A DNA stretch of 63,337 bases, filler included, from Stramenopiles sp. TOSAG23-6 (taxonomy: Eukaryota), in the NCBI GenBank assembly GCA_900128565.1. It is 13 parts of 13 records of this genome, joined end to end, with 100 filler letters (N's around TTAATTAATTAA, not from the genome) between each part and the next. Parts side by side here need not be neighbours in the genome. Positions count along the whole stretch, not along the records: positions 1 to 6,471 come from LT636690.1; positions 6,572 to 13,040 come from LT636691.1; positions 13,141 to 19,606 come from LT636692.1; positions 19,707 to 26,169 come from LT636693.1; positions 26,270 to 32,728 come from LT636694.1; positions 32,829 to 39,281 come from LT636695.1; positions 39,382 to 45,818 come from LT636696.1; positions 45,919 to 52,354 come from LT636697.1; 5 more parts are not named here. The stretch is one strand, 5' to 3'. A program made the position numbers and the translations under genes. Every line of letters begins with the position of its first letter. Positions within the stretch are counted from its first letter, which is position 1. Below, piece by piece: positions 1-63,337 of this stretch. Below the pieces are notes generated by a model. That model did no database searches, was not told the DNA's origin, and saw nothing but the letters and a program-made list of their open reading frames with translations.

Positions 1-82
1 CTTTAATGGTGTATCATTTTCGATTTGACAAGATTGTATAAAATCTGATCTGTCCTCTTCCTGTCTTGTAAAAAATATTTCA

Positions 83-115
<33 letters not shown>

Positions 116-157
116 CGTTATATAGGTAATTTTCGTAGTTTTCGTAGTTTTTGTTTT

Positions 158-820
158 TCAATATATATGATTTTGTAACCTACATGGAGTGTTCAATGCA
201 ACAAGAGCTTCAGAATTTGCAGCTTTACCTATTTCAGCTGCTGTAGGTATTTTATACTCAAGTTTAAATGATTCCGATTGGTGTATTGGCGGTTTTACTT
301 GCGTTTTTGATATTTTTTTTTCTTCTTTTTTTTCCTCTTTCGCCGTTGTTACCTCTGGTAGTGGTTGTGCTGCTGCCTGTGCTGAGCCTTGTAGAGCTTG
401 AGCAACAGCTTCCTGAGCACGATCTGCAGCATTAGTAGCAGAATTACTTGCCAAACGAGCAACTTGGCTTGCATTTGTTGCTTCCAATCCAGTTGTTGGT
501 GACCCTTGTTGAGCTGACACTTTGTTGTCGTTGTTTTCACTTGGTTGGCTTGGATGAACAAGAAGATGATTCGCTACATTATTACCTTCGAAAGCGATGT
601 GTTCCCTGTGTTCCAGGGCTTTCAACAGTTGCCACGTCTTGTACAAGGTCTTGTAGTAAGATATTTCGGTTTGTTCAAGCTCTTTCGATACTTGTGGTTG
701 TAGTGATAATCGTTCACCGCGTCGTCGAAGAGACCCAATAGGGGGACGAGAACCAAATGAAACGCTGAATGACACCACCAGGAGTACCACTAATAACAAA
801 AGGGTAAAAACATGAGTCAT
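158..820 (-). CDS. Secreted or membrane-anchored hypothetical protein; 3' end uncertain because of a probable intron at about 61-183
   Basis: Hydrophobic N-terminus MTHVFTLLLLVVLLVVSFSVSFG and Ala/Gln-rich body; donor-like T|GTAGGTT at 183. Confidence 0.5.
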   Translation of the reverse strand: MTHVFTLLLLVVLLVVSFSVSFGSRPPIGSLRRRGERLSLQPQVSKELEQTEISYYKTLYKTWQLLKALEHREHIAFEGNNVANHLLVHPSQPSENNDNKVSAQQGSPTTGLEATNASQVARLASNSATNAADRAQEAVAQALQGSAQAAAQPLPEVTTAKEEKKEEKKISKTQVKPPIHQSESFKLEYKIPTAAEIGKAANSEALVALNTPCRLQNHIY

Positions 821-1037
821 TTTCAATACAATAGTAGTATACGACTGTCGAAATTGTACCAAAGATAAATATTTGAGTATATTGTAAACCCTTTAACCGT
901 CCAACGAAAACAAACACAACACAACTCTGTTGGCAATTGAGCGCAATTGAGCCGTTAAAACGTATGTGCAAAAAAAATTAGGTACGAAAATCTGTACCAA
1001 AAAATATATTTTTTTTATTATAACCGACGGATTGTAG

Positions 1038-1052
1038 AAACCCTAACCCTAA
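1038..1052. promoter_or_regulatory. Telo-box-like AAACCCTAACCCTA upstream of a gene start
   Basis: Exact 14-mer that recurs in other promoter regions of the window. Confidence 0.4.
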
Positions 1053-1110
1053 TTCTACCACGTATAATTTTTTTTTTAAATTTATTGGTTTATTTACATA
1101 GCGTTTATTA

Positions 1111-4100
1111 TTATTGTACTACAGAGACTATAAACTGTAATGTCGAATACGGCGGAATATCTACAAAATTTGCACCACTTTTTATCCTGGATTTGCCATA
1201 GGCTGCTTTGGATGGGCAGGTAATTTTTCTTTTCCCACCAATTTTCATACACTATAAAGAAAATATTTTTTTGAAATTTTTTTGATTGTTTTTGTTAGGT
1301 ACAAAATTTACTATGAAAAAAAAAAAAAAAAAAAAATTTTTCAAAATATATTTGATATTTTGTTAGGTAAAAAATTAAATTGATGATGAAAACGAACATT
1401 CCTTGAATTCCTATATCCCATCCTTTAATCACTTCACCACGACCTAAGCGAAAACTAAATGGCTTTTTTCCAGATTTGTCAAAGATTTTTCCATTTTCTA
1501 AACGGCCCATGAATTTTTGTATCATATTTTTTAGAAAAAAAAACTGTTAGGTACAAAATTTACTATGAAAAAAAAATTGAAAAAAAAATTGAAAAAAAAA
1601 TTGAAAAAAAAAAACGCACTCATAAGAAACTTTCACTTTTTTCCTATCAATTACTAATGGTCCTTTTCCTATAATGATGTCTTCTGTCATTACACCAAGA
1701 CTCAATTTTTTAGTATTTTTAGTATTTTTAGTATTTTTTGTATTTTTAATATTTTTAATATTTTTTGTATTTTTTGTATTTTTTGTATTTTTACATTGAA
1801 CTTCAATATCATCATCAACATCAGTATTAATTTCGTATTTATCATTCATACGAGATTCCGTACCTAATAATTCTTTTTCGCGTTCCATTTTCTTTCGTTC
1901 TCTTTGACGTCGTTTTTTTTCCTGCTTTTTTTTTCGTTTCAACGAGTCAATCATTTCACCACGTATAAACATAAATCCAATTTCTTTAAGCTCATTACGA
2001 ATTGAATCTGCAGTGATCCAATCTTGAATATCTCTTGCTTTTTGTCTCAAAAGACATAAACGCTTTGCTTCCTGAAGACGAGAGTTTGTATTGTCAACAT
2101 CTACATTTGTTTTTATATTTGTTTTTATATTTATGTTTCTTGATTCTTTCTGAATGGTTGTTGTTTCTTTAGTTGTTGTATTGATATCCTCAGACACATC
2201 AAAATTGTCTTGATTATCATTGTTTGATATAATTCCCATCCAACTGGGCAATGTAGAGACTGACTTTCTTGTTGTAGTTCTATTACATGCACTGTAGCGT
2301 TGTGCGTTTTGTTTTGCTTGTAGTCTTTCCATGGGGGACATGAGCTTCACTTTTTTCCTAGACACCAAACGTCTCACTTGTTTCCTCTTGTAATTATTTT
2401 CTAAATCTTCGTTTTCTGAAAAAAAATAAATCGTACATGCTTTACGAATAGCTTCGCGTTTTTTTTCTTGTTCTTCCATATGCAATAACTCCAACTCTCG
2501 TTGCTCTTCTGCAGCACATTCACTATAAGCAAGTGCAAGGTCAAGTTCTTCAGCATATCGTTGCTTTACAGCTTCTTTTTCTTTTGCTGCTTCATGAATT
2601 AATTCTTTATGCCAATCCCATTCTTTATTTCGATTCATTATTCGTTCTTCAAGAAGTCTTTTCTCAGTTTCATGAAGACATTTTTCANGTAATGCATCGA
2701 CTTTGCGTTCCTTAAGTCTTTGCTCTTCAAGTTGTTCTAACCACACACTATGCTGTTTTTTTGCCATATCCATTCTACGTTTGCGCAATTCATTTTCATC
2801 TTCTTCTGCTTTCTTTGCAGCAATTTTCAAACGCGAAAATTCTTCAGCTAATTCTAATTCAATATCCTGTTTTCTTTTTTGTGCTTTAACATCCGCTAAA
2901 GCCCACAACTTCTCTCTATTAATTTGTGTTTGTTGAGCGTTTAAATTATGTTGGTGAATAGTGTTGAGAAGTTCCAATTCTTTTTCTCGTAGATCTTGAC
3001 GCTCTTTTTTCATCATCTTTGCATTTTGCTCTGCCTGTTTTAGTCGAATTTCGATTTGTTTTAAAGATTCCTCAGATTTCTTTTGTTGTTTCTTCATATT
3101 CGATTCATGTTGGACAATAGATTGTTTGTGTATTTCAAGTGCAATCTCTTTTTCCTTTTGCCATGCTCGTTCTTCTTCCATTAAATCAGATTCTGCAGCT
3201 GCACAATTTATCTCACCTTGACGAATGAGTTCACATTGATTATCATGCCTACGCTGTTGGTCTCTAGCTTTAAACAATTCAAGTTCTTCAAATGCTTTCT
3301 GTGTTACCTTTTTTTCACGCTCTCGCGCGATTTCTCTTTTTCGCATATTCGATTTAGCTCGTTCTTTAGATTCTTCATGAGCCCTCGCTGCTTTTATCTC
3401 CTGAAGTTTTTGCATTTCCATCCATTCCGTATGCATCTCTTCCTCCCTTTTCTTCTCTTTTTGACGGAGTTTTTCCATTTCATTGTCCCATTTCAGTAAA
3501 CGCTTCTTTTCATTATCGTGAGCAATGACACTTGAACGTTGAAAGCATTCTTCTCGCTCTAAATAATACTTCTTCATCCTCTCCCGTCTGCGTCCACGTT
3601 CAGCCTCTACATCACGTTCACGACGACGTTCGGCGAGAGCTTCTTTTTCTAACTTTTCCATTTTAGTTGCATGTGCATGTCTTTTTCTATATTTTGTAGA
3701 AATATTTCAAAAAAAATTCAATTTTTTTTTTATAAATTTGTTAGGTACAAAATGTTTTTACCAAAAAAAAAAAAAATAAATTCGAAATTGAAAAACGTAC
3801 AATGATTCTTTTCTGTCCAATGCTATTTGTTTGAGTCGTTCTTTTCGAGCTTGACGTTCTCGGTTTGCTGAACTATTATGTATTATGAAAAAATATTTTT
3901 TCCATTCAAATATCTCGTTAGATTCAAAATGCTTTACAAAAAAACAAAAAACAAATAATTTTGAAAACGTACATTTTTGTATGCGACTTCAAGTTTTTTC
4001 TTGGCTTTTTCTAATTCAATTTCTCTGATTTCTTTCCTTCTCAAAAGTTGTTCTGAAAGTTTTGCTTTCCGTTCTTTAATTATGATTTTATTTCGTTTTA

Positions 4101-5421
4101 ATTTCATTTTTTTAATTTCAGATTTGATTTCACTGTACACTACATCATTCTCATTATCATGTTTTACTTTTATTTCTTTGGATTTTGAAAATTTTGAAAT
4201 GTTTTCTTCATTCTTTACTTTTGATATATTATTAGATGTTTTCGTAACTACCACAGTTTCTAAAGGACTTCGAGGAATTGGTGTCGTTGAAAGACTCTTT
4301 TTCATTACATGGGTAGGAGATTGTATTCCATAGGAAGCTGAGGGAGGTTCATTTGATGAAGTTTTATGTTGTGTATCACTCGAACTACCATTATATCGAC
4401 GCATATCATGACAATACCAAGACACAAAATCACATTTTCTCCGCCTTTCAGGATTATGAGCAAAGAGCGATGGCATTGAAGATACGTATGGTGGAGTTTC
4501 ACACGGATTTTTCTTTGTTTTTCCTATTTTTTTTCTGTTTTGTGTCACCGGAGAGCGAGAGCGTTGACGAAGGCATTTGACCCACTCTCGTTGTTGTTTT
4601 GCAAGTTGCGGCCTTTCTGAAATATGCCGTGGACTTCGCTTTGGTGAAAGTGAACGAGATTGTATTTTACAAGGTGATCTTGGCTGGGGTGTACTACAAA
4701 CATTAGTTTCTTCACTCCAAGTACTATTCGATTTTGGATCACTCATACAATTTTCTTCAAGATGTGAAATATGAAAACTATCGCAACTTTTACTACGAAT
4801 TCTTGGATGTTTTTTTCTATTCATTAGACTACTCCTTCCACGTTGCTTTTGTCGGACAGCAGCCATTTCTCTACGGTACCAACGTCGTTTCACTTGCTCT
4901 CGACTAAGTCTATATTGTTCTTCACATTTGTTTTGATTGCTCGAAATTCGTTGGCTTGAGTTCCATTCTGGTTTAGTTGTGTTATAATGTAGATGCATAT
5001 CATCCCAAGAATACTCATCATGAAGTTTGGATATTCTTGGGGCAAATATAATACTATTACTTTGTCCGACTAAAGCTAGGGAATCTTCGTCAAAATGATG
5101 GGCGTCGGCAACAGGGTGTACATCTTGAGTTATCACCTTATTAGAGTTTGATTTATTTCCGATCTCCTGAGATGATTCTGATACTGATACTTCACTTGTA
5201 TCTTGGTTTGGTAAGGGATCCACATCGGGTGTTGTGGTAAAAGATACGTCATCGGTAGTTGCTACAAACGTGCGAAGAACTTGTGGTTCTAAATTAACAA
5301 TGTGAGTTACTTCACCTTCGCTAAAGAAATCTTCATCGACTGCGTACTTAGCTTCACTCGAGGGTGACATTTTCCCACCTATATCAGACGAATTCTTCCC
5401 AGGCACACTCTCCGGCTCCAT
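1111..5421 (-). CDS. Multi-exon gene: disordered N-terminus, long coiled coil, CysRS-C-like helix and C-terminal FKBP-type PPIase domain (may be two genes joined near 2416-2436)
   Basis: Exons 5421-3973, 3877-3801, 3686-1620, 1508-1398, 1246-1111 join in frame. FKBP motifs [49 protein letters not shown] and IPPYSTLQF are restored only after intron removal. Confidence 0.75.
1247..1397 (-). other. Intron, GT-AT, 151 nt, two branch-like motifs
   Basis: gga at|GTTCGTTTTC...TAGTGTAT|g aaa restores FKBP QGMKIGGKR; the AG 5 nt upstream gives an immediate stop. Confidence 0.85.
1509..1619 (-). other. Intron, GT-AT, 111 nt
   Basis: tat ga|GTGCGTTTT...AAATTCAT|g ggc restores FKBP SYEGRLENG. Confidence 0.85.
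3687..3800 (-). other. Intron, GT-AG, 114 nt, same family
   Basis: tca tt|GTACGTTTTT...TACAAAATATAG|a aaa aga in frame; AG sits where siblings have AT. Confidence 0.8.
3878..3972 (-). other. Intron, GT-AT, 95 nt
   Basis: aaa aat|GTACGTTTTCA...CATAATACAT|aat agt tca continues the coiled-coil frame. Confidence 0.8.
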
Positions 5422-5710
5422 TATATACTAGGGCTAATCCCTTATAATGAAGCAAACACTTGCCTTCTTATTAGATATTATGAGATTGAGAGAGATTTGA
5501 GATAAATTATATAGATAGAATCTTCGTAGATATTTTTCATATTTTTCTTTTGAATTCAGAATTTTGGAAATCTGTAGCCGCGAATTTCGAATTTATTTCG
5601 CGTTTTTGGGTTCGGTAAAATTTAGAAATTTAACGGAGGAGCAAAATTAGCATCCTTCGGATAATAATATATGTGAATCCAGAAAATTTAAATTATTTGT
5701 GGACCAAAGA

Positions 5711-6418
5711 ATGCAGCTATTTATTGCATGCACCTTTGCTGTGGCAGCATGTGGTGTATCAAGCTATACAATAAAGCAACACTTGCAAAACTACACTCAA
5801 CCAAGGTATCAAATCTATATATGTCGTATTATCATGATGGTTCCAATATATTCTGTTCAAGCACTACTGTCAATGTTGATGCCTGCTTTATCACCTTTCT
5901 TAAATACGGTGAGGGATATTTACGAAGCATACGTAATATATATGTTCTTCACTCTACTAATTGCATATCTTGGGGGTGAAGATTGTCTTATAGACTATCT
6001 GGAATTAAAGTCTTACATGCGTCATCCTTCCCCGTTTAGAAAATGTTTCGATAACATTGTTCTTGGTCGTCATTTCCTCCAGAAAGTGAAAGAAGGAACT
6101 CTTCAGTTTGTGTGCGTACGTCCAATGACTGGTCTTTTAGCTTTTTTCTTACAATGGCTTGGTCTTTACTCCAAAGAAGACTGGTCGCTCACAAATGGTC
6201 ATTTTTGGCTGAGTTTAGTGAACAATATTTCTATATCACTTTCATTGTATTCTCTTGTACTTTTCTACCGAGCAACTGAAATTCGTTTAAAGCCTTTTCG
6301 ACCGTTGTCGAAATTTATTGTCATCAAATCCGTAGTATTTTTTTCATATTGGCAAGGACTCTTGTTATCTATTCTGGTACAATGTGGTTTTATAACCGAT
6401 GACACAATCTTGGATAGT
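5711..6418 (+). CDS. TMEM184 / organic solute transporter alpha family protein, 3' partial
   Basis: HLQNYTQPRYQIYICRIIMMVPIYS, RDIYEAYVIYMFF and KFIVIKSVVFFSYWQG motifs; donor GTATGT at 6419, then contig end. Confidence 0.9.
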
Positions 6419-6471
6419 GTATGTTTTATATGAATTTCTAATTTAATTTTTTTTTTCATACGAAATTTCGT

Positions 6472-6571
6472 NNNNNNNNNNNNNNNNNNNNNNNNNNNNN
6501 NNNNNNNNNNNNNNNTTAATTAATTAANNNNNNNNNNNNNNNNNNNNNNNNNNNNNNNNNNNNNNNNNNNN
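6472..6571. other. Artificial contig linker (N...TTAATTAATTAA...N), repeated at each contig join
   Basis: Identical 100-nt spacer with stops in all frames, also at about 13041, 19607, 26170, 32729, 39282, 45819, 52355, 58891, 60003, 61115 and 62226. Confidence 0.97.
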
Positions 6572-6626
6572 AGGTACAAAATTTCGTACGAAAAAAAATT
6601 CGAATTTGAAAAAGAATAAAACATAC

Positions 6627-7243
6627 ATACGTATAAAAACTTGGAGGAGAATCACAACCAACTTTAAGCATGGCATCTCTATGAATAAAAAGTTTCTTTT
6701 CCAACGAGTTTTCATGGATTATGAAAAAATATTTCAAAATTTTCTAAAAAAAAAATTGTTAGGTACAAAATTTTTTTACCAAAAAAAAAAAATATTTACA
6801 CAAAAAATTGAAATGAAAATTGTTAGGTACAAAATTTACTATGAAAAAAAAATAAATTCAAAATTGAAATGAAAACGTATAGCAATGTCTAAACCAATTA
6901 AGGAATTTAATGTGGAACATGTTCCTTCTTTTTTGTTGAAGCTTCGACGCGCGAAAGATTTTTTGGATGGATTATTTATTTCTACATCAAGTAAGGAATC
7001 AAATGCGGAACATTGTACGTCATAAGCAAATTTAGGTGTATCGAAGCTATCTCTAAGGGGATAAAAAGGTCTCAATGCGGAAACGGAAGAAAATTGAGAG
7101 TTACATTGAAAGTCAAATGTTGCCCTATGTACCGGTGTGTTCGGGCTCGATAATCCGTTACAAGGACTAGGGGAAAATATTTGAGCCTCCAAAGAGAAAA
7201 GAGGGCGAGTTATCGAAAGCGGCTCAATTTTCACTTCTTCCAT
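6627..7243 (-). CDS. Hypothetical protein, 3' partial (exons 7243-6881, 6713-6627)
   Basis: Two ORFs joined in frame by a family intron; next donor GTATGT at 6626. Confidence 0.55.
6714..6880 (-). other. Intron, AT-AT, 167 nt, duplicated branch core
   Basis: att gct|ATACGTTTTCA...TTCATAATCCAT|gaa aac tcg in frame. Confidence 0.7.
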
Positions 7244-7472
7244 CTTCTGTTGCTTTTTAAAAATTCTACAAGAATTCAGTGAAATATACTGAATAATATG
7301 GCGACACTTTGCTTAGCTCAAACATTCTTTGGATGTTTTTTTTGTAGGCTGAAATTCTTTTCGATACAAAAAAGTTTTATTATAAGACCAATCAAACATT
7401 TTTCCTACTTTACCTTCACAAGAATTCGATAACAGAAAGATAAAACCGCCGGCGGTTATATCATCAGCTGCC

Positions 7473-7486
7473 TAGGGTTAGGGTTT
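7473..7486. promoter_or_regulatory. Telo-box-like element in a divergent promoter
   Basis: TAGGGTTAGGGTTT between divergent genes. Confidence 0.45.
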
Positions 7487-7632
7487 CATCCCACGGTTAC
7501 AAATTACCATCTCAAATCTTTACGTACATAAATTTTATACTGGTCATTTCAAGTAATCGGATATCCAGTTTTAGCTATAATACTACATAATATCCTACTA
7601 CATTTTCTTTGATTACGTTTCTCCCAGGGGAA

Positions 7633-9455
7633 ATGAAATCTCGGGAAAATGAGGACGAGCTCCGCTTCTCTTTAGGAGAGAAATTATCTAGTCTTTTTCT
7701 TCCAGTTTCTCAGAAGCCACACACTTACCAGCAACAATATATGGACAAAGAAATGAGAAAAAAAAATGTTCACAATAGAATAAGAAATAGTTCTGAAGAA
7801 AATATGCCCACTATGTCTGGGAAAATGATGTATAAACAATTGAGTAGGGATGTTGAATATATTAGTCCTATCCAATCTATCAAACCAAAATATCAAATAG
7901 AAAAAAATAATGCTACAGAGACACTTTCTCAACCAATATTACATGATTCGCATGGTAGTGTCGAATTAACGACTAGCTCTACAACTGAAACAAAAGATGA
8001 GAATAATATGACTGAAACAAAATATGAAAATACTACAATCATGAATAATGAAGCTCAGAACCTTAAATCTTCAGAATGTATACATAAAGATGAGATACAA
8101 CGCCATTTACCTCCTAGACAAAAAAATGAAAAACTTATACGCAGTAGTACACACGAAAAAATGAAATTGAAGAAATATTCAGATTTATCTTTACAGTTTC
8201 AAAATTTAAATTCTCGTGTACACAATATTACTCTTGGATCTCCTTTAGCTGGTTGGGATGTCGTGGGAGATACAATTGAGGAGTATAATAATTGGAATGA
8301 TTTACCATATGTAGGAATTGGTGAACAACTATCAAGTATATATATGCAGAATATTACTCCTAACCCTAACCCTAATAAAGAATCAGAGACTGTACAAATG
8401 AGTAAAGATGTACATAAAAAAAATAAAAAAAAATACACTACAAATAATAATAAAAGTAAAGCCAAATTTAAAAGAAGTCTTAACCCTAACAATAAAACTA
8501 AACCAAAATGCACAAGAAAAATTAAAAGAAATATTAAAACAAAACCAAAAATTAAAAGAGACACTGTCAAGAAGAACAAAAGAACAAATTTTAGAACAAA
8601 ATATAAACCGATTTTACATCCAAATAATACACGAATAGAGAAAAAAAGTCAAATAAGTCATACACATAACTCGAATGATACAAATCCACAGAATAAATGT
8701 ATTACAATAAAAAATAACCCTAACACTGACATTGAAACGATAAATTCTAACAGAAGATCTAATATGACAAAAGTAGACATTGACATGTCTGCATCACCAT
8801 CGTCAAGACTAAGAGCAATATCAAAGAGAAAAGAAACATCACCTAGATTTAGTGGTGGTGGGGTCCGACCTTCAGCAGTTCACAAATGGGGATCTCATTC
8901 AGGTACACAAAAAGAAACAGTGAATATGTACGTTTTCATGATGAATTTAATTTTTTTGTTTTAAATTTTCGTACGAAATTCCGTGCCTAACAATTTTTTT
9001 TCTAAAATATTTTTTCACAATACATTTCGAATAGATTGAATATAAAAGAAAGATCAGTGCAAACAGCTAGAGGTCGAATTCGTTTTCATTCAGAAAATTC
9101 AAACATAGCAGGAATATCCGGTATAAAATCTCTGAGAAAAAGAAAGGCAAAAAAAGTAGAAATAGTAAAAAAGAGACCTCAAAGTGCTGTAGCTGTATTA
9201 TCAAATAATGCATCGAAAAATGATGCCAAACATCATTCTGATAGAAAAAGAGTAGCCATGTCCAAAAGATTAGATGAATCAATTTCAAGATGGAAAGAAA
9301 GATATATAAGAAGAAGACAAAACGATGGAAAAAGCACGAGTACAACTCCAGATTTTTCGAAAAATGTAGAAAATACGAAACGCGTACCAGTATCGAATCA
9401 TTTTATTGGATTTTCAGTGTTTTCAATTTCAGATCGACAAAAAAACAACCGTTAA
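7633..9455 (+). CDS. Lys/Asn-rich low-complexity hypothetical protein, 2 exons
   Basis: ORFs 7609-8964 and 9036-9455 joined in frame by intron 8928-9025. Confidence 0.6.
8928..9025 (+). other. Intron, GT-AT, 98 nt (an in-frame AG 9 nt downstream is an alternative)
   Basis: aat at|GTACGTTTTCA...CACAATACAT|t tcg. Confidence 0.7.
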
Positions 9456-9564
9456 AAACGACCGTTTGATAATATTTATTGATAACAAAGCACTCAAATT
9501 TCATTGACACAATCAATATTCATCAGAAATACAATAAAACACTCACTGAGTTAAAATGTCGTTT

Positions 9565-10293
9565 CTAGGGACCCATTTTTACCGGTTTCTCTACCTTTCT
9601 GTCCCCTCTTGTTTTTACTATACAATCGCTCATTTTGTATTCGTCTTTTTTACCATCATAGTGCAAACAAACCTCAATTTTATTAACATGATTTTCGTTT
9701 TTGAAAGATACATCAACAACCTCGGGAAATATGTCACATATATCTCCAAGTGTTTTTGCTTTAGAGAGCTTTTCATCCAAGCTAGGTATTTTGCGATGAA
9801 TAATCCATCGTACAAATAGTGCTTCCTTAAAATACTCATTTTGGTGATCAACGCAAGGCATACATTTCTTTCCACCATATGTTTTCCATTCATACTCCCA
9901 TCTATCCTCAGTTTGAGAAAGAGTAGATCCTTCGACTTTCCAATACTTGTCCATCTCTGTTCTAAGCTCTAAATGAATGTCCTCAATATCATATGATAAA
10001 GATGAATCTTTACATGTAAACCCATTTTTCCTATAACTACGAATGACTGTTCTTTTGCGAACTGGATCCCAAATAAAAACCATCTTATAATCACCGTTAG
10101 AATGACCTGCACAAAAATGTCGTTCAAGACCATCAGAACCTATCGATTTCATAGTTATAGCAAGTTCAAAAACAAGCGTAACCACAAGTACTACAAGTAC
10201 CACATTAATTACAACTTTCGCGTGTTGCCAAGATTTCTTACTGGATTCCTCGTCGGAGGTTCCTAGAAGTGGTTGCTCTGCTTCACTTTTCAT
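9565..10293 (-). CDS. RNase T2-like type II membrane protein, probably catalytically inactive
   Basis: N-terminal TM helix; LRTEMDKYW, RWEYEWKTYG, QNEYFKEAL and KIEVCL follow the RNase T2 pattern. Confidence 0.6.
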   Translation of the reverse strand: MKSEAEQPLLGTSDEESSKKSWQHAKVVINVVLVVLVVTLVFELAITMKSIGSDGLERHFCAGHSNGDYKMVFIWDPVRKRTVIRSYRKNGFTCKDSSLSYDIEDIHLELRTEMDKYWKVEGSTLSQTEDRWEYEWKTYGGKKCMPCVDHQNEYFKEALFVRWIIHRKIPSLDEKLSKAKTLGDICDIFPEVVDVSFKNENHVNKIEVCLHYDGKKDEYKMSDCIVKTRGDRKVEKPVKMGP

Positions 10294-10417
10294 AATTTTT
10301 CAGTTGTTTCTAAACATACTTTTCTTCTCTGTTGATTTCAGATTGCATTGATACCGTTATAATAATTTCAAATTTAACCGATTTAACAATAATAACGCAC
10401 AAATATTCCAAAAAAGA

Positions 10418-10431
10418 AAACCCTAACCCTA
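10418..10431. promoter_or_regulatory. Telo-box-like element in a divergent promoter
   Basis: AAACCCTAACCCTA between divergent genes. Confidence 0.45.
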
Positions 10432-10586
10432 CGTAACTGTAAATTTTGCGCGACACTACGACTGAAAAAGAGATTTAGTCAGAAACAATTTTGAAATTGT
10501 ATACACTTATAAAATATCTTGCGGAATCAGGATGTTTTTCAAATCGAAGCAGTACGACACTAGATAGCATTTTAATTTTCTCTAAA

Positions 10587-12300
10587 ATGTGGGCTGCATT
10601 TGCTTGCCCTAAAGAAGCTGACCCGTCTTCACGCTTTCGTAAGTGCCGTAATAAAAAGCATTCTCGAATAGAGCGAAAGCGAACAGCACAACAAATAGCT
10701 ATGGAGCATCAAGTATTAACTGAACAAAACGCCATTATTCAAGAAATTGGTCGCGATACTCGAGCAAATTGGGATTATAGACACGCTGGTGATGCTGGAA
10801 TTAGAGGAAAGAAAACGAAAATACGTTTTCGTGCCTGGGGTGAGTTTGAAGCTGCCACTAAAAGATTGCAACGCGCCAACTCTAGTCTTGGCAAGGATTT
10901 CACTGGCCCCGACCCTGGGACATATCATATCCAACAATTCCCTGGTCCACATCCTTGTTCAAATGTAAAGTTTCAAAAATATCCAGGTATCTGTAAGGAA
11001 CGTCGAATGTGTAGTTTAAATTCAGAAATTGGTCAAAAAAGCAAACAGCTTTTGTATACCTATGGTGGTACCGTACAAGATTTTACTCCAGGACCAAATC
11101 AAGCTCCTAAAAAATCATCGATAGGTCATCAAGTCCTATCTACATATAAAAATGCGCCAAGGATATGCTGTCGAGGAAAACCTAAAACTGAAAAATCAAG
11201 TGCCGAATATAGTGAAAGTAATTTCAAATGTTCTCCTTCATCATTATTTGGTCAGCAACTTTTATCAGACTTTCCATCCGCTGGAAGATATACATTTGGG
11301 ATGTTACGTGGAAATGGGGCTTTAGATGTTCGGTCTGATATGTTACAGGTTCCACATACATATGCAAAACATATGACGGATGAAAATGTGAAAAATAGAG
11401 TCGTAGATAAATTGTACGATCCGGATGAACATGTACGTTTTTCATCAACCCTAACCCTAATCAAACCTAACTCTACTTTCAAATTTTAATTTTTTTTTTT
11501 TTGCGAAATTGTGTCATGAATTTCANNNNNNNNNNNNNNNNNNNNNNNNNNNNNNNNNNNNAAATGTATTGTTCAAATGTATTGTTCAAATTTGCTTTCA
11601 TTCGTAATAAAAAAAAACATTTCAATTATTTTCAATAATACTCACAAATTCCAAATTGTATTCATATTTTTTCACAATTCATGGAATAGGCGGTCACGTA
11701 TGTTTTTCTATTTTTTACCAATTTCGAATTTTTTTTTTTATACGGAATGTTGTACCTAACGTTTTTTTTTTTTGAAAAAAATATTTTTTCACTGCACATG
11801 CTTTTTCCATGTCAAAAGAAACAAGACATATGAATAAAGTTATTAATCCAAGATATATTGACGATGCAGCTGTTGGATCGTATAACCTCAGTATTTCTAT
11901 GGGGTATGTTTTCAACTTTTCATTTCAATTTTTTACCTACATTTATTTTTTCATAGGAAATTTTAATACCAAACGTCTTTTTTTCTTTTTTTGTAATATT
12001 TTTTTACATTACGAAAGCCAGGCAGAGAGTCACAAGGCAAATGCTCCTCAATACTCATTATCAAAACAAAAACGTCCGATGAATAATAGTAAAGCAAATA
12101 TGACATCTGGTCCTGGACCTTTAAAATATTCTCCAAATTACAAATCGGTATTGCCAAACAAAAGAATACCAAAATTAGCTTCTAGACCACATAGGCCACC
12201 AATTGGTCACAAGAATTTGTATGAAATGAAACAATACAAATCTAGAAGTGTATCTGATATTCATTTTCTTCAGAATAGATTAACAGGGTATATAAAGTGA
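10587..12300 (+). CDS. SHIPPO-repeat (ODF3-like) flagellar protein, multi-exon, spans a scaffold gap
   Basis: PGP/PGxY repeats and GxQxxS motifs; donor at 11433, 15-nt microexon 11683-11697, introns 11698-11799 and 11904-12014. Confidence 0.6.
11698..11799 (+). other. Intron, GT-AT, 102 nt
   Basis: ggt cac|GTATGTTTTT...TCACTGCACAT|gct ttt tcc atg in frame. Confidence 0.75.
11904..12014 (+). other. Intron, probably GT-GA, 111 nt (an in-frame AG 3 nt downstream is possible)
   Basis: atg gg|GTATGTTTTCA...TACATTACGA|a agc cag gives SMGSQAES, matching the protein's GxQxxS repeat. Confidence 0.5.
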
Positions 12301-12433
12301 TATAAAGTAGTTGTTTGAAAAGGTATGCATTTCTAAGTTTTGAAAAAATAATTTATTTTGTAAAACTTTCAATTTTTTAACGTATGTAAAAATAAGAATC
12401 ATTTTGAAATGTTTGACATTGTTCTTTTTATTT

Positions 12434-13040
12434 TTAAAACTTAATCAACTTACACGTGCCATCCGCTCCACAAGAGTACAACCCTTCAATAGAAAAGTAA
12501 ATATCCGACACACCTGCTTGCCGTAGCATACCAGTTCCAGCAGTAGTATTGTATAACTCAGTTCGCGTTCCATGAATTTTTTCGAGACTTGATTGTAAGA
12601 TGAGAGATTTCATTTGTACATGACTTTTTTTCTCTCGGTTTGACTTTCCGTTTTGATTTCCAATAGACCAAAGTTTAATTGTACCGTCTGATGAAGCTGA
12701 TGCAAAAGTATTGTTTAAAGGATCTGATGCAAGCACAGTGATAGAATGTGAATGTGTATTTGGAGTGACACTGAGAAGTTTTCTTTGACGAAGATCAAAT
12801 AATGCAATATCACCCTTATCCCCACCTGAAACTAAAATATTTTGATTAGGCAAATGTAATATTGACTTTGCACCTCCAGCATGAGCTGCAACTCCTGCCA
12901 AGCCAACACACTCAGCTATTAAACATTCCCTAGGAGGCAGTAATGTATCCCACATACAAACAGTTGAACGATATTTTCCATGTCCAGCAGTAGCAATAAT
13001 AGAACCTCTTCCATTCATAAAACACATGTCTTGTGAAAAA
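12434..13040 (-). CDS. WD40 repeat C-terminus, DMXL/Rav1 (rabconnectin-3 alpha)-like, 5' partial
   Basis: VCMWDTLLPP, LVSGGDKGDIALFDLRQRK, SASSDGTIKLW and LYSCGADG motifs. Confidence 0.75.
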
Positions 13041-13253
13041 NNNNNNNNNNNNNNNNNNNNNNNNNNNNNNNNNNNNNNNNNNNNTTAATTAATTAANNNN
13101 NNNNNNNNNNNNNNNNNNNNNNNNNNNNNNNNNNNNNNNNGAAAGAATTCAAAAAATGTAACAATAAAAAATCTAAATCCTCATATATAGATAATTCGGA
13201 AGTGAATCTTCATTGAAGTTTCTGTATTCCCTGAGTAATTTATACTCAGTACA

Positions 13254-16247
13254 ATGAGCTCATGGACAATTTTGAAAAATATTCTATGTATAGTAGCACT
13301 AAATATATCATTAACGAAAGCGACACCGTTTCGTTTTACTCGTCGCGTGTCAACATTAAAACCCGACCCAGAAGTTCAAAAGAATACAACTGAACAACAA
13401 GCTATATTCGATCCTAGCGTACATAGATGCCCTTTATCAAATAATTTAGAATCTCCATCTCCTCAAAAACTAAAGCTTTGTACTGAATATAAATTATCAT
13501 CGTGTTGTTCAGTGGAAGAAGATAAATTTTTAGAGGATCTTTTAGCTAATCCCTATAGCAAATTATATGACGGTTGTTCTGCATGTCTTGAAAACTTTCG
13601 ACGGACAATATGTGCTATACGATGCAATCCTCTACAGAAAATCTATGTAAAGGATGTTCCCAATGAGCAAGTTAAAAAGATACAACTTTCCAAGAAAATG
13701 TGTGATTCTTTACACGGTAGTTGCAAAACGACAGAACTTGGCGCTAAATACCTAAGTGCAGCATCTTTTTGCCCACCTCAATTTGACTCATTTGCAAAAG
13801 TTCAAGTCAATTTTTTAAAGGATGAAACAGACGATCCCGCATCATCTCTAAATGTCGATATGTATACGGGCACGTGTAATATTTCCACAGAACGCCGTTC
13901 TTCATATTTTGGTGGTGCTTTCTCTGATTTAGATTATATTCAAAAAGCAACCATTATTTTAGTTTTGGTTCTTTTAATTGTCTTTTGTTTTATATTGATT
14001 GTGTATGCACAACGCAGAAACAACCAAGGATATCATTGGAGCGATGTGTTCCTCCGAAAACCAGGAGTTTTGAGTAATGAAGATAATGATGGTTGTGGTT
14101 ATAATTACATTGAAGATTTGGATACTTGGTTTCTTTTAAGTGGATGTGAATCAACGTCTGAACACGAAATCAATGGAAAAGATTTAGGTAATGGGTTCTA
14201 CTGTATACTACCATCATCTCATCCTCTTTCAGTTGCTAATGCATACGAGAGGCATATTTACACAAGAGTAGATCCATCAGCAAACATATACAATACAGAA
14301 GGCCCGACAAATATTTGGTGTTTATGCATGTTTGTTTTCATCACGAATCTTTACCTAAATTATTTTTGTCCCTATTCCAAAAGGTTTCATGTCTAACAAT
14401 TTCAAAACGTAAAAAATATTTTTTCACAATATATGAATCGACGTCAATATCAATTCCCACCAATGAGACCCTATAAAGGTTGCTCAATAGTGAAGTTAAA
14501 AATATCTAAATTAACAAATATGAAACCAAATGAACGCATTTTTATTGAACTTCACGCAGATGAGAAAAGTAACCATGCTAAAACAATAGAAAATTCTGTT
14601 GAAAATTTTGGAGCCTCTCTTTTAAATGATGATAAATCATCCAAAAAAAATGAACTAAAATGGATGTCAAATTTTGCGACAGTATCGGAAGATGGGAATG
14701 TAACCTTTGATGATGATTTTGTATTCGAAGTAAGTCATGTAGAGGAGCTTGTTTTGACAATGTGTGTTCGCCGCTGGACTGACGAAAGTGATGAGAAGAA
14801 AGGAAGTCAGAAATATTTAGACAAAGAACTTATCGGTATGACAAAACCAACAAATTTTATCTCTGAAGATGGAACACCTAAGTATTATCACAAAGAAGAT
14901 ATCTTTGCACATTGGGAAACTCACGAGGAAGTTAAAATGAAACCTGAGAAAGAACGAAAGTTAATTTCATTTCAAGTAACTACTGCGTTCACTGGGAAAA
15001 CTATTGAAAATGGTCCAAATGCTGGAAAGGAATATCATAAAATAATCGATCATAATTCGTCTAGAGTGATGTATGCTTTACCAGAGACAAATATTTATAG
15101 TTCTAAAAAATGGCAATGGCTGAGGACTGATATTACGAGTGGCCGTTTACCAATTGTCACAATGCTAAAGAAGTTTTGTACAGTTATTGTGAATGTTTAC
15201 GATGATAGTTCTCGTAAAATAACCAAACTACGCGCACATTTAATGTTACACATTCGAATCCAAGAAAAGAGTAAACATCGAATAGTTCCCAGCTTGAAAT
15301 ATGAATACGAAAGTACCAGAGTAAACAGAGATAGTTCACAGTCAAGTGTTTCCAATGAGTTTTCATCTGAAGATGACTTGGACGAGGACAGAACATGCAT
15401 TTCTTTGACGCTTGACCAAAATAATGATTCTAGATATAAAGGTAAGGAGGGACGTCGCATATTATCAGAGTATTTTCGTATTGAAAATGCAGATAAAACT
15501 AATTTGCAAGGAACGGAATGTACTTTTCAAATTCATTTCTGCAAAGAAGGACCACCAAGAGCATTTAATATATGTATAGAGGAACCCCAGGCTGATAATG
15601 ATCGCAAAGCACAAGCTAATAATCATGAAATAATTATTTTCGATGAAGTTCCACTCGACGATGTCACATTGCCAACGACAACACAAGACAAATCGATAAC
15701 TAATATTGTAATCGATCCATATGGCAAGTACGATAAAGATAAAACAACGTATTTTACTGGCACTGACATTATAGAGTCAACAGACTTGAGTAACTTTACT
15801 GTCATTTCACCGGCAAAGGACTTCGGTGTAGGTATGGTTGGACATATGAATATACACACAGAAGATTTGTCACAGCCATTATTGCCTAGAAATCAAACAA
15901 CTGAAAAATTGCCTAACCAAAATGGAAGGATTGAAAATGTGGATATGGGAGAGTTCGGCATGAATACTCACACAGAAAACCCCACAACAACTACAAAAAA
16001 AACATTCAAATTTGCCCCTGCACCAACGTGTATGGATCCATCTTCATCACTATTAAAGTCTCAACAAGAAAATAAGATAAATGGTGAACTTGGTATGAAA
16101 TCCAATGAAAATAAGATAAATGATGAACTTGGTATGAAATCCAATGAAATATCACCAGTGAATTCTCCAGTTTTTTCAAATGAATCACCGCCTGGATCCC
16201 CACCTCGTATTAAAATTATAAATAATCAAAAGACTTTGACATTGTAG
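13254..16247 (+). CDS. Single-pass membrane protein: signal peptide, folate-receptor/NPC1-N-like Cys-rich domain, TM helix, C2-like cytosolic region
   Basis: LCTEYKLSSCCS...CSACLENFRRTICAIRCNPLQ...MCDSLHGSC; TM IILVLVLLIVFCFILIVY; exons joined by intron 14330-14434. Confidence 0.65.
14330..14434 (+). other. Intron, GT-AT, 105 nt
   Basis: tgc at|GTTTGTTTTCA...CACAATATAT|g aat cga joins two long ORFs; no AG near the acceptor. Confidence 0.8.
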
Positions 16248-16368
16248 ACATTGTAGACATTGACGACAAAAGATTGGATTATGAAATGTTTGTAGTATAT
16301 TATTATTTATTAGGTAATACGTTTAAATTATAAAATGTAGATTAATTACGACAATCAATTTAACTGAA

Positions 16369-18515
16369 CTACACCACTGCGGCGCTTTGTTTTTCTCTTT
16401 TTGGTTTCTTCTTTCTTTTCCTCCGTCTCACTCTTTTCTTCTTCTTTTCTGGTTCTTCATCATTATTTGTCAATATTTCATCATTATTTGTCAATATTTC
16501 ATCATTATTTGTCAACTTTCCATCCGTTTGTACGACATTTCCCTCACGTATTGCTGATGACGTCTGTGCATCGGCTAAAGGGTTAATCAACATGACTCGT
16601 GTTTTAAACTGTGTTTTAGCAGTATAAAATTTTGTAATCATTTTCTGTGAAATATTCATGATATTATTCAAAATAGGTATACTTATAATTCTATTCCAAA
16701 ATGGATGTCTCATATTACTAAAGGTAGCAGTGACAGTTGATGTGACAGTTTTGTGACCAGATGCAATTTCATACGCCTTCATCGTTCTCGCTACCGACAC
16801 ATTTTTCTTGTATTTTTCATTTCGTGAAATAGGATTTTCGTATAAAACATTGTTAATATTAAGAATTTCATTCTCGATTGGAAGTTTTCCAATTTTTTGA
16901 ATTACAGCGACATCAAAAGCTCGTCGCCACTCAAAAAAACCAACTGGTCCAGATTTGGTAAATTTATTACGATCGATCGTATACATCATATGCCTTGGAT
17001 AGTCATGCTTTGGAATAGGCAAGTCAGAACTATCTGAATTTTTTTCATCTTTTTTATAATTTTCTACTTCCTCAATACTTTTAGTCGCTTCTGCATTAAA
17101 TACAGCAATTTCCTTTTTGAGTACTTTTGGAGATTTTACTACGAGTAAGCCAGAATTAACACAGAAATCTAAAAAGTTATAAATTTTACTCCCAGAANTT
17201 TTTGAATATTTTTGGGAATTTTCTATACTACAAGTGTCAAGGCTTTTACGCAACGAAATTTTATCAACACCAAAAAACATGTATTTCGTGTTTCCTTGGT
17301 TTAGTTCTTTTACTGAATTTTCAGCCTCTTCTAACTTTTCATATATATTAAGAAGCATTGAGGACCAGAATAAACCACCTTCTTTACCCATGGGGAGATT
17401 GGCTGCTTTCATACGTAGAATGTATTGTGAAAAATATATATTTTTTTTTGTTAGGTATGAAATTTACTATGAAAAAAAATAAATTCGAAGGTAAAAAATT
17501 CAATTTTGAAAACGTACAATAACATTTCTTGTTGCTCATACTCACTCAAAGAATGAGATACTTTTGAGTGAGTTAAAGCAGTTGCTTGCGGACGTACATA
17601 ATAATTTCTGGAGTCTTTCACACGTTTAGATTGAATCAATTTTTGTAAATCATATCTATGAAGAAGAGTCTCGACATGTATATCATCGTAACCCGGTTCA
17701 CCTCTGTTTATAGTATTTACGACTGATTGCAAAGTGGAAACCTTCTGAAATTTCGAAATACCACCCTTACCTGTAATATCATCTGCGATTCCTAACATAT
17801 ACAATGCTTTCAGAATGGGAGCTGATTCCTTCTTCTTGACAGGTAAAGAAAGCACCAACTCATCTACATCAAGTACAACATCAGCAAATTGTCGTAAAAT
17901 TCCACTGAGGGCCTTGGGTTGAGATACAACGATTGTGTTTTTATTAAGTTCTCGAAGTTTACTTAATAATGGCGAGAAATCACTATCGCCACTAGCGAAC
18001 AAAAATGTATCCACATGATCAACAGTCATTGCAGTGTGTAAAGCATCGACACACATTTTAATATCTGCGTTATTTTTATGTGCTGTACCGTGACAAGGAC
18101 AATCCAAAATGTCAATTCCTTCCCACGCCATCTTTTTGCGAAGACTTTCGTATCGAGATGAATCACCATACGCTTTTTTAACATGAACACGTCCCCATCT
18201 ATTACTCTCCTCCATAATTGCACTAAGTCGTTCTTCATTTGTTACGACGTAGTCAGAACCTCTTCTCCCAGATTGACTTTCGGAGAGAATATTATCCAAA
18301 TCTAGAAAAAGTGCAACGCCTCCCCCTGTACCAGCAGTGGTTGGTACTAAATCTAAATCTTTACCCTTTGTGCCCCAACCTACAACCTTATTTTTCATAC
18401 CGACTACACCACCATAATGACGATTATACGTTGAAGGCATAGACTTGTTTGAAAGTACAATTCGACGAGTAGCGTCAACACGACTCAATCTGTAAAGACG
18501 CATGCCACAAAGCAT
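16369..18515 (-). CDS. NYN (LabA/DUF88, PIN-like) domain protein with a possible mitochondrial presequence, 2 exons
   Basis: VALFLDLDN, KKAYGD, KNNADIKMCVDAL and LFASGDSDFSPLLSKLRE motifs; Arg-rich N-terminus. Confidence 0.85.
17420..17517 (-). other. Intron, GT-AT, 98 nt
   Basis: tta tt|GTACGTTTTCA...CACAATACAT|t cta cgt atg joins the 354- and 347-aa ORFs. Confidence 0.8.
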
Positions 18516-19037
18516 CTTTTTCTATGAAGTGTCCTTAACTTTTATACTCAGCTTTACCGAGTATGTGGTGTAAATAAGTTATACACAAATTATACGAAAC
18601 AAACTTCGAGTGAGAGTGTTGTAGACACTAGATATAGTCTCTATTGTAAAAACCAAATCGTTGAAGTAGTTTGGTACTACTAGTTACAACAGCCGCTTTT
18701 TTTCTATTTTTTTACGCTGAAACACAAGTGATAGTGACACGTGGCATTTTTAGTAGTCGGACAGGTTTGCGCGCAGAAAAAGTGCTTAAAAAAAAACAAA
18801 AAATTAAATTCATTTGTATTTGTATATCTCACCATAAAAATAGACAACATTATTAATATTCAAAAAATATTCAAGTATTTAATCCATTTTTTTCTACTTT
18901 TTTATTTTTTTTTATTTTTTAGAATATTTTTTCTAATAAAAATATTGAAATATTGAAATATTCAATCATTTTTTTCGACTTTTTTCTTCTTATTATTATT
19001 AGGTACTAAAATGGTAAAAAAAAAATTCAAATACATT

Positions 19038-19537
19038 TTAATCCATTTTTTTTCGATTTTTCTTCTTATTATTAAAAGTTCTCCTTAAATTTTTCTTCCT
19101 ATTATGTTTTGGTGAATACCTCTTTGACTTTGATATAAGTTTTGGATCAAGACAGGTTGTATTTTGGAAAATATTTCAAAAAAAAAATCGTTAGGTACAA
19201 AATTTACTATGAAAAAAAATAAATTCAAAATTGAAAAAAAAATAAACATACTTCCTGTTGTCGCAACAACGAGAGGATTTGTATTTGGCAAAAATCGGTT
19301 TGGTGGGATATCTGACTCATCATCAGCTTTTCCACTGGATATTTGACCATATACTCTCATATTTTCTATAATCGAATGCGACAAAAACAACGATACCAAA
19401 AAGCAAAATAATGGGAACATTTTCATTGATGGGTGTAAAGTAATCGGACGAATACTTGAAGGATCATTATATGTATATACAATGAGATATTCTAGTGCAA
19501 CTAGACCATGGACGACCCAATCCCACCGAAGCCAATC
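19038..19537 (-). CDS. Membrane protein fragment, 5' partial, 2 exons
   Basis: Hydrophobic segments; acceptor AATACAT at 19538. Confidence 0.5.
19157..19251 (-). other. Intron, GT-AA, 95 nt
   Basis: gga a|GTATGTTTA...TCCAAAATACAA|cc tgt; end placed by motif spacing and the frame stays open. Confidence 0.6.
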
Positions 19538-19706
19538 ATGTATTTTAAAACAATATTTCAAAAAAAATCTAAAAAAAATTGTTAGGTACAAAATTTACTA
19601 TAAAAANNNNNNNNNNNNNNNNNNNNNNNNNNNNNNNNNNNNNNNNNNNNTTAATTAATTAANNNNNNNNNNNNNNNNNNNNNNNNNNNNNNNNNNNNNN
19701 NNNNNN

Positions 19707-19970
19707 CAAGGTGAAGTTGCCAAGAATTTAACTCTCAAGTGTGGGGCTAAATTATATGGTACCTTGAGTGATCCTCATACTGCTCATCAGCTCAAAGAAT
19801 TTGGTCAGGCTGTAAACCAAATTACTTTTATTGATTGCAACGAAAAACCTCAGGAGTGTCAGGCGGCTGGTATTATGCAAATTCCAACGTGGTCAATTAA
19901 AGGCCGTCTTGTTGTTGGTAGCAGAAAATTGGAAGATTTAGATTCTGAAGCAAAGAAAATTTTGAATTAA
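19707..19970 (+). CDS. Thioredoxin-fold domain resembling VKOR-associated Trx, 5' partial
   Basis: AKLYG...HQLKEFG...ITFIDC...CQAAGIMQIPTWSIKG...G.RKLEDL pattern. Confidence 0.6.
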   Translation, partial: QGEVAKNLTLKCGAKLYGTLSDPHTAHQLKEFGQAVNQITFIDCNEKPQECQAAGIMQIPTWSIKGRLVVGSRKLEDLDSEAKKILN

Positions 19971-20357
19971 ACTTTTCTACCTTTCAAATTCATTAGGTAC
20001 AAAATTTCGTATGAAAAAATAAAGAGTCCAGAGCAAAAACAGTCTAGATTCTGTAGAATAAATAAAGTTTGTTTTTGAAATCTAGTTTTTATTTGATGAC
20101 TGGTTTTAAAAAAACCTTTACAGGCATTAATATGAATACGTACTGTACCTAGTATTATACAACAATCTTACAAGTCACATTTGATTTTTTTTTTTTCAAT
20201 CTCGAATTTATTTTTCGTACGAAATTTTGTACCTAACGTGCTGAAAAATTATTATTTTTTTCAGAAAATAAAAGCATTCATATTTATTAATAAATAAAGG
20301 GAAGCTAAGGAATACTGAATTTTATTGATTTTTTTTAGGACCTACTACAAAGACCTA

Positions 20358-21884
20358 CTACATAGATTTGATTCTTCTTCTTGATACACTACACGTAGGT
20401 AGCACTTGTCTATTGAATAAAATATAATCTATGCGAGGTGCCAAATATTGGCGTATAATAAAAATAAGAATTCCCCAAACTACTAGGAGCATGACAGGGG
20501 CCAGCATGGCTTTCGAAGTTAAGGCAGCAAAAAGAAAACGTGGAACTGTATCAATTTTATGAAGCGTTGCTCCTACTATTTCAGTAAACATTTCCCCAGA
20601 TTGTGTCAATAAATAACAATCAGGGAAAACGCCTAGGACTGTACTTATCAAAAAGTATTTAAAATCAACACCTAAAAAGGCACAAGTTGCGTTAACCAAC
20701 CATTTTGGAATAAATGGCGGGAGACGAATTAAAGTAAGAGTCATCACTAACACACATGGCGTTTCGTTGTTGACATGTGTCTTTAAACGTTTTGTAACCC
20801 AATACTTTTCCACACTTTCTTTTATACTGTCCCCGCCAGCAGTTTGAGCTACCCAAAATGCACAACAAGAACCAAAAATTGCACCAGCGGAAGCTATTGT
20901 TGCCGCAAACGGTTGAGGAAATAAAATGCCCGCAGCGAGAGCAAGGACTGTCGCCCCGGGAATTATAAATGCTATAGTAGCTGAAAAGACTATAAAAAAT
21001 ATTATAGATGTAATATACACATTATTTGCTCCAAAACTTTTCAACATGTCGTGATTGGACTTTAAACTATGAAAAGTAATCATTCTAGCACTATTCCCTA
21101 ATATGCAACTGAAAAAGACAAATAACAATAATACTACAAGTGTAATTTGTAACCATTTAAACCTACTTCTGCTTTTGTTCATTGTTTTTGGTACAAGTAA
21201 ATCAGTCATGTTATTCATTTCATAACTGAGGGCGTCACAAGTTAGGCTTTCACCTTGATTGTTCCACGATGCTTTGATTGGTCTTTTTCGTTTTTCTAGA
21301 GGAATAGGTGGTGTTTCAGGATAGTTTCGGTCTCTACTAGGTATATTTTGAATTTCTCGAAGTTCACGCTGTCCCCGTCTTGGAGGTGAAAATCCAACTC
21401 GTAGACCATGGCGCTTATTTCGTGGAGTTGAAAGGCTATTTTCTATATTATCTATTTGTCCGTCATTTCGACCATCAACTGGATGAAGAGTACTCGATTC
21501 TAAATACGAATACGAATGCCTGTGAGGAAGCGATGACGATGGAGGCGTTCTACCGTTTAAATTATTAAAAACACCAGAGAGATGCTGAAGATTTCTGGCC
21601 CTATCATTCGATTCAGTACGTTGTCGTGGTCGCTTCACCGGGGTTGTCAATGTTATACTTCTAATGCGATTATGAATTGGAATGGATGTATTTTCATTTA
21701 TGTGATCCATACATGCGAAGCATGGCATATCTGATTTCCCTACGTATGAACCATCCTCAGCTAGAACGCGACAGGTATGTTTTGGAAGATCCTCTCCACT
21801 AATAGGAGAGTGCAGAAGAATCGACTCTGAGTTATCCGAATTATTTGGAGTGCGCTTACAGCGTAGCGGTGCATCTAAAGGCAT
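20358..21884 (-). CDS. SNARE-associated / VTT (TVP38/TMEM41/DedA) membrane protein with a long disordered N-terminus
   Basis: FIIPGATVLALAAGILF, LIRLPPFIPKWLVN and FLISTVLGVFP motifs. Confidence 0.85.
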   Translation of the reverse strand: MPLDAPLRCKRTPNNSDNSESILLHSPISGEDLPKHTCRVLAEDGSYVGKSDMPCFACMDHINENTSIPIHNRIRSITLTTPVKRPRQRTESNDRARNLQHLSGVFNNLNGRTPPSSSLPHRHSYSYLESSTLHPVDGRNDGQIDNIENSLSTPRNKRHGLRVGFSPPRRGQRELREIQNIPSRDRNYPETPPIPLEKRKRPIKASWNNQGESLTCDALSYEMNNMTDLLVPKTMNKSRSRFKWLQITLVVLLLFVFFSCILGNSARMITFHSLKSNHDMLKSFGANNVYITSIIFFIVFSATIAFIIPGATVLALAAGILFPQPFAATIASAGAIFGSCCAFWVAQTAGGDSIKESVEKYWVTKRLKTHVNNETPCVLVMTLTLIRLPPFIPKWLVNATCAFLGVDFKYFLISTVLGVFPDCYLLTQSGEMFTEIVGATLHKIDTVPRFLFAALTSKAMLAPVMLLVVWGILIFIIRQYLAPRIDYILFNRQVLPTCSVSRRRIKSM

Positions 21885-22258
21885 TACTATTAGGCTCTTA
21901 CTATTTATACATTCCCCAGCATAAATTTTTTCTATTGAATACAGCCTAAATGAATCTCAAAATGCTAGCTCTAGCTAGATCAAATTGCGTTATTTCACTC
22001 ATATATGGTGATGTGGATCTGATGGAGACGCGTTAGTGTGACAGTCAGTCAGTGTCCTCGTTTTCTTTAGGTAGTAATTTTTGTACCAATTCCTACGTAC
22101 GAAGTTTTTGTACCAACCAATCCAAATCCAAATAAATTCGAAATTGGAGAAAAAAATCGATTATTGTTGAATGCTTCATTATAAAAAGTCAAAGATACAC
22201 AAATTACTACACAGTACTGCAAATATACACTTTAAACATGAATGTTTATTGTTTCAAT

Positions 22259-22651
22259 TCAAGATGGCCAAATAGGTGCAAAAAAGTGACCTTCATTCTC
22301 ATCTCTTAATACCGATAGAGCTTCACGCCAAACATTTTGGCCTGATCTATATGCTATTTCAGCATTTACCAAATGTCGACTCTCAACTTCATAGTTGGAT
22401 TCTATTTCTTTCGATAGTTTTCGTTTTAGTTCAGGGTTATTGCAAGCGTGCTTGTCAAAACGATTATGTAGCTTCCCCTCGGACAATTTCGTAAAGTCAA
22501 CGATAATAAGTGGTTTTCCTGATGCTGTTTCTGATGCACTTTGTTTTTTTGTTTCCTTTGGCAAAGCATCACTTAGTATATTAGATTTTGATGCATCTTT
22601 AGTTGCCGTCCAGCCTCTAGTGGACCAGTCTTCATCACTCGATGAATCCAT
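22259..22651 (-). CDS. Hypothetical protein, 130 aa
   Basis: Intact ORF with protein-like composition. Confidence 0.55.
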   Translation of the reverse strand: MDSSSDEDWSTRGWTATKDASKSNILSDALPKETKKQSASETASGKPLIIVDFTKLSEGKLHNRFDKHACNNPELKRKLSKEIESNYEVESRHLVNAEIAYRSGQNVWREALSVLRDENEGHFFAPIWPS

Positions 22652-23145
22652 TCAGTGATTTTTAGGAAAGAAGTAGTCTCCGAGTGTGGTGTACTTCACA
22701 ATGTACAATTAAACGACGTAGAGTGTTTCGAGGAATATCTTTAGCCCCTCTTGCGCAAGTTTTGGACGTGAAGTACAAATGATACTAATACGGCAAGTAC
22801 TGTATTTACTTTTTTATATAGAATGTTTCTATTCACACAGCCGAGCGTGGAGCTCGCGTAGCCTTATAAAGTTTCGGTAACTACTAACTAACTACGAACA
22901 CCTGACTGATGATGATGAATAGCTTTCTCTCTCTGTCTGTTGTGACTTGTGATTCTATCAAAATTTCCTCAAAATTTGAATTTCCCAGTGGTCAAAATTT
23001 TTAAATTTCGTCAGGAGAGGAAGAACACAATCAAATTGACAAGGTTATTATATAGACGAGGTTTCTCTTGACTAATTGAGATTACGAGATCAACATCAGC
23101 AGCAAAAAGTAATCAAACAGGGATTTAAACACTAAGAATAATCCA

Positions 23146-23985
23146 ATGGTAAACACTAAAGTATTAACATCGAGCATTATTGTAGCAATATACAGCACAG
23201 TAACCATTGTTTCAGGCCTAAAATGTAAAAGTCACCTAGATGGAGTCTACCGAAACAACTTACCCCTCACTAAAAAATGTTTTAGTAGCGTTAAATATTG
23301 TATTTCAGTTTACTTTGCGGATGAAGGGGGTGATTTTGGCAAAGATGGCAAGGGTATCGAATTTCAAGATTGCGATGATTTGAGACGATTTAGATGTAAG
23401 GTTAAGGACACTTTGGTTAAGGACACTTTGGTTGATGGCAATGAGCAAAGTGCTAAAAAAGAAATCTGTGAATATATTTTTTCCCGAGAAATTTGTGAAA
23501 CTGAAGGGAAGGACATTTGTGAATGGGGCGTCCCTGATGACCCTGAAGAATATGAGGGTGACAAAGGAATATGTAGTGGATTTGGTGATCAACCTGGGTG
23601 CTGTATAATGGGAGATAAAACGGTCAAAATTATGTGCTCTGGAACTAACGTTGACGTTGACTTTCACCTTGACCTTGGCAATTGCACAAAAGAATGTAAA
23701 TTCACAAAAATACCAATAAAACATCAACCGGATTCACCCAAGTGGGAAATAGACAGAATTCATTTACTTGAATCTAGAATGATGCGTTTTCTAGATTACG
23801 GGGTGCCTGACCCAGATCGATTTGAATTTGAAGACTTCCTTGGTGAAGAGGAAGAAGATGATGAAGATGATAAAGATGGTGTGGAAGATGATGATTTACC
23901 ACCCAAGGGAACACACGCTTATAACATATTGAATCATGGTATGTGGGGACCGCTGCCTATTCCTTTGAGTGATTATGATTTTTAG
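23146..23985 (+). CDS. Secreted Cys-rich protein with an acidic tail
   Basis: Signal peptide, multiple Cys, D/E run. Confidence 0.65.
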   Translation: MVNTKVLTSSIIVAIYSTVTIVSGLKCKSHLDGVYRNNLPLTKKCFSSVKYCISVYFADEGGDFGKDGKGIEFQDCDDLRRFRCKVKDTLVKDTLVDGNEQSAKKEICEYIFSREICETEGKDICEWGVPDDPEEYEGDKGICSGFGDQPGCCIMGDKTVKIMCSGTNVDVDFHLDLGNCTKECKFTKIPIKHQPDSPKWEIDRIHLLESRMMRFLDYGVPDPDRFEFEDFLGEEEEDDEDDKDGVEDDDLPPKGTHAYNILNHGMWGPLPIPLSDYDF

Positions 23986-24435
23986 GTGTCGTCGGGCAAG
24001 TCGGGACTTTTTGGACTTTTTTAGTGAAAAATTCTTCAACAATTGATACTTTTTTATTATCGATCACTTCTTCTTATTGAATCAAATAAATTGAATAATC
24101 CAATCCCTACTAACTAGTAGTAGTAAAACATTCATTTTTTTTGGATTGATTTTTTTTCTTTTTGAATTTACTGGACAAATAATATAGTTTATAAAAAGTC
24201 TTAAGAGTCATTGCGAAACACGAAATATTCATAATCTATCAAATGTTTTTTTTTTGACCAATGTCGATGTCATATTTTGTTTTTTGTTATTATCGAGGAT
24301 AAATAAAATACAGGAGGATAATATATTATTCCCTATCAAGGAAATCTATTGGCTGTACAGTAAACTTGATTCAGCAGTACAATTTTTATTTGCGATCGAC
24401 ATTATTCATTGAACAATTCTTGAACCTAACGCAGA

Positions 24436-26092
24436 ATGACTTTGCATACGGATGTAGAGATGTCCTCTCTCAAACATCGGCGTGTGGATTTCCAGGAACA
24501 AAAAAAGAATCCAGATACAAGCTTGTTTGTAAAAGAAGTCCGAAGCCCTGCAAGTTTTGTGACTCCACATAACAACAAGAGTAGGAAAAATGGACTTTCT
24601 AAACAATTCTCATACAAAGAAGATACACCGAAACCTCAAAGTCGTATTGAAAAATTCCGTCAACATATAATTGGACCCAAAACAATGTCCTGGTCGGATA
24701 TCGTCACTACAATTCTATCCGCTTTCATTGTTTGTATGATCGCACACACGTTCAATTGTGTAAAGGGTGTTTTAATATTTGGAGATTATAAAAGCACTGA
24801 AGAGTTTGTACCATTAGCTGTAACAATTTATCATGGTACTTCCTTTATTACCGGACTGGCTGTTGTTCTCTATTCAGATTGTCCTATTGGAATTGGTGGC
24901 CCAAATATTAAACATGCTTTTCTTTTTGCTTCACTAATCGTTAAAAACATTGTAAAGGATGTTGTTGGTCACGTAAGTCCCACCGCCGGAGCACATCGTC
25001 GTCTTAGTGGATGTTTTATTTTTTTTCAAATTCGAAATATTGTTTCGTACGAAATTTTTTTTGTACCTAACAAATTTTAGTTTTTTTTTTTAAATATTTT
25101 TCCAAAATATATGAATATGTCTCGTTAGATGTTGACACTGAAGAAAAATTAATATCGACCTTGCTCGGGGCAATTCTTTTTACAAATTTGTTGTTTGGAG
25201 TAATTTGGTACATCCTTGGAAATTATAAGCTCACGAGGGTTGTACAATATATCCCATCTTTTGTGATTTCCGGTTTTATTTCATCTCTAGGGTATTTGAT
25301 CATTATTAAAGCTATCTTTATGTCAACTGAAAAGCACATTTCTTTTCAAATTGGAAGCATGCATGTGCGTCCTCTTATTGAACTAAAATTTTGGAGTTTA
25401 CTTTTACCTGCAATTGTACTAGGAATATTCATGTGGTATGTGAAACATAAGCACATTGGTAAACCGTTGTATACTATGCCTTTAATGATGTACGTTTTTA
25501 TTATGAATTTTTAATTTTTTTTTCATACGAAATTTTGTACCTAACATTTTTTTTGACAAACAAAAAACAAAAAAAAATATTTTTTCACATTAAATGGGTC
25601 TTCCTGTTCTCGCATGTTTTGTTACAATATATGCTCGAGGTTCGTCGATCGACACTGCCAGAAATGTATGTTTTATTTTTTTTTCAATTTCGATTTTTTT
25701 TTTCGTACGAAATTTTGTACCTAACAAAAATTAAGTTTTTTTTTTTTAAATATTTTTCCAAAATACATGGTGATTGGTTTTTTGATGAATTTGAAAAAGG
25801 AACATTTTATCACATTTGGTCAAAATTTAATCTAAAAAAAGTGAATATAATGGCAATATTAAAAATTTCAGGAAATGCATTCATCATAATACTTATTTTA
25901 AGTATCGATGTACGTTTTCATCATGAATTTATTAATTTAGTTTTTTTTTTCATACGAAATTTCGTACTTAACGATATTTTTCATGATTTCGTGTTTTTTT
26001 CACAATACATGTCTTATTGAAGCTTGTCGCATTAAGGAGAGAGTTTGAATTACAAGATATGGACTTTGATAAAGAAATGAGATTGAATGGAT
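24436..26092 (+). CDS. SLC26/SulP family anion transporter, 3' partial, at least 5 introns
   Basis: IGGPN, LTRVVQYIPSFVISGFISSLG and DMDFDKEMRLNG motifs; exons 24436-25008, 25113-25489, 25596-25665, 25769-25909, 26011-26092. Confidence 0.85.
25009..25112 (+). other. Intron, GG-AT (or GT-AT at 25007-25110), 104 nt
   Basis: agt|GGATGTTTTA...CCAAAATATAT|gaa tat gtc in frame. Confidence 0.7.
25490..25595 (+). other. Intron, GT-AT, 106 nt
   Basis: atg at|GTACGTTTTT...CACATTAAAT|g ggt ctt continues a TM helix. Confidence 0.8.
25666..25768 (+). other. Intron, GT-AT, 103 nt
   Basis: aga aat|GTATGTTTTA...CCAAAATACAT|ggt gat tgg. Confidence 0.85.
25910..26010 (+). other. Intron, GT-AT, 101 nt
   Basis: atc gat|GTACGTTTTCA...CACAATACAT|gtc tta restores SIDVLLKL...DMDFDKEMRLNG. 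Confidence 0.85.
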
Positions 26093-26744
26093 GTATGTTT
26101 TATTTTTTTTCAAATTTTATTTTTTTTTTCGTACGAAATTTTGTACCTAACAAATTTTAGTTTTTTTTTNNNNNNNNNNNNNNNNNNNNNNNNNNNNNNN
26201 NNNNNNNNNNNNNTTAATTAATTAANNNNNNNNNNNNNNNNNNNNNNNNNNNNNNNNNNNNNNNNNNNNCGTACGAAATTTTGTACCTAACAATTTTTTT
26301 TAGATTTTTTTTTGAAATATTTTTACAAAATACATGGGAAACGAATTCAACGAGCACTTTAAATACCGTGAATAATCTCTTCAATTTTAGAGATTCTTTA
26401 GGTAAGCCAAAGTAACTGTTTCATAAGCCCACTAGATTAAAAATATAAATAAAAAATATTAGAAGTTTAATCATCCATATTTTATTTATTTTATTCATGA
26501 ATCATGATGATGAGTGATAAATAAAAAGTTAGAAGTTTCGTTCATTTTGTTCAAGATGATCGAAACCATTTTGCGCAAACCTGCTTTTTTAACCAGAGGA
26601 GCGCGTTGTACACCTGCTATATATAACATAGTACTGTGTGACAGTATAACAAAAAGAGAGAAATTTCATATTCTTCAAAAGTGTAGCTAATACAGTCACC
26701 TATCTCTCATAATATCCTTCCTCTTTGTATCTATTCGATACCTT

Positions 26745-28541
26745 ATGTTTATTCGTATATCTATATTGATCTTACTACTTACAAAATCTACAATTGGACT
26801 ACAAAGGTCAACACCAAAGTCTCTCGTGAATGATGATACATGGAACCTGTCACGTGAACTTCGGAGTCTATCAAGTACACGCCTTATGTCCGTCCTCCAC
26901 CGTGCTGGATATTTGAATGTGAATTTGGGACAACTTTATAGTGCAAGTACTCCAAGTGATGAAAAACACAGTCAAAGTCCTCAAATAGTACAGGAAACAC
27001 ATGCTGCACATTCATGTGAAACTGTGACATTAATAACAAATAATCCAACCGATCTAGTGGGTGCTGCAGAAACTATTTCAAAATCTTTCATTGAAGTTGA
27101 CGCGAGTTCTGGACTCAATTCATTATCAAGTAAACTTGGACAACGTAATGGTATTGGTATGCATGATTCTGTAAAAGGAAAGGACGAAATTAAAAAGACA
27201 AAAAAGAAACTCAGTTGTAATTGCGACTCCTATGTACAAAAAAATCATGAATTTCAAAAAAAAATATTTCGTAGTAAATTTTGTACCTAACGGTTTTTTA
27301 TTATTTTTGGTAAAAAAAAAAAAATATTTTTTCACAATAGATAAATGTCAATGTAGAAAACAGTGCTTTTGTAAACTTCAAAGTGACGCCTTTGGTGGTA
27401 CTCAAGTATCAGCAAAAAACACAAAAAATGGATCAGGACAAGCTGGTGGAGCTGGTAATCCTGATCATCAATTTAAGTGCACTTGTTCATTTGAAGGAAT
27501 TGGGGGATACGTTTTCATTATGAGTTTCAAATTTATTTTTTTTTTCGTACGAAATTTTGTACCTAACATGTTTTATTCTACAATAAAAAAAAAATATTTC
27601 TCACAATATTTTGGTGGAATTACCGCAGGTGGGACAATGGACTGCGACTGTAAAATTGCGGATTGTACGTTTTCATTATGAATTTCGATTTTTTTTTTTT
27701 TTTTTGGTTTTTTATAAAAATTTTGTACCTAACCGATTTCGAATTTAATTTTTTTTTTACAATACATGTGCTTGTGAAAAACAATGTTTGTGTCGCCCAG
27801 AAAACGAATTACAGACAACAAGTGAAGATGGAATTTGTGATATTAAAGAAATGAAAACACCAGAAGATTGCTTGAAAGCAAGTCCTCCTGGAAATGTACT
27901 TTTTTATTATGAATTTCGATTTTTTTTTTTTTTTTTTTTTTGGTTTTTGGTTTTCATACGAAATTTTGTACCTAACTAATTTTGAATATTTTTTAAATAT
28001 TTTTTTACAATATATTGGACTCCTGCGACATGTTCAATCCCTGGAATTACTACAAGAGAAGAGTGTGAAAATGCAAAACCGATAAAAGGAAAATGTACGT
28101 GACAATCAGTTTTATTTTTGTTTTTTTTTAATGAAAAAATCCATACCTAACAATCCTGTTTTTTTCGGACAATCAAAAATATTTTTTCACAATATTTGGG
28201 AACCAGAACCACCCAAGGGTATCTGTACAATAAAAAAATTACCACACAATGCGGTTGATTGTAAAGCAGCGGAACCACCAGGGGTATGGTATAAAGATCA
28301 ACACATTTGTGATATACGCCCGCCATTGACTGAAGAAAAATGTGATAAAGTTATTCCAAAAGCGACATGGAAGAGTTATGAGACGTTTCGTTTTGAAACA
28401 CAAAAAAAAAAATCTCCAAAAAATGAAAATCACAATTTTTTTGATGAGAATACTTTTAATAATTCAAATGTAGATGACATCATTGACCCCATTGGTCTTG
28501 ATAAGGATGACGAAACTCTTCATTTTATGGGACTTGGGTGA
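26745..28541 (+). CDS. Secreted Cys-rich repeat protein, 6 exons
   Basis: Signal peptide; repeated CxC...CxCxKQCxC and C...C...PPG.W units restored by 5 introns. Confidence 0.75.
27234..27342 (+). other. Intron, GT-AT, 109 nt, ending AATAGAT with an AG bypassed
   Basis: tcc tat|GTACAAAA...CACAATAGAT|aaa tgt caa tgt gives CNCDSYKCQC. Confidence 0.7.
27507..27611 (+). other. Intron, AT-TT, 105 nt
   Basis: ggg gg|ATACGTTTTCA...CACAATATTT|t ggt gga gives GIGGGGITAGG; full internal motifs present. Confidence 0.65.
27665..27767 (+). other. Intron, GT-AT, 103 nt
   Basis: gat t|GTACGTTTTCA...TACAATACAT|gt gct tgt gives DCACEKQCLC. Confidence 0.85.
27896..28015 (+). other. Intron, GT-AT, 120 nt
   Basis: gga aat|GTACTTTTT...TACAATATAT|tgg act gives PPGNW. 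Confidence 0.8.
28095..28197 (+). other. Intron, GT-TT, 103 nt
   Basis: aaa t|GTACGTGA...CACAATATTT|gg gaa creates the repeat's conserved Trp (GKW, compare GNW and GVW). Confidence 0.75.
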
Positions 28542-28802
28542 AATACCATAAGGTTTGAAAGTAGTAGTAATCATTTAAAATTTGTGATTAGAAATGAAAT
28601 ATGATTATGTACGATTATGTATTGAGATTTTTTTTTTTTCATTAGGGACAAAACAAAAAGTAACATTTGACACTATTTTTATTGAAGGTGAAAACTTACA
28701 AATCAAAATGAAAATCACTAAACACCCCATCGTGTATATAAATGACTATGCTATGTATTTTTCAATACAATTATGTTCAAAACATTCCATAATATTGTTA
28801 CA

Positions 28803-30875
28803 TTATAATTTCACAGTAAACTTTCCATTAAATCCGTGNGTGTTTGCAACAATATCAGAATCACACGATGATCTATTTGAATGAATATTCAAATACTTTT
28901 GTATTTCGTCTTTTTCAGAGCTTCTAATGTTATATATTTGGTTTTTGTATCTAAATTCATGCCCATATGTCGTATAATAATTGCTTAATTTTGACTGTAA
29001 TTCATTTGTATTTTTTTTCACTTTTTCCTCCTGTGTCCAAAGGTGTAATGCCACATTTGTAACATTATTTTGATCATCCTCTGCTTTTGCATCAAGTAAA
29101 GCTCTTCTTTTAATTCTTTTTAATTCATTTTGTAATAAATCATACTTTTGAATCATATTTGTTATTATTTTCACATCTTGTAACCGAACAACTTCCTGTC
29201 TATTTAACAAAAGACATTGTGCATTTGAATGAACACACTTTGAAGTTTCATTTAGAAATTTTACAATGTCAATAAAAGAAATATTAAAATGACTCCAGAG
29301 CTTCCTGACTCTTTGTCTAACTGCATCTAAGTGTAACATTTCTTTATCTTTCACAGGATGTTTATTTACACTGTTCACATTGTCACATGATTTTGCAATT
29401 ATATCTTTTTCTGCCACCTGTAATTTCTCAATCAATTTATTTTTTTCCAGACGTATTTTATTTTCTTTTTTGTGTAATTTTGATAATTTTTCCTTAAAAA
29501 TTGTAGTTTCTTTTACAATATCATTTCGTCTACATTCGAAATCTTTAATCATTGCTTCAAAATCAGATGAAAATTGATTCCCAATATTAGAAGACATTTC
29601 TTTGAATATATCTTTTGCATCATCTTGAAGCTCCTGCAAAAAAATTGTTTCAGATTTTGTTATTTTTTCTATTTCACTCTTAAAATGTATTTTGGAAAAA
29701 TATTTCAAAAAAAAAAATCTAAATGTTTTTTGTTAGGTACAAAATTGCGTACGAAAAGTAAATTCGATTTTTTTGTTAAAAAAAAAAATAAAACCTACAT
29801 ATTTTGAAAGGTCTCCTCTCATTTGGGTTTCAAATTGATTGAATCGTTGACCAATATTAACACCAGTAGCAATTTTTGACATACGGATTTTTTCTTGAAC
29901 ATTCATAATATTTTTTCGTACTATTAAAACTTCATTCGCGTTTTCTCGAGTCTTATTTTCAAGATTTTCTGTCATAGTTTTGAAACATTTTTCAAGTTTC
30001 CATTTTTTTTCAAGTAATTTGACATATAAAATCTCTTTCTCCTCACAAACCTGTCTTTTAATATGGAGACGTAATTTTAAATTTTCTAGTGTACATGTCA
30101 ACTGATCAATGGTATCACTTGATAGACCAAGTGTATTATTTGTAACTTTATTCACTTCTTTTATAATTTTACTCTTTTCAAGAGCTAATTGAGTAGATTC
30201 TTTCGTGTTTTGATTTGTTATAGCGATGATATCTTTTTGAGAATCATTTTTTAATTTTTCAAGTGTTGTAATAGGAAGATTTAAATCGTTTACAGTATTT
30301 TTTACTTCTTCTTTTCCACGTTGTATCTCACTATCAAGGAAGTCAAGTGTATCACTTAAATCCGATGCGTCACGGGTAATGTCTTTTAGTCTATTCCAAA
30401 GAGATTTATCAGTTTCACAAATCAATAATTCTTGTATAAGTTTTACTTGAAGGAAACGGTCCCTTGTGTCAATGATCTCTGTATGACTTTTGTATATTGA
30501 ATGATATTCTTGATTCAATTTGTCTAAAATTAAAGAGTGTTTAACAAGACTGCTCTTTAATTCATTCTGTTCGTGTTTTGCAAAGGCTAACAATTCCTTT
30601 GATAATTTCACTGATTTGTCTGACTCTCGTTGAGAATCCGTCTCCATACTATATACATATTCATGAACACGCTTTAGCTCTGTAGCTAATTGGTATACTG
30701 ACTTTGGACGTTCAAGTTTCTCAGTGGAACTAGACTTTTGTTCCCCCATGAGATAATTTTGTTGTTCTTTTCCGTTAGTGATCACTGACTTGCTTATATC
30801 TTCATTTGAAAGATCACTTGTTTTATCCAAAATAGATTTTTCCATTAATGATCCCTGAATGAGATCACCTGACAT
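28803..30875 (-). CDS. Coiled-coil protein, 2 exons
   Basis: Two long ORFs joined in frame by intron 29685-29798. Confidence 0.65.
29685..29798 (-). other. Intron, GT-AT, 114 nt
   Basis: aaa tat|GTAGGTTTTA...CCAAAATACAT|ttt aag agt. Confidence 0.8.
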
Positions 30876-31224
30876 CAAATATAATTCAATTTAGTCTATT
30901 AATCCATCTAATAGCAGACTGAGATTTTCGTATCTAAAATTGTAATTAAATTACAGTAAAAAAAAATAGTATCTTCTTCAAGAGGAAGGAGATAATTTTG
31001 AGAAATTTGAAATTGAATAAATATTTGGATATTTGGATTTCGTGTCAAGGAGCGTTAACGATCCAAATTTCCTCTCTCTCTCTCTCTCTTCTGAAATCTC
31101 AAAAAATCTAAAAAAATATTTTATTGGTTGGGAGAAGATTTATTTTATCCAGCGCACAAGGCAAGGTTGATTCATTCTGAGTAGAATAAAGAATATTTAA
31201 TCGACTTATTTCTGCTAGAGTAAT

Positions 31225-32596
31225 ATGCCATCTACCTATTTGGAGAAACATGTAAAGAAGAAGAAAAAGGTGAAAGAACGAAATCGACAGCAACGTCTTC
31301 GTGTTGCAGAGCTCACAGATAGTTTGTATCAAGCACAGGAAGAAGCAGCAAGTGCCAACATTCGCTGTAATAATTTACAACGTCGTGTAAATCATCTCGA
31401 GCGTATGAGATCACAAGGACATTCACAACCAAATTCGGTGGGTACTCTTACAATGGCTATTCATAAGAAATCATTGGAAGACTCTGTGATAAATACTGAC
31501 GCTGATACACACAGAATGTTAGTTGAACTTCTTGAAGATACTCGAAGTGCTAAAAATAATTTTGCTTTTGAAATGAAACGAATTACAGAAGAACGGGAGG
31601 AAATTGCGCGTGATAAAGCTAAAATAGCTCAAATTCTACAACATAATCAAAATGGCGATTTGAAACAAGGTACGTTTTCATTATGAATTTCAAAAAACAA
31701 ATATTTTTTTTTTTTTGGTTTTCGTACGAAATTTTGTACCTAACAAATTTCGAATTTAATTTTTTGTACAATACATGTGTACACCATTGGAGTATTAGTT
31801 TCGCAAGTGAGATTCAATCAGACGTGATTCCTTTACAGGATAATATTAGTGCACTTGTCGAAGAACTACAAAAACGACAATTTACTGATACAAAAAAATT
31901 ACAACTACAATGGAAATATCTTTCTAAAGGTATTAAAAAACTTGAAAAAATGTACACTGACAAATGTATGTTTAATTTTAAAAATTTAATTTTAAAAATT
32001 TAATTTTTTTTTTATAGTAAATTTTGTACCTAACAAAAAAAAATTTACTAAAAAAAAAATATATATTTTCCTACAATACATGTCCAAAGAATGAAAATGG
32101 TTCATATTCATTTGTACCAAATCATATATTAGATGAAATTTCTACTGAGTATAAAGCGTTGATTCCAACTGCAATTCGCTGTGCAAAGGAAGAAATTTTA
32201 CAATTATCTTTCAAAAGTGAAAATAATGAAAATAATGAAAATAATGACAACAAAGAAACAAAGAATTTATTTGAAGATTTACAAGAAGAGTGTTGGGAAT
32301 TGAGATCTGAAATAGAAATGAAAAATACAAAATTAAAAAATATACAAGTAAAATATGAAAAAAATTCTTTAAAACTAAAATTATGTACAGATGGAAATGT
32401 CATTTTAAGTCAGAAATTAAAATCTGCCCATGAGCAAATTCAATCCTTACAAAATGAATTAAAACTTTCACAAAATACATTATTAAAAGAAGTCAAAGAG
32501 GCACCTGGAAGTCACACACAGATTATTAATAGCATGAGGCGGCAAATACGTGAAAGAATGAAATTAACAAAGCCACCAGAACAGGATGTTAGAATT
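31225..32596 (+). CDS. Coiled-coil protein, 3' partial, at least 3 exons
   Basis: Three ORFs joined in frame by introns 31670-31776 and 31966-32081. Confidence 0.65.
31670..31776 (+). other. Intron, GT-AT, 107 nt
   Basis: caa g|GTACGTTTTCA...TACAATACAT|gt gta cac. Confidence 0.8.
31966..32081 (+). other. Intron, GT-AT, 116 nt
   Basis: aaa t|GTATGTTTA...TACAATACAT|gt cca aag. Confidence 0.8.
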
Positions 32597-32618
32597 GTAT
32601 ATGATTACTATGAATTTA

Positions 32619-32661
<43 letters not shown>

Positions 32662-32923
32662 TTTTTTCCCTAAAAATTTTTTTTTTTTTTTTTACTAACC
32701 AAAAAAAAAAAAATTTTGAAATATTTTTNNNNNNNNNNNNNNNNNNNNNNNNNNNNNNNNNNNNNNNNNNNNTTAATTAATTAANNNNNNNNNNNNNNNN
32801 NNNNNNNNNNNNNNNNNNNNNNNNNNNNTATTTTTTTTTTGATAAAAATATTTGTTAGGTACAAAATTTCGTACGAAAAAAAAACTGAAAATGTGTACGA
32901 TGAATAAATCATGAGCTACGTAC

Positions 32924-33187
32924 ATATTGAACACAGACAGATTTCATATCCTGTGTACCACGACCGTATATACGACCTCCATCTTCCTCCGTGCGTATTG
33001 CACCAAACGGGTCATATTTCCATTGGTTTTCCATAGCTGGTACAACGTCATAGTGTGAGTTGAGTAGAATTGCAGGTAGAGTAATTGAGCTTATCGTTGG
33101 AATACGAAGAAATTCCTGAAATAGTCCAACTTGCTCGTCATCGGTAAGTGGTACTACAACACGTTCTGTCTCGTTCTTTTCCCACAT
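32924..33187 (-). CDS. ACY1: Aminoacylase-1 (peptidase M20) N-terminal exon, 3' partial, apparently with an internal deletion
   Basis: FQEFLRIPT, ILLNSHYDVVP, WKYDPF and IYGRGTQDMKSVCVQY motifs; donor GTACGT follows. Confidence 0.75.
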
Positions 33188-33558
33188 AAGTGTAGTAGAC
33201 TTCAGACTCGGCTGAATGTAAAGGTAAAATGTGACTGAGTATAGATTATAATTTATCAAGGATATTACGTTTGAATGGTAATAGTCATACTATCATCGAT
33301 ACATTGCCAAAGATGAATAAGTGTCTCTTGTGAACTGCTTTATTTTTGAGAGAAGAACCATTCCGAATTTCCGATTTGCTACTTTTTTAGTCAGCCATAT
33401 TTTTCAAAACACTCCAATTTCCCAGGCTTTACGTACGGATTTTACCTACAAAATGATTTGCTATCAGTGTAGCCATTTAAACAGCTAAACTTCTCTCTTT
33501 TGGCTTTGGTCTCATAAATTATTTTTATTCTCTTTTCACATTCAATTGCTATTTTAAA

Positions 33559-33999
33559 ATGAAGATCTCCCTCCCAATTTTGATACTTTTCTTTTGTGTT
33601 GTCAAAAGCGAAGCCGCTGCTACCGCTGAGGGTACTCCAAATCTTCGTCAAGAGCCTGAACCTGAAGTTAGCACTGAAGATTTAAAAGCTGGAAAACCTC
33701 AGAAAAAAATGGTAGAGGATGCTATCAATGCTGAAGAAGCACTCATAAAGCGTGGGAAAGCATTGGTGAAGGAGCAAGCTACAAACACGGAAGAATATGA
33801 AAAAGATGGCATTACTGGTCAGGTTGTGGCAGAAGAATTGAATATTATTGGAGAAGCTGCTGAAATTGGGGCGAGCCAATTCAATATAATCGAGTTGCCA
33901 GAATTTACCGCTTGGAGAGAAGTTGCTATGCAACACAAAATTTTGTCTTTGGCTGCACTTGGTGCAGTAGTTGCTGCACTTGCTTACCAACTTAAGTAA
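33559..33999 (+). CDS. Small protein with signal peptide and C-terminal TM anchor
   Basis: MKISLPILILFFCVVKSEA and C-terminal ILSLAALGAVVAALAY. Confidence 0.65.
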   Translation: MKISLPILILFFCVVKSEAAATAEGTPNLRQEPEPEVSTEDLKAGKPQKKMVEDAINAEEALIKRGKALVKEQATNTEEYEKDGITGQVVAEELNIIGEAAEIGASQFNIIELPEFTAWREVAMQHKILSLAALGAVVAALAYQLK

Positions 34000-34644
34000 A
34001 TGCGTTATGGGAAGTGAAACGAAACGACTAAATTTCGTAACCTGATGAATCGAAAACTTTCTTTGCATCCTTCTTTGGTTGGCTACTTCAAATATCTCTG
34101 TTTTTAATGGGCTATTTCAAATATCTCCGTGACATTCTTGTCGTTGTGAAATAAAATGTTTAAAAATACTTTACATACTATACTTATTATAATTACTATT
34201 TTTTATTAAAACAAAGTAAGGAATTCCGTGCCATTGATAAAACTTTGGATTTTGTGCAATTGTGTGGAAACTTTGGGTTGCAGGTTTCTAACTATGAGAG
34301 TTCCGAAAGTCACTTTTTGTTAAGCTAAAACAGGTACTGCTTCACATACCTGCATGTGTACAGATATTGATTGCTTGGTCACTGGTTTTACTGCTTGGAT
34401 ACCACCAATTGTAAGTGTCACACCATTTGCAAAAGACTGATATATTTTCGCTCTGATGAAATTTTTGCTGATATTTCGTGTTGTTCTGAATAAAATTCTA
34501 CTTTACAAGCATTTTTTTTGTTTTTTTTCACTCTAGTAGTAGGCCCTTTTCACAAGTTACAATTCTAAAGTCTTCTTCAATCACTAATTGTTACATTTTC
34601 TATTCAGTTTCAGTATTAGGAATTATCTTCGGTATTTTCTTCAG

Positions 34645-35184
34645 TCAGGATTTCTTTACAACTTTGAAAATTGATGAGACTTTAGGAGTAAGGTATAATA
34701 CAGTTGGCAAACGCAGAATATCTAGAAAGCCGTTAATTTCTACAGCTAAATAGGCGTTAATAACTATCGGGTCAACTTTATGATAGTCAAAAGATTCTGG
34801 TAAGATCGCATCAACCCCGAGAACGTCAAGAAACTTTATCCCATCTACTCCGGTATATTGTAAGCCAGCAAGAATGGGTGCATAACAAAATAGCCACGCA
34901 GTACCATAAAGACTAACGAACGTCACACCATGTTGTTTCCATAAGGTTTTGAGCTTTTGAAATTTACTCATTTTTTTCCCGTCTACATTGGTTATTGTAG
35001 AATCGACCTTTTCAACAACCGGAGGTTCTTTGGACAAACCGTGTTCATCAAGAATGGATTGTGCAGTTATAGGCTTTGCAGTTTTCTTTTTGTTTACTAA
35101 AGATGACCTGCAACGCACGTTACTATATAAATTTCTATATGGCAATAATTGTGGCCTGGGTAATCGAAAAAATGCCCTTAACAT
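34645..35184 (-). CDS. FAM210/DUF1279-like mitochondrial membrane protein
   Basis: Arg-rich presequence; KLKTLWKQHG, GVD, AYLA and LRLPTVLYLTP motifs. Confidence 0.7.
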   Translation of the reverse strand: MLRAFFRLPRPQLLPYRNLYSNVRCRSSLVNKKKTAKPITAQSILDEHGLSKEPPVVEKVDSTITNVDGKKMSKFQKLKTLWKQHGVTFVSLYGTAWLFCYAPILAGLQYTGVDGIKFLDVLGVDAILPESFDYHKVDPIVINAYLAVEINGFLDILRLPTVLYLTPKVSSIFKVVKKS

Positions 35185-35374
35185 TGTTTATTTACTTTTG
35201 CTTTTATTTCAAGAAGTATAGCGGTACCACTAATGGATCTCTCGTAGACGTAGTACGTAACACGAAGACTAGTCCAATCGAAATCTAATCTCAAATGCCA
35301 TATGGCCTGAGCTGACTAGTAGTACTTGACGTTACGGTATCTTTTCTTGAGTCATATCTTCTTGGTAGAGCCAT

Positions 35375-36316
35375 ATGTTACGGAAATGGTTGATGCGACG
35401 GGAAGCTCCTACGAACTTTACACATGTTGCTGTAACGGGTGGGAACCTATTGGCAGCAGTTACATTTGTATTAGGTGGCATAAAATATTTTGCCGCAAAA
35501 GAACATGAAGTGGAAAGAGAAGAAAAGCAAATGGCTCTTCGTGCTTTTGATGAGTGCGTTGCGCTTGCTCGTGACAAAAATCCACGAGTTCTTCTCAGTG
35601 AAATTAAGCGTCAAATGCTATATAACTTTCAAAAGCATGAACAAGAACGAAACAAAACATGGTGGAGACGGGAAGGAACTGATTTAGATGAATTGAGTGA
35701 TCGTTGGCTCCGACAAAGAAATGCGGGAAAAGAATGGGCAGTTCGCATTGATGATAGACGAATATTATTAAAAAATATATGGTATAGCGTGATGTCAGCT
35801 TATCAACGCTACCCCAATAGAGTCGAATCACTTGGAAAAACTCTATATGGAGAATATCCACTCGGCAAAGAGGTTGCAATTAAAAGTCTGCTTCTTTTAG
35901 AACCTCTCGACAAAGCGCAGTGTAGAAGTAGTGTTAGTAAAAGTGGTCCTGGTGAATGTGACTGGGATAAACACTGCCCAGAAATATACACGTTTATCCG
36001 CAGCGTCTATAATCTCCCGTCGTCCTTTCCTGTAGAAGAACCAATTCGCTCGCGCACAGAGTTGGGAAATAGAGACGAAATAGCGACACTTCAAGTTCAA
36101 GGGGAACATATAGAAGAAAGAATTGATGAGCTTAAAAGTATAAATGACGAAATTGCCAAAATTCAACTGGAAGAGGATATTATAGAAAAACAAATTGAGT
36201 TAGATGTTGGGTTAGGAAACACAGACGAAATAGCGACACTTAAAGTTCAAGAGGAACATATAGAAGAAATAATTGAGGAGCTTAACGCTAATAGTGAAAA
36301 GGATTGCAATTTATAA
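35375..36316 (+). CDS. Hypothetical protein with a TM segment and a duplicated C-terminal repeat
   Basis: LGNRDEIATLQVQGEHIEE and LGNTDEIATLKVQEEHIEE repeat. Confidence 0.6.
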   Translation: MLRKWLMRREAPTNFTHVAVTGGNLLAAVTFVLGGIKYFAAKEHEVEREEKQMALRAFDECVALARDKNPRVLLSEIKRQMLYNFQKHEQERNKTWWRREGTDLDELSDRWLRQRNAGKEWAVRIDDRRILLKNIWYSVMSAYQRYPNRVESLGKTLYGEYPLGKEVAIKSLLLLEPLDKAQCRSSVSKSGPGECDWDKHCPEIYTFIRSVYNLPSSFPVEEPIRSRTELGNRDEIATLQVQGEHIEERIDELKSINDEIAKIQLEEDIIEKQIELDVGLGNTDEIATLKVQEEHIEEIIEELNANSEKDCNL

Positions 36317-36427
36317 TATAATGTTATAATCATAATAAAAGATAATTATATGGTATTCATCAATATTGAACAAAGAGATATCTAATACTATAAGACTTGA
36401 AAAAAAGATTAAATATATTTTTTATTT

Positions 36428-38737
36428 TTACTCTGCAGCGTCAAGCATCCGATCAAATAAATCATCAGCCATACTTCGAATTGTTTTATTCCAATGTTTT
36501 TCAGAAGTTCTACATAGCGCTTCTCGGATCCGTATCGCAGCTGGAGGACAAGCAATGACAAATCGTACTAAAATAAACATATTTCCAACCATCCGCACCG
36601 CCTCAGAAGCAACCTGGGCATGTTGAGATTCCACAGCACTTGCAATCAATCTCATTAAATCAGAGTGTACTTTACGAAGTGCTTTTCCAAGACTATCTTG
36701 CTTATGTTGCAAAGCTGCTTGTCTATGACGCTGAAATACACATGACGTCTCACAAGAGGATCTAGAAGATACAGAGGTTTGTAATTCTTGGCAATTTGGT
36801 GAGATTGATATCATAATATCGACATCCTCGGGTGAAATAATAACTAAAATTTTTCCAACCCATCTAATAAAAAGCATTTCTCTGCTGGGATCCAAGCGAG
36901 GCCACATTCGCACAAGCTGACTTAATAATTCAACTGCAAAACCTGCACCTGGTCCACGCCTCTGTCGGAGTAAAACTGTAGCACCTAAAACAATTTCCTC
37001 AAATTTAGCTGCAAATAAAGTCTTTGATTTTGTGATTGATACTAAAACTCGAAGAGCTAATGCCAGAGGATCCGCAAAACCTACTGCAGCAGCTGCAGCA
37101 TCACCACTCGTATGTTGCCCAGATACTTCTTCATCTACAATGAAACGCCAAAGATCAACTAATCTTCGGCTTCGAACGTCGTCCTCAAAATCTTCTCCTT
37201 TTCTTTCAGGAATTCTTTTTCGTGTTGCTATTGGTGTTGTTTCTATTGGCATTACTCGTTGTTCTCTATTCAACTTTTTTTTTTCTGTTCTATTGGCTAT
37301 TTCTAAATTCTGTAAACTTAAACGCAGATCTCCAACTTCTTCTGTTGTATTGAGACATTTCCTCAAAATTTGAGATTTTTTATGCACAGATGTAAGCACT
37401 GGACTACTAATTGGGCTATTATTGGGACTCGGACTTCTACTCCTCCCACGCCGTGTTTGTCGATCATACCTTCTTTCATTTTCTTTTTCAGCATACATAA
37501 ATGTGAAATCACGAAGCGATCGAAATATTTGAAGCCGCATCGCAGGAAGTCTTCTATAAATACCCCGAAGAACAGCTAAACGTCCAGAAGCTTGGAGAGA
37601 ATCTTCATCTAAAAGCATTCCAGCAAAAAGCCGTTCAACAGCACGAACAGTGACAAAGCAATCTGCCATAGATTCAGGTGGTACAAACCAAAATCGCGAA
37701 GCAAATTGTGAATCTGGATTTCCATTATCTATGTGTGTGTGTTTACTATGAGAAGGTCCTTTGGAACATGCACGATCAGCCCACTTGGCACGGAATAGAA
37801 CTGCTGCTAACAACCTTTCTATAGAAATACGGTCAAAATCATCTAGGACACTCTCAAAGTCATTTTTTCTATTATTATTATTATGATTATTATTATTAGT
37901 AGTAGTACAATTTTCATCTTGTTGAGAGAGAGAATTCGTAGCACTATTAACTATCGTATTACCGAAACAATCTATCTCCTCAGCTCCATTGCTGTTTTCA
38001 AAATTTGGAAATAGAGTTTGAAATACAGCTGAGGCTGCAAATGAGCGAAAGCTATGCTCATCCTGCGGTGGAGCGTTTTTTTCTATATTTGGAGAAGTGA
38101 TCCAAGACGGCTCCTCACTATGTGTTATTTCTATCTCATTTTGTAATTCATAGAGTCCACTTACTGAAACAGGAGATTCAACTCCGAATAATTTTTCATC
38201 TTTTAATAACAGATCTCTTTCAAGTTTTTCAGCAACAACAGAACGCCACCCATCAGAATCATCACTATCGTCACAATCACCATTACAATTGTTACTATTT
38301 GCAATGTTGGGCTTGAAAACGGATACATTTTTACTTGAATGTTTTTCTATTTCATGTTTCATTTTGGAACTATTTGGATAAGCATCATCATCTGAGCTCC
38401 TTAGCTTCTCTTCTTTGTGAATATTTGTACTGTGAACACCTTTCCATTTAGTCAAAGATGAAAGGGTATCAAAGCCACGCCCTTTCCAAAAGTACGATGA
38501 GCAACCCTTCGTTTCACGTTTCACTGAATGTTTCCCATTCTTACTTTGTCTATTCCAATCCGATGATGTATCTCTACAACGACTAGCAACTTTTAATAGC
38601 TTGCGCTTGGCGTCTTTTTTCTGCCACTTGAATTTCATCGAACGACGAAGGCCATTCTGCCGTAAATTGGAAACCGCCTCTTCCCAAGGTTGTAAAGATC
38701 CTGCACGAAGACGATTCCGTCGACGTCGGCGTCCCAT
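36428..38737 (-). CDS. Divergent PP2A B56 (B') regulatory subunit-like protein
   Basis: WPRLDPSREMLFI, SQHAQVASEAV and HWNKTIRSM align with B56 WPKT..KEVMFL, SPHFQVAERAL and HWNKTI. Confidence 0.7.
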   Translation of the reverse strand: MGRRRRRNRLRAGSLQPWEEAVSNLRQNGLRRSMKFKWQKKDAKRKLLKVASRCRDTSSDWNRQSKNGKHSVKRETKGCSSYFWKGRGFDTLSSLTKWKGVHSTNIHKEEKLRSSDDDAYPNSSKMKHEIEKHSSKNVSVFKPNIANSNNCNGDCDDSDDSDGWRSVVAEKLERDLLLKDEKLFGVESPVSVSGLYELQNEIEITHSEEPSWITSPNIEKNAPPQDEHSFRSFAASAVFQTLFPNFENSNGAEEIDCFGNTIVNSATNSLSQQDENCTTTNNNNHNNNNRKNDFESVLDDFDRISIERLLAAVLFRAKWADRACSKGPSHSKHTHIDNGNPDSQFASRFWFVPPESMADCFVTVRAVERLFAGMLLDEDSLQASGRLAVLRGIYRRLPAMRLQIFRSLRDFTFMYAEKENERRYDRQTRRGRSRSPSPNNSPISSPVLTSVHKKSQILRKCLNTTEEVGDLRLSLQNLEIANRTEKKKLNREQRVMPIETTPIATRKRIPERKGEDFEDDVRSRRLVDLWRFIVDEEVSGQHTSGDAAAAAVGFADPLALALRVLVSITKSKTLFAAKFEEIVLGATVLLRQRRGPGAGFAVELLSQLVRMWPRLDPSREMLFIRWVGKILVIISPEDVDIMISISPNCQELQTSVSSRSSCETSCVFQRHRQAALQHKQDSLGKALRKVHSDLMRLIASAVESQHAQVASEAVRMVGNMFILVRFVIACPPAAIRIREALCRTSEKHWNKTIRSMADDLFDRMLDAAE

Positions 38738-38867
38738 ACTTTTGCAGCAATGGTAATGTTAACAATGGAAACTAATGTTGTAACTTGAAACTCCACTAAG
38801 GATTCTTATTTATGTAGTTCAGCAAGAGCATGTCACGACAGAAACAATCGCTGACTGCGCTGCAATT

Positions 38868-38881
38868 AAACCCTAACCCTA
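38868..38881. promoter_or_regulatory. Telo-box-like element in a divergent promoter
   Basis: AAACCCTAACCCTA between the B56-like and importin genes. Confidence 0.45.
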
Positions 38882-39048
38882 GCTTAATATATGTCCAGCG
38901 CGTCCATCACCACCATCAACCAGTACTTTATCGTGTATCATACACTACAGCTACCTACTGTATACTAAGTACTACTTGTAGTAGACAATAATATAGTGTT
39001 GACATCAGTATTTTACATACACACTAGGTAGTGGCTTAAGGGGCCACC

Positions 39049-39281
39049 ATGATGGACTTCAGAGAGGCTTTAAAGGTTCTCTTAACATCTCATGATGCAG
39101 AGCACCGGACAGCTGCTTCTAGGTTTCTACAGACTTTTGAAAGATCGAAAGAAGCATGGACAGTTTGTGTCCAAGCTTTGCAGACTACTTCTTCACAGGT
39201 AACACTACAACAACAATTGTTCGCAGCCCAGACACTGCGAAGTAAGTTACATGAAAACCTTGTTGGTGAGAAAGCTGTTGC
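39049..39281 (+). CDS. Importin-beta N-terminal domain protein (transportin-SR/importin-13-like), 3' partial
   Basis: ASRFLQTFERSKEAWTVC...LFAAQTLRSKL. Confidence 0.75.
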
Positions 39282-39435
39282 NNNNNNNNNNNNNNNNNNN
39301 NNNNNNNNNNNNNNNNNNNNNNNNNTTAATTAATTAANNNNNNNNNNNNNNNNNNNNNNNNNNNNNNNNNNNNNNNNNNNNTGTACCTAACAAATTTTAG
39401 TTTTTTTTTTTTTGAAATATTTTTCCAAAATACAT

Positions 39436-39787
39436 TACAACAAACGATTTCATCTCAACAAGATGAAATTGATAAATTGAAAAAGTCTAAAAAAGATTTA
39501 CAAAAAGAAAATAATTCACTACAAAAGCAATTTGATGATGAAAAATTAGAAAAATCGACTGTAAAGGATAGCATTATTTTGCATTGTATTGACAATGTTA
39601 AATTAAAACATAAAAATGGAACTGATCTATTATGTATGTTTTCAAAATTGAATGTAATTTTTTTTTTGTAGTAAATTTTGTACCTAACAAAAAAACTGAT
39701 TGTAAAGTATTTTTTCGCAATACATATACAGCAACTGAATTAAACGCTATGACGATATCTGAATTATTAGAAAAATGTTTACATTGA
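39436..39787 (+). CDS. Coiled-coil protein C-terminal fragment, 2 exons
   Basis: Exons joined in frame by intron 39634-39725. Confidence 0.55.
39634..39725 (+). other. Intron, GT-AT, 92 nt
   Basis: tta t|GTATGTTTTCA...CGCAATACAT|at aca gca in frame. Confidence 0.7.
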
Positions 39788-39894
39788 AAATAAAGAAAAA
39801 CATGTCATTTGAACTCTTTTGTTTATTATTTTCATCATACATTTCATTATTTTTGGTAGTACATTTTTGAAAAATTACATATTTTTTAATCTTT

Positions 39895-41743
39895 CTATTC
39901 TTCTTGATATTCCAATTTTTCTTTTTTGCATTTTTTTTTTAATGTAGTCATCAGTGGGTATACTAAAAGAAATATACATGTATTTTGGAAAAATATTTCA
40001 AAAGAAAAATGTTAGGTACAAAATTTCGTATGAAAAACAAATTCGATTTTTTTTTTTTCGGTAAAAAAAAAAAAATAAAACATACATACGACAAAGAATG
40101 ATCCGAATGTAACAAGAGTTAATTTTTTATAAATTCCTATTGTTGTTTTGTCTTGAAATGGCGATGTCGATGACGTCAGCATAAAAGAAAGAAAAGATTG
40201 AACAATTAATGATAAAATATTCATCATTACAAAAACCGAAGCAAAAATGCGTTTTTTTGAAGTTTTTGCTGCTTCTGTGACATAGATAGCATTACAATAT
40301 TGCCATGCGCAAACCTGTACTGTAGAAAATATTTTTAAAAATTAGTATTTGTTTTCTTTGGTATTTTGTTAGAAACAAAATTTTCTTTGTAAAAAGAAAA
40401 TGAAATTCAAAATGAAAATGAAAATGAAAATCAAAACGTACATAAATTGTAAAACTAAACAAGCTCAATAGGAAATTGGTATTTTTGAAGATTGATTTAT
40501 CATCATTCTCAATATTATGTCCCTCTTCCAGTGCTATGCAGCGTGTAGCAAACATAACTATAGCCAGTAGACTTATTGATACCATGTATTGTGAAAAAAT
40601 ATTTCAAAAAAAATCGTTTTTTGCTTAGGTACAAAATTTCGTACGAAAAAAAATGTAGGTAAAAATTGAAATGGTGAAAACGTATACTATTAATGATAAA
40701 ACTACACTACAATGAATAAAACTAAGTTGCTTTAATATACTATTTCCAGATTCCCCAAATTTTGAATTATTTTGATATTTCTCAATATATCCTGGAACCA
40801 ATGATGCCAAACAACCTAGTAGTAATGGAATTGACAAAAACGTCCCATTAAAATCAGCTGATTTTGTTGAATGAGAAAGTGAACTCGATCTATCAGTTAA
40901 ATCTTTATATAACTGCGGTTCATATCCATTCACTATTTGATACACTGCATTGAAAAGAACCCAGAGAATAGTAAATATCATGAAACGAGGTTGTAATGAG
41001 AGCGAAAACGTAGCTTGCAAGGCCGAATACTTTTTACTAATAGTTGTAAAACAGCTCATAAAAAATGTTTTCTTTCCATCTTCCACAAAATGTTCACACG
41101 GTGCTGTATCGTCCGATATTCCGTCATAGCGTACTTCTATTACTGGAGTAAAATAGCATAGACTAATGATACCTGCAATTGAAACACTTGTAAAAGATAT
41201 CCAAAATAATATGCGAATAGAAGCACCCAAGACGTGCAACGCAAAGTCACTAAATAATCCACTAAGAAAGTGTGCCAACAAATACGATGCTTGAACCCGG
41301 GAAGTAAGCGTTTGATAATCACTTTCATTGCATACACAGTGATAAATATACGCAAAAAATATAACTTCTCCGACAGAACCTACCGCATAAGTTACCTGCA
41401 TGAGTTGCATCTGCCACAGAGTATTCCCAAAGAGAAGAATAATTCGAGTTAGTATTCTCCCTAACACTCCCAAATATATTATAGGGGTATACCTCAAATA
41501 TTCTGACACCCCACCGAATAATAGTAAAGAAACAAAATAAGCATATGTCCAAATAGGGTATACACTATCATTTACTTCTGATTTTGATAAACCAACTTCA
41601 TCTATAAGATATGCACTCAGATGTGGCTCTGATGGTTTGAATGAAAGAAATATTATAAAGGAACATAATTGCAGTGATGACTTGAAAAGCGTACGACTAG
41701 GTTTTACTGTCGATACATCAGGTGCTAGAAGAATCTCGTCCAT
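39895..41743 (-). CDS. Reduced folate / thiamine carrier (SLC19) family transporter, 4 exons
   Basis: FKPSEPHL, VYPIWTYAY, EYLRYTPII and MQLMQVTY motifs; introns 40584-40685, 40315-40441, 39978-40085. Confidence 0.9.
39978..40085 (-). other. Intron, GT-AT, 108 nt
   Basis: gta t|GTATGTTTTA...CCAAAATACAT|gt ata ttt completes the last TM helix. Confidence 0.75.
40315..40441 (-). other. Intron, GT-AG, 127 nt, same family
   Basis: att tat|GTACGTTTTG...TACAGTACAG|gtt tgc; shifting the register by -1 or -2 makes TAG. Confidence 0.8.
40584..40685 (-). other. Intron, AT-AT (or GT-AC if shifted 2 nt), 102 nt
   Basis: ata gt|ATACGTTTTCA...CACAATACAT|g gta tca. Confidence 0.75.
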
Positions 41744-41989
41744 GTTGCAAACTAATGTACTAGAATAAGCATTGAATGAGCAACATAAGGACCTCTTTTA
41801 TTATTCAAGTTAAGGTTCTGTTATTATTATAGAAAGAAATCAATCGATGTCAATCAAATAATATATCAGTCCAGTCAATTTCGAATTCTGAATTTCAGCA
41901 AAATCAAATAAATTTCAGTGACAGCACTTTTCAAACAAGTAGAACTATTGAAGAATACTATATCATAAATCTTTGAATACTCCTAAATA

Positions 41990-43348
41990 ATGACAGATAC
42001 TGCACCTCCTGTACCTCCCTCAACACCAGCAATTGATTGGAGAAAGAAGAGTATTGATGCTTTTGGGTTACAAGAAATACCAAGTAGTTGGTATACTGGA
42101 AACAACGCCCTTGAACAATATTACAAGACTCTCAGCATCGCTGACAACGATACTTGGAAGCGTTATCACGACTTTCGCCAAGCTCATCCAGCGTTTGGAG
42201 GTTGCGACGAAGCGAACGAAGGGGATCCAATGGATGAAGAAGATGTTGAGTTTTATGACGAGGACGATGGAGGACTTGCCCGAAAGGCGAGAATAAAGCT
42301 TCAAAAATTGGCGGCTGATATTGGTAGTGATGGTCATCTATGGCTGGATCACACAAGTGTTTGCACCGGTCGTTGCGTATTTGAAGATATGGACATGCTT
42401 CGAACGAGCAATTATGAGGGGCATGTGTATTCACCCTTTGTTTTACCTCGCTGTCTCGTTCTTAAGCATAATTATCATGAACGATCAAGGTGCTATTCGG
42501 TTGAATATTTTGCATCGTGGGGATTTTGTTGCCAACGTTTTGACGGCGTAACAGGTGGCGACAGAGAGCAACAACGCCTGGCAAAACATTTTCCAAAAGG
42601 TGTTGATGGCCCCAAAGTTATTTTCAGTCATGGTACGGGTGGTAATACTGGACATTTTGGTTTCGAAAGCTTGTGCTCCATTTCTTTGGTGGATCCACCA
42701 AGTGTTAATGATCTTCATGACGAAGTGCAATCAGAACTATGGAGGAGCATATACGAAATCGATGACTCCAACATCAATCCAGTCACGGTACGACGGATAC
42801 GAAACTGGCTATTTGGCTCTGTCAGTGCTCACATGACTCTCTCGGATTGGCAAATGATGCAGCTTGTATTTGCATCTGTTGGTAGTAGCACGAAAGGCAT
42901 AATGATGGGTGACATAGGTTATTCATGGCCCTCTTGGAGAAATCGAAGCGTAGTAAGACCAGAGTTAGTGAAGCAAGGTATAGTTGAAGTTCCCAAAGGC
43001 AAGAAAATTGACGATATCGAAATTCCATCTATCTCATGGCTGGAACACGCTGTTCGTTGTGCGTGTAATAAGCTGCGCCCAATAGATTATTTTTGGCAAC
43101 CGTACGATGTATTAGCAGAGCAGGGAAAGTGGGGATTAGATGTACTCAAGGCGAGGAAAGAGGCTGAAGACGAAAAAGAGGGCGAATCTTATGATGCTGA
43201 AGACGAAAAGGAGGACGCATTTTTGCGGTCAGCTCCATGGGTTGTATGGGAGAGAGCCGAGAAAGAGCAGTATAATCGTGTTGACATGCAAGACATGCAA
43301 ATGGCGCTGATGGCGCAAATGTTTATGAACCAACAACGAAATAGATGA
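41990..43348 (+). CDS. Intronless hypothetical protein, 452 aa
   Basis: Long intact ORF with globular composition; no family recognised. Confidence 0.7.
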   Translation: MTDTAPPVPPSTPAIDWRKKSIDAFGLQEIPSSWYTGNNALEQYYKTLSIADNDTWKRYHDFRQAHPAFGGCDEANEGDPMDEEDVEFYDEDDGGLARKARIKLQKLAADIGSDGHLWLDHTSVCTGRCVFEDMDMLRTSNYEGHVYSPFVLPRCLVLKHNYHERSRCYSVEYFASWGFCCQRFDGVTGGDREQQRLAKHFPKGVDGPKVIFSHGTGGNTGHFGFESLCSISLVDPPSVNDLHDEVQSELWRSIYEIDDSNINPVTVRRIRNWLFGSVSAHMTLSDWQMMQLVFASVGSSTKGIMMGDIGYSWPSWRNRSVVRPELVKQGIVEVPKGKKIDDIEIPSISWLEHAVRCACNKLRPIDYFWQPYDVLAEQGKWGLDVLKARKEAEDEKEGESYDAEDEKEDAFLRSAPWVVWERAEKEQYNRVDMQDMQMALMAQMFMNQQRNR

Positions 43349-43654
43349 TAAACGTGCCATACTGAAACAAGTTAACATTAACATTTAAAACTTAAGAAAA
43401 TATTTCAGTTTTATTTATAGCTAATTAAAAAAATATTCAGCATCTCTGATTGCATTCAAATCTAAATCGCCTAACTTTGGAACTTCTGGGACGTTTTTTG
43501 CTCTTAATACTATATTATCCCGAAGATTTTGCAAAATAGGCTGAGAGTGTAATTCTATAAAAGCTTCGCGTAATTCTGAATTCATAATTTCCACATGTTC
43601 TGTGAAAAAATATTTTTTCTTTTAGGTAAAAAAATCGTTAGGTACAATATTTCG

Positions 43655-45818
43655 TATGCTTATTTTGTTTCTTTACTATTATTCGGTGGGGTGTCAGAAT
43701 ATTTGAGGTATACCCCTATAATATATTTGGGAGTGTTAGGGAGAATACTAACTCGAATTATTCTTCTCTTTGGGAATACTCTGTGGCAGATGCAACTCAT
43801 GCAGGTAACTTATGCGGTAGGTTCTGTCGGAGAAGTTATATTTTTTGCGTATATTTATCACTGTGTATGCAATGAAAGTGATTATCAAACGCTTACTTCC
43901 CGGGTTCAAGCATCGTATTTGTTGGCACACTTTCTTAGTGGATTATTTAGTGACTTTGCGTTGCACGTCTTGGGTGCTTCTATTCGCATATTATTTTGGA
44001 TATCTTTTACAAGTGTTTCAATTGCAGGTATCATTAGTCTATGCTATTTTACTCCAGTAATAGAAGTACGCTATGACGGAATATCGGACGATACAGCACC
44101 GTGTGAACATTTTGTGGAAGATGGAAAGAAAACATTTTTTATGAGCTGTTTTACAACTATTAGTAAAAAGTATTCGGCCTTGCAAGCTACGTTTTCGCTC
44201 TCATTACAACCTCGTTTCATGATATTTACTATTCTCTGGGTTCTTTTCAATGCAGTGTATCAAATAGTGAATGGATATGAACCGCAGTTATATAAAGATT
44301 TAACTGATAGATCGAGTTCACTTTCTCATTCAACAAAATCAGCTGATTTTAATGGGACGTTTTTGTCAATTCCATTACTACTAGGTTGTTTGGCATCATT
44401 GGTTCCAGGATATATTGAGAAATATCAAAATAATTCAAAATTTGGGGAATCTGGAAATAGTATATTAAAGCAACTTAGTTTTATTCATTGTAGTGTAGTT
44501 TTATCATTAATAGTATACGTTTTCACCATTTCAATTTTTACCTACATTTTTTTTCGTACGAAATTTTGTACCTAAGCAAAAAACGATTTTTTTTGAAATA
44601 TTTTTTCACAATACATGGTATCAATAAGTCTACTGGCTATAGTTATGTTTGCTACACGCTGCATAGCACTGGAAGAGGGACATAATATTGAGAATGATGA
44701 TAAATCAATCTTCAAAAATACCAATTTCCTATTGAGCTTGTTTAGTTTTACAATTTATGTACGTTTTGATTTTCATTTTCATTTTCATTTTGAATTTCAT
44801 TTTCTTTTTACAAAGAAAATTTTGTTTCTAACAAAATACCAAAGAAAACAAATACTAATTTTTAAAAATATTTTCTACAGTACAGGTTTGCGCATGGCAA
44901 TATTGTAATGCTATCTATGTCACAGAAGCAGCAAAAACTTCAAAAAAACGCATTTTTGCTTCGGTTTTTGTAATGATGAATATTTTATCATTAATTGTTC
45001 AATCTTTTCTTTCTTTTATGCTGACGTCATCGACATCGCCATTTCAAGACAAAACAACAATAGGAATTTATAAAAAATTAACTCTTGTTACATTCGGATC
45101 ATTCTTTGTCGTATGTATGTTTTATTTTTTTTTTTTTACCGAAAAAAAAAAAATCGAATTTGTTTTTCATACGAAATTTTGTACCTAACATTTTTCTTTT
45201 GAAATATTTTTCCAAAATACATGTATATTTCTTTTAGTATACCCACTGATGACTACATTAAAAAAAAAATGCAAAAAAGAAAAATTGGAATATCAAGAAG
45301 AATAGAAAGATTAAAAAATATGTAATTTTTCAAAAATGTACTACCAAAAATAATGAAATGTATGATGAAAATAATAAACAAAAGAGTTCAAATGACATGT
45401 TTTTCTTTATTTTCAATGTAAACATTTTTCTAATAATTCAGATATCGTCATAGCGTTTAATTCAGTTGCTGTATATGTATTGCGAAAAAATACTTTACAA
45501 TCAGTTTTTTTGTTAGGTACAAAATTTACTACAAAAAAAAAATTACATTCAATTTTGAAAACATACATAATAGATCAGTTCCATTTTTATGTTTTAATTT
45601 AACATTGTCAATACAATGCAAAATAATGCTATCCTTTACAGTCGATTTTTCTAATTTTTCATCATCAAATTGCTTTTGTAGTGAATTATTTTCTTTTTGT
45701 AAATCTTTTTTAGACTTTTTCAATTTATCAATTTCATCTTGTTGAGATGAAATCGTTTGTTGTAATGTATTTTGGAAAAATATTTCAAAAAAAAAAAAAC
45801 TAAAATTTGTTAGGTACA
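43655..45818 (+). repeat. Inverted duplicate of 39382-41545, carrying a 5'-truncated SLC19 copy at 43655-45305
   Basis: Positions map as p to 85200-p; identical ORFs appear on opposite strands. Confidence 0.95.
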
Positions 45819-45918
45819 NNNNNNNNNNNNNNNNNNNNNNNNNNNNNNNNNNNNNNNNNNNNTTAATTAATTAANNNNNNNNNNNNNNNNNNNNNNNNNN
45901 NNNNNNNNNNNNNNNNNN

Positions 45919-47422
45919 TGAATATGTAGCAAATGAAGCTTCGGGAAAACACATTGTACGACGGCTAGAAAAAAATAAGAAGAATACAAATACATTGAAG
46001 AAGAAAGACAACAAGAGTAAGGTTCGGGTAGAGCATAAAAATGGTAATGTGAAAACAAATCTTGATCACAGTTTCATATCTGGAGTTGAGGTTGAACGCA
46101 GTGACATCACTAACTGTATTCAGCATATAAATAGGGCAACTGATGATTGGAAATTTAAAATTGAGCAGATACAAAAGTTGACACATTTTGTGAAGCGAAG
46201 TGAAGAACATCCAGAATTGTGGACAAAAAAAATATTAGTTCGTGTTATCAGTCCTTTACTAATTTCACAAGTACGCGATCTACGTTCAACTGTAGTACGC
46301 GCCACATGTGATTTGATAAATGCAATTATGGAAATTCTAAAGGCAAAAGCACGATTTATACTTCGAGAACTGTTTCCAGTAATATTTGATATTGTAGGGA
46401 GTGGTAACTCTGTAATTGCGGACTATGCGCGAAATTCGTGTGTTTCTGTAGTAAAGCATGTACATGCTACAATAACATTACTCTGCATTTCAAATATGGC
46501 AACATCATCTAAAAATTGTTCAATTCGTCTTCAAGCGATAGAATTATTTCATATTGTAATTAATACATGGGAATATTCAAAGATCAATTCTCAGGCACAA
46601 CTTTTACAAAATACATTACAGGTAGCACTTGATGACGTATCTGGTGAAGTTCGTAAAAAAGCAAGACGATATTTTGTAAAGTACAGCAATCTTTTCCCTC
46701 AAAGAGCTGATAATATATGTACGTTTTATATGAATTTCTAATTTAATTTTTTTTCATACGGAATTTCGTACCTAACGATTTTAATTTTTGAAATATGTTT
46801 TCATAATATATGCCGCATGGTCACAGGTCGCACTGCGAGATTACTAGATAAAATGAGTATAAAATCTTTACAATTAGGCTTAAAAGATGACAAATTTCCT
46901 CCAAACATTCCAAATAATAATTTACTTGAGCCTCCTAAGCGTCTTTTAGCTTCAAAAAATAATGATCTTGAATGTAGTGAGAAGACTTCAAGTAAAGATA
47001 AAAATCTTTCAATAAAAGGTGAAACATTTACTGACAAAAATGGATATAAAAAGAATAATTCAATAAAAGGTGAAACATTTACTGACAAAAATGGATATAA
47101 AAAGAATAGTTCAAGTTCGATTAATTTTATCCGACGACTTGGAAAACAAATACAAATTGCACACAAATTACATATTGAAGATATGATTTGTTCACTAGGT
47201 AAAGAATTGAAACTTATGGAGGATTTTGAGGAAAAAATGAAGATGGAAGGAGAAAATTTCATTGACGGAGAAAAAAAAATACATGGCGATGTTGTTGCAT
47301 ATGCAATTGAAATGACAAAACGCTTAGAAACACGTCAAATGATGAATGAAATTTCCGGCAATGCGTTGAGGAAGCTAGCTTCGGAAACAATACGATTGGG
47401 AACAACTTCATCATCTTTATAA
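45919..47422 (+). CDS. CLASP N-terminal / TOG domain protein, 5' partial, 2 exons
   Basis: DDWKFKIEQI, VRDLRSTVVRATC and ALDDVSGEVRKKAR motifs. Confidence 0.8.
46719..46811 (+). other. Intron, GT-AT, 93 nt
   Basis: ata t|GTACGTTTTA...CATAATATAT|gc cgc atg joins two ORFs in frame. Confidence 0.8.
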
Positions 47423-47544
47423 TGGAAACTTTATAAAATGGCTTTAACCACAAGTACAAGGTTTCAATTTTTGAAATGAAAAATAAAATTTAAATATTTT
47501 TTTTGATACGAAATTCCGTACCTAACATTTTTTTTGTCTACTTT

Positions 47545-48293
47545 TTATTTATGTTTCCGTCGAGAATAACCATTCAGTGGAGCTTTATCTATATAGTTGA
47601 GTCGCAGAGCTTCAGATAGGTGCGAAGAAAATAGGCCTTTTTGTCTAGCATGTACTGTGAAGAAATTATAGAAAACAGAAAATTCGTTAAGTACGCAATT
47701 TCCTATGAAAAAAAAAGATTTGAAATGAAAGATGAAAAGTGAAATTTTTTTTTTTTAATTTGTTAGGTACGGAATTTCGTACTAAAAAAAAACTAAATTC
47801 GAAAAATTGAAAAAAATAAACGTACATGTATTTTCAGTAATTTCTTTTCTTCCTCCGAAACTAAATGTCCAGAATACGCCAAGTCTTCTTGCATTGCCGT
47901 TTTGTGTGGATCTGATCCTCGAAGAATGAAGAGCGAATTTGCCATATTTGTGGAGGACATTCCATGCGGTACTCCTGACACTGTTTTACGTGTTTGCTGA
48001 GCGAGGTTTTTTCGTTTATTGTATATGTCACGAGATCTATGTTTTATATAATATTTCCCCCTTTTTTTTTTATTCTTTTTTGTCATTGATAACTTTGCTT
48101 TTATTTCTTCCAGTTCTGCAGTTAGTTGGTTGCGTCTAATGTTTAACTCATCCACATCAACAACTTTTTGTCTTGTATCCTCCACATCAAAAATCTTCTG
48201 GTTGTCCGCCATGGGCGGCTCACCTGGACTATCTGATTTATGTTCTATTTCATGGGGATATGCTCCATGTACACGCTGTGGGTGTAAAAACAT
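47545..48293 (-). CDS. Hypothetical protein, 2 exons
   Basis: Exons 48293-47826 and 47649-47545 join in frame. Confidence 0.6.
47650..47825 (-). other. Intron, GT-AT, 176 nt, two branch cores
   Basis: ata cat|GTACGTTTA...CACAGTACAT|gct aga. Confidence 0.65.
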
Positions 48294-48713
48294 AATACCT
48301 TTGAGAGTGTACTGTTGGGTTGGTCTAAGTTAAAATCAAAATCTTTGGATGATCACAGATCAGATCTTCAAACAAAATGTAAGACAATTCGGATTCTCTC
48401 AAACCTCTCAAACGTTTGACTACTGGATTTTTATGACCGTTTCATCCTTTTCAGTTNCTTTTTTTTTTNCTTTTTTTTTTTCAGACTGAGTCTCCGACGA
48501 CCTCACATACAATTATCAATCTTAAGTCTTGACTTGTGTGTTTTGCATCAACGAAAGAGACGACACATTCTTAAACTAAAAGAATATTCACAAGTCTATT
48601 AGGACCTATACATATATATATACAGAATCTGGAACTTTGAACGGTTCTACCACTTATTAAAGTGTTATAGAATAAAGTTAACTTCAGAACCCTAACCCTA
48701 AACATATAGTAGA

Positions 48714-48956
48714 ATGTCTAGCGACTCTAGTCAGAAAAGTATCTTAAATGCTGAAAGTCTTGAGGCCCTGAACAAGCAAGTTGAAGAAATGCAAACATCA
48801 GATAAAGAGTGGATACACTACCACCCTGACTTGGAAAAAGTTATATCTTTATTTGTCAAAAACGTCCTGAGAGAGCAGCCGGAAAACATCAAAGATTTTG
48901 CAGTCGAATTTTTCACGAGTGAGAATCTAAAGAGCATGGTCAAGAATTCTCCTTAA
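48714..48956 (+). CDS. RIIa / Dpy-30-type dimerisation-docking domain protein (RIIAD1-like)
   Basis: HPDLEKVISLFVKNVLREQPENIKDFAVEFFT. Confidence 0.8.
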   Translation: MSSDSSQKSILNAESLEALNKQVEEMQTSDKEWIHYHPDLEKVISLFVKNVLREQPENIKDFAVEFFTSENLKSMVKNSP

Positions 48957-49101
48957 ATATTTTTGAAATAAATTCTTTTAGATACCTATGGATTCTTTTA
49001 TATACCTTGTTACATTTTTATTACTTTCTCATTAAGAATTCTCATACTATTTCTACGGATTTCTACGAGACACCCCAGGGTTATACTATTTCTACGAGAC
49101 A

Positions 49102-49144
49102 CCCTAAACCCTAACCCTAACCCCTAACCCTAGTACCCTAACCC
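49102..49144 (+). repeat. Interstitial telomere-like (CCCTAA)n cluster
   Basis: accctaaaccctaaccctaacccctaaccctagtaccctaaccc. Confidence 0.8.
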
Positions 49145-49417
49145 AAACAATACAAAAATTGGGAAAAATAAAAAAACAATACAAAAATTGGGAAAAATAA
49201 AAAAAAATTGATATAAATATGGAAGTAATGAACTAATGAATACAAATGAAAAATTTTTAATCTACACTTGAGAAAATACAAAATTACTAGTAGTATAAAA
49301 AACAGTGGGTATAGAGAACATTTCAAGGTTTTTTTTTTTATTGTTACGTGTCTTTATCTGTACACTGTGAGATTCCGTACCATTTTTTTGTATTTAAACG
49401 TGAAACACTACTTCTTA

Positions 49418-49795
49418 TCAACTCCAGGCTGACATTGTTTCGTGTTTATAGCCCTTCCCAATGGTGTTCGATGTCTCGGCGATTTTTTGCCCTGTAGGTT
49501 CTGTTTCCAAAACGTCAGGGGGTCCTGAGCCTCCTGTCGAAGTTGTTCTTTTTTTCCATTTCGGAGCGTCAGATTCCACCGAGTCAAAATTGTGATTTGA
49601 TTTTCTCATTATCATTATGATTACTACATTCCACAATGTTGAGAATACTAAAGTTGAAAATATAATTGCTAAAGAAGTTATTACTGGGCAATACTGTGTC
49701 CCGCACGATCCACTTTCGAAGTCACTCTTTTTTATGGCCATTTGTATCAACTCTCGAAGTCTAATTTCTTTCTCTTCGTTTGAGCACGTCGACAT
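49418..49795 (-). CDS. Small single-TM hypothetical protein
   Basis: Central hydrophobic helix. Confidence 0.5.
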   Translation of the reverse strand: MSTCSNEEKEIRLRELIQMAIKKSDFESGSCGTQYCPVITSLAIIFSTLVFSTLWNVVIIMIMRKSNHNFDSVESDAPKWKKRTTSTGGSGPPDVLETEPTGQKIAETSNTIGKGYKHETMSAWS

Positions 49796-49980
49796 ACTGT
49801 TGCGTAAGTTTACTCAAAATATGTCCAACTGTCTCTATGGTGTTCGACAGATATTAATGCACTGTATATAAGATGAAGGATAGAAATGGGAATCTCTTTT
49901 TTTATCAATAAAATAGAGGTAGTACCGTATACACACAACTTTTAAAGAAAACTTTCGGTTGCGGTTGCTCCTCTATTTTT

Positions 49981-49994
49981 AAACCCTAACCCTA
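49981..49994. promoter_or_regulatory. Telo-box-like element in a divergent promoter
   Basis: AAACCCTAACCCTA between divergent genes. Confidence 0.45.
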
Positions 49995-50213
49995 GCTAGT
50001 AGCTTTTACGTCAATAAACTAGTAGTCTGATATATTTTGATGACGCGCACAGAAAACGTTCATTTTTCGATTTGTCAATCGACACAAACTCCACGGGAGA
50101 TCGATCCATCGAATGGGAATAATTGCATTCATAAACATTTGATCATTTTCTAGATTTATAGTTGATTTCACCTTGCGTATTTTCAAAGTCATTGCATAAA
50201 GCATACTTTGATC

Positions 50214-51873
50214 ATGGCAGTCAATTCATCGCCAGCCAGTTCTATAAAACTTCGGAACGACGTATTACTTTTGATCAAATATCAGTCGAAGCGCTTCCAT
50301 GAGCAGCTTACAAAGCTTGGAAAATTAACTACAGATAATAATAAGATTCAACGTTCGTTGAGCGGTGCGACATTTGACAATAGTGTTTTGAATGTTTTTT
50401 CTACAACGTCGTCGTCTTCTCTATTAAGTAAAAGCAAAACTCAGAAGAAGAGAGTCACTGCCGAATCGAAAAAGTCGACCGTAAATGTGAAAAAAACTAA
50501 CTCTAATAATAGTAATAAGGGTCCAATGAAACGCAAAGAGGAACTTACATGTTTGTTACAGAGACAGGGCAAGAAACCTTTTGTAAATTTAAAAAAAATG
50601 GGTCAGTTTATTCAATTCATAGATGAACCAGATAGAGTCGCAAACAATTTTATGGAAGCAGCTCTCGTCGCACTTTTTCATTCACCACAACCACAACTTG
50701 AAGATTTTTGTGGACGCTTAGGTATGAAGCGTTTAGCCGCTATATTAACATTTTATGGTACGTGTGAAGAAGAAAGATTCAACGAAAAAATTCCATCAAA
50801 TGTTTTGAAAATCATCGACAAAATTATGTCCTCTGAGATTGATCTTCATAAAATCAAAAAGTACGGAAGTGCTGCAAAAGTAATTGGCACATATTATACA
50901 ACTGATGTGAATCAAAGTCGTGTGAGTACTTCTTTGAGAAAGCAAGCAGATAGAATTCTTAAGAAGCTTATAGACATTAAAACTTTAGATAAGGAGAAAA
51001 AAGCAGAAGCGAAAGCTAAAGAATTAAGAAAAATTGAGGAAAGAAAGAAAAAAAAAGAGAGGAAAAGAAAAATAAAGGAAGCAGAGAGAGAAGAAAATGA
51101 AAAGATCAAGAAACGTAAAGTAGATAAATCTCTATTAACACAAAATCAGAAAATGGATACACTGCCAGGGTTAGGGTTAGGAGGTAGTGAATCTCTCAAT
51201 GCGATGAACGTTCAGGACATGGATCTTTCTGTTGAAACGAAATCGTCAAATAGTAAATCTGCGAGTAACAGTCAATCGTCTACACCAATGGCTTTGCAAT
51301 CTATTGACAGAAATACAAACAATACTCAAAATACTCAAAATACTCAAAATAATAAAAGATCTGTTCGATGGGCCGATGAGCATGGGGGAGAATTGGAAGC
51401 AGTAAAAACATTTGAAAAAGAAAACAAAGACGATGCACCGGGTACTCCGGTTCCTGAAATGGAATCTAAGCGTGATTGGAATGGAAAAAAAGTTATTTCT
51501 TTGAGTAAAAAAGAACAGGGGCTTCGAATGAGACGACAAGAAAATATCTTTAATAATCAGTTAATACGTTGGAGAGAGCCTCCGAAAATCATACCTTGTC
51601 AATTTGAATATACAGATACCAATCAAGAGCAAGACACTCCGTATGATGAATTCGGTTCGAATAGTACAGAACGAATAAAATTATCAAACTCAGAGGATTT
51701 GCATACTCCTGAGGTTGGAGCGAGAATACCAGACAATCCATCAAATCATATAGTAATAGAGAGTGCACTGTCAGGTCCAAATAAGTATGAGTGCAAAGAA
51801 ACAAAGTTTAGCAAATACGTAACAGAACCACAACAGAATCAATATCAACCACCACAACAAAATCGTTATCAGC

Positions 51874-51905
<32 letters not shown>

Positions 51906-52046
51906 ACTGGTTATCAATCACAGCAAAGTTATTACCGACCACAACAACAAAATTATTATCAGCAACAACAACAACCAAGGTATGATCAAGGATACAGTAA
52001 TCAGCAACAGTATTCATATAATAATCAAAATAATAGACAGTATTAA
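50214..52046 (+). CDS. PNUTS/PPP1R10-like PP1-binding nuclear protein with a Q/Y-rich tail
   Basis: TFIIS-N-like helical region, RVxW-type motif KRSVRWAD, IRWREPP and poly-Q C-terminus. Confidence 0.6.
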
Positions 52047-52454
52047 TAACAAAACAAGTTTCGTTGAATTGAATAAATGAATTAAGTTCTATAGAAAGAT
52101 GATGAAAAAATATTTCAAAAAAAAACGTTAGGTACAACATTTCGTACGAAAAAATAAATTCGAATTTGAAATGAAAACGTGATGCTCATATTTTTTGTTC
52201 GCTACAAAATTTTCATAATAAAAGAAATGCTACACAAAAATACACGAGTTTCATTGATATAAAGAGTGAAACAATTTCCATAATTCACTTATAAAAAACA
52301 AAATTTTAATTACATTTCATTTATAATGTTATATGTTAACTAAGATCAAATCCTNNNNNNNNNNNNNNNNNNNNNNNNNNNNNNNNNNNNNNNNNNNNTT
52401 AATTAATTAANNNNNNNNNNNNNNNNNNNNNNNNNNNNNNNNNNNNNNNNNNNN

Positions 52455-55400
52455 TGAATATGTAGCAAATGAAGCTTCGGGAAAACACATTGTACGACGG
52501 CTAGAAAAAAATAAGAAGAATACAAATACATTGAAGAAGAAAGACAACAAGAGTAAGGTTCGGGTAGAGCATAAAAATGGTAATGTGAAAACAAATCTTG
52601 ATCACAGTTTCATATCTGGAGTTGAGGTTGAACGCAGTGACATCACTAACTGTATTCAGCATATAAATAGGGCAACTGATGATTGGAAATTTAAAATTGA
52701 GCAGATACAAAAGTTGACACATTTTGTGAAGCGAAGTGAAGAACATCCAGAATTGTGGACAAAAAAAATATTAGTTCGTGTTATCAGTCCTTTACTAATT
52801 TCACAAGTACGCGATCTACGTTCAACTGTAGTACGCGCCACATGTGATTTGATAAATGCAATTATGGAAATTCTAAAGGCAAAAGCACGATTTATACTTC
52901 GAGAACTGTTTCCAGTAATATTTGATATTGTAGGGAGTGGTAACTCTGTAATTGCGGACTATGCGCGAAATTCGTGTGTTTCTGTAGTAAAGCATGTACA
53001 TGCTACAATAACATTACTCTGCATTTCAAATATGGCAACATCATCTAAAAATTGTTCAATTCGTCTTCAAGCGATAGAATTATTTCATATTGTAATTAAT
53101 ACATGGGAATATTCAAAGATCAATTCTCAGGCACAACTTTTACAAAATACATTACAGGTAGCACTTGATGACGTATCTGGTGAAGTTCGTAAAAAAGCAA
53201 GACGATATTTTGTAAAGTACAGCAATCTTTTCCCTCAAAGAGCTGATAATATATGTACGTTTTATATGAATTTCTAATTTAATTTTTTTTCATACGGAAT
53301 TTCGTACCTAACGATTTTAATTTTTGAAATATGTTTTCATAATATATGCCGCATGGTCACAGGTCGCACTGCGAGATTACTAGATAAAATGAGTATAAAA
53401 TCTTTACAATTAGGCTTAAAAGATGACAAATTTCCTCCAAACATTCCAAATAATAATTTACTTGAGCCTCCTAAGCGTCTTTTAGCTTCAAAAAATAATG
53501 ATCTTGAATGTAGTGAGAAGACTTCAAGTAAAGATAAAAATCTTTCAATAAAAGGTGAAACATTTACTGACAAAAATGGATATAAAAAGAATAATTCAAT
53601 AAAAGGTGAAACATTTACTGACAAAAATGGATATAAAAAGAATAGTTCAAGTTCGATTAATTTTATCCGACGACTTGGAAAACAAATACAAATTGCACAC
53701 AAATTACATATTGAAGATATGATTTGTTCACTAGGTAAAGAATTGAAACTTATGGAGGATTTTGAGGAAAAAATGAAGATGGAAGGAGAAAATTTCATTG
53801 ACGGAGAAAAAAAAATACATGGCGATGTTGTTGCATATGCAATTGAAATGACAAAACGCTTAGAAACACGTCAAATGATGAATGAAATTTCCGGCAATGC
53901 GTTGAGGAAGCTAGCTTCGGAAACAATACGATTGGGAACAACTTCATCATCTTTATAATGGAAACTTTATAAAATGGCTTTAACCACAAGTACAAGGTTT
54001 CAATTTTTGAAATGAAAAATAAAATTTAAATATTTTTTTTGATACGAAATTCCGTACCTAACATTTTTTTTGTCTACTTTTTATTTATGTTTCCGTCGAG
54101 AATAACCATTCAGTGGAGCTTTATCTATATAGTTGAGTCGCAGAGCTTCAGATAGGTGCGAAGAAAATAGGCCTTTTTGTCTAGCATGTACTGTGAAGAA
54201 ATTATAGAAAACAGAAAATTCGTTAAGTACGCAATTTCCTATGAAAAAAAAAGATTTGAAATGAAAGATGAAAAGTGAAATTTTTTTTTTTTAATTTGTT
54301 AGGTACGGAATTTCGTACTAAAAAAAAACTAAATTCGAAAAATTGAAAAAAATAAACGTACATGTATTTTCAGTAATTTCTTTTCTTCCTCCGAAACTAA
54401 ATGTCCAGAATACGCCAAGTCTTCTTGCATTGCCGTTTTGTGTGGATCTGATCCTCGAAGAATGAAGAGCGAATTTGCCATATTTGTGGAGGACATTCCA
54501 TGCGGTACTCCTGACACTGTTTTACGTGTTTGCTGAGCGAGGTTTTTTCGTTTATTGTATATGTCACGAGATCTATGTTTTATATAATATTTCCCCCTTT
54601 TTTTTTTATTCTTTTTTGTCATTGATAACTTTGCTTTTATTTCTTCCAGTTCTGCAGTTAGTTGGTTGCGTCTAATGTTTAACTCATCCACATCAACAAC
54701 TTTTTGTCTTGTATCCTCCACATCAAAAATCTTCTGGTTGTCCGCCATGGGCGGCTCACCTGGACTATCTGATTTATGTTCTATTTCATGGGGATATGCT
54801 CCATGTACACGCTGTGGGTGTAAAAACATAATACCTTTGAGAGTGTACTGTTGGGTTGGTCTAAGTTAAAATCAAAATCTTTGGATGATCACAGATCAGA
54901 TCTTCAAACAAAATGTAAGACAATTCGGATTCTCTCAAACCTCTCAAACGTTTGACTACTGGATTTTTATGACCGTTTCATCCTTTTCAGTTNCTTTTTT
55001 TTTTTCTTTTTTTTTTTCAGACTGAGTCTCCGACGACCTCACATACAATTATCAATCTTAAGTCTTGACTTGTGTGTTTTGCATCAACGAAAGAGACGAC
55101 ACATTCTTAAACTAAAAGAATATTCACAAGTCTATTAGGACCTATACATATATATATACAGAATCTGGAACTTTGAACGGTTCTACCACTTATTAAAGTG
55201 TTATAGAATAAAGTTAACTTCAGAACCCTAACCCTAAACATATAGTAGAATGTCTAGCGACTCTAGTCAGAAAAGTATCTTAAATGCTGAAAGTCTTGAG
55301 GCCCTGAACAAGCAAGTTGAAGAAATGCAAACATCAGATAAAGAGTGGATACACTACCACCCTGACTTGGAAAAAGTTATATCTTTATTTGTCAAAAACG

Positions 55401-58400
55401 TCCTGAGAGAGCAGCCGGAAAACATCAAAGATTTTGCAGTCGAATTTTTCACGAGTGAGAATCTAAAGAGCATGGTCAAGAATTCTCCTTAAATATTTTT
55501 GAAATAAATTCTTTTAGATACCTATGGATTCTTTTATATACCTTGTTACATTTTTATTACTTTCTCATTAAGAATTCTCATACTATTTCTACGGATTTCT
55601 ACGAGACACCCCAGGGTTATACTATTTCTACGAGACACCCTAAACCCTAACCCTAACCCCTAACCCTAGTACCCTAACCCAAACAATACAAAAATTGGGA
55701 AAAATAAAAAAACAATACAAAAATTGGGAAAAATAAAAAAAAATTGATATAAATATGGAAGTAATGAACTAATGAATACAAATGAAAAATTTTTAATCTA
55801 CACTTGAGAAAATACAAAATTACTAGTAGTATAAAAAACAGTGGGTATAGAGAACATTTCAAGGTTTTTTTTTTTATTGTTACGTGTCTTTATCTGTACA
55901 CTGTGAGATTCCGTACCATTTTTTTGTATTTAAACGTGAAACACTACTTCTTATCAACTCCAGGCTGACATTGTTTCGTGTTTATAGCCCTTCCCAATGG
56001 TGTTCGATGTCTCGGCGATTTTTTGCCCTGTAGGTTCTGTTTCCAAAACGTCAGGGGGTCCTGAGCCTCCTGTCGAAGTTGTTCTTTTTTTCCATTTCGG
56101 AGCGTCAGATTCCACCGAGTCAAAATTGTGATTTGATTTTCTCATTATCATTATGATTACTACATTCCACAATGTTGAGAATACTAAAGTTGAAAATATA
56201 ATTGCTAAAGAAGTTATTACTGGGCAATACTGTGTCCCGCACGATCCACTTTCGAAGTCACTCTTTTTTATGGCCATTTGTATCAACTCTCGAAGTCTAA
56301 TTTCTTTCTCTTCGTTTGAGCACGTCGACATACTGTTGCGTAAGTTTACTCAAAATATGTCCAACTGTCTCTATGGTGTTCGACAGATATTAATGCACTG
56401 TATATAAGATGAAGGATAGAAATGGGAATCTCTTTTTTTATCAATAAAATAGAGGTAGTACCGTATACACACAACTTTTAAAGAAAACTTTCGGTTGCGG
56501 TTGCTCCTCTATTTTTAAACCCTAACCCTAGCTAGTAGCTTTTACGTCAATAAACTAGTAGTCTGATATATTTTGATGACGCGCACAGAAAACGTTCATT
56601 TTTCGATTTGTCAATCGACACAAACTCCACGGGAGATCGATCCATCGAATGGGAATAATTGCATTCATAAACATTTGATCATTTTCTAGATTTATAGTTG
56701 ATTTCACCTTGCGTATTTTCAAAGTCATTGCATAAAGCATACTTTGATCATGGCAGTCAATTCATCGCCAGCCAGTTCTATAAAACTTCGGAACGACGTA
56801 TTACTTTTGATCAAATATCAGTCGAAGCGCTTCCATGAGCAGCTTACAAAGCTTGGAAAATTAACTACAGATAATAATAAGATTCAACGTTCGTTGAGCG
56901 GTGCGACATTTGACAATAGTGTTTTGAATGTTTTTTCTACAACGTCGTCGTCTTCTCTATTAAGTAAAAGCAAAACTCAGAAGAAGAGAGTCACTGCCGA
57001 ATCGAAAAAGTCGACCGTAAATGTGAAAAAAACTAACTCTAATAATAGTAATAAGGGTCCAATGAAACGCAAAGAGGAACTTACATGTTTGTTACAGAGA
57101 CAGGGCAAGAAACCTTTTGTAAATTTAAAAAAAATGGGTCAGTTTATTCAATTCATAGATGAACCAGATAGAGTCGCAAACAATTTTATGGAAGCAGCTC
57201 TCGTCGCACTTTTTCATTCACCACAACCACAACTTGAAGATTTTTGTGGACGCTTAGGTATGAAGCGTTTAGCCGCTATATTAACATTTTATGGTACGTG
57301 TGAAGAAGAAAGATTCAACGAAAAAATTCCATCAAATGTTTTGAAAATCATCGACAAAATTATGTCCTCTGAGATTGATCTTCATAAAATCAAAAAGTAC
57401 GGAAGTGCTGCAAAAGTAATTGGCACATATTATACAACTGATGTGAATCAAAGTCGTGTGAGTACTTCTTTGAGAAAGCAAGCAGATAGAATTCTTAAGA
57501 AGCTTATAGACATTAAAACTTTAGATAAGGAGAAAAAAGCAGAAGCGAAAGCTAAAGAATTAAGAAAAATTGAGGAAAGAAAGAAAAAAAAAGAGAGGAA
57601 AAGAAAAATAAAGGAAGCAGAGAGAGAAGAAAATGAAAAGATCAAGAAACGTAAAGTAGATAAATCTCTATTAACACAAAATCAGAAAATGGATACACTG
57701 CCAGGGTTAGGGTTAGGAGGTAGTGAATCTCTCAATGCGATGAACGTTCAGGACATGGATCTTTCTGTTGAAACGAAATCGTCAAATAGTAAATCTGCGA
57801 GTAACAGTCAATCGTCTACACCAATGGCTTTGCAATCTATTGACAGAAATACAAACAATACTCAAAATACTCAAAATACTCAAAATAATAAAAGATCTGT
57901 TCGATGGGCCGATGAGCATGGGGGAGAATTGGAAGCAGTAAAAACATTTGAAAAAGAAAACAAAGACGATGCACCGGGTACTCCGGTTCCTGAAATGGAA
58001 TCTAAGCGTGATTGGAATGGAAAAAAAGTTATTTCTTTGAGTAAAAAAGAACAGGGGCTTCGAATGAGACGACAAGAAAATATCTTTAATAATCAGTTAA
58101 TACGTTGGAGAGAGCCTCCGAAAATCATACCTTGTCAATTTGAATATACAGATACCAATCAAGAGCAAGACACTCCGTATGATGAATTCGGTTCGAATAG
58201 TACAGAACGAATAAAATTATCAAACTCAGAGGATTTGCATACTCCTGAGGTTGGAGCGAGAATACCAGACAATCCATCAAATCATATAGTAATAGAGAGT
58301 GCACTGTCAGGTCCAAATAAGTATGAGTGCAAAGAAACAAAGTTTAGCAAATACGTAACAGAACCACAACAGAATCAATATCAACCACCACAACAAAATC

Positions 58401-58409
58401 GTTATCAGC

Positions 58410-58441
<32 letters not shown>

Positions 58442-58890
58442 ACTGGTTATCAATCACAGCAAAGTTATTACCGACCACAACAACAAAATTATTATCAGCA
58501 ACAACAACAACCAAGGTATGATCAAGGATACAGTAATCAGCAACAGTATTCATATAATAATCAAAATAATAGACAGTATTAATAACAAAACAAGTTTCGT
58601 TGAATTGAATAAATGAATTAAGTTCTATAGAAAGATGATGAAAAAATATTTCAAAAAAAAACGTTAGGTACAACATTTCGTACGAAAAAATAAATTCGAA
58701 TTTGAAATGAAAACGTGATGCTCATATTTTTTGTTCGCTACAAAATTTTCATAATAAAAGAAATGCTACACAAAAATACACGAGTTTCATTGATATAAAG
58801 AGTGAAACAATTTCCATAATTCACTTATAAAAAACAAAATTTTAATTACATTTCATTTATAATGTTATATGTTAACTAAGATCAAATCCT
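52455..58890 (+). repeat. Duplicate contig of 45919-52354 (offset 6536), with copies of the CLASP-like, RIIa, TM and PNUTS-like genes
   Basis: Same ORF set at +6536, same contig ends and a shared N position. Confidence 0.97.
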
Positions 58891-59061
58891 NNNNNNNNNN
58901 NNNNNNNNNNNNNNNNNNNNNNNNNNNNNNNNNNTTAATTAATTAANNNNNNNNNNNNNNNNNNNNNNNNNNNNNNNNNNNNNNNNNNNNTTTTTTTTTT
59001 TTTACGAAATGTTGTACCTAAAAATTTTTTTTTTTTTTTTAAATATTTCATCAAAATACAT

Positions 59062-59930
59062 GTATTTTTGATAATATTTTTAGTGAACAATTTTTACAGT
59101 TTTTAGATGAGCTAGAGAGACGATTACCAACAGCTCCAAAGTTAAAACCGACGTGTACGTTTCCCCCTAACCCTAACATTTTTTATTATTCAGTTGAAAT
59201 ATTTTTTTTAAAATTTTTTTTAAATTTTTTTTTCAAATTTTTTTTTCAAATTTTTTTTTCAAATTCTTTTTTCATAGTAAATTTTGTACCTAACAATGTT
59301 TTTTAATTTTGACATTTTGTTTCACCTACCATGTTCGCATAGAAAATATTATTGTGATTCGACGGCACCTCCTTCTATATTATCACCAAAGTTCTCACTA
59401 AACACACTAGAAGGACACAATAACCCTAACCCTACATATACATCGATTCGTAGTTATATACAATTTTGTATAGAAAAAGTTGTAAAAAGTCAAGAATTTC
59501 AAAAAAAAAATTTTAGGTACGGAATTTCGTATGAAAAAAACAAATTTCAAAATGAAGCTTTGCCTCATATGCGATTTTTACATTATGATCAAATTGGAGG
59601 AAGCTTATCTCCTCATATTGATTTAAATAGAACAAATAGTGATGGTCGTACATCAACGCATACGTTTATTTTATACCTAACCACGTGTCAATATGTACGG
59701 TATCATTATGAATTTAAAATTTTTAAACATTTTGAAATTTTGAAATTTTGAAAAAAAAACTTTTTCAAAATTTAAATTTTTTTTTTTTTTTTTTTTCATG
59801 CAAAAAAAATTTTAATTTTATTTTTTTTTTTTTTTTTCAAATACTCTTTTTACAGTACAGGGAGGTGAAACTGCTCTACTCAAAGATTTAAATGGTACAA
59901 TTTTACCAAATGGAAAGGTACAACCAGTAG
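59062..59930 (+). CDS. 2OG-Fe(II) oxygenase superfamily protein, partial, multi-exon
   Basis: MRFLHY..GGSLSPHIDL (HxD) and STHTFILYLT.CQY|GGETALL. Confidence 0.75.
59155..59332 (+). other. Intron, GT-AT, 178 nt
   Basis: acg t|GTACGTTTCC...CACCTACCAT|gt tcg cat gives KPTCSHRKYYCD. Confidence 0.7.
59695..59860 (+). other. Intron, GT-AG, 166 nt
   Basis: caa tat|GTACGG...TACAGTACAG|gga ggt gaa act restores GGET; a -2 shift makes TAG. Confidence 0.8.
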
Positions 59931-60102
59931 GTTACTATATATAGTTGTTTCATTTCAATTTCAATTTCTGTTTTTTTTTTTTTTTTCATACGAAATTTTG
60001 TANNNNNNNNNNNNNNNNNNNNNNNNNNNNNNNNNNNNNNNNNNNNTTAATTAATTAANNNNNNNNNNNNNNNNNNNNNNNNNNNNNNNNNNNNNNNNNN
60101 NN

Positions 60103-61113
60103 CCATGCAGTACCTCCGTATACAATTAAATGTATAGCACGAGAAGCATTTTCAAATATTTCTATAGAACTTTTGTCTTTTTTGCCCTTTTCATTTTTTG
60201 ATTTTAGATAACACTGGAGTTTGTTAATTATATTAAATTGTTTAAATGGTATATTGCCTTCGAAATATTGTAAAAGCGGCAAATCACCATGCGCGGGTCC
60301 TTCACAATCTGTGTCAAATATATCTCCCCCTGTACACCAAAAGCGTATATCTGAAATAGAAATTTCATGGTTAAAACACTCCCCTAAGTTTGATTGTGAA
60401 TTTTCCAGCGATCCATAATTACTACATAATATTTTCGTAAGTCGTTCAAATGTAAAGGCAATACTATCTGCGACATTGTACGCCCTCGATAAAATCCCAA
60501 GTGCAGTGATGAGCCGCTCCCATGTTTTATGATAAGTATGATATTGTGCATCCCATCCAAAACCTAGAATACATCTAAGATCGATACATCTCTGTGTGTG
60601 CTTTTCAGCAATAGAGGACAAATCCAATTCATGAATATCTACAATATCTCTAGCCTGAACTATACTTGTTTTCTTATCACCAAATCTCAATTTCCAGAAA
60701 CCGCGACTATTTTCATTCTCTGATATTAATGTCGCTGCTATCCATTTGGATTGTGTTAATTTTTGAATTGCAGAATGCCTCAGTCGAATGGATTCTTCAT
60801 CGTCATCATCTTTGTGCCCATAACTTATATTTTGTATTGGAGCAGATGATGATTTCACAAAAACCCGACGCCATTCACAAAGCTTCCTACCAGGAGTAAC
60901 ATTTGTATTCCACCCGTCCCATTTTTCAATGAAAGGTGTGCGCTCAGATATCTCTGGTATTGTAATTACAGCACAGTGTGATTTCCCGGCTGTAACGCTG
61001 ATTATTTCTCGAGAATAAACATCAACATATTGAGGAATATCAGAATATGGTACGTCAGTATCATTGGGAGAGGAAGAAGTAACGCTAAAGTTGCCCCAAC
61101 GCCAGAGCGTATT
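60103..61113 (-). CDS. Internal fragment of an RCC1-repeat-containing protein
   Basis: Frame open across the contig; LWRWG...IISVTAGKSHCAVIT is an RCC1-type repeat. Confidence 0.55.
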
Positions 61114-61739
61114 ANNNNNNNNNNNNNNNNNNNNNNNNNNNNNNNNNNNNNNNNNNNNTTAATTAATTAANNNNNNNNNNNNNNNNNNNNNNNNNNNNNN
61201 NNNNNNNNNNNNNNTTTTTTTTTTTTTTAAAAATTTTTTTTTTTTTGGTAAATTTTTTTTTTTTTTGATTTTTTTTTTTTTTTCATGAATTTGGAATCTT
61301 TTGGAGTAGTCGTCGACCTGATCTTGATCGACCAACATTGTCGGTGATTTCACGTAGTCCTCCTCCATTCATATCATATACTTGACTAGGACCAAAAACA
61401 TCACAATCAGAAACTCGTCTTTTTCGTGCAGCTGCATATCGTAGTGATTTTTGTTTGGATTTCGTGTTTTTTTCAAAATGTAAACTTTGTAGAATTTGAT
61501 CTTTTTGAACACAATGAGAATGTTTGGATTCTAATGGATCTAATTCCTCTAAAACTGGTCATAATGTAAAACAATACTATACATGGACAAATAGTTAGTA
61601 TAAAGAATTTAAAAAAAAATTGAAAAAAAAAATTGAAAAAAAAAAATTGAAAAAAAAAAAAAAAAAAAAATTGAAAAAAAAAATTGAAAAAAAAAATCTT
61701 TTTTGTTTAGGTACAGAATTTCGTATAAAAAAAAAATAC

Positions 61740-62106
61740 GGGTAAACTTCTTTGTGTATCTGAAAAAATTGTATCCATATTTTTTGTATCATTTTCATCA
61801 AATGCTCGGCTTCTTCGCCGTCCAGAATTTGATATATGATTTCTTATGTCCATGTTAGGGTTAGGGTTAGGGTTATTTAAAATATCAATATCATTTAAAT
61901 CGTACAGAGAATCTGAATTTGAAAAAGGATTTTCAAAATCATCAATATCATTAGGGTTAGGGTTTTCAAAATCATCAATATCATTAGGGTTAGGGTTTCC
62001 AAAATCATCAATATCATTAGGGTTAGGGGTTTCAAAATCAATATTGTCGTTACAATCAAAACTAACTCGTCGAGAGTTAAAGTTAAAATTAAAACCAGAA
62101 TTATTT
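61740..62106 (-). CDS. Probable exon with 30-nt tandem repeats encoding NPNPNDIDDF(E/G)
   Basis: Open frame after acceptor CACTCTATAT; flanked by family intron motifs. Confidence 0.45.
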
Positions 62107-62444
62107 ATATAGAGTGAAAAAATATTTCAAAAAATTTGATTTTTTTTTGTTAGGTATGAAATTTCGTATGAATTTTTTTTTTTTTTGGTAAAAAAAATTT
62201 GTATGAAAAAAAAAAAAAAAAAAAAANNNNNNNNNNNNNNNNNNNNNNNNNNNNNNNNNNNNNNNNNNNNTTAATTAATTAANNNNNNNNNNNNNNNNNN
62301 NNNNNNNNNNNNNNNNNNNNNNNNNNCAGCAATCGTTTGTACAAAAGTTACTAACAAAGTAAAATAGAAATTAATGAAAAAACAAATAAATTAAAAATTT
62401 TACAATGGGTACAAAAATATTTATTTTTCTTCATTACTTTGGCA

Positions 62445-63337
62445 TTACTGTGTCGCTTTATCATGAATGTGGGGAACTGGGTGAATAGGAGTCGCTCTGT
62501 AGTAATTCCTCGCATTATCTTGAAAATGCCCAGGTGGATGTTGTGGAATATTTTGCGGGTTTGATCTCATCATTTGCATTTGTTGTTGATAATACGCTTG
62601 TGGTGTACAGTTTGTGGGGTAATTATTAGGGTTACGGTTCCAATTTCTATTCCACGAATTCAAATTCATGGGAGATTGATTTCTTTGAGGAACACAATTA
62701 TACTGATAATTATTTCCAGCAGGAATTTGTGAAGAGGATGGAATATTGTGAATGTGCTGCTGCTGTTGCATCTGTTGAAAATAATAAGCATTTTGAGGAG
62801 TCGGTGAATTGAAGGCAGTTACACCACTGTGATAAGCGTATTGTACTGGTGTTCTAGAACTTAAAACAGGAAAATCGGCGTCGTAGTTATTATGTGTCGT
62901 ATCTATATAATCTTTATCATCATGACCAGTGGTGTCTGGCATAGCAACAGGAATTCCATCTTTATATGTACCAGTGTCTCCGTCTTCATTGTTTTCACCA
63001 TTTTTTTCTTCAATACGAAGTTTAGCCATTTCATACAATGCATCGCGTTCCTTCATAATAGTTTCTTCTGTACTATCAGAAGGTAATTGATTATCTTCGG
63101 GTGACTCTTGTACAATAGAAACAACTTTTTCAGGACTACGTTCAGATGATTTAGGACTATGTTGAATTGTTTTTGTTGTTTTTGTTGGACTATCAGACAC
63201 TTCAGATGTAACTACTTTTTTCCGTGGCTGGAGAAACTTCATTTTACCATATCGAGCGTGTTTTTCAGCAAGTATCTTTGCCTTTAATGTGACAGATATT
63301 GGAACTACAATAAAAGTATATCGGGCAAGTCTCTCTC
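62445..63337 (-). CDS. C-terminal part of a protein with a Q/N/P-rich low-complexity tail, 5' partial
   Basis: Frame open to the window edge. Confidence 0.6.
   Translation of the reverse strand, partial: ERLARYTFIVVPISVTLKAKILAEKHARYGKMKFLQPRKKVVTSEVSDSPTKTTKTIQHSPKSSERSPEKVVSIVQESPEDNQLPSDSTEETIMKERDALYEMAKLRIEEKNGENNEDGDTGTYKDGIPVAMPDTTGHDDKDYIDTTHNNYDADFPVLSSRTPVQYAYHSGVTAFNSPTPQNAYYFQQMQQQQHIHNIPSSSQIPAGNNYQYNCVPQRNQSPMNLNSWNRNWNRNPNNYPTNCTPQAYYQQQMQMMRSNPQNIPQHPPGHFQDNARNYYRATPIHPVPHIHDKATQ

Follow-up and report, generated by a model that had tools for sequence, protein, structure and literature searches.

The AT-ending intron family that a preliminary description had reported in this DNA is confirmed by our analysis: poly(A) RNA shows exact excision of copies at ends other than AG, in the register [G/A]T...[A/T]T. 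Reading all the results jointly, we consider it probable that the copies are true introns, taken out of the RNA most likely by the major (U2-type) spliceosome, and that all of them derive from one amplified, introner-like element of ~100 nt. The stretch of DNA that was analysed (63,337 nt, hereafter the window) is made up of 13 short, single-cell-type contigs of one fragmented eukaryote assembly, with N-spacers between them, and therefore covers more than one locus. According to the database label GSMAST32, the host is apparently a MAST-3-type stramenopile, marine and unicellular.

The family is AT-rich, ~100 nt long and has the consensus [G/A]TAYGTTTT … CGTACGAAATTTTGTACCTAAC … T-run … CACAATACAT. 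With up to two mismatches allowed (<=2), TTGTACCTAAC occurs 77 times in the window against 17.4 expected (maximum of 28 in 100 shuffles of the window), and a profile (HMM) trained on 17 copies gives 57 matches at E<1e-3, 47 of them unique once a contig that is present twice and one arm of an inverted duplication are dropped; both results bear out the earlier claim of a single insert family. Its density in genes is ~0.9-1 per kb. In the HMM register, 25 unique copies are complete (92-176 nt); their 5' ends are GT (21), AT (3) and GG (1) and their 3' ends AT (19), AG (2), TT (2), GA (1) and AA (1). Coordinates placed five further copies of up to 178 nt, four of them GT-AT and one GT-AG, and a 31st was read directly. 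Over all 31 copies, the 5' ends are GT in 27, AT in 3 and GG in 1, and our recount of the 3' ends (AT 24, AG 3, TT 2, AA 1, GA 1) is identical to the earlier tally.

Table 1. Complete copies of the intron family in the window, with one example of the conserved core.
Positions	Strand	Length (nt)	Ends	Feature	Basis or remark
1247..1397	-	151	AT-GT, TG-TA, GT-AT, TT-TG options; none AG-ending	FKBP intron 2, two branch motifs	
1509..1619	-	111	GT-AT (or TG-TG)	FKBP intron 1	open frames 355 + 70 codons in phase
3687..3800	-	114	GT-AG, register unambiguous	family intron	HMM register
3878..3972	-	95	GT-AT (AT-AC, TG-CA equally possible)	family intron	HMM register
6714..6880	-	167	AT-AT (or TA-CA)	family intron, two branch motifs	profile match
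8928..9025	+	98	GT-AT	family intron	open frames 445 + 142 codons in phase
11698..11799	+	102	GT-AT	family intron	longest open frames do not confirm phase
11904..12014	+	111	GT-GA, register unambiguous	family intron	HMM register
14330..14434	+	105	GT-AT	diverged family intron, 5' GTTTGTTTTCAT	in frame between two long ORFs; profile E 0.0011
17420..17517	-	98	GT-AT (or TG-CA)	NYN-domain gene intron	Pfam + HMM register
19157..19251	-	95	GT-AA	family intron; upstream exon likewise AA-ending	HMM register
25009..25112	+	104	GG-AT, TG-TA, GA-TG options	family intron, 5' end 4 nt shorter	open frames 193 + 133 codons in phase
25490..25595	+	106	GT-AT	family intron	HMM register
25666..25768	+	103	GT-AT (AT-AC, TG-CA, TA-TG possible too)	family intron	HMM register
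25704..25725	+			conserved-core example	16-nt near-palindrome GTACGAAATTTTGTAC (6-bp hairpin in folds) leading into branch motif TACCTAAC
25910..26010	+	101	GT-AT	family intron	HMM register
27234..27342	+	109	GT-AT, TG-GA, AT-AG options	family intron, diverged 5' half	coordinates
27507..27611	+	105	AT-TT, no other register	RNA-supported intron	X5 record 12, X7 record 19
27665..27767	+	103	GT-AT, TG-CA, TA-TG, AC-GT options	RNA-supported intron	X7 record 19
27896..28015	+	120	GT-AT, TG-TA, AT-AT options	RNA-supported intron	X8 record 25
28095..28197	+	103	GT-TT, TG-TT, TA-TG options	RNA-supported intron	X8 record 25, X5 record 13
29685..29798	-	114	GT-AT	family intron	open frames 364 + 281 codons in phase
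31670..31776	+	107	GT-AT	family intron	HMM register
31966..32081	+	116	GT-AT	family intron	HMM register
39634..39725	+	92	GT-AT	family intron; unused AG 18 nt before end	mirror copy in inverted arm, profile match 45474-45568
39978..40085	-	108	GT-AT	family intron	HMM register
40315..40441	-	127	GT-AG	family intron, 3' ...ACAGTACAG	HMM register
40584..40685	-	102	AT-AT (or TA-CA)	folate-carrier gene intron	Pfam, gene model P0034
46719..46811	+	93	GT-AT	CLASP_N gene intron	identical copy in duplicate contig, profile match 53252-53351
47650..47825	-	176	GT-AT	family intron, two branch motifs	profile match
59155..59332	+	178	GT-AT	family intron	coordinates
59695..59860	+	166	GT-AG	family intron	coordinates

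When the copies are cut out in the HMM register, the longest open frames on either side become continuous and in phase in 20 of the 25 cases, compared with ~8 by chance, and 4 of the 5 extra copies behave in the same way. The fifth is the FKBP intron at 1247-1397, whose exons match positions 17-54 and 56-93 of Pfam FKBP_C, position 55 falling on the split codon; the profile is continuous over the intron, in agreement with the tight junction proposed there. Placement in coding sequence is sense-only, as had been claimed, since in 19/25 the strand that carries the element also has the longer flanking open frames. Pfam identified hosts for FKBP, NYN, reduced folate carrier (SLC19-type) and CLASP_N, as named earlier, and also for Ost-alpha/TMEM184, VTT, RNase T2, folate-receptor/NPC1_N and WD40, but the SLC26 and 2OG oxygenase assignments found no confirmation; neither of the two large exons in the supposed SLC26 gene (24430-26169) has a Pfam match. 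In the folate-carrier gene, the database model P0034 runs through the intron to a TAA inside the branch motif.

Across the 25 HMM-register copies, the donor is conserved at +1 (G 22), +2 (T 24), +3 (A 25), +5 (G 24) and +6 (T 25), and the acceptor at -5 (T 24), -4 (A 24), -3 (C 18 or T 6, a pyrimidine in 24/25), -2 (A 22) and -1 (T 21), giving the triplet YAT in 20/25. The copies contain a T-tract, close with the fixed motif CA(C/A)AATA(C/T)AT and carry, behind a small hairpin, the branch motif TACCTAAC 27-54 nt from the 3' end, its CTAAC core being present in nearly every copy. The yeast-like donor and branch signals noted before were thus found conserved, as GTAYGT and CTAAC. As for the suggested loss of the 3' AG requirement, non-AG ends are indeed spliced, but the wording was too strong: 3/31 copies end in AG and a strict 3' motif is kept at the last three positions. 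U12-type signals are absent from the copies, which read Y-G-T at +4 to +6, and no snRNA genes were found within the window.

The RNA evidence is thin, consisting of assembled poly(A) metatranscriptome contigs, not raw reads, from three runs (X5, X7 and X8) of one study. Four precise junctions, all in one gene, substantiate the claimed removal at non-AG ends: an AG acceptor is impossible in any register at all four, and register 0 ([G/A]T...[A/T]T) is the sole register allowed at every one of them. The RNA contigs X5 record 12 and X7 record 19 each end at 27506, and the latter has a 52-nt exon ahead of the piece that starts at 27767; it is from this unlisted middle piece that we infer where the AT-TT intron ends downstream. 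X8 record 25 joins 27893 to 28014 with no extra letters and, like X5 record 13, joins 28093 to 28197. There is also a half-junction, X7 record 18, which stops at 27231 with 50 more letters beyond. The independent seawater DNA contig X3 record 4 agrees with the window at one terminal T (26335). Because element regions are very deep in the RNA runs (in X7, about 8,000 versus 2-3) and part of an intron is kept in one RNA contig, much of the RNA signal may be unspliced transcript or DNA carry-over.

The AT repeated at the junctions could make GT-AT an artefact, the true boundaries lying two bases to the left in U2-type AT-AC introns (ATGTAY...ATAC), a known non-canonical class. The upstream exon does end in AT in 17/30 cases, and for 14/31 copies the mRNA is unchanged by a -2 shift (AT-AC in 10 of those), so that their individual chemical boundaries are ambiguous. 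However, AT-AC is not an allowed register at any RNA-supported intron: three of them do not permit the shift, the remaining one becomes AT-AT under it, and one of the four is unambiguously AT-TT. Moreover, register 0 restores the frame also where the exon end is not AT. As only the GT...AT register fits all four RNA junctions, the AT-AC reading fails and we regard it as distinctly unlikely. It is extremely improbable that the elements are missing from the transcribed DNA, either eliminated like ciliate IESs or absent from the strains that supplied the RNA. Repeated AT flanks the elements in about half of cases, and the environmental samples behind the RNA evidence are not those behind the DNA evidence, but a DNA-level process does not predict a sense bias (19/25) with restored frame, and joint polymorphism of all four junctions in one gene would be needed. 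The elements are also present in independent DNA contigs (the seawater contig X3 record 4, 26308-27337, retains element parts at both its ends), and no precise-deletion joint is found among the DNA-run joints listed. Removal without the spliceosome, with paired intron ends guiding an endonuclease/ligase or by another route, has been proposed for the non-conventional introns of euglenids, hemistasiid diplonemids and Amoebophrya (PMC12621601, PMC7789003). The non-canonical termini and a short terminal palindrome (AT/GTAT...ATAC/AT) would suit such a route. Nevertheless, folds of 8 introns were no better than shuffles (z-scores -1.19 to +0.42), their ends were never predicted to pair, and the copies have the strong donor, branch motif and T-tract that those systems lack in the accessible text of the two papers (PMC12621601, PMC7789003), which makes this route very improbable here.

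The family is an introner-like, highly repeated element. Copies have a median pairwise identity of 69%, 9/24 contig ends lie inside them, and in seawater DNA the three deepest bins with an element have a depth of 18,858-29,901 versus 5.5 in single-copy bins. It may have spread by transposition or reverse splicing. Two within-intron tests gave no support, either for a target-site duplication (identical dinucleotides in 15/30 versus 13.4 expected, P 0.21) or for exon-end/intron-end pairing (19/30 versus 16.2 expected, P 0.10). Old introns that share very strong lineage-wide splicing signals, like those of Ostreococcus or hemiascomycete yeasts, could look alike with no mobile or recently amplified family. 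This would fit TSD and TIR evidence that is not significant, the lack of a transposase among 40 long ORFs of the window scanned against Pfam, and the fact that presence/absence polymorphism of copies was not observed. We nonetheless think it unlikely: the likeness runs through all ~100 nt, also where no splicing function is known, the most similar pairs are 89-92% identical and come from different contigs (92% for the closest), subfamilies have distinct internal blocks, and the assembly is broken at copies.

With no end-pairing hairpin, and with a yeast-like donor, CTAAC branch motif and T-tract, the copies are most likely introns of the major spliceosome that use YAT in place of YAG as acceptor. 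Every copy brings its own splicing signals, namely the donor [G/A]TAYGTTTT, the hairpin with the branch motif, the T-tract and the terminal motif. The cut would fall after this last motif, making the acceptor triplet YAT instead of YAG, with the -3 pyrimidine and -2 A kept and U replacing the final G. Removal would be by the spliceosome, and the factors that act in the second step or recognise the 3' site in this lineage may accept U at -1, pairing of U(-1) with G or A at +1 being one possibility.

AG is the near-universal 3' end of introns, and no published description of such a GT-AT intron family was found in searchable literature texts. U12-type and U2-type AT-AC introns tolerate a non-AG 3' end, and 3/31 of our copies start with AT, but the family has no /RTATCCTT donor, places its branch motif 27-54 nt from the end against about 10-20 nt there, and finishes in T where those introns finish in C. 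Hemiascomycete yeast introns (GTATGT ... TACTAAC ... YAG) resemble it in the near-invariant GTAYGT donor, the TAC(C)TAAC branch motif and the long branch-to-acceptor distance; they differ in requiring YAG and in not forming one repeat family. Non-canonical Fritillaria introns and introners were reportedly treated by Henriet et al. in 2019 and Huff et al. in 2016, respectively.

An AT-ending majority class is not unprecedented, because 3' AT is already the commonest intron end in Fritillaria pellucida (44%) and F. borealis (34%) (Soo et al., 2026, PMC13326754). There, the last three bases are likewise YAY and a uridine-rich tract is kept; YAY is often found ahead of the 5' site, the core spliceosome is thought responsible, an introner-type transposon origin is discussed, and the paper documents a U2AF duplication and m6A changes in snRNAs. 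Fritillaria introns are, however, very diverse, with main classes that start with AG (AG/AC, AG/AT) and no strong donor (PMC13326754). The present family appears to add new variant features to this precedent: a near-invariant GTAYGT donor, an explicit branch motif, one dominant family and a protist host. Introners, transposable elements that create introns in Micromonas, Aureococcus, dinoflagellates and others, are similar in having many like, short, AT-rich copies in unrelated genes; they bring splice sites with them or recruit them, occur preferentially in aquatic protists and can be many per gene (Gozashti et al., 2022, PMC9860276; 2025, PMC12130899). They are GY-AG, with rare GC or GA donors, whereas 28/31 copies here are without AG, TSD/TIR are not demonstrated and no autonomous partner was seen in the window. 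Amoebophrya, also a marine protist, has mostly non-canonical introns and repeated introner-like families, but its introns are described as having no preferred terminal dinucleotides, 8-20-nt inverted repeats as hairpins and 3-5-nt direct repeats, and U1 went undetected (Farhat et al., 2021, PMC7789003), in contrast to the uniform termini, strong donor and lack of a hairpin between the ends seen here. Most introns of euglenids and hemistasiid diplonemids are without GT-AG too, with a MITE origin proposed; they have G/C-rich variable ends, extensive pairing and the branch motif YTRAY in only 2.4-6.8% of introns (Thakur et al., 2025, PMC12621601), whereas the family is AT-rich and unstructured, with CTAAC in nearly every copy. 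The repeated introner-like nature, the contig concatenation, the MAST-3-type label and the Fritillaria 3' AT precedent are observations beyond the preliminary description.

The genes of a marine stramenopile-type protist are dominated by one introner-like intron family, of spliceosomal type and with YAT as acceptor. The preliminary description had claimed GT-AT introns here; its observation stands, and its interpretation stands in part, as introner-like introns of spliceosomal type that close on YAT. With up to 2 mismatches allowed, there are 77 occurrences of a branch-like word (TTGTACCTAAC), where 17.4 would be expected and no more than 28 arose in any shuffle, and a profile built on an alignment of 17 copies (cut-off E<1e-3) finds 57 matches in the window, 47 of them unique, or ~0.9 per kb over ~53 kb of unique sequence. 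Nine of the 24 contig ends fall inside a family copy, as expected where a high-copy repeat breaks the assembly. Extrapolating the profile register (the placement of the intron ends) to both ends, with the boundary table derived from profile coordinates, gave 25 complete unique copies of 92-176 nt and 19% GC; a further 5 were added by coordinates and 1 by direct reading, bringing the set to 31. Pairwise identity among the 25 has a median of 69%, and the best pairs, at 89-92%, lie on different contigs. As is characteristic of introners, many similar copies stand as introns in unrelated genes, FKBP, NYN, folate carrier and CLASP among them.

Across the 25 copies, the upstream exon ends with a pyrimidine at -3 in 8, A at -2 in 17 and T at -1 in 20. 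The intron then opens with G (22) or A (3), followed by T (24), A (25), C or T (16 and 8), G (24) and T (25), positions +6 to +8 being T in 24-25 copies, and this consensus is that of a U2-type 5' splice site (GTRNGT-like). After the donor comes a variable A/T-rich body with subfamily blocks, and then a 16-nt near-palindrome, GTACGAAATTTTGTAC, which forms a 6-bp hairpin in folds and leads into TACCTAAC. All 25 have a CTAAC-type branch motif, at 27-54 nt from the 3' end, and T occupies positions -15 to -12 in 23-25 of them, which is the U2-type order of a branch motif (CTRAY) and then a pyrimidine tract ahead of the 3' end. One copy cut by a contig end has TACTAAC in place of TACCTAAC ahead of the usual 3' block, and the extra C of the branch motif is therefore not obligatory. 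The 3' part reads AAATAT, T-tract, then C-A-(C/A)-A-A-T-A-(C/T)-A-T, with a pyrimidine at -3 in 24, A at -2 in 22 and T at -1 in 21 of the 25. In other words, the acceptor keeps the canonical -3 pyrimidine and -2 A, but has T at -1. The downstream exon begins with G in 15 of the 25, and in 7 copies an AG between the branch and the used 3' end is passed over. The U2-type terminal AG is found in only 3 of the 31 copies, the others ending in AT (24), TT (2), AA (1) or GA (1), counts identical to those first reported; the 5' ends are GT in 27, AT in 3 and GG in 1.

When a copy is cut out in the profile register, the longest open frames on either side are joined in phase for 20 of the 25 copies (~8 by chance), and for 4 of the 5 added by coordinates; most of the out-of-phase cases adjoin short exons. 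The remaining added copy is an intron of the FKBP gene, in which a 36-aa exon corresponds to positions 17-54 of the FKBP_C profile and the next exon to 56-93, the split codon being 55, with no residue gained or lost. Four registers are equivalent for this intron and none has an AG end; the continuous profile confirms the intron by homology. Frame analysis is blind to register when both intron ends shift together, and 14 of the 31 have a repeated AT through which GT-AT and a form shifted by -2 (mostly AT-AC) give the same mRNA. An ORF-gap scan for introns outside the family returned 221 candidate gaps, mostly spurious, and was too noisy in AT-rich DNA.

The RNA evidence concerns one contig, 26270-32728, for which we compared three RNA runs of one study (X5, X7 and X8, poly(A) metatranscriptomes) and one independent run of seawater DNA (X3); stretches of this contig without RNA cover carry no information for or against splicing. 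Seawater metagenomes and poly(A) metatranscriptomes contain the contig in part, and 0.89-0.90 of its sampled words occur in two small runs from a single sample ("organism A"). Among the assembled records, X8 record 25 has two joints, 27893/28014 and 28093/28197, neither with extra letters, and the second is seen again in X5 record 13, which also holds part of an unspliced copy beside a spliced joint. X7 record 19 consists of 27401-27506, 52 letters and 27767-27861, and X5 record 12 likewise stops at 27506. These assembled contigs show precise removal from RNA of four introns, which belong to a single gene; for the AT-TT intron the 3' boundary depends on the length of the unlisted 52-nt piece. 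An AG acceptor is impossible at 4/4 junctions. A single register is common to the four, starting at the [G/A] of [G/A]TAYGT, and it is the one adopted in the preliminary description. The rival reading of the family as AT-AC introns in a shifted register, which predicts the same mRNA for many copies, is contradicted here: the common register is not AT-AC, and a general AT-AC reading is therefore excluded. The poly(A) RNA runs are thousands of times deeper over the element than over the exons beside it (in X7, ~8,000 against 2-3), which suggests that unspliced RNA, excised introns that persist, or carried-over DNA may be plentiful.

Positions of the introns, gene models and other features discussed in the text
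Feature	Position	Strand	Details
FKBP intron	1247-1397
RNA-supported intron	27507-27611		allowed register AT-TT only
RNA-supported intron	27665-27767		allowed registers TG-CA / GT-AT / TA-TG / AC-GT
RNA-supported intron	27896-28015		allowed registers AT-AT / TG-TA / GT-AT
RNA-supported intron	28095-28197		allowed registers TG-TT / GT-TT / TA-TG
DNA contig X3 record 4	26308-27337		element, exon, next element
Copy cut by contig end	32580-32728	+	TACTAAC variant
Core-only fragment	19974-20023		degenerate
Core-only fragment	20189-20255		degenerate
Folate-carrier exon	40628-41797	-
Folate-carrier model P0034	40584-41797	-
Intron translated in the EukProt folate-carrier entry	40584-40685
Ost-alpha/TMEM184 model P0001 and ORF	5651-6471	+
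Inverted-arm contig	39382-45818		2,109-nt unique centre
Left inverted arm	39382-41545		2,164 nt
Right inverted arm	43655-45818		2,164 nt
Contig of identical pair	45919-52354		N at 48469 (vs T)
Contig of identical pair	52455-58890
Spacer (example)	6472-6571		N44-TTAATTAATTAA-N44
Telomere-like units	~940-990	-	two tandem TTAGGG units (TTAGGGTTAGGGTTT)
Imperfect tandem repeats	1689-1818	+	TTTTTAGTA / TTTTTTGTA, units as read on the + strand; the ORF is on the minus strand

The copies have a donor, a branch motif and a T-tract, stand only in sense orientation and are unstructured, all of which points to the major spliceosome as the machinery that would most likely remove them. Several other explanations are less likely, each being contradicted by at least one test. 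Hairpin-guided, non-spliceosomal removal fits poorly with eight folded introns, whose z values range from -1.19 to +0.42 relative to shuffled sequence and whose ends are unpaired in every minimum-energy structure, and with the strong consensus of the termini; the sole inverted repeat is the 6-bp terminal palindrome AT/GTAT...ATAC/AT. The copies could also be absent at the DNA level, as are ciliate-type internal eliminated sequences. Against this, they lie in sense orientation, the element strand being that of the longer flanking frames in 19/25 and frame being restored in 20/25, and no precise deletion is found among the DNA joints listed. The same grade of contradiction applies to a reading as old introns under strong signals. 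A consensus error, the check for which had been set out at the start, is not supported at the terminal base of the first copy in contig 26270-32728, since the independent contig X3 record 4 matches the window's T there (26335). U12-type introns have the donor /RTATCCTT and a branch site TCCTTAAC ~10-20 nt from the 3' end, whereas positions +4 to +6 of this family are Y-G-T, not T-C-C, and the branch-to-end distance is 27-54 nt; the family is therefore not of U12 type.

Few signals of eukaryotic gene expression are as conserved as the 3' AG. In spliceosomal removal of these introns, recognition of the 3' site would probably rely on the terminal motif that the element itself carries, tolerating U at -1, and a contact between a purine at +1 and U at -1 may stand in place of the canonical G-G; the T-ending counts (3/3 copies starting with A, 22/28 starting with G) are compatible with it. 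The system is clean: donor and branch are of textbook form, a single family dominates, and the acceptor differs by one base, YAT for YAG. This allows a direct test of what must change in 3'-site recognition (U2AF35-type factors, Prp8/Slu7/Prp18, the +1/-1 pair) for U(-1) to be accepted. A bolder possibility, to which we give somewhat less than even credence, is that a whole abundant lineage of marine heterotrophic stramenopiles has moved from YAG to YAU, with nearly all its introns, in the thousands, derived from one introner that itself supplied the donor, the branch hairpin and the 3' motif, and a G/A(+1)-U(-1) pair replacing G-G in the second step. If so, co-evolved 3'-site factors would be needed, and the published gene sets of these organisms would be systematically truncated.

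Known escapes from AG are messy: in euglenozoans, Amoebophrya and Fritillaria alike the termini are of many kinds, and a donor or branch often cannot be recognised. Fritillaria is the closest precedent for 3' AT introns. In that genus 3' AT is the most frequent end, at 44% in F. pellucida and 34% in F. borealis, the introns close with a YAY triplet, which often also stands ahead of the 5' site, the non-canonical ends are bound by divergent U2AF paralogues, and the introns, highly diverse, mostly start with AG (PMC13326754). Our family is alike at the 3' YAY (-3 pyrimidine 24/25, -2 A 22/25, -1 T 21/25), only partly alike upstream of the 5' site (8/25, 17/25 and 20/25), and unlike the main Fritillaria classes in that 5' AG is found in 0/31. 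Other reports describe Amoebophrya non-canonical introns as having no preferred termini, with hairpin-forming inverted repeats and direct repeats (PMC7789003), and hemistasiid diplonemid introns as having G/C-rich pairing ends and a rare branch motif (PMC12621601). In contrast to these hairpin-type introns, to which those of euglenids also belong, with paired ends and variable termini that lack a donor or branch consensus, the ends of our family are unpaired and its termini follow a strong consensus. Introner surveys describe their families as GY-AG, started from annotated introns and kept mainly non-canonical families only with transcript confirmation (PMC9860276, PMC12130899). The open-access main texts searched yielded no description of an AT-ending intron family in MAST-3 or other protists, only incidental mentions of GT-AT introns, in animals and plants, and, among the papers listed, no report of introners in MAST or uncultured stramenopiles. 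Searches on non-canonical introns of diplonemids and Amoebophrya brought up no system beyond those just described. The main text of one MAST genome paper describes no unusual introns and uses "intron" twice, in the methods only (PMC5778133), and the main texts of two others are without the word (PMC8163842, PMC12614181). What appears to be new here is a clean YAT-acceptor introner-like family, majority-AT intron ends being already known from Fritillaria.

Seawater DNA depth is 18,858-29,901 in the three deepest element-bearing bins versus 5.5 in single-copy bins and points to thousands of family copies, although every organism in the sample contributes to such depths. A single family that supplies roughly one intron per kb is also relevant to how introners reshape genomes. 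As to how the copies spread, identical exon-end/intron-end dinucleotides (a 2-bp AT duplication) occur in 15/30 versus 13.4 expected (P 0.21) and complementary ones in 19/30 versus 16.2 (P 0.10), so that neither target-site duplication nor pairing of exon and intron ends is significant among these 30 copies, and Pfam finds no transposase domain in 40 long ORFs of the window. Two degenerate core-only fragments lie outside long ORFs and are weak evidence for copies beyond coding sequence. In public metagenome contigs an exact 20-mer has 0 matches; a 16-mer has at least 119 matches in at least 118 stretches, and we treated these as chance, the 119 listed all scoring 30 or less against the ~100-nt consensus and the best 12 of the 119 being without family context.

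Concerning the host, the folate-carrier exon is identical to the EukProt entry "GSMAST32.ASY1.ANO1.1869.1" except for one 28-residue gap, and EukProt also includes the Ost-alpha protein of the window itself. From its label alone, we take GSMAST32 to be a MAST-3-type marine stramenopile. Among named relatives of the Ost-alpha protein, the stramenopile Platysulcus tardus comes closest at 54%, ahead of the alveolate Vitrella at 48%, and protein similarity therefore places the host only loosely; a protein atlas search was uninformative on its taxonomy. A diplonemid host was dropped, as protein matches point elsewhere and the non-canonical introns of diplonemids do not resemble this family. The GSMAST32 model ends with 19 residues of translated intron, its stop being the TAA inside the branch motif; existing annotation has therefore missed these introns, and gene counts, completeness estimates and "pseudogene" calls of such genomes may need re-examination with AT-end intron models. 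The 28-residue gap is an 84-nt in-frame GT-AG "intron" without family or intron-like features. In the folate-carrier model P0034, the intron read-through and the removal of these 84 nt look like annotation artefacts. A search for intron read-through peptides in public protein predictions gave no candidate. The Ost-alpha/TMEM184 model P0001 begins at an internal Met, although the Pfam match starts ~40 residues upstream and the ORF has a Met at residue 21, and its exon end is the start of a family copy at the contig end.

The 63,337 bases are 13 contigs, not one locus (9 of about 6.4 kb and 4 of about 1 kb, sorted by size), and synteny and distances across the spacers that join them are therefore meaningless. 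GC is 26-41% in 2-kb windows, and an Rfam scan at gathering thresholds gave 0 matches to RNA genes. Two contigs are identical except for one N, their sequence being present twice in the assembly. Another carries perfect inverted arms, which double four intron copies; this is typical of a whole-genome-amplification chimera, a real inverted duplication also being possible. The telomere-like units adjoin a weak branch-like motif. Upstream of the FKBP domain, a long minus-strand ORF contains imperfect 9-10-nt tandem repeats, which are low-complexity coding sequence.

Follow-up and report, generated by a model that had tools for sequence, protein, structure and literature searches.

Spliceosomal introns nearly universally begin with GT and end with AG, and rarely with AT and AC. 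In the major spliceosome the first and last intron G interact, a pairing of terminal bases believed to take part in catalysis, and a change of G1 to A blocks the second step. The yeast-type U2 consensus combines a GTATGT donor with a TACTAAC-like branch. Introners, which are transposon-derived introns, occur in Micromonas, Aureococcus, dinoflagellates and many mostly aquatic eukaryotes. For U12-type introns, published accounts give 5' sites of [G/A]TATCCTT, joined in Physarum by [AG]TATCTTT, and name AT-AG, AT-AA, GT-AT and AT-AT as most of the non-canonical terminal pairs. The same kind of source reports that the U12-type machinery was shown to splice AT-AN and GT-AT pairs, and that Physarum gained about 20,900 U12-type introns, possibly via a transposon. 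Published accounts of introners state that these may hold one splice site themselves and take the other from target duplication.

The introns described here lie in a window, the whole stretch of 63,337 bases that was analysed, made of 13 contigs joined by N44-TTAATTAATTAA-N44 linkers and representing more than one locus. Contig sizes fall from 6471 to 6436 bases and are followed by four of about 1012. GC content is low (about 31% overall and about 26–41% per 2 kb), and the standard code keeps the long ORFs open. Contigs 45919–52354 and 52455–58890 encode identical ORFs and have identical ends, and contig 39382–45818 carries a terminal inverted duplication of 2164 bases in which 39382–41545 pairs with 43655–45818; the assembly contains chimeric duplication, hence some error. 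An Ostalpha-family ORF has alveolate and other protist sequences as its closest named relatives, at 44–64% identity, and a folate-carrier ORF shares 92% identity with a EukProt CDS bearing a label that starts GSMAST32 (MAST, marine stramenopile). The source is therefore probably a marine stramenopile of MAST type. Parts of the window are present in seawater metagenomes and metatranscriptomes of several studies.

A stereotyped intron family recurs in this sequence: about 50 kb of unique sequence contains 28 complete, non-redundant copies and further truncated ones, in unrelated genes. Each copy, about 92–176 nt long, is built from a 5' motif GTAYGTTTT, a branch block TTGTACCTAAC and a 3' block CAMAATACAT. 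With a slash for the exon border, the layout is an exon ending AT/GTAYGTTTT, a T-rich spacer, TTTCGTACGAAATTTTGTACCTAAC, and a 3' block ending in TTTTTYCAMAATACAT before a G of the next exon; in an alignment of 24 introns the spacer varies in length and falls into several subtypes. The branch block is present at no more than 3 mismatches in all 28 curated introns and is followed by a T-rich block, the 3' block (ending AAATATTTTTYCAMAATACAT) lies 31–54 nt downstream of the branch A, and the next exon mostly starts with G. The motif RTACGTTTTCA has 10 matches in the window against 0.14 expected, a number reached in 0 of 100 shuffles, and a gapped pattern running from the 5' motif to the branch has 12 matches against 0.00 expected.

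The curated set was defined before any counting by removing duplicates from both duplicated regions. Copies cut by a contig end or N run were left out (starts at 6626, 6421, 26093, 32864 and 11433), as were 3' halves near 26283, 19589, 39383 and 59014 and copies whose ends could not be placed (11904, 20067/20143, 43645, 52182/58718, 59155, 61905 and 61739). The 3' ends were set by alignment of the 3' block before the frame tests, and the dinucleotide counts partly depend on that placement. On this footing, termini are GT-AT in 20 of 28 introns, GT-AG and AT-AT in two each, and GT-AA, GG-AT, AT-TT and GT-TT in one each; a GT start is thus found in 24, an AT end in 23 and an AG end in just two. 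The first-pass annotation had treated these introns as one family that has lost its terminal G, and the counts agree (GT..AT in 20/28, last base T in 25/28).

Position by position, the ends of the family are no more fixed than what adjoins them. Position +1 is G in 25 introns and A in 3, and +2 is T in 27 and G in 1. The commonest letters further in are A at +3 (25), C at +4 (19, against 8 with T), G at +5 (26), T at +6 (27) and T at +9 (23); at the other end, -1 is T in 25, G in 2 and A in 1, -2 is A in 26, and -5 (T), -7 (A) and -9 (A) are each constant in 27 of 28. Deviations thus number 3/28 at +1, 3/28 at +3, 2/28 at +5 and 5/28 at +9. The terminal letters are conserved no better than adjoining positions, and G1 shows no extra constraint. 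Part of the motif conservation may reflect recent copying of a mobile element, not selection. Exonic AT precedes 17 of the 28 introns and AT ends 23, which makes a direct repeat across the borders; the intron ends read GTA..TAC, and such a near-constant end makes target duplication and splice consensus look alike. As speculation, the 3' AT might be a duplicated target site.

Protein collinearity is what points to removal of the family introns, and several observations place the borders away from AG. For 22 of 28 introns the family borders suit the longest ORFs upstream and downstream (p = 1.2e-6, with 1/3 expected by chance); the six misses involve short exons and include an FKBP intron and the intron at 27507 (introns are named here by their first base). 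The FKBP gene supplies a reference GT..AT intron (1247..1397, minus strand) with borders set to the residue by the FKBP_C profile: profile positions 17–54 correspond to the exon at 1400–1507, positions 56–93 to the exon at 1114–1245, and position 55 is a Met from a codon split AT/G across intron 1397–1247. Five nt ahead of its 3' end this intron contains an AG that would break the frame and is skipped. A second case is a gene for a secreted cysteine-rich protein, in which the conserved Trp that closes a repeated Cys module is rebuilt as T/GG across the TT-ended intron 28095 and directly follows the cut at intron 27896. Downstream of the branch A and ahead of the family 3' end, 10 of the 28 introns contain AG, 11 AGs in all, of which 8 break the frame and 3 keep it, about the chance share; AG does not appear to be the acceptor signal in family introns. 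Taking frames, FKBP domain, cysteine-rich gene and AG analysis together, we regard the non-AG borders as real. Hairpin-bounded non-conventional introns of the euglenozoan or Amoebophrya type were ruled out, since RNAalifold found 0 conserved pairs in 24 family introns and the borders are conserved. To read the family as AT..AC requires an exon that ends in AT, which 17/28 have, and this rejected reading breaks the frame of all three A1 introns.

Measured against described systems, the family shares features with several. Like U12-type introns, it has A or G at +1, non-AG terminal pairs and long, rigid 5' and branch motifs, and Physarum offers a parallel of mass gain, there with ends that resemble those of transposons; it deviates from them at +5 and +6, in a branch 31–54 nt from the end and in a 3' block of its own. 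Neither the U12-type [A/G]TATCCTT nor a branch TCCTTAAC close to the 3' end was found. The U12-type precedent, which the first-pass annotation did not take into account, lessens the surprise of A1 and of AT ends. Of U2-type features, GT with a GTATGT-like motif and the branch are present, and a 3' AG is absent; four donors depart from the 5' motif at +1 or +2. We take GTAYGT and the branch block TACCTAAC to be close to yeast-type major-spliceosome signals. U2-type AT-AC introns provide a further likeness, an A1 in an otherwise major-type 5' motif, but there A1 goes with a terminal C, which was not found here: all three A1 introns of the family end in T.

In genomic behaviour the family resembles introners. 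Many near-identical short introns stand at unrelated positions in unrelated genes, contigs break inside them, a direct repeat spans their borders (AT/G..AT/G), and in seawater runs their k-mer depth exceeds that of flanking exons by a factor of hundreds to thousands. Described introners use GY..AG, with rare GC or GA donors in a survey, whereas this family has an AT end and in some copies A at +1; no transposase or empty site was seen in the family. For the introns of Fritillaria and other tunicates, euglenids, hemistasiid diplonemids and Amoebophrya, published accounts describe no conserved terminal pair, or pairing that joins the ends, and the family differs from these in its fixed GT..AT consensus and strong 5' and branch motifs. 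On the best reading of the sequence, the GT..AT introns would be an introner-like spliceosomal family.

Against this background, four curated members stand out by their donors. The first-pass annotation had reported AT starts at 6880, 27507 and 40685 and a GG start at 25009, and these sequences are found there, each on its strand; outside 6880, the AT-starting motif ATACGTTTTCA occupies 27507..27517 (plus) and 40685..40675 (minus). RTACGTTTTCA begins with G in six of its matches and with A in four (6880 minus, 27507 plus, 40685 minus and 44515 plus). The fourth A-starting copy, which goes beyond the earlier annotation, lies at 44515..44616 on the plus strand; it is the copy of the 40685 intron within the 2164-base inverted duplication of the same locus, which leaves three independent AT starts. 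The internal motifs were said to be intact in all four relaxed donors, and the alignment bears this out for the branch block and the 3' block. Reading frame, too, is maintained as claimed, with family-aligned phases of 0 (6880), 2 (40685), 0 (25009) and 2 (27507), the last intron being stop-free.

The 167-nt AT..AT intron at 6714..6880 (minus strand) begins ATACGTTTTCA and finishes CATAATCCAT. Its 5' motif occupies 6870..6880, with A at +1 instead of the family G. An internal duplication has given it two branch blocks TTGTACCTAAC, at 6822..6832 and at 6758..6768; the latter is nearer the 3' end, with 45 nt from the branch A to the intron end. The family 3' block, at 6714..6737, ends in TTCATAATCCAT, and on the minus strand the context reads exon ..GACATTGCT, ATACGTTTTCA .. 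TTCATAATCCAT, then exon GAAAAC... The upstream exon (6881..7243, minus) has 121 codons from its first ATG and the downstream exon (6627..6713, minus) has 29, after which the contig runs out within another family intron, whose first base is 6626.

Both exons carry a coding signal in the frame that the AT..AT borders join. The intron is in phase 0, with 144 open codons upstream and 47 downstream. For the upstream exon the in-frame score is +32.8 bits, with -52 and -111 for the two alternatives, and 26 codons of the downstream exon (6636–6713) score +14.2 bits at offset 0 against -0.15 and -25.6, where true-frame windows of that size average 9.4 bits (sd 4.6). The gene has no Pfam match and 0 homologues in the protein search; despite this it codes, and its frames fit the AT..AT borders. 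Retention of the intron would bring a stop after 13 codons. Neither of the GTs at -14 and +4 keeps the frame. A GC 3 nt upstream, an alternative donor, is in frame, and so is an AG 14 nt past the branch A (6744..6745, minus, coordinates derived from the 30-nt extension), which is stop-free and would add 10 codons scoring -3.1 bits; both sites are new relative to the first-pass annotation. A deletion model, in which the exon ends in AT and the intron lacks its GT, was rejected: it would put exon 2 at offset 1, with -0.15 against +14.2 bits.

The second AT..AT intron, of 102 nt (40584..40685, minus strand), interrupts a reduced-folate-carrier gene for which homologues exist. It is in phase 2, with 370 open codons upstream and 96 downstream, and splicing at the family borders opens the gene over 503 aa. 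Alignments through the junctions link the product with homologue P0045 (residues 8–416 to 24–446) and with homologue P0047 (residues 9–335 to 25–417); the junctions fall at residues 352.7 and 400, and a conserved stretch, W.F.NA.FY.ET, lies downstream of the junction. A tblastn search of the homologues against the contig gave weak downstream hits only, and conceptual splicing revealed the homology. Retention would introduce a stop after 20 codons, and the annotated public CDS nearest to the gene runs through the intron to that stop. A GT at -2 does not keep the frame when joined to the family 3' end and would need a TG or AC end; the deletion model is also out of frame here.

For the remaining two donors the borders are less constrained. 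The 105-nt AT..TT intron at 27507..27611 (plus strand) belongs to the cysteine-rich gene, which has five family introns and is open over 418 aa across all five from a signal-peptide Met to the stop. It is in phase 2, with 110 open codons upstream and 22 downstream, and was scored as not consistent in the crude longest-ORF test solely through a longer spurious frame. Its length is 3n and it contains no in-frame stop, which the earlier annotation had not mentioned, and retention leaves the downstream frame the same; the intron could simply be retained, and the frame gives no proof of removal. The nearest upstream GT or GC donor is at -22, and the sole in-frame one at -30. The 104-nt GG..AT intron at 25009..25112 (plus strand), which starts GGATGTTTT, lies in a sulfate-permease-like gene in phase 0, with 193 open codons upstream and 133 downstream. 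Moving both of its borders 2 nt further upstream yields an in-frame GT..AT intron, as read from the ATAT at the 3' end of the family-aligned intron, so that this case is ambiguous. The first-pass annotation had noted a GT two bases upstream at 25009 and 40685 and none at 6880 or 27507, and that is the distribution found.

That annotation also proposed that positions +3 to +9 carry donor recognition, a claim that the data allow but do not demand. These positions are perfect in all four relaxed donors, against 15 of 24 GT donors (Fisher, about 0.19, not significant), but the frame-verified GT introns 27234 and 28095 have 5 and 3 mismatches there. Mean block mismatches are 1.75 in relaxed donors against 3.2 in GT donors. 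In the 24-intron alignment each of the three A1 changes belongs to a different subfamily, which indicates that they arose independently. Exonic AT precedes 0 of 4 relaxed donors against 17 of 24 GT donors (Fisher p = 0.016, post hoc), and if exonic AT aids recognition, the four would be doubly weak. The further suggestion, that G1 was released when the terminal G was lost, is plausible and would fit both A1 with T at -1 in 3/3, three cases in all, and the lack of extra conservation at +1; the table of termini holds no covariation signal.

Three metatranscriptome runs and one metagenome run were compared with positions 6572–13040. Depth over 7004–7435, in the gene with intron 6880, was zero in the three metatranscriptome runs, and among the best-supported joints (15 of 121) and pieces (32 of 5661) no contig bridged 6714/6880 or another family intron; those 15 joints all fall within the repeat-rich 6591–6860 and look like cross-matches within the family. 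Intron bins reach seawater-run depths of about 1,800–19,600 against single digits in adjoining exons, figures that express depth and not copy number. The gene with intron 27507 had 0 homologues among 1.84 billion representatives, and spliced forms of the three host genes (6880, 27507 and folate carrier) were absent from the protein sets searched. A 16-mer scan of viral contigs returned 28 loci and a gapped pattern scan of metagenome contigs 33, the latter all chance matches, with no family member in either. Rfam gave 0 matches to the window at gathering threshold, minor snRNAs included. No description of a GT..AT intron class was found in the openly accessible full texts searched or in the MAST genome papers searched, one of which mentions introns in its methods alone and the others neither introns nor splicing.

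We favour the reading that the A1 copies, at least those at 6880 and 40685, are still removed at their family-aligned borders, and put its probability at about 0.5; that splicing of A1 introns is productive we infer from frames, homology and motifs. Extended 5' motif, branch block and 3' block would together tell the spliceosome where to cut, with the terminal letters no more critical than those adjoining them. The AT and GG copies would then be ordinary members, each with one substitution at +1 or +2, and A at +1 would be tolerated by family splicing, a tolerance that may follow from U, not G, being the last intron letter. It is possible, though doubtful, that the second splicing step has been rewired in this uncultured marine stramenopile, such that introns end in U and the first base may be A. 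Under such rewiring the last base might be U, G or A at no loss of splicing, placement by the extended motifs would replace the canonical interaction of first and last base, and the family would have spread as an introner, with the 3' AT as its duplicated insertion target.

An alternative we consider unlikely treats the A1 and G2 copies as introns that are crippled or work poorly, being recent G-to-A mutations, or alleles found in the sequenced cell or assembly alone, that are unproductively spliced, in host genes that are impaired, dispensable or, as with 27507, tolerant of retention. The 105 nt of 27507 without an in-frame stop, its deviation at both ends (AT..TT), the zero exonic ATs among four relaxed donors against 17 of 24, RNA contigs that leave the 6880 gene uncovered, genes at 6880 and 27507 without homologues, and an assembly with chimeric duplications would all be at home in such an account, as would the block that G1-to-A imposes on the second step in the major spliceosome. 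Yet three dead introns among 28 in otherwise intact-looking genes would be many; the exons after 6880 and 40685 retain coding signal and homology, respectively; retention would truncate both proteins; and the relaxed copies are closer to consensus than average, their three changes lying on different subfamily backgrounds. Splicing at other borders with a G-starting donor, which we hold to be quite unlikely, would use the GT at -2 in 25009 (GT..AT) and in 40685 (with a TG or AC end) and the GC at -3 in 6880, possibly together with its AG acceptor. That 2 of 4 cases have a GT at exactly -2, that the co-shifted 25009 stays GT..AT and in frame, and that at 6880 both the GC and the open AG 14 nt past the branch A are in frame lend it substance. 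What counts against it is that 27507 has no GT or GC nearer than -22 and 6880 only a GC, that the upstream GT of 40685 is out of frame and needs a non-family 3' end, that the register of the +3 to +9 motif, perfect in all four, would be broken, and that AG is apparently not used as acceptor across the family.

The favoured removal at family-aligned borders is compatible with a further account, distinctly improbable in our estimate, in which a transformed minor, U12-type-like spliceosome acts on the family and A or G at +1 and AT, AA, AG or TT ends are native to it. RTAYGTTTT agrees with U12-type motifs at +1 to +4 and again at +7 to +9, and the family branch block ACCTAAC resembles TCCTTAAC, but +5 and +6 are GT and not CC or CT, the branch A lies 31–54 nt from the 3' end, far past the short U12-type spacing, minor snRNAs were not found in the window, and signals like GTATGT and TACTAAC fit the yeast-type U2 consensus equally well.

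Should removal at the family-aligned borders hold true, the end-base rule would have a natural test in a protist that lives free, is distributed globally and has AT as the standard end of its introns. A at +1 without a terminal C would show what sets the cut sites. Gene models would be wrong wherever annotation demands GT..AG, as with the nearest public folate-carrier CDS, which runs into a stop.

The public gene model nearest to the folate-carrier gene (40625-41797, minus strand) is an annotated CDS whose protein is P0036. It continues through the gene's AT-AT intron (40584-40685, minus strand) to a stop. It also drops a 29-aa stretch that forms a continuous open reading frame in the window gene. 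We consider P0036 probably a mis-model imposed by canonical splice rules.

The folate-carrier gene and its introns are present twice owing to a perfect inverted duplication of 2164 bases at both ends of one contig (39382-41545 and 43655-45818), which probably reflects either amplification or an assembly chimera. A second redundancy is the near-identical pair formed by the contigs at 45919-52354 and 52455-58890. All 13 contigs (positions 1-63337) are ordered by length and linked via N44-TTAATTAATTAA-N44 (6472-6571, 13041-13140 and ten more), and spacing measured across these linkers is meaningless.

At the 5' border, an exonic AT precedes 17 of the 28 curated introns and none of the four relaxed donors, namely those starting with AT (6880 and 40685, minus strand; 27507, plus strand) or GG (25009, plus strand) (Fisher p = 0.016, post hoc). 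Counted from the intron table, 11 of the 28 curated introns give AT|G at the spliced junction. At the 3' border, two family introns on the minus strand, 3687-3800 and 40315-40441, end in AG (..AAAATATAG and ..ACAGTACAG, respectively) at the exact aligned position of AT in other members, and the junction at 40441 is gap-free in the homologue alignment.

In seawater DNA and RNA runs, summed k-mer depth ranged from tens to about 20,000 in intron-bearing bins (6572-7003, 8948-9163 and 11540-11971), against single digits in adjoining exons. The high depth in RNA runs indicates that intron sequence is abundant in RNA libraries as well as in DNA; it may represent unspliced RNA, stable introns or DNA carry-over, which are indistinguishable here. 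Numerous contigs have an end that falls within a family intron (6471, 6572, 19606, 26169, 26270, 32829, 39382, 45818, 58991 and 60002), as expected if the assembler stops at a high-copy repeat.

A possible micro-exon of 15 nt (11683-11697, plus strand; GGAATAGGCGGTCAC) separates the 3' block of a family intron from the GTATGT of the one that follows. Short telomere-like (CCCTAA)2 runs gave 13 matches where 0 were expected (1041, 8364, 11449, 48690, 49109, 59165 and 61855-62028); several lie shortly after intron starts of the GTACGTTT type (11433, 59155), and that at 8364 falls within an ORF stretch reading PNPNPN.

A degenerate family copy at 52182 and 58718 (minus strand), starting with TCACGTTTTCA, adjoins another remnant. 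No clear ORF surrounds this copy on its own strand, so family copies are not confined to coding exons.

What the first reader, a model, noticed from the sequence alone, without database searches (positions are those of the whole stretch)
25666..26010. AT[GTA...TAC]AT architecture: target-site duplication and short inverted termini suggest an introner-like mobile origin
Seen: 18 of 31 upstream exons end in AT (25 end in T), the same dinucleotide that ends most introns. One intron has AA at both places (19157-19251). The junction ATGTA(T) is the reverse complement of the intron end (A)TACAT. The unit therefore reads as an element GTA...TAC flanked by a duplicated AT, and splicing removes the element plus one AT copy. 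Established: introners in Micromonas and Aureococcus derive from short non-autonomous DNA transposons and co-opt a splice site from the target duplication. Inference: an AT-targeting element seeded these introns and drove the AG-to-AT shift, or the termini pair in RNA to align the exons. Spacers are divergent and TSD matching is imperfect, so any burst would be old.
Basis: partly seen in the sequence, partly recalled or inferred. Interest (0 to 1): 0.8.

Follow-up and report, generated by a model that had tools for sequence, protein, structure and literature searches.

The report
Look-alike introns that end in AT
The genes of this marine protist are interrupted by introns of about a hundred bases that all look alike and end in AT instead of the near-universal AG, which points to an unusual splicing rule and perhaps to a once-mobile element that seeded them.

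Summary
The span 25666-26010 is intron, exon, intron in a sulfate-permease-like gene. Both introns belong to one family of about 100 nt. I curated 30 complete and 13 truncated distinct copies. Each has a 5' GTAYGTTTT, a T-run, a core ..TACGAAATTTTGTACCTAAC, and a 3' block ATATTTTTYCAMAATACAT.

Counts:
- Introns start GT in 32 of 36 and end AT in 31 of 37.
- The upstream exon ends AT in 21 of 36, against a 9.6% background (p about 6e-13).

One polyA RNA contig joins 25907 to 26009, removing 101 nt. A 54%-identical homologue aligns without gaps across three junctions. These are real introns with a non-AG 3' end.

The introner reading is only partly supported. In favour are whole-length modular similarity, linked 5'/3' subfamilies (p=0.026), copies outside coding sequence, and contigs that break inside introns. 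Against it:
- Exon-end and intron-end dinucleotides do not covary per intron (16 of 30 match, 13.9 expected, p=0.12).
- The inverted termini are 3 nt with no covariation.
- No terminal RNA pairing was predicted.
- The best pairwise identity is 0.88.
- No transposase was found.

The closest named protein is a MAST-3 stramenopile gene model that reads through one of these introns.

The parts
25666..25768 (+). Family intron, subfamily A (GTATGTTTTATTTTTTTTTCAA .. CCAAAATACAT). Exon ends AAT, next exon starts GGT.
   Evidence: phase 0, open frame both sides; E 6.5e-14. In one search the homologue P0183 aligns without a gap across this junction (ARN|GDWF against ARDAGWF).
25769..25909 (+). Coding exon of the sulfate-permease-like gene, lying between the two introns.
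   Evidence: colinear with P0183; the neighbouring exon hits Pfam Sulfate_transp.
25910..26010 (+). Family intron, subfamily B (GTACGTTTTCATCATGAATTT .. TTCACAATACAT). Its removal is seen in RNA.
   Evidence: run X10 record 6 (151 nt, depth 2, 0 mismatches) covers 25846-25907 and then 26009-26092, so 101 nt are removed. Because AT is duplicated, the cut can be read as GT..AT or AT..AC; gapless against the homologue (SID|VLL against TLDALL).
25009..25112 (+). Family intron in the same gene, starting GGATGT and ending ATATAT.
   Evidence: In one search, X8 record 27 begins at 25112, which fits the reading ..AGT|GAATATG (weak evidence).
25490..25595 (+). Family intron in the same gene: AT|GTACGT .. 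TTAAAT|G.
   Evidence: gapless against P0183.
26093..26169 (+). 5' part of a family intron, cut off by the contig end.
26270..26335 (+). 3' part of a family intron at a contig start (..ACAAAATACAT|GGG).
27234..27342 (+). Family intron GTACAA .. CACAATAGAT. An AG 2 nt upstream of the end is not used.
   Evidence: only the AT end keeps the Cys-rich frame (KCQCRKQC).
27507..27611 (+). Family intron starting ATACGT and ending ATATTT (AT..TT).
   Evidence: ORF 27175-27681 requires a length divisible by 3; this intron is 105 nt.
27665..27767 (+). Family intron TT|GTACGT .. ACAT|G.
27896..28015 (+). Family intron AT|GTACTT .. ATATAT|T.
28095..28197 (+). Family intron AT|GTACGT .. ATATTT|G (ends TT).
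29685..29798 (-). Family intron, subfamily A: AT|GTAGGT .. CCAAAATACAT|T.
31670..31776 (+). Family intron AG|GTACGT .. ACAT|G.
31966..32081 (+). Family intron AT|GTATGT .. ACAT|G.
1509..1619 (-). Family intron in the FKBP-domain gene: GA|GTGCGT .. TTCAT|G.
1247..1397 (-). Family intron in the FKBP-domain gene: AT|GTTCGT .. TATAGTGTAT|G. The junction codon AT|G is the conserved Met.
   Evidence: Met at this position in 103 of 105 homologues. By my reading of the sequence, the AG 5 nt upstream would give a stop.
3687..3800 (-). Family intron that ends AG at the aligned position (..CAAAATATAG|).
3878..3972 (-). Family intron AT|GTACGT .. ATACAT|A.
6714..6880 (-). Family intron CT|ATACGT .. ATCCAT|G, with two core copies.
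6419..6471 (+). 5' part of a family intron at a contig end, in the OSTalpha/TMEM184 gene (GT|GTATGT).
6572..6626 (-). 5' part of a family intron at a contig end (AT|GTATGT).
8928..9025 (+). Family intron AT|GTACGT .. ACAT|T.
11433..11525 (+). 5' part of a family intron that runs into an assembly gap and contains CCCTAACCCTAA.
11562..11682 (+). Stretch after the gap that ends in a family 3' block (..TTCACAATTCAT|GG).
11698..11799 (+). Family intron AC|GTATGT .. GCACAT|G.
11904..12014 (+). Family intron GG|GTATGT .. TTACGA|A (ends GA, or TA if cut 3 nt earlier).
14330..14434 (+). Family intron AT|GTTTGT .. ATATAT|G.
17420..17517 (-). Family intron TT|GTACGT .. ACAT|T, in the NYN-domain gene.
19157..19251 (-). 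Family intron with AA at the exon end and AA at the intron end.
19538..19606 (-). 3' part of a family intron at a contig end.
32829..32923 (-). 5' part of a family intron at a contig end (AT|GTACGT).
39382..39435 (+). 3' part of a family intron at a contig start. It is repeated in inverted form at 45765-45818.
39634..39725 (+). Family intron AT|GTATGT .. ACAT|A (inverted copy at 45475-45566).
39978..40085 (-). Family intron, subfamily A, in the folate-carrier gene (copy at 45115-45222).
   Evidence: the frame stays open through it.
40315..40441 (-). Family intron that ends AG (..CTACAGTACAG|), in the folate-carrier gene (copy at 44759-44885).
   Evidence: the frame is open only with this end.
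40584..40685 (-). Family intron GT|ATACGT .. ACAT|G in the folate-carrier gene (copy at 44515-44616). The database gene model P0036 reads through it.
43595..43700 (-). 3' part of a family intron, lying at the point where the inverted duplication of contig 7 ends.
46719..46811 (+). Family intron in the CLASP-like gene with a 10-nt direct repeat ATAATATATG across its borders (copy at 53255-53347).
47650..47825 (-). Family intron with two core copies: AT|GTACGT .. CAGTACAT|G (copy at 54186-54361).
58991..59061 (+). 3' part of a family intron at a contig start.
59155..59332 (+). Family intron GT|GTACGT .. TACCAT|G, 178 nt, with CCCTAACCCTAAC near its 5' end.
61640..61739 (-). 5' part of a family intron (CC|GTATTT). 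Its 3' end was not determined.
62107..62226 (-). 3' part of a family intron at a contig end (..CTATAT|AAAT).
19986..20024 (-). Core-only copy outside any intron. It is antisense to the + gene and starts about 22 nt after that gene's stop at 19970.
   Evidence: (E 1.4e-6).
20189..20264 (+). Decayed near-full copy between two convergent genes, lacking a GT start and an AT end.
   Evidence: (E 8e-10).
47494..47534 (+). Core-only copy between convergent genes, antisense to the - gene and about 18 nt after its stop.
   Evidence: (E 6.6e-7).
52102..52179 (-). Decayed near-full copy, antisense, 56-133 nt after the stop of the + gene at 52046 (copy at 58638-58715).
   Evidence: (E 1.4e-10).

Best explanation
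These are spliceosomal introns of one stereotyped family of about 100 nt (92-178 nt). They interrupt many genes of an AT-rich marine stramenopile whose closest named proteins are MAST-3 gene models.

Each copy carries:
- a yeast-like 5' site GTAYGTTTT;
- a T-run;
- a core C[GA]TA[CG][GT]AAATTTTGTACCTAAC with a branch-site-like CTAAC;
- a conserved block ATATTTTTYCAMAATACAT, 31-54 nt further on, whose last two bases are AT.

Splicing removes GT...AT. Shown: the amount removed and the joined sequence. Inferred: the cut lies exactly before G and after T. So in this lineage the 3' terminal dinucleotide is AU, and rarely AG, UU, AA or GA. The spliceosome probably finds the 3' site from the conserved block and its distance from the branch site rather than from AG (inferred).

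The family most likely spread by copying of a dispersed, introner-like element long ago (inferred). The AT on the exon side, usually followed after splicing by G, is a consensus of the insertion or splice context. That it is a target-site duplication is possible but not shown.
For: Real introns:
- One polyA RNA contig joins 25907 to 26009 with no mismatch (X10 record 6).
- The 54%-identical homologue P0183 aligns without gaps across the junctions of introns 25490-25595, 25666-25768 and 25910-26010.
- The junction codon AT|G of intron 1247-1397 is the Met found in 103 of 105 FKBP homologues.
- With the stated borders a frame stays open across the junctions in the curated set.

GT..AT rather than another register:
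- GT starts 32 of 36 introns and AT ends 31 of 37. The two bases before GT are AT in only 21 of 36, and the two before the final AT are AC in 19 of 37.
- An AG lies between the branch motif and the end in at least 10 of 30 and is passed over. For intron 27234-27342 only the AT end keeps the Cys-rich frame (with the ORF).
- Two copies carry AG at exactly the aligned terminal position.

One family:
- Alignment; profile hits.
- Linked 5'/3' variants, Fisher p=0.026, and the CATxATGAATTT module 8 of 8 with one type.
- In the 5' inner segment, 20% of pairs exceed 0.7 identity against 4.5% of shuffles.
- Copies outside coding sequence and in antisense.
- 10 of 23 distinct contig ends lie inside copies.
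- In two polyA metatranscriptomes, 1422 and 1142 contigs match the stretch, piled on the intron bins, with summed depth up to about 10600 against 5 or less on most exon bins.

Organism: P0036, labelled GSMAST32 by EukProt, is 92% identical, and its last 128 residues equal the window's ORF.
Against: - Only one spliced RNA contig was shown, at depth 2, and its junction is ambiguous by 2 nt. I had no RNA for any junction whose exon does not end in AT.
- At the FKBP junction 1509-1619 the GT..AT reading gives Glu. Homologues there have Ile 65, Val 11, Thr 8, Leu 1, Lys 1, Glu 1, of 87. A cut 2 nt to the left would give Met (0 of 87), which is chemically closer to the norm.
- Against a mobile origin: no per-intron match of exon end and intron end beyond the consensus (16 of 30 against 13.9 expected, p=0.12). 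Termini are inverted over 3 nt only, without covariation.
- Mean pairwise identity is 0.65 against 0.59 for shuffles. The 3' spacer is at shuffle level (0.51 against 0.51), and no pair exceeds 0.88.
- No transposase domain in 32 ORFs.
- No copy was found in three public collections.
- Only 63 kb of one fragmented assembly was seen.
Confidence: 0.6

Rival explanations
1. No mobile element is involved. These are ordinary, vertically inherited introns that were homogenised because a divergent or reduced spliceosome demands long, exact signals. On this view every conserved block is a signal: the 5' site with its exon-side AT, an enhancer-like module, the extended branch site and the 3' block. The AG-to-AT change is then co-evolution of spliceosome and introns.
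For: - Conservation is concentrated in blocks. The 3' spacer is no more alike than shuffles (0.51 against 0.51), and overall identity is 0.65 against 0.59.
- There is no per-intron duplication signal and no transposase.
- Other lineages with stereotyped introns are in print: Mikrocytos has 224 introns of 16-17 nt with conserved sequence (PMC10245619, passages seen).
Against: - 5' and 3' variants are linked into subfamilies, and the optional modules (CATxATGAATTT, CAATTTCGAATTT) come in alternative sets. Independent convergence does not predict that.
- Core and near-full copies lie outside coding sequence and in antisense.
- Intron density is high for a signal-constrained, intron-poor lineage: 43 distinct copies in about 50 kb.
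Confidence: 0.28
2. The true termini are AT..AC. The cut lies 2 nt to the left on both sides, so the exon-side AT is the start of the intron and the final AT is exon. That would be the known AT-AC class.
For: - For 21 of 36 donors the two readings give the same mRNA.
- AT-AC is an accepted terminal pair for both spliceosomes (PMC1557818, passages seen).
- The FKBP junction residue fits slightly better.
Against: - In 15 of 36 donors the intron would then start TT, GT, GG, AG, AC, AA, GA, CT or CC. The end would be AC in only 19 of 37.
- GTAYGT is the classic site that is cut before G.
- X8 record 27 begins at 25112, as expected if the exon ends ..AGT (weak).
Confidence: 0.07
3. The family is removed by a minor (U12-type) spliceosome or a derivative of one. 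The minor spliceosome is known to tolerate RT..AN termini, including GT-AT.
For: - The termini follow an RT..A[T>G>A] pattern: GT 32, AT 3, ending AT 31, AG 2, AA 1.
- GT-AT and AT-AN are spliced by the U12 machinery. There are 7 GT-AT U12-type introns in human and mouse (PMC1557818). [quoted passage not shown]
Against: - The defining 5' motif RTATCCTT is absent in 36 of 36 donors.
- The branch motif lies 31-54 nt from the 3' end, not 10-26 (the 10-26 range is recalled).
- T-runs are present.
- No snRNA could be examined: Rfam found nothing in the window.
Confidence: 0.04
4. The elements are not removed from RNA at all. They are either cut out of DNA, like the internal eliminated sequences of ciliates, or they are an artefact of single-cell amplification and assembly.
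For: - The short direct repeat at the borders recalls TA-bounded eliminated sequences (recalled).
- The assembly does contain amplification-type chimeras; contig 7 is an inverted duplication.
Against: - The elements carry full splicing signals.
- They are in sense orientation in all 30 complete coding-region copies.
- The same family is held in independent seawater runs of other years.
- The joined form was seen in a polyA RNA library.
- No DNA run was laid, so a joined DNA form is not excluded by data.
Confidence: 0.01

Closest known systems
Introners of Micromonas pusilla and Aureococcus anophagefferens, and the introner families surveyed across eukaryotes (PMC11282704, PMC9860276, PMC12130899)
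   Same: Many introns in unrelated genes share one sequence. They are short and non-coding, occur in an aquatic protist, and have a short direct repeat at the borders, so that one splice site could come from the duplication. Passages of PMC11282704 were seen and of PMC12130899. For PMC9860276 I saw only the search listing.
   Different: - Micromonas introners have 3-nt target duplications and clear terminal inverted repeats and use GT/GC-AG. Here the inverted termini are 3 nt without covariation, the repeat is seen only as a consensus, copies are at most 88% alike, and the 3' end is AT.
- The survey's curation lists only AG and AC as 3' splice sites.
Non-canonical introner elements of Amoebophrya A25/A120 (PMC7789003)
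   Same: A marine protist in which most introns are non-canonical. A subset is repeated, has direct repeats of 3-5 nt over the borders, and is thought to be MITE-like (passages seen).
   Different: - Amoebophrya shows no dinucleotide signature. Its elements have inverted repeats of 8-20 nt that form a hairpin joining the ends, and U1 parts were missing there.
- Here the 5' site and branch site are classic, the 3' dinucleotide is uniform, and no terminal hairpin is predicted.
Non-canonical introns of the tunicate Fritillaria borealis, as described in the review PMC11282704
   Same: A lineage whose own spliceosome has adapted to remove transposon-derived introns with odd termini. AG-AC and AG-AT are the commonest there, so AT is used as a 3' end.
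   Different: The 5' end there is AG, not GT, and canonical introns sit at conserved positions. Here the 5' site is canonical and only the 3' end departs.
Rare GT-AT introns of animals and Physarum (PMC1557818; bioRxiv 10.1101/2020.10.12.336362)
   Same: The same terminal pair, and evidence that a spliceosome can use it.
   Different: There they are a handful (1 conserved U2-type and 7 U12-type in human and mouse) or a fraction of 0.8% of introns. Here it is 31 of 37 ends.
Stereotyped introns of reduced genomes: mikrocytids (PMC10245619); yeasts and microsporidia from recall
   Same: Introns are conserved in sequence and narrow in length, with yeast-like GTAYGT and CTAAC signals.
   Different: Mikrocytid introns are 16-17 nt. 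Terminal AG in those groups is recalled, not seen in a call. Here introns are about 100 nt, modular, dense, and end in AT.

Membership tests
Introner / introner-like element | Many introns in unrelated genes alike along their length | tested here: met
   Alignment of 23 copies. Profile hits at E 1e-5 to 8e-15 for the complete copies. Genes hit: sulfate permease, FKBP, folate carrier, CLASP-like, NYN and others.
Introner / introner-like element | Target-site duplication flanking each copy | tested here: inconclusive
   The consensus is AT on both sides (21 of 36 and 31 of 37). Per-intron match is 16 of 30 against 13.9 expected, p=0.12. Upstream positions show none, p=0.59.
Introner / introner-like element | Terminal inverted repeats | tested here: not met
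   Only GTA/TAC. The fourth base does not covary with its partner: C/A 15, T/A 7, C/G 3 of 30.
Introner / introner-like element | Young, near-identical copies | tested here: not met
   Best pair 0.88; 0 of 435 pairs above 0.9. Only 63 kb was seen.
Introner / introner-like element | Copies outside introns or in both orientations | tested here: inconclusive
   Four intergenic copies or core pieces, three of them antisense to the nearest gene, plus two weaker antisense pieces at 1829-1873 and 59496-59542. Transcript ends are unknown.
Introner / introner-like element | Autonomous partner that encodes a transposase | tested here: inconclusive
   0 of 32 long ORFs of the window has a transposase or integrase domain. 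The rest of the genome is not held.
Introner / introner-like element | Presence/absence of single copies among strains or sister species | not tested
   Reads were laid on RNA runs. No related DNA was found.
U2-type (major) spliceosomal intron | 5' GT within an extended GTAYGT-type site | tested here: met
   GT in 32 of 36. GTACGT 15, GTATGT 10, ATACGT 3.
U2-type (major) spliceosomal intron | Branch-site motif with a pyrimidine tract downstream | tested here: met
   [CT]TAAC in 28 of 30, by my count over. T-runs present. The branch point itself was not mapped.
U2-type (major) spliceosomal intron | 3' terminal YAG | tested here: not met
   AG in 2 of 37; AT in 31 of 37.
U12-type (minor) intron | 5' RTATCCTT | tested here: not met
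   0 of 36 donors.
U12-type (minor) intron | Branch motif TCCTTAAC about 10-26 nt from the 3' end (range recalled) | tested here: not met
   The motif is ACCTAAC, 31-54 nt from the end.
AT-AC intron | A at +1 and C at -1 in every member | tested here: not met
   Possible only with the cut moved 2 nt left, and then for 21 of 36 starts and 19 of 37 ends.
Amoebophrya-type introner element | Inverted repeats of 8-20 nt at the two ends that form a hairpin | tested here: not met
   Twelve folds show no end-to-end stem, z from +0.35 to -2.6. The feature is defined in PMC7789003.

The most novel reading that the evidence does not exclude
A whole eukaryotic lineage (MAST-3 stramenopiles) has moved the 3' splice-site dinucleotide of its main intron class from AG to AU. 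The cause would be one AT-targeting introner family that flooded its genes and pulled the spliceosome after it. Public gene models of this lineage, built for GT-AG, would then truncate or break many genes. In that case the low gene counts, the apparent compactness and the reported gene decay of these genomes would be partly artefacts.
Probability: 0.35. Interest if true: 0.9.

Novelty: new variant of a known kind. Interest (0 to 1): 0.72.

Why it matters
- **Splicing rule.** AG at the 3' end of introns is close to universal, and its G is read by the catalytic core. A free-living, abundant marine protist in which 31 of 37 intron ends are AT, with classic 5' and branch signals, would be a natural experiment on how the second step of splicing picks its site.
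- **Origin of introns.** The case also bears on whether transposon-like elements can drive a change in the spliceosome.
- **Annotation.** A public gene model (P0036) reads through one of these introns to the TAA inside CCTAAC and ends ..KFCT. Nine of 78 ORFs of 100 aa or more in the window, seven of them distinct, end that way.
- **Published gene content.** A paper on MAST single-cell genomes reports 3289 and 2694 genes for two MAST-3 assemblies and 'advanced pseudogenization' of dynein genes in one (PMC5778133, passages seen). A 2026 preprint places most MAST-3 among genomes of very high exonic content. If this intron class was missed, such figures need a second look. That is a lead, not a result.

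Tried and rejected
**Scans for related DNA**
- I scanned the 20-nt core (TASKAAATTTTGTACCTAAC) in three collections. Metagenome contigs gave 13 loci, none with the intron's flanks. Prokaryote genomes gave 5 loci, all in named bacterial records and not inspected. Viral contigs gave 0. No related DNA was obtained.
- No whole genome is held for the window.

**Other searches**
- Rfam found 0 matches and tRNA search found 0 genes in the window, so no snRNA could be read.
- Earlier notes of this scan held nothing.

**Search for transcripts of the same organism across an unambiguous junction**
- Three protein searches and the representative search gave relatives of at most 85% identity, plus the read-through model P0036. 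None crossed such a junction.
- The folate-carrier C-terminal exons align only weakly to homologues (score 81). Order is supported; borders are not.

**RNA laying**
- No spliced contig was listed for intron 25666-25768 or for the other three introns of the contig. The tables were cut: 24 joints and 2727 pieces were not shown.
- Most listed 'joints' are cross-matches between intron copies.

**Identity and structure**
- An early guess at mikrocytids was rejected: their introns are 16-17 nt.
- An early guess at alveolates, from the TMEM184 hits, was replaced by MAST-3.
- The core hairpin GTACGAAATTTTGTAC is not kept in the CATAGTAAATTTTGTAC variant, by my reading.
- A longer duplication of 3-10 nt exists in single introns, such as 46719-46811, but not in general.

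**Literature**
- 'non-canonical introns' + 'GT-AT': 8 papers, none about a lineage with GT-AT as the rule.
- 'GT-AT introns': 0 papers.
- 'MAST-3' + 'splice site': 1 unrelated paper.
- 'Incisomonas' + 'introns': 9 papers, judged from listing and abstract starts only.
[quoted passage not shown] PDF supplements are not held and could bear on this.
- PMC8163842: 0 'intron'.
- The 2026 preprint: 0 'splice'.


Full report
**What the window is.** The 63,337 bases are 13 short contigs (nine of about 6.4 kb, four of about 1 kb) joined by N..TTAATTAATTAA..N linkers. Contig 9 (52455-58890) repeats contig 8. Contig 7 (39382-45818) has inverted duplicate arms whose inner junction lies in an intron copy. 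GC is about 30%. The genes are eukaryotic: TMEM184/OSTalpha, reduced folate carrier, sulfate permease, FKBP, NYN, CLASP-like, B56 and a VTT domain. No whole genome is held.

**Identity of the organism.** The folate-carrier ORF is 92% identical to P0036, which EukProt labels GSMAST32. The last 128 residues of P0036 equal the window's ORF letter for letter. I therefore take the organism to be a MAST-3 stramenopile or a very close relative. An earlier alveolate guess from TMEM184 hits is dropped. Runs that hold the stretch are seawater metagenomes and metatranscriptomes.

**The observation.** The span 25666-26010 is intron 25666-25768, exon 25769-25909 and intron 25910-26010 of the sulfate-permease-like gene. 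Counting distinct copies only, I curated 30 complete introns, 6 with only a 5' end and 7 with only a 3' end. Results:
- The upstream exon ends AT in 21 of 36 and T in 29 of 36. The background for AT is 9.6%, or 12.2% before any GT (p about 6e-13 and 6e-11).
- Introns start GT 32, AT 3, GG 1, of 36.
- Introns end AT 31, AG 2, TT 2, AA 1, GA 1, of 37.
- The next exon starts with G in 24 of 37.

The AA/AA case at 19157-19251 is as described.

**They are introns and they are removed.**
- One contig of a polyA metatranscriptome (X10 record 6, 151 nt, depth 2, no mismatch) covers 25846-25907 and continues at 26009-26092. That is removal of 101 nt. Because AT stands on both sides, the cut can be written GT(25910)..AT(26010) or AT(25908)..AC(26008).
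- A 693-residue homologue (P0183, 54% identical) aligns without a gap from residue 208 to 414 of the conceptual product. That stretch crosses the junctions of 25490-25595, 25666-25768 and 25910-26010.
- In the FKBP-domain gene the junction codon AT|G of intron 1247-1397 gives the Met that 103 of 105 homologues have there. By my reading of the sequence, an AG 5 nt upstream would lead to a stop.
- With the stated borders a frame stays open across the curated junctions.

**Which register.**
- GT at the start (32 of 36) and AT at the end (31 of 37) are far better kept than the two bases to their left (AT 21 of 36, AC 19 of 37).
- GTAYGT is the classic site that is cut before G.
- For the 15 donors whose exon does not end in AT, an AT..AC reading would make the intron begin TT, GT, GG, AG, AC, AA, GA, CT or CC.
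- I had no RNA for such a junction. The piece of X8 record 27 that starts at 25112 fits ..AGT|GAATATG, but that is weak.
- One datum leans the other way. At junction 1509-1619 the GT..AT reading gives Glu, where homologues have Ile 65, Val 11, Thr 8, Leu 1, Lys 1, Glu 1, of 87. A cut 2 nt to the left would give Met, which occurs in 0 of 87 but is hydrophobic like the norm.
- I hold GT..AT as most likely, not as shown.

**AG is not the signal.**
- At least 10 of 30 introns have an AG between the branch motif and the end that is passed over (the script mis-set the motif in two introns).
- In 27234-27342 the sequence reads ..CACAATAGAT. Only the cut after AT continues the Cys-rich frame.
- Two family members carry AG at exactly the aligned terminal position: 3687-3800 and 40315-40441. 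So G and U are both accepted there.
- Three introns start ATACGT and still end AT or TT. Hence there is no A1/C-1 type covariation.

**Anatomy.** Lengths run from 92 to 178 nt, median about 105. The order of parts is:
- GTAYGTTTT;
- an optional module, either CAT[TC]ATGAATTT[CG] or T-run + CAATTTCGAATTT;
- a T-run;
- C[GA]TA[CG][GT]AAATTTTGTACCTAAC;
- a loose spacer;
- ATATTTTTYCAMAATACAT.

The branch-like A lies 31-54 nt from the end. The core can form a small hairpin, GTACGAAA/TTTTGTAC. The hairpin is lost in the common CATAGTAAATTTTGTAC variant.

**Family or only signals?**

In favour of descent by copying:
- A profile built from 23 copies finds the others at E down to 8e-15.
- The 5' type and the 3' type are linked: fourth base C or not, against CCAAAAT-type or CACAAT-type end, gives 2/18 against 5/5, Fisher p=0.026.
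- The CATxATGAATTT module is found in 8 introns, all of one type.
- In the 5' inner segment, 20% of pairs are more than 0.7 alike against 4.5% of shuffles.
- 10 of 23 distinct contig ends and one internal gap fall inside copies, although copies fill under a tenth of the sequence.
- Two polyA metatranscriptomes hold 1422 and 1142 contigs that match the stretch, mostly on the intron bins.
- Core pieces and two decayed near-full copies lie between genes. Three of the four are antisense to the nearest gene and sit 18-170 nt after its stop codon.

Against:
- Overall identity is 0.65 against 0.59 for shuffles. The 3' spacer is at shuffle level. No pair is above 0.88.
- None of 32 long ORFs has a transposase domain.

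**Duplication and inverted ends.**
- Exon conservation is confined to -2 (A in 24 of 36) and -1 (T in 29 of 36).
- Per intron, exon end equals intron end in 16 of 30, with 13.9 expected from the two frequencies (p=0.12).
- Of the six introns that do not end AT, only the AA one matches its exon.
- Positions -10 to -3 show no per-intron likeness (p=0.59). Single introns do have long repeats, such as 10 nt at 46719-46811.
- The inverted relation is GTA/TAC only. Base 4 against base -6 gives C/A 15, T/A 7, C/G 3.
- Twelve introns folded as RNA show no stem between the ends, with z from +0.35 to -2.6.
- The target-duplication and end-pairing ideas are therefore not supported as stated. A consensus AT|G context remains. 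It fits an AT (or ATG) insertion target as well as it fits a splice-site context.

**Comparison with what is known.**
- Introners with 3-nt duplications and inverted repeats that borrow a splice site from the duplication are in print for Micromonas (PMC11282704). Families have been surveyed widely, and the survey's curation lists only AG and AC as 3' sites (PMC12130899).
- Amoebophrya has mostly non-canonical introns, but with no dinucleotide signature and with 8-20 nt terminal hairpins (PMC7789003).
- Fritillaria uses AG-AC and AG-AT.
- GT-AT itself is known only as a rarity: 1 conserved U2-type and 7 U12-type introns in human and mouse, with the U12 machinery able to splice it (PMC1557818). 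[quoted passage not shown]
- The present family lacks the U12 5' motif in 36 of 36 donors, and its branch motif is too far from the end.

**Is it in print?** I found no paper that reports this intron type. 'GT-AT introns' gave 0 papers. 'MAST-3' with 'splice site' gave 1 unrelated paper. The MAST genome papers I opened do not discuss splice sites in the passages and held supplements I could search. PDF supplements are not held.

**Verdict.** The striking part is real: a dense, stereotyped intron family that ends in AT, in a widespread marine protist, apparently unseen by a public gene model. The mobile-origin reading is plausible but only partly supported. Its specific arguments, target duplication and inverted termini, do not pass the tests that could be run here.

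Noticed in passing
window 1-63337; linkers such as 6472-6571; contigs 45919-52354 and 52455-58890; contig 39382-45818: The window is a chain of 13 short contigs sorted by length and joined by N..TTAATTAATTAA..N linkers. Two contigs are identical. One has inverted duplicate arms around a unique centre, with the inner junction inside an intron copy near 43600. That looks like a chimera of single-cell amplification or assembly, formed at the near-palindromic core.
   Followed up: partly
19986-20024 (-), 20189-20264 (+), 47494-47534 (+), 52102-52179 (-), and about 22060-22100: Four or five genes carry the reverse complement of the intron core, followed by an A-run (GTTAGGTACRRAATTTCGTAYS AAAAAA), 18-200 nt after their stop codon. 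Either sense copies in 3' UTRs are selected against, or the motif has a role of its own at 3' ends.
   Followed up: partly
ORF ends at 40625, 1547, 27290, 29733, 61707, 17451, 40012 (and copies): ORFs that run from an exon into an intron stop at the TAA inside CCTAAC and so end in ..KFCT..QFCT or ..KFHT. This holds for 9 of 78 ORFs of 100 aa or more, 7 of them distinct. The database gene model P0036 ends this way. It is a simple mark of read-through models in this lineage.
   Followed up: partly
41012-41098 (-): Gene model P0036 leaves out an in-frame 87-nt stretch bounded by GT..AG inside the otherwise open folate-carrier ORF. It may be a spurious canonical intron in a loop region.
   Followed up: no
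about 11440-11475 (+), 59165-59180 (+), about 59430-59445 (-), about 1010-1030 (-): Two tandem telomere-like units (CCCTAACCCTAA, or TTAGGGTTAGGG on the other strand) stand inside or beside intron copies. The unit overlaps the branch-like CCTAAC.
   Followed up: no
46719-46811 (+) and 47650-47825 (-): These two introns have much longer direct repeats across their borders than the rest: ATAATATATG (10 nt) and TACATG (6 nt).
   Followed up: partly
24891-26169: In two polyA metatranscriptomes the intron bins collect summed contig depths of thousands, against 5 or less on most exon bins, from over a thousand contigs. Unspliced copies of the family from many loci, or DNA carry-over, are therefore abundant in these libraries.
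   Followed up: no
1829-1873 (+) and 59496-59542 (-): Core-like pieces in antisense lie inside what reads as coding sequence on the other strand (E 9e-4 and 2e-6). They could be exonised remnants or chance.
   Followed up: no

Follow-up and report, generated by a model that had tools for sequence, protein, structure and literature searches.

The window, a stretch of 63,337 nt including filler, consists of contigs of ~6.5 kb joined by N spacers, and its source assembly comprises 21 Mb in 6236 contigs. Its best named protein matches are of mixed origin, with stramenopiles among them. The motif examined here lies in a sulfate-permease-like gene, in which 416 codons are open once four introns of one family are removed. 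An Rfam search of the window gave no match. The features of this gene and the other cores discussed below are as follows.

24430..26092, + strand: sulfate-permease-like host gene, continuing beyond the contig end
25009..25112, + strand: family intron with a GG donor and an AT end
25490..25595, + strand: family intron, GT-AT
25663..25674, + strand: donor site AAT/GTATGTTTT (slash, exon-intron boundary), complementary to the 5' end of the genome's own U1, -9.6 kcal/mol
25664..25665, + strand: exonic AT, left copy of a 2-nt duplication
25666..25768, + strand: GT-AT intron holding the core, 103 nt, phase 0
25701..25712, + strand: perfect 12-bp DNA palindrome TTTCGTACGAAA, centred on GTAC, overlapping the near-palindrome below
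25704..25725, + strand: core motif CGTACGAAATTTTGTACCTAAC, the intron core block
25704-25709, + strand: subfamily-variable part of the core, -20 to -15
25705..25720, + strand: 16-nt near-palindrome, possible 6-bp stem, without covariation
25710-25725, + strand: near-invariant part of the core, -14 to +1, 16 nt
25721..25725, + strand: CTAAC branch signal, predicted branch adenosine at 25724
25748..25768, + strand: 3' block AAATATTTTTCCAAAATAC plus AT (right duplicate, predicted 3' splice site)
25910..26010, + strand: family intron, GT-AT, with a core variant ending in CTTAAC
27270..27291, + strand: TAGTAAA-subtype core
32013-32034 and 39667-39688, + strand: TAGTAAA-subtype cores
6822-6843 and 1294-1315, - strand: TAGTAAA-subtype cores
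46755..46776, + strand: core variant TACGGAATTTCGTA
47505-47526, + strand: further core variant
1247..1397, - strand: double-core intron of 151 nt in an FKBP-like gene

With up to three mismatches allowed, the 20-mer had 43 matches on both strands of the window, a count that includes repeats from duplicated contigs, and none in each of five block shuffles. Genome-wide, the 16-mer AAATTTTGTACCTAAC occurs in 6431 exact copies (inflated by duplicated contigs), compared with one copy of the reversed control. The contig at 39384-45818 is a long inverted duplication and the contigs at 45919-52354 and 52455-58890 are nearly identical, and such redundancy in the assembly raises copy counts. The variants named in the original prediction were found near 46757 and 47507, and the TAGTAAA subtype at 1313 and 6841 (both - strand), 27272, 32015, and 39669. 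The same prediction described an extended 20-nt core. The motif is present, but its invariant part is 16 nt (-14 to +1) and not 20. The 5' arm varies blockwise in a way that distinguishes subfamilies, whereas -14 to +1 is fixed.

The core belongs to a family of introns of ~100 nt with the layout GTAYGTTTT … core … CA(C/A)AATAC + NN. In a sample of 60 genome stretches plus the window (661 kb in all), 208 of 264 cores were located between a GTAYGTTTT donor and the 3' block CA(C/A)AATAC followed by two bases, with a median intron length of 101 nt. Removal of the intron left an open frame in 173 of the 208, versus 40-48 when the 3' end was shifted by 1 or 2 nt. Since the frame cannot exclude shifts of 3 nt, FTHFS, urocanase, and PurB were also compared with their bacterial homologs. 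The frame was open for 11 of the 12 introns called, and nine had the top or a tied score; a GT-AG alternative was absent in four introns and scored lower in six (in one by 1 point), one intron was itself GT-AG, and one of the 12 was mis-called. Pfam positions are continuous across the FTHFS junctions (299 to 300 and 496 to 497). Thus, by frame and by homology, exact removal restores the protein. Nine seawater metatranscriptome runs contain small shares of this genome. Four of them were examined for exon joints, and among the joints listed none was an exon joint, those shown being chimeras of intron copies. One poly(A) RNA contig ends at 25112, where the called junction predicts, which is indirect evidence for that junction.

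Sets anchored on the core (the 208 introns, and 169 filtered introns used below) overstate its conservation, and the core was therefore recounted on 157 introns chosen by their ends only. Shared end and core blocks were found in 139 of these. The original prediction that most introns carry the core agrees with this set, in which 128 of 157 match the 16-nt core with at most one mismatch and 18 have a decayed core (at least four mismatches). What that prediction missed is that the introns end mostly in AT, not AG: 106 of the 157 are GT–AT and 6 are GT–AG. The six GT-AG introns are all of the listed AG ends (8 of 157 at the upper reading), and the family does not follow the YAG of U2-type introns. 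U12-type introns have the donor RTATCCTT and the branch TCCTTAAC; the donor GTAYGTTTT and the branch GTACCTAAC do not conform to that consensus either. Canonical donors and TACTAAC occur less often than chance predicts in the 661 kb, and a core follows 100 of the 110 strong donors; thus the family now appears to supply nearly all detectable introns. The donor begins with GT in 150 of the 169 introns. The other 19 start with AT, GC, GA, GG, or TT and keep the rest of the U1-complementary site intact, for example at 25009 and 27506 in the window and in sampled stretches L009, L021, L028, and L036.

The two bases at the intron end usually repeat the last two bases of the exon. In 106 of the 169 filtered introns both copies are AT. 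Among the 37 introns of that set with other ends, 22 equal the exon end, where 2.7 would be expected (0 of 10,000 permutations), and in the core-independent set of 157 introns the exon is matched by 21 of the 41 ends other than AT. The excess matching is confined to 2 nt. A locus-specific flank signature is given as the criterion for target-site duplications in the cited part of a study of introners, which also mentions introners that lack terminal inverted repeats (bioRxiv 2022.06.06.494994). Here no terminal inverted repeats of at least 6 nt were found, only GTA(Y)..(A)TAC of 3-4 nt. From the 2-nt duplication and the family likeness we infer mobility: an introner-like element of ~100 nt (GTAY...ATAC) probably entered coding sequence with a 2-nt target duplication, AT being preferred, and would have spread by a cut-and-paste-like route. 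The core had no match in metagenome and viral contigs, and neither a relative carrying it nor an empty site was found. A search with one transposase family gave five matches, and neither a long element nor a transposase with the family's ends was found at the two distinct loci read.

The original prediction also offered a transposase-binding palindrome, which is plausible given the 2-nt flanking duplications. It would make TTTCGTACGAAA and GTACG..YGTAC double-stranded DNA sites at which a transposase or another dimeric protein acted in copying. Such sites are compatible with an introner-like origin, and the perfect 12-bp palindrome, the GTA..TAC ends, and the Harbinger-type transposase genes of this genome all suit them. 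However, the left half of the palindrome is the most variable part of the motif, the terminal inverted repeats measure just 3-4 nt, the two transposase loci that were read carry no element ends, and selection for copying would not maintain the block once inserted. We therefore hold a role as a DNA site to be possible but not probable. The Harbinger-type (DDE_Tnp_4) genes are at L096:389-1648 (+) and L097:1246-2769 (-), and one of them has a convergent second open reading frame. Considered as partners of the family, they were rejected on the lack of element ends near these loci.

The donor of the family is matched by the genome's U1. A search in which 41 of 253 candidates were scored identified a single U1 gene, present on two contigs and full length (E 8e-12; 54 bits, which is below the Rfam cut-off of 69.5). 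Its 5' end, AAACGUACAUGG, differs from the Rfam consensus AUACUUACCUGG at positions 2, 5, and 9, and is complementary to AT/GTACGTTT. The three changed positions face donor positions +7, +4, and -1, where they pair in 97%, 94%, and 92% of the 169 introns, versus 3%, 6%, and 2% for a canonical U1. The mean U1-donor duplex is -9.5 kcal/mol compared with -2.2 kcal/mol for canonical U1, and the genome's own U1 is better on 164 of 169 donors. Through the change facing -1, U1 reads the exonic T, which belongs to the duplicated AT. For a second, canonical U1 we found three exact and 55 one-mismatch motifs, which is the level of the control (68), and six loci scanned had no Rfam match. Loop 1 of U5 and the ACAGAGA box of U6 are canonical. 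U1 is thus the snRNA that changed, apparently fitted to the donors of the family. The rewritten U1 is predicted from this complementarity to bind AT/GTAYGTTT, after which the unchanged ACAGAGA box of U6 would take over at +4 to +6. U5, U2, U1, and U4 form a head-to-tail row at L003:9-645 (contig C1146, also C6122), separated by 2, 23, and 5 nt, which suggests one polycistronic transcript; U6 is elsewhere (L004).

Where the two copies of the duplication match, as in the 106 AT/AT introns of 169, the same mRNA would result if the left duplicate and the element were spliced out (an AT...AC-like intron) instead of the element and the right duplicate (GT...AT), and A-C intron ends are chemically tolerated according to the cited part of a yeast structural study (bioRxiv 212811). 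However, U1 pairs canonically with G as intron +1, and this pairing register argues against an AT-AC reading. Where the copies differ, comparison with homologs points to the left one as exon in intron 2 of FTHFS and intron 1 of urocanase, a stop arises in 2 of the 32 mismatched introns if the right copy is taken as exon, and the RNA contig end at 25112 fits the GT register, if indirectly. A synonymy test of the two registers was borderline (8 of 26 versus 4.5 expected, p 0.06). On this evidence the AT...AC register is improbable, and the introns are treated below as GT...AT.

Within the core, judging from its substitutions, only CTAAC behaves like a branch signal, with -20 to -15 marking subfamilies. 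The median distances of CTAAC are 58 nt to the donor and 42 nt to the 3' end. Its second A is substituted in 18 genome copies, versus 103 for C(-4), and by eye CTAAC is kept in 10 of 18 decayed cores. Seven of the 18 have neither CTAAC nor CTAAT, and some of these are maybe false calls or assembly errors; among 12 copies with a broken CTAAC, five have another one within 55 nt downstream (by eye). The sequence and the substitution pattern fit a YUNAY branch context upstream of a U-rich tract. The narrow distance, the rare loss of the second A, and the retention in decayed cores support the earlier placement of the branch at CTAAC, with 25724 as the putative branch adenosine in the host gene.

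U2, in contrast, is not altered as had been proposed. A search for U2 and U12 found U2 unmodified in both copies, with the canonical sequence GUGUAGUA, and no U12 among the 42 of 1595 candidates scored; U6atac was likewise not found among the 45 of 736 candidates scored in this incomplete assembly. The yeast-type strong branch box is TACTAAC. In a pairing model, U2 binds TACCTAAC at -0.2 kcal/mol (four pairs) or -0.3 kcal/mol (with C bulged) versus -4.1 kcal/mol for the yeast box, so the extra C gains nothing, and the yeast form of the branch is found in only six copies. TACCTAAC is therefore best read, as far as its sequence can tell, as an element-derived ...TTTGTAC that adjoins CTAAC, and not as a lengthened yeast box. 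The unchanged U2 would pair with only ~4 bases of CUAAC, branching at the second A. The family resembles the yeast box and the U12-type box in that its branch block hardly varies and keeps a fixed distance, but their conservation comes from snRNA complementarity, while U2 here pairs ~4 bases and no U12 was found. The length of the motif does recall the long branch signals of U12-type introns, and the assembly is incomplete, both of which leave some room for an altered U2 (GUAGGUA), a U12-like RNA, or another small RNA that pairs with the whole core. However, none of U1, U2, U4, U5, and U6 pairs with the core better than with shuffles, and with U2 canonical and U12 and U6atac missing from the candidates scored, we consider such pairing very improbable. 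A complementary guide RNA was rejected as a candidate: the bulge-less complement was found 21 times, and the 12 of these that were read resemble mutated cores on the opposite strand.

The original prediction described a 6-bp stem in the core and a TAGTAAA subtype that breaks it, and both descriptions are accurate: in the common variants the stem folds at -4.1 or -6.2 kcal/mol, whereas the subtype does not fold. The stem is also part of the minimum-energy fold of the whole intron, and it would mask two GTAC sites that the genome's own U1 could bind. A conserved protein-bound RNA hairpin that positions the branch would account for these properties. However, among 33 distinct window copies no pair was changed on both sides, and pairing was 72.7% compared with 72.8% after shuffling. 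A slide by two columns pairs equally well, the mutual information between the partners in the stem does not exceed 0.067 bits across the 169 introns, the closing G-C pair is absent in 22 of the 33 copies, and the TAGTAAA subtype lacks the stem altogether. The hairpin is thus largely refuted, and we give it little credence. The upstream palindrome is instead probably inherited element sequence, kept by descent and some selection, being neither a conserved RNA hairpin nor the partner of an altered U2. The GTAC sites of the two core arms (25705-25709 and 25716-25720), to which U1 could pair at -6.6 and -5.1 kcal/mol, might act as decoy donors or provide a second site for U1.

Between -14 and -4, the core is conserved at ~90–99% in the core-independent intron set, with T or C at -8. 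In the core-selected set it has 0.01-0.04 mismatches per site versus ~0.24 in the mid blocks, in both end-type families. The spacers are highly diverse (57 copies have 46 distinct collapsed left spacers), so pure descent is a poor account of the constant core. The core also decays with the age of the copy: mismatches at -7 to +1 rise from 0.011 to 0.041 per site where the flanking duplication has diverged. The conservation of -14 to -4 might be due to descent, to a DNA-binding protein, or to an RNA-binding splicing factor. The last would make this block a single-stranded RNA signal by which a lineage-specific or altered protein defines the branch, making up for the weak U2 pairing and the missing AG. 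The conservation in both sets, the weak pairing with U2 and the rarity of the yeast-type form, and a U2AF65 that is present but divergent are what such a signal would predict. However, 18 of the 157 introns have a decayed core, mismatches accumulate in older copies, and in one family the 3' GAAATATTT block is conserved as strongly as the core. A protein-read RNA signal is therefore a minority possibility, which is compatible with the branch-site reading of the core.

At the 3' end, the right duplicate, usually AT, is the predicted splice site. In the cited part of the yeast P complex study, G(-1) pairs with G(+1), A(-2) pairs with the branch A, and Gln1594 of Prp8 reads the pyrimidine at -3 (bioRxiv 212811). 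In the family, A(-2) is kept in 87% and Y(-3) in 97% of the 3' ends, and the alpha-finger stretch of Prp8 is unchanged, suggesting that it is mainly the terminal pair that is relaxed, with G(-1) replaced. An AG downstream of the branch is skipped in 48 of 169 introns, and thus the upstream 3' block probably sets the 3' site. The intron at 25666-25768 has an in-frame AG at 25734-25735, which as an alternative 3' end is compatible with the frame. The Prp8 gene (L049:2225-9651, - strand, contig C84) is apparently intronless. Of 1357 columns with at least 90% conservation across 120 homologs, 73 are different in its product (5.4%, versus 0.7-1.8% in six named stramenopile hits). Among these differences are two in the RNase H beta-hairpin and a KGM to PFL change beside N bases; the excess may reflect general long-branch divergence. 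A divergent U2AF65 (L091:238-2199, - strand, contig C433) has an RS region, two RRMs, and a C-terminal UHM, and both RRMs match the first-RRM part of the model. Searches of the genome for SF1-HH, U2AF35, and SF3b1 gave no match, and since the essential SF3b1 is equally absent from the results, the lack of SF1 and U2AF35 is uninformative. The best KH match, considered as SF1, has four KH-like repeats and by inspection is not SF1.

Taken together, the core is probably the branch-site block of an introner-like family whose introns would be spliced by the major spliceosome and read by a rewritten U1. A more far-reaching version is that a mobile element replaced the introns of this lineage while the spliceosome was re-tuned on three fronts, with a U1 changed to recognise the element end together with its target duplication, a 16-nt branch signal that a new or altered protein reads instead of strong U2 pairing, and an AG-independent second step aided by Prp8 changes at positions fixed elsewhere. 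We regard this version as rather unlikely as a whole; if true, it would give the clearest example of adaptation by a core snRNP to a transposon that makes introns.

The closest known cases, as far as the cited parts of the reports describe them, are the introns of Fritillaria and the U1 of Entamoeba. Fritillaria borealis and F. pellucida have non-canonical, transposon-like introns that are mostly non-GT-AG, with AT as the commonest 3' end, and their cited description includes a duplicated U2AF and donor recognition attributed to m6A on U1 (PMC13326754). As in our family, most introns there escape GT-AG, a short motif occurs twice, ahead of the donor and at the end of the intron, and splicing is by the U2 spliceosome with no minor spliceosome (PMC13326754). 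However, Fritillaria donors are described as mostly non-GT (AG/AC, AG/AT) with a YAY triplet as the repeat, and the cited text attributes recognition to m6A and describes no divergent U1 gene. Here donors are GT, the repeat is 2 nt, the U1 sequence itself has changed, and a single stereotyped family, in which the branch core is fixed, predominates. Chrysochromulina, another aquatic protist, has short repeated introns in coding sequence, with locus-specific flank duplication and exact restoration of the frame (bioRxiv 2022.06.06.494994; PMC11282704). The duplication is 4 nt in the cited example, whereas here it is 2 nt, the 3' site is mostly non-AG, the spacers are very diverse, and no canonical intron class is detectable in the 661-kb sample. 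In Entamoeba and Mastigamoeba, U1 5' ends have coevolved with atypical donor consensus sequences to which they are complementary, and such changes are described as rare in the part cited (bioRxiv 2022.06.08.495308). There, three changes are spread across two lineages (bioRxiv 2022.06.08.495308), while three are found in one U1 here; unlike in those lineages as described, one of them faces the exonic -1 T that the duplication supplies, and the donors are those of a repeated non-AG family. Our literature search, which left most subscription journals and supplements (introner family tables) uncovered, found no report of a GT-AT introner-like family with a fitted U1. A U1 rewritten to fit a GT–AT family is thus what is new here, and the branch core alone, ordinary to curious, is less striking than the original prediction held.

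A rewritten U1 would be a rare sign of the splicing machinery adapting to a mobile element. Its match to the donor and to an exonic base derived from the duplication raises the question of whether the machinery follows intron invasions or permits them. With the GT-AG rule broken genome-wide and the GT donor kept, the genome offers a natural setting in which to test directly what G(-1) does in exon ligation. For thousands of its introns, gene models built on AG ends would be wrong.

Several copies depart from the usual layout. Cores without a nearby donor (window 19990-20240 and 43635-43660) are apparently in intergenic or 5' regions, and they are possibly UTR introns, long introns, or orphan copies. 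A family intron at L042:4996-5080 (+) has intact ends and lacks the core, either by a true deletion or by an assembly shortcut in poly-T. Two tandem cores occur in one intron at window 6714-6880 (-), 1247-1397 (-), and ~54190-54360 (-), and in L008, L034, and L038; these might be nested insertions or internal duplications, and the downstream core is sometimes the more decayed. For the intron at 1247..1397, in a gene that we take to be FKBP-like, three 3' ends keep the downstream peptide in frame, and the AT end adds no extra residue.

What the first reader, a model, noticed from the sequence alone, without database searches (positions are those of the whole stretch)
27234..28197. Acceptor set by a motif ruler: AG is bypassed, and TT, AA, GA and AG all occur at the same position
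Seen: five consecutive introns in one Cys-rich gene end CACAATAGAT, CACAATATTT, TACAATACAT, TACAATATAT and CACAATATTT. The first skips an AG lying 2 nt before the cut needed for CNCDSY|KCQC. The last needs a TT end to create the repeat's conserved Trp. Elsewhere an AG 5 nt upstream is skipped (introns ending at 1247, 47650, 40315 and 59860). The cut falls at a nearly fixed distance from AATATTTTTT(C/T)ACA, while branch-to-cut distance varies (about 34-51 nt in four measured cases, too long for U12). Inference: the 3' splice site is measured from an upstream element, perhaps by a new RNA guide or protein, instead of by first-AG scanning.
Basis: partly seen in the sequence, partly recalled or inferred. 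Interest (0 to 1): 0.85.

Follow-up and report, generated by a model that had tools for sequence, protein, structure and literature searches.

The report
Mobile-looking introns that end in AT
An uncultured marine protist removes a family of near-identical short introns whose 3' ends are mostly AT rather than the almost universal AG, cutting at a fixed place in a conserved end-piece, and public gene models miss these introns.

Summary
Intron 2 is AT..TT, introns 3 and 4 are GT..AT and intron 5 is GT..TT. Intron 1 is GT..AT, but a 2-nt shift makes AT..AG equally compatible, so its "AG bypass" is unproven.

Across the window the introns form one stereotyped family: (AT|)GTAYGTTTT, T-runs, TTTCGTACGAAATTTTGTACCTAAC, a variable spacer, then GAAATATTTTTTCACAATAYAT|G. 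The cut predicted from the 3' module is the uniquely best reading frame in 20 of 26 introns. One more is fixed by FKBP profile continuity. Their ends are 15 AT, 3 AG, 2 TT and 1 AA. Upstream AG, AT and YAT are skipped.

The "ruler" reading is partly supported. Register within the module predicts the cut better than any dinucleotide. However, the bases at the cut are themselves conserved, AATA is dispensable, and the fixed spacing partly reflects common descent. No guide RNA was found.

The best reading is U2-type splicing of an introner-like family with a non-AG 3' site, probably in a MAST-3-like stramenopile. I found no description in print, and a public gene model reads through one of these introns. 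This is a new variant of a known kind.

The parts
26745..28541 (+). Cys-rich gene, six exons (26745-27233, 27343-27506, 27612-27664, 27768-27895, 28016-28094, 28198-28541). No Pfam family for the first or last exon.
   Evidence: ORFs; RNA contigs covering the exons and their junctions; chain frame test; Pfam none. The start codon is inferred from the first ATG of the ORF.
27234..27342 (+). Intron 1, GT..AT (109 nt). By a 2-nt shift it could equally be AT..AG (27232-27340).
   Evidence: Joint 27231>27341, both=2, X7 record 10. The family 5' logo places G+1 at 27234.
27507..27611 (+). Intron 2, AT..TT (105 nt). No boundary ambiguity. In frame and without a stop codon if retained.
   Evidence: X7 record 11: 27401-27506, then 52 letters, then 27767-27861. 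The middle letters were not shown, so the position is inferred from their length. Also the frame test.
27665..27767 (+). Intron 3, GT..AT (103 nt). Lacks the AATA part of the 3' module.
   Evidence: X7 record 11.
27896..28015 (+). Intron 4, GT..AT (120 nt). Shifted readings AT..AT or TG..TA are possible, but none gives AG.
   Evidence: X9 record 25.
28095..28197 (+). Intron 5, GT..TT (103 nt). Shifted readings TG..TT or TA..TG are possible, but none gives AG. The junction creates the Trp codon.
   Evidence: Joint 28093>28197 in X6 (side 136) and X9 (side 80).
27559..27567 (+). GTACCTAAC, the presumed branch motif of intron 2. The same motif lies at 27283, 27725 and 27968, and as ATACCTAAC at 28143.
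   Evidence: 59 matches against 6.09 expected. Invariant T, A, C, T, A, A columns in the alignment of 21 introns. The branch function is inferred and was not mapped.
28176..28197 (+). 3' terminal module of intron 5 (AAAATATTTTTTCACAATATTT). The equivalent 22 nt end every family intron.
   Evidence: 3' logo of 29 introns; motif hits.
1247..1397 (-). Family intron in an FKBP gene, GTTCGT...GTGTAT|G. It skips an AG 5 nt upstream of the cut.
   Evidence: FKBP_C profile 13-54 ends the upstream exon and 56-93 starts the downstream exon. The junction codon fills position 55.
40315..40441 (-). Family intron in the folate-carrier-like gene, GT..AG, ending TACAGTACAG|. The first AG is skipped. An identical copy lies at 44759-44885 (+).
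   Evidence: The cut at 40315 keeps 54 codons upstream and at least 100 downstream. The upstream AG gives only 30 downstream.
40515..40616 (-). Family intron, AT..AT (ATACGT...CACAATACAT|). A copy lies at 44515-44616 (+). The public gene model reads into it and stops at the TAA of the branch motif.
47650..47825 (-). Family intron, GT..AT, ending CACAGTACAT|. It skips an AG 5 nt upstream and carries two branch modules. A copy lies at 54186-54361.
59695..59860 (+). Intron GT..AG, ending TACAGTACAG|. The first AG is skipped. No recognisable TACCTAAC inside.
19157..19251 (-). Family intron ending ...AAATACAA| (AA) in the family register. The upstream exon also ends in AA.
   Evidence: reading frame only.
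3687..3800 (-). Family intron ending ...AAATATAG| (AG) in the family register.
   Evidence: reading frame only.

Best explanation
These are spliceosomal, most likely U2-type, introns of one recently amplified, transposon-like (introner-like) family. The host is an uncultured marine stramenopile; the taxon is inferred and looks MAST-3-like.

Each copy carries its own signals:
- a yeast-like donor, (AT|)GTAYGTTTT
- a near-invariant branch motif, GTACCTAAC
- a rigid 22-nt 3' end-piece, GAAATA-TTTTTT-CAC-AATAYAT|G

The second splicing step cuts at the last base of that end-piece. The normal end is YAT, not YAG. The cut stays in the same register when the last bases have mutated to TT, AA or AG. 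AG, AT and YAT further upstream are ignored. The 3' site is therefore read as a whole module (position plus context), not as the first AG.

Shown here: the exon junctions, the family, the register, and the skipped dinucleotides.

Inferred:
- Spliceosomal chemistry and the branch at TACCTAAC.
- A conserved U at -1 could pair with either G or A at +1 of the intron. A at -2 is kept, as in ordinary 3' sites.
- The AT at the intron end and the AT before the donor may be a target-site duplication or a preferred insertion site.
For: RNA junctions for five consecutive introns come from three samples of one study.

Family signals:
- 5' logo of 23 introns: G20/A3, T23, A21, C15/T7, G20, then T21 at each of +6 to +8. 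The exon has A at -2 in 16 and T at -1 in 18.
- Branch motif 59 times against 6.09 expected, with invariant columns in 21 aligned introns.
- 3' logo of 29 introns: information is present from -21 to +1 and falls to 0.11 bit or less from +2.

Register:
- With neighbouring introns spliced out, the predicted cut is the uniquely best frame class in 20 of 26 unique introns, where about 9 are expected by chance. There was 1 tie and 5 others.
- Intron 1247-1397, one of those 5, is fixed by Pfam continuity.
- Three consecutive predicted cuts in the sulfate-permease-like gene give a continuous 236-codon ORF, and any shift of 1 or 2 nt shortens it.

Termini of the 21 supported introns: 19 GT and 2 AT at the 5' end. 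15 AT, 3 AG, 2 TT and 1 AA at the 3' end (plus 59695-59860).

Skipped sites in the 20 introns that the script counted: 7 AG in 6 introns, 34 YAT in 17 introns, and 87 AT in all 20.

Family likeness:
- Up to 82% identity over the full length between introns of unrelated genes.
- Median 65% over 210 pairs, against 56% for shuffled sequences (shuffled maximum 65%).

The direct repeat AT|G at both junctions gives 2 letters of left shift in 11 of 23 introns, and 9 and 5 letters in two others.

A public protein model identical to the window ORF apart from one 28-residue gap ends ...FRTKFCT. That is a read-through of intron 40515-40616 to the TAA of the branch motif.
Against: - "U2-type" and the branch site are inferences.
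- The branch motif has one C more than TACTAAC, so pairing with a standard U2 would need a bulge or a changed U2.
- The branch to cut distance of 31-54 nt, with usable-looking sites skipped, has no established mechanism.
- The 3' logo is partly circular, because cut positions were placed by a weight matrix seeded with the five verified ends and three were placed by hand.
- Two introns (11698-11799 and 25013-25112) prefer another frame class. One follows an unmodelled 15-nt exon and the other has a degenerate donor. Neither is resolved.
- TIR and TSD evidence is weak: 5-6 nt ATGTA/TACAT and a 2-nt repeat. Mobility is inferred from likeness only.
- RNA support comes from one study, as contigs. 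The middle 52 letters of X7 record 11 were not shown.
Confidence: 0.6

Rival explanations
1. A dedicated new factor (a guide RNA or a protein) binds AATATTTTTTYACA and measures a fixed distance to the cut, regardless of the sequence at the cut.
For: - The register is kept with TT (RNA-verified twice), AA and AG ends.
- The pyrimidine run of the module keeps its length while other T-runs vary.
- In CACAATATTT a YAT two bases upstream of the cut is not used.
Against: - AATA is absent from RNA-verified intron 3 and from 31670-31776.
- In 1247-1397 the cut is 17, not 16, nt from AAATA and follows the local TAT|G.
- Positions -2, -1 and +1 are conserved.
- No small-RNA candidate: Rfam gave 0 hits at E<=1. 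The 6 of 37 motif matches without a branch motif upstream by my pattern are variant-branch introns or weak matches.
- Spacing is partly inherited within a family.
Confidence: 0.2
2. The real branch point lies inside the 3' module, for example the A at -9 in TTCAC. The fixed distance would then be an ordinary short branch-to-3'-site constraint, as in the fused branch/acceptor motif of Trichomonas and Giardia or in U12-type introns. GTACCTAAC would be something else, such as a transposon part or an enhancer.
For: - A at -9 is present in 28 of 29 introns and is preceded by a T-run. UUCAC fits the loose yUnAy consensus (recalled).
- Relaxed terminal dinucleotides with a distance rule are known for U12-type introns (recalled).
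Against: - GTACCTAAC is the most conserved element of the intron. It is a far better match to the U2-binding TACTAAC (recalled) than UUUUCAC is.
- 9 nt is shorter than usual branch-to-acceptor distances outside Trichomonas and Giardia (recalled).
Confidence: 0.08
3. A transformed, massively expanded minor (U12-like) intron class, as reported for Physarum.
For: - Both G and A are accepted at +1 (20 and 3 of 23; one A is RNA-verified).
- The donor is conserved over 9 positions, RTAYGTTTT, which resembles RTATCCTTT at 7 of 9 positions for the T variant.
- The branch motif ends in CCT(T)AAC-like letters and the 3' dinucleotides are variable. The U12 consensus sequences are recalled.
Against: - The donor lacks TCC.
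- The branch is 31-54 nt from the cut, against roughly 10-26 nt for U12 (recalled).
- A strong T-run precedes the acceptor.
- No U11, U12 or U6atac was found in the window, though 63 kb is no test.
Confidence: 0.05
4. Non-spliceosomal excision guided by pairing of the intron ends, as proposed for euglenid, hemistasiid and Amoebophrya non-canonical introns.
For: The ends are weakly inverted (ATGTA...TACAT). Register 0 gives the most end-to-end pairs, 159 of 276.
Against: - Registers +2 (149) and -2 (128) are nearly as good.
- RNAalifold finds 0 pairs in 21 introns.
- Five single folds have z-scores of -1.21 to +0.23.
- The strong donor and branch motifs argue for a spliceosome.
Confidence: 0.03
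5. Ordinary GT-AG splicing with mis-set boundaries.
For: Intron 1 alone can be read as AT..AG.
Against: For introns 2-5 no shift allowed by the RNA joints gives an AG. 18 of the 21 supported introns end in something other than AG.
Confidence: 0.01

Closest known systems
Non-canonical U2-type introns of the larvaceans Fritillaria borealis and F. pellucida (PMC13326754: outline and one Results section read; review PMC11282704: passages read)
   Same: - 3' AT is the commonest intron end (34% and 44%).
- A YAY triplet forms the last three bases and often also precedes the 5' site. Here the end is CAT or TAT in 27 of 29, and AT precedes the donor.
- A U-rich tract is kept.
- A transposon (MITE) origin with a TSD that creates the 3' site is proposed there.
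- The core spliceosome is thought to be retained.
   Different: - There the 5' ends are mostly AG and very diverse, and only 5% are GT/AG. Here GT is kept (19 of 21), with a strong GTAYGT donor and a near-invariant branch motif.
- Here there is one uniform family.
- The host is a protist, not a chordate.
- The U2AF duplication could not be tested here.
Introner elements of Micromonas, Aureococcus, fungi and dinoflagellates (review PMC11282704: passages read)
   Same: - Many near-identical short introns sit in unrelated genes.
- Each copy brings splice signals.
- Short direct repeats lie at the junctions.
- Aquatic protists, including a stramenopile.
   Different: - Those use canonical GT-AG sites.
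- TIRs and TSDs are clear there and weak here.
- No autonomous element or insertion polymorphism was seen here.
Non-canonical introns and introners of Amoebophrya (PMC7789003: passages read)
   Same: - Most introns are non-GT-AG.
- Repeated intron families carry direct repeats across the boundaries.
- Marine protist.
   Different: - There is no splice signature at the ends there, and 8-20 nt inverted repeats form hairpins.
- Here the donor and branch are strong, no fold is supported, and there is one preferred end (AT).
Nonconventional introns of euglenids and hemistasiid diplonemids (PMC12621601: abstract, Introduction and one Results section read)
   Same: Non-AG ends dominate. A pyrimidine|purine junction tendency is noted in review PMC11282704.
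   Different: Those lack conserved donors, rarely show branch motifs, are GC-rich and rely on extensive end pairing. None of that is seen here.
Fused branch/acceptor motif of Trichomonas and Giardia (recalled; a Giardia paper, PMC10711314, was seen only in a search listing)
   Same: A rigid extended motif runs up to the cut, so the acceptor sits at a fixed place in a conserved block.
   Different: That motif contains the branch point and ends in AG. Here the best branch candidate lies 31-54 nt upstream and the end is AT.
U12-type (minor) introns (recalled; mentioned in the introductions of PMC12621601 and PMC11282704)
   Same: A or G at +1, a long conserved donor, a branch motif ending in ...TAAC, and tolerance of several 3' dinucleotides.
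   Different: The donor sequence, the branch-to-acceptor distance and the presence of a T-run do not fit.

Membership tests
U2-type (major) spliceosomal introns | GT at the 5' end within a donor that can pair with U1 and U6 (GTAYGT-like) | tested here: met
   G+1 in 20/23, T+2 in 23/23, A+3 in 21/23 and G+5 in 20/23. Pairing with this organism's snRNAs was not tested.
U2-type (major) spliceosomal introns | Branch site of TACTAAC or yUnAy type upstream of a pyrimidine tract | tested here: inconclusive
   GTACCTAAC is near-invariant but has one extra C. A T-run is present. The branch was not mapped.
U2-type (major) spliceosomal introns | AG at the 3' end, the first AG after the branch | tested here: not met
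   3 of 21 supported introns end in AG. 6 of 20 skip an upstream AG.
U2-type (major) spliceosomal introns | Removal as a lariat by U1, U2, U4, U5 and U6 snRNPs | not testable with these tools
   No genome is held. No snRNA lies in the window.
U12-type (minor) introns | Donor RTATCCTT | tested here: not met
   The consensus is RTAYGTTTT.
U12-type (minor) introns | Branch motif TCCTTAAC about 10-26 nt from the 3' end, with no pyrimidine tract | tested here: not met
   TACCTAAC lies 31-54 nt from the cut, and a T-run occupies -16 to -11.
Introner / transposon-derived introns | Many introns in unrelated genes share sequence over their whole length | tested here: met
   Top pairs are 82% identical. 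The median is 65% against 56% for shuffled sequences, over 210 pairs. Shared modules appear in the alignment.
Introner / transposon-derived introns | Terminal inverted repeats and target-site duplications | tested here: inconclusive
   AT|G direct repeat: 2-letter left shift in 11/23, and 9 and 5 letters in two others. The ends ATGTA/TACAT are only 5-6 nt. End pairing is not better than in shifted registers.
Introner / transposon-derived introns | Insertion polymorphism, or copies outside genes | not tested
   One window, with duplicated contigs that are identical. The metagenome scans found no relatives.
Fritillaria-type non-canonical introns | Non-AG 3' end formed by a YAY triplet that also precedes the 5' site | tested here: met
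   CAT or TAT at the intron end in 27/29. Exon -2 and -1 read AT in 16 and 18 of 23, but -3 is not Y-biased.
Fritillaria-type non-canonical introns | Non-GT, mostly AG, 5' ends, and duplicated divergent U2AF subunits | tested here: not met
   5' GT in 19 of 21. The U2AF genes could not be examined.
Euglenid / hemistasiid / Amoebophrya nonconventional introns | Extensive pairing that brings the intron ends together, with no conserved donor or branch | tested here: not met
   RNAalifold found 0 pairs. Fold z-scores were -1.21 to +0.23. The donor and branch are strong.

The most novel reading that the evidence does not exclude
In this lineage the near-universal AG rule for the second splicing step has been replaced. 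The 3' splice site is read by position inside a roughly 20-nt terminal module of a mobile intron family, and the last two bases are largely free (AT, TT, AA or AG). An altered or new 3'-site factor does the reading. If so, a transposon family has retrained a spliceosome.
Probability: 0.3. Interest if true: 0.85.

Novelty: new variant of a known kind. Interest (0 to 1): 0.68.

Why it matters
The AG at the 3' end of introns is among the most constant signals of eukaryotic gene expression. Natural systems that drop it are few (Fritillaria, Amoebophrya, euglenozoans), and in all of them the donor and branch signals are blurred too.

Here the donor and branch motif stay sharp while the acceptor has changed from YAG to YAT and follows a register. 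That isolates 3'-site choice as the one altered variable. It makes long-standing questions directly testable: how the second step finds its site, and what U2AF-like factors and the +1/-1 contact contribute.

There is also a practical consequence. The host looks like an abundant uncultured marine grazer lineage. At least one public gene model for it reads through such an intron to the TAA in the branch motif. Its predicted proteome is therefore probably truncated or mis-joined systematically.

Tried and rejected
Searches that gave nothing:
- Whole-genome search: no genome is held.
- Rfam found no RNA family in the window, either at gathering thresholds or at E<=1.
- Metagenome contigs: a 20-nt core of the intron gave 0 hits. 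A 16-nt core gave 118 loci (the scan stopped at its limit). None has the extended motif, so I take them as chance matches in unrelated environments.
- Earlier findings of this scan: nothing on this genome or sequence. The word search returned unrelated tRNA and Ostreococcus notes.

Analyses that failed or were superseded:
- RNA structure: no consensus fold, single folds no better than shuffles, and the end-pairing register is not distinctive.
- The first homology search, with a low-complexity region, gave nothing.
- The first frame scripts picked wrong donors or printed too much. The single-intron frame test gave 17 of 24. It was superseded by the test with neighbouring introns spliced out.
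- Simple local rules were rejected. First AG, first AT and first YAT after the branch all fail. "First YAT followed by G" fits only 7 of 20 by my count from that table.

Readings considered and set aside:
- DNA-level excision, as for ciliate IES elements. The donor and branch signals are spliceosome-like and intron sequence is present in RNA libraries. This was not formally tested.
- A tunicate origin. The best named relatives are stramenopile or alveolate proteins.

Literature: no paper describing this intron type was found with these searches.
- Fritillaria plus non-canonical introns
- Syndiniales introns
- GT-AT introns in protists
- the branch motif as a word (only primers and unrelated hits)
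- MAST-4 introns
- uncultured stramenopiles plus intron
- introners plus stramenopile
- MAST-3 plus intron

I read passages of PMC5778133, of preprint 10.1101/2020.10.15.341214 and of preprint 10.64898/2026.04.17.719054. They mention introns only in gene-prediction methods or as genome fractions.
Full report
**What is there**

The window is AT-rich eukaryotic DNA, 26-41% G+C in 2-kb steps. It is built from contigs joined by N44-TTAATTAATTAA-N44 linkers, and some contigs occur twice. No whole genome is held for it.

Region 26745-28541 (+) holds a six-exon Cys-rich gene.

**Check of the observation with RNA**

One search for sequencing runs found polyA seawater metatranscriptomes that hold parts of the stretch. 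Contigs of four of them were laid on 26270-32728.

| Intron | Coordinates | Ends | Evidence |
|---|---|---|---|
| 1 | 27234-27342 | GT..AT | X7 record 10: joint 27231>27341, 109 nt skipped, 2 letters fit either side. AT..AG (27232-27340) is equally compatible. |
| 2 | 27507-27611 | AT..TT | X7 record 11: 27401-27506, then 52 letters not shown, then 27767-27861. No shift is possible. |
| 3 | 27665-27767 | GT..AT | Same record. The 52 letters are the length expected for exon 27612-27663/4. |
| 4 | 27896-28015 | GT..AT | X9 record 25: 27837-27893, 28014-28093, 28197-28366. |
| 5 | 28095-28197 | GT..TT | X9 record 25, and X6 record 5. |

- These contigs differ from the window at 0-3 positions.
- The junction-bearing runs are three samples of one study.
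- X8, from a second study, covers an exon but showed no listed joint.
- Non-AG acceptors are therefore real for four of the five introns.
- For intron 1 the RNA cannot show that the AG at 27339-27340 is bypassed. Only the family register argues for GT..AT.

**A single intron family**

GTACCTAAC with up to one mismatch occurs 59 times against 6.09 expected. TTTTTYACAATA occurs 10 times against 0.34 expected.

Listing the surroundings and aligning 21 introns shows one architecture:

- an exon ending in AT
- the donor GTAYGTTTT
- often CATTATGAATTTCGAATTT
- a T-run of very variable length
- TTTCGTACGAAATTTTGTACCTAAC
- a variable A/T spacer
- the end-piece GAAATA TTTTTT CAC AATAYAT, followed by an exon starting with G

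Introns of unrelated genes are up to 82% identical over their full length. The median over 210 pairs is 65%, against 56% for shuffled sequences with a maximum of 65%. Sub-families are visible, for example 27665-27767 with 31670-31776. This is what introner families look like.

**Where the cut falls**

A weight matrix seeded with the five verified ends placed the 3' module in 46 unique branch-motif contexts. I placed three ends by hand.

The 3' logo of 29 introns gives:
- T at -1 in 27
- A at -2 in 27
- C or T at -3 in 20 and 7
- A at -9 in 28
- a T-run at -16 to -11
- AAATA at -21 to -17 in 23-26
- G at +1 in 19
- 0.11 bit or less from +2 onward

This logo leans on the matrix that placed the sites, so I tested the cuts by reading frame.

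- With neighbouring family introns spliced out, the predicted cut is the uniquely best frame class in 20 of 26 unique introns. About 9 are expected by chance. There was 1 tie and 5 others.
- Of the 5 others, 6714-6880 (48 against 47 codons) and 45115-45222 (33 against 26 codons) are near-ties.
- 1247-1397 is settled by homology. The upstream exon matches FKBP_C positions 13-54 up to its last residue. The downstream exon starts at position 56. The junction codon fills position 55.
- 11698-11799 follows an unmodelled 15-nt exon, and 25013-25112 has a degenerate donor. Both remain open.
- In the sulfate-permease-like gene, three consecutive predicted cuts give one 236-codon ORF, and any shift of 1 or 2 nt shortens it.

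Termini of the 21 supported introns: 19 GT and 2 AT at the 5' end. 15 AT, 3 AG, 2 TT and 1 AA at the 3' end.

**Is AG, or any dinucleotide, the signal?**

No. One search counted 20 supported introns with a recognisable branch motif. It dropped 59695-59860, which has none.

| Site skipped between branch and cut | Introns affected | Total sites |
|---|---|---|
| AG | 6 | 7 |
| YAT | 17 | 34 |
| AT | 20 | 87 |

- At 40315 and 59860 the module ends TACAGTACAG|. The first AG is out of frame and the second, in the family register, is in frame.
- 47650 ends CACAGTACAT|.
- 1247 is fixed by Pfam.

In the two RNA-verified CACAATATTT| ends, a TAT two bases upstream is not used.

Branch A to cut varies from 31 to 54 nt, and donor to branch from 53 to 79 nt. 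Two introns with a duplicated inner module have 121 and 138 nt.

The variation sits in the T- and A-runs outside the module. The 7-nt pyrimidine run inside the module keeps its length. That argues for selection on spacing, and not only for inheritance.

**Limits of the "ruler"**

- The bases at the cut are conserved, so an extended acceptor consensus and a ruler cannot be separated by sequence alone.
- The named anchor AATATTTTTT is missing in RNA-verified intron 3 and in 31670-31776.
- In 1247-1397 the cut lies one base further from AAATA and follows the local TAT|G.
- No guide RNA candidate was seen. Rfam gave nothing at gathering thresholds or at E<=1.
- Of 37 matches to the module with up to 4 mismatches, 31 have a branch motif upstream by my pattern. 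Two of the other 6 have variant branch motifs just upstream, and the rest are weak matches. A 63-kb window is a weak test.

**Structure**

End-to-end pairing, as in euglenid, hemistasiid or Amoebophrya introns, is not supported.
- RNAalifold predicts 0 pairs in the 21-intron alignment.
- Five introns fold no better than shuffles, with z-scores from -1.21 to +0.23.
- The register-0 count of possible terminal pairs is 159 of 276. That is close to the count at +2 (149).

**Most likely mechanism**

Commitment, at 0.6: this is spliceosomal removal of an introner-like family whose copies carry donor, branch and acceptor module. The acceptor is YAT in a fixed register.

The following steps are inferred from recalled knowledge of spliceosome structure and were not tested here.
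- A at -2 is retained, as in normal acceptors, where it contacts the branch adenosine.
- U at -1 could pair with G or A at +1. That would explain why both GT and AT donors work with a T end.
- The AT before the donor and the AT at the intron end form a direct repeat AT|G. The left shift is 2 letters in 11 of 23 introns, and 9 and 5 letters in two others. The AA-ending intron also follows an exon ending in AA. This fits a target-site duplication or a preferred insertion site, as proposed for the TAC/YAY of Fritillaria (PMC11282704 passages; PMC13326754 Results section).
- The module may be read by an altered U2AF-like factor. This is an analogy with Fritillaria and was not tested.

The rivals are given with odds in their own section of this report.

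**Whose genome**

- A TMEM184-like exon finds its best named relatives in Platysulcus tardus (54%), unnamed EukProt proteins (61-64%), Vitrella (48%) and Digyalum (44%).
- The folate-carrier-like ORF finds P0053, a EukProt protein whose source name begins GSMAST32. By tblastn it covers 41743-40628 at 92.2% identity over 372 columns. Given its 344 residues, I calculate 343 of 344 identical plus one 28-residue gap.
- I take the organism to be an uncultured marine stramenopile of MAST-3 type. This is a taxon guess from a name, not a test.
- P0053 ends ...FRTKFCT. That is the translation of intron 40515-40616 down to the TAA in the branch motif. The public model therefore does not splice this intron.

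**Comparison and novelty**

The closest systems are listed in the report, each with what I read of it. The nearest in behaviour is Fritillaria: 3' AT is the commonest end, with a YAY triplet at the end and before the donor (PMC13326754). It differs in having non-GT donors and no uniform family.

Introners share the family nature but are GT-AG. I file the feature as a new variant of transposon-linked non-canonical introns. It fails the AG criterion of standard U2 introns, and the donor, distance and tract criteria of U12 introns.

I found no description in print with eight searches (and the motif searches). Passages read from three papers or preprints on marine single-cell and metagenome-assembled genomes also held none. 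Supplements could not be opened.

**Verdict**

- Interest is 0.68. The finding is real, appears undescribed, and bears on a basic rule of splicing and on the annotation of an abundant uncultured lineage.
- The proposed new measuring machine is not shown.

Noticed in passing
window 6472-6571, 13041-13140, 19607-19706, 26170-26269 and 11 further sites of the same form: The window is a chain of contigs joined by N44 + TTAATTAATTAA + N44 linkers. Some contigs occur twice: 39383-41797 is repeated inverted at 43580-45817, and 46742-52354 is repeated at 53278-58890. Counts made in the window must be de-duplicated.
   Followed up: partly
window 40628-41743 (-), protein P0053: The public gene model is identical to the window ORF apart from one gap. 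It ends by reading through a family intron to the TAA of the branch motif. It also removes an in-frame 84-nt GT..AG segment (about 41014-41097) that has none of the family's features. That may be a prediction artefact or a second intron type.
   Followed up: partly
ORF ends at 1550, 17454, 26691-27287, 29736, 40628, 43580-44572 and 61710: Many ORFs end in ...KFCT or ...KFHT. This is the translation of AAATTTTGTACCTAA. The branch motif supplies an in-frame TAA in that reading frame whenever an intron is not removed.
   Followed up: no
window 27507-27611 (+): Intron 2 is 105 nt, in frame and free of stop codons. Retention would add 35 residues instead of truncating the protein. The RNA contig seen has it spliced out.
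   Followed up: no
window 6714-6880 (-) and 47650-47825 (-): Two introns carry two tandem copies of the T-run plus branch module. This internal duplication makes them 167 and 176 nt long.
   Followed up: no
window 11683-11697 (+): A possible 15-nt micro-exon (GGAATAGGCGGTCAC) lies between a family 3' module ending at 11682 and the donor at 11698. There is no RNA evidence for it.
   Followed up: no
window 26270-26485, 27350-27565, 29510-29725 and 31886-32101: In the polyA metatranscriptome contigs, summed depth over the conserved intron modules is hundreds to thousands. Over the exons it is about 1-7 (table 2). This fits a very large family or abundant unspliced RNA, but the tool warns that such depths are not quantitative.
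   Followed up: no
window 46719-46811 (+) and 47650-47825 (-): The exon before the donor repeats 9 letters (ATAATATAT) and 5 letters (TACAT) of the intron's own 3' end. This hints at insertion into sites that resemble the element's end, or at a longer duplication.
   Followed up: partly
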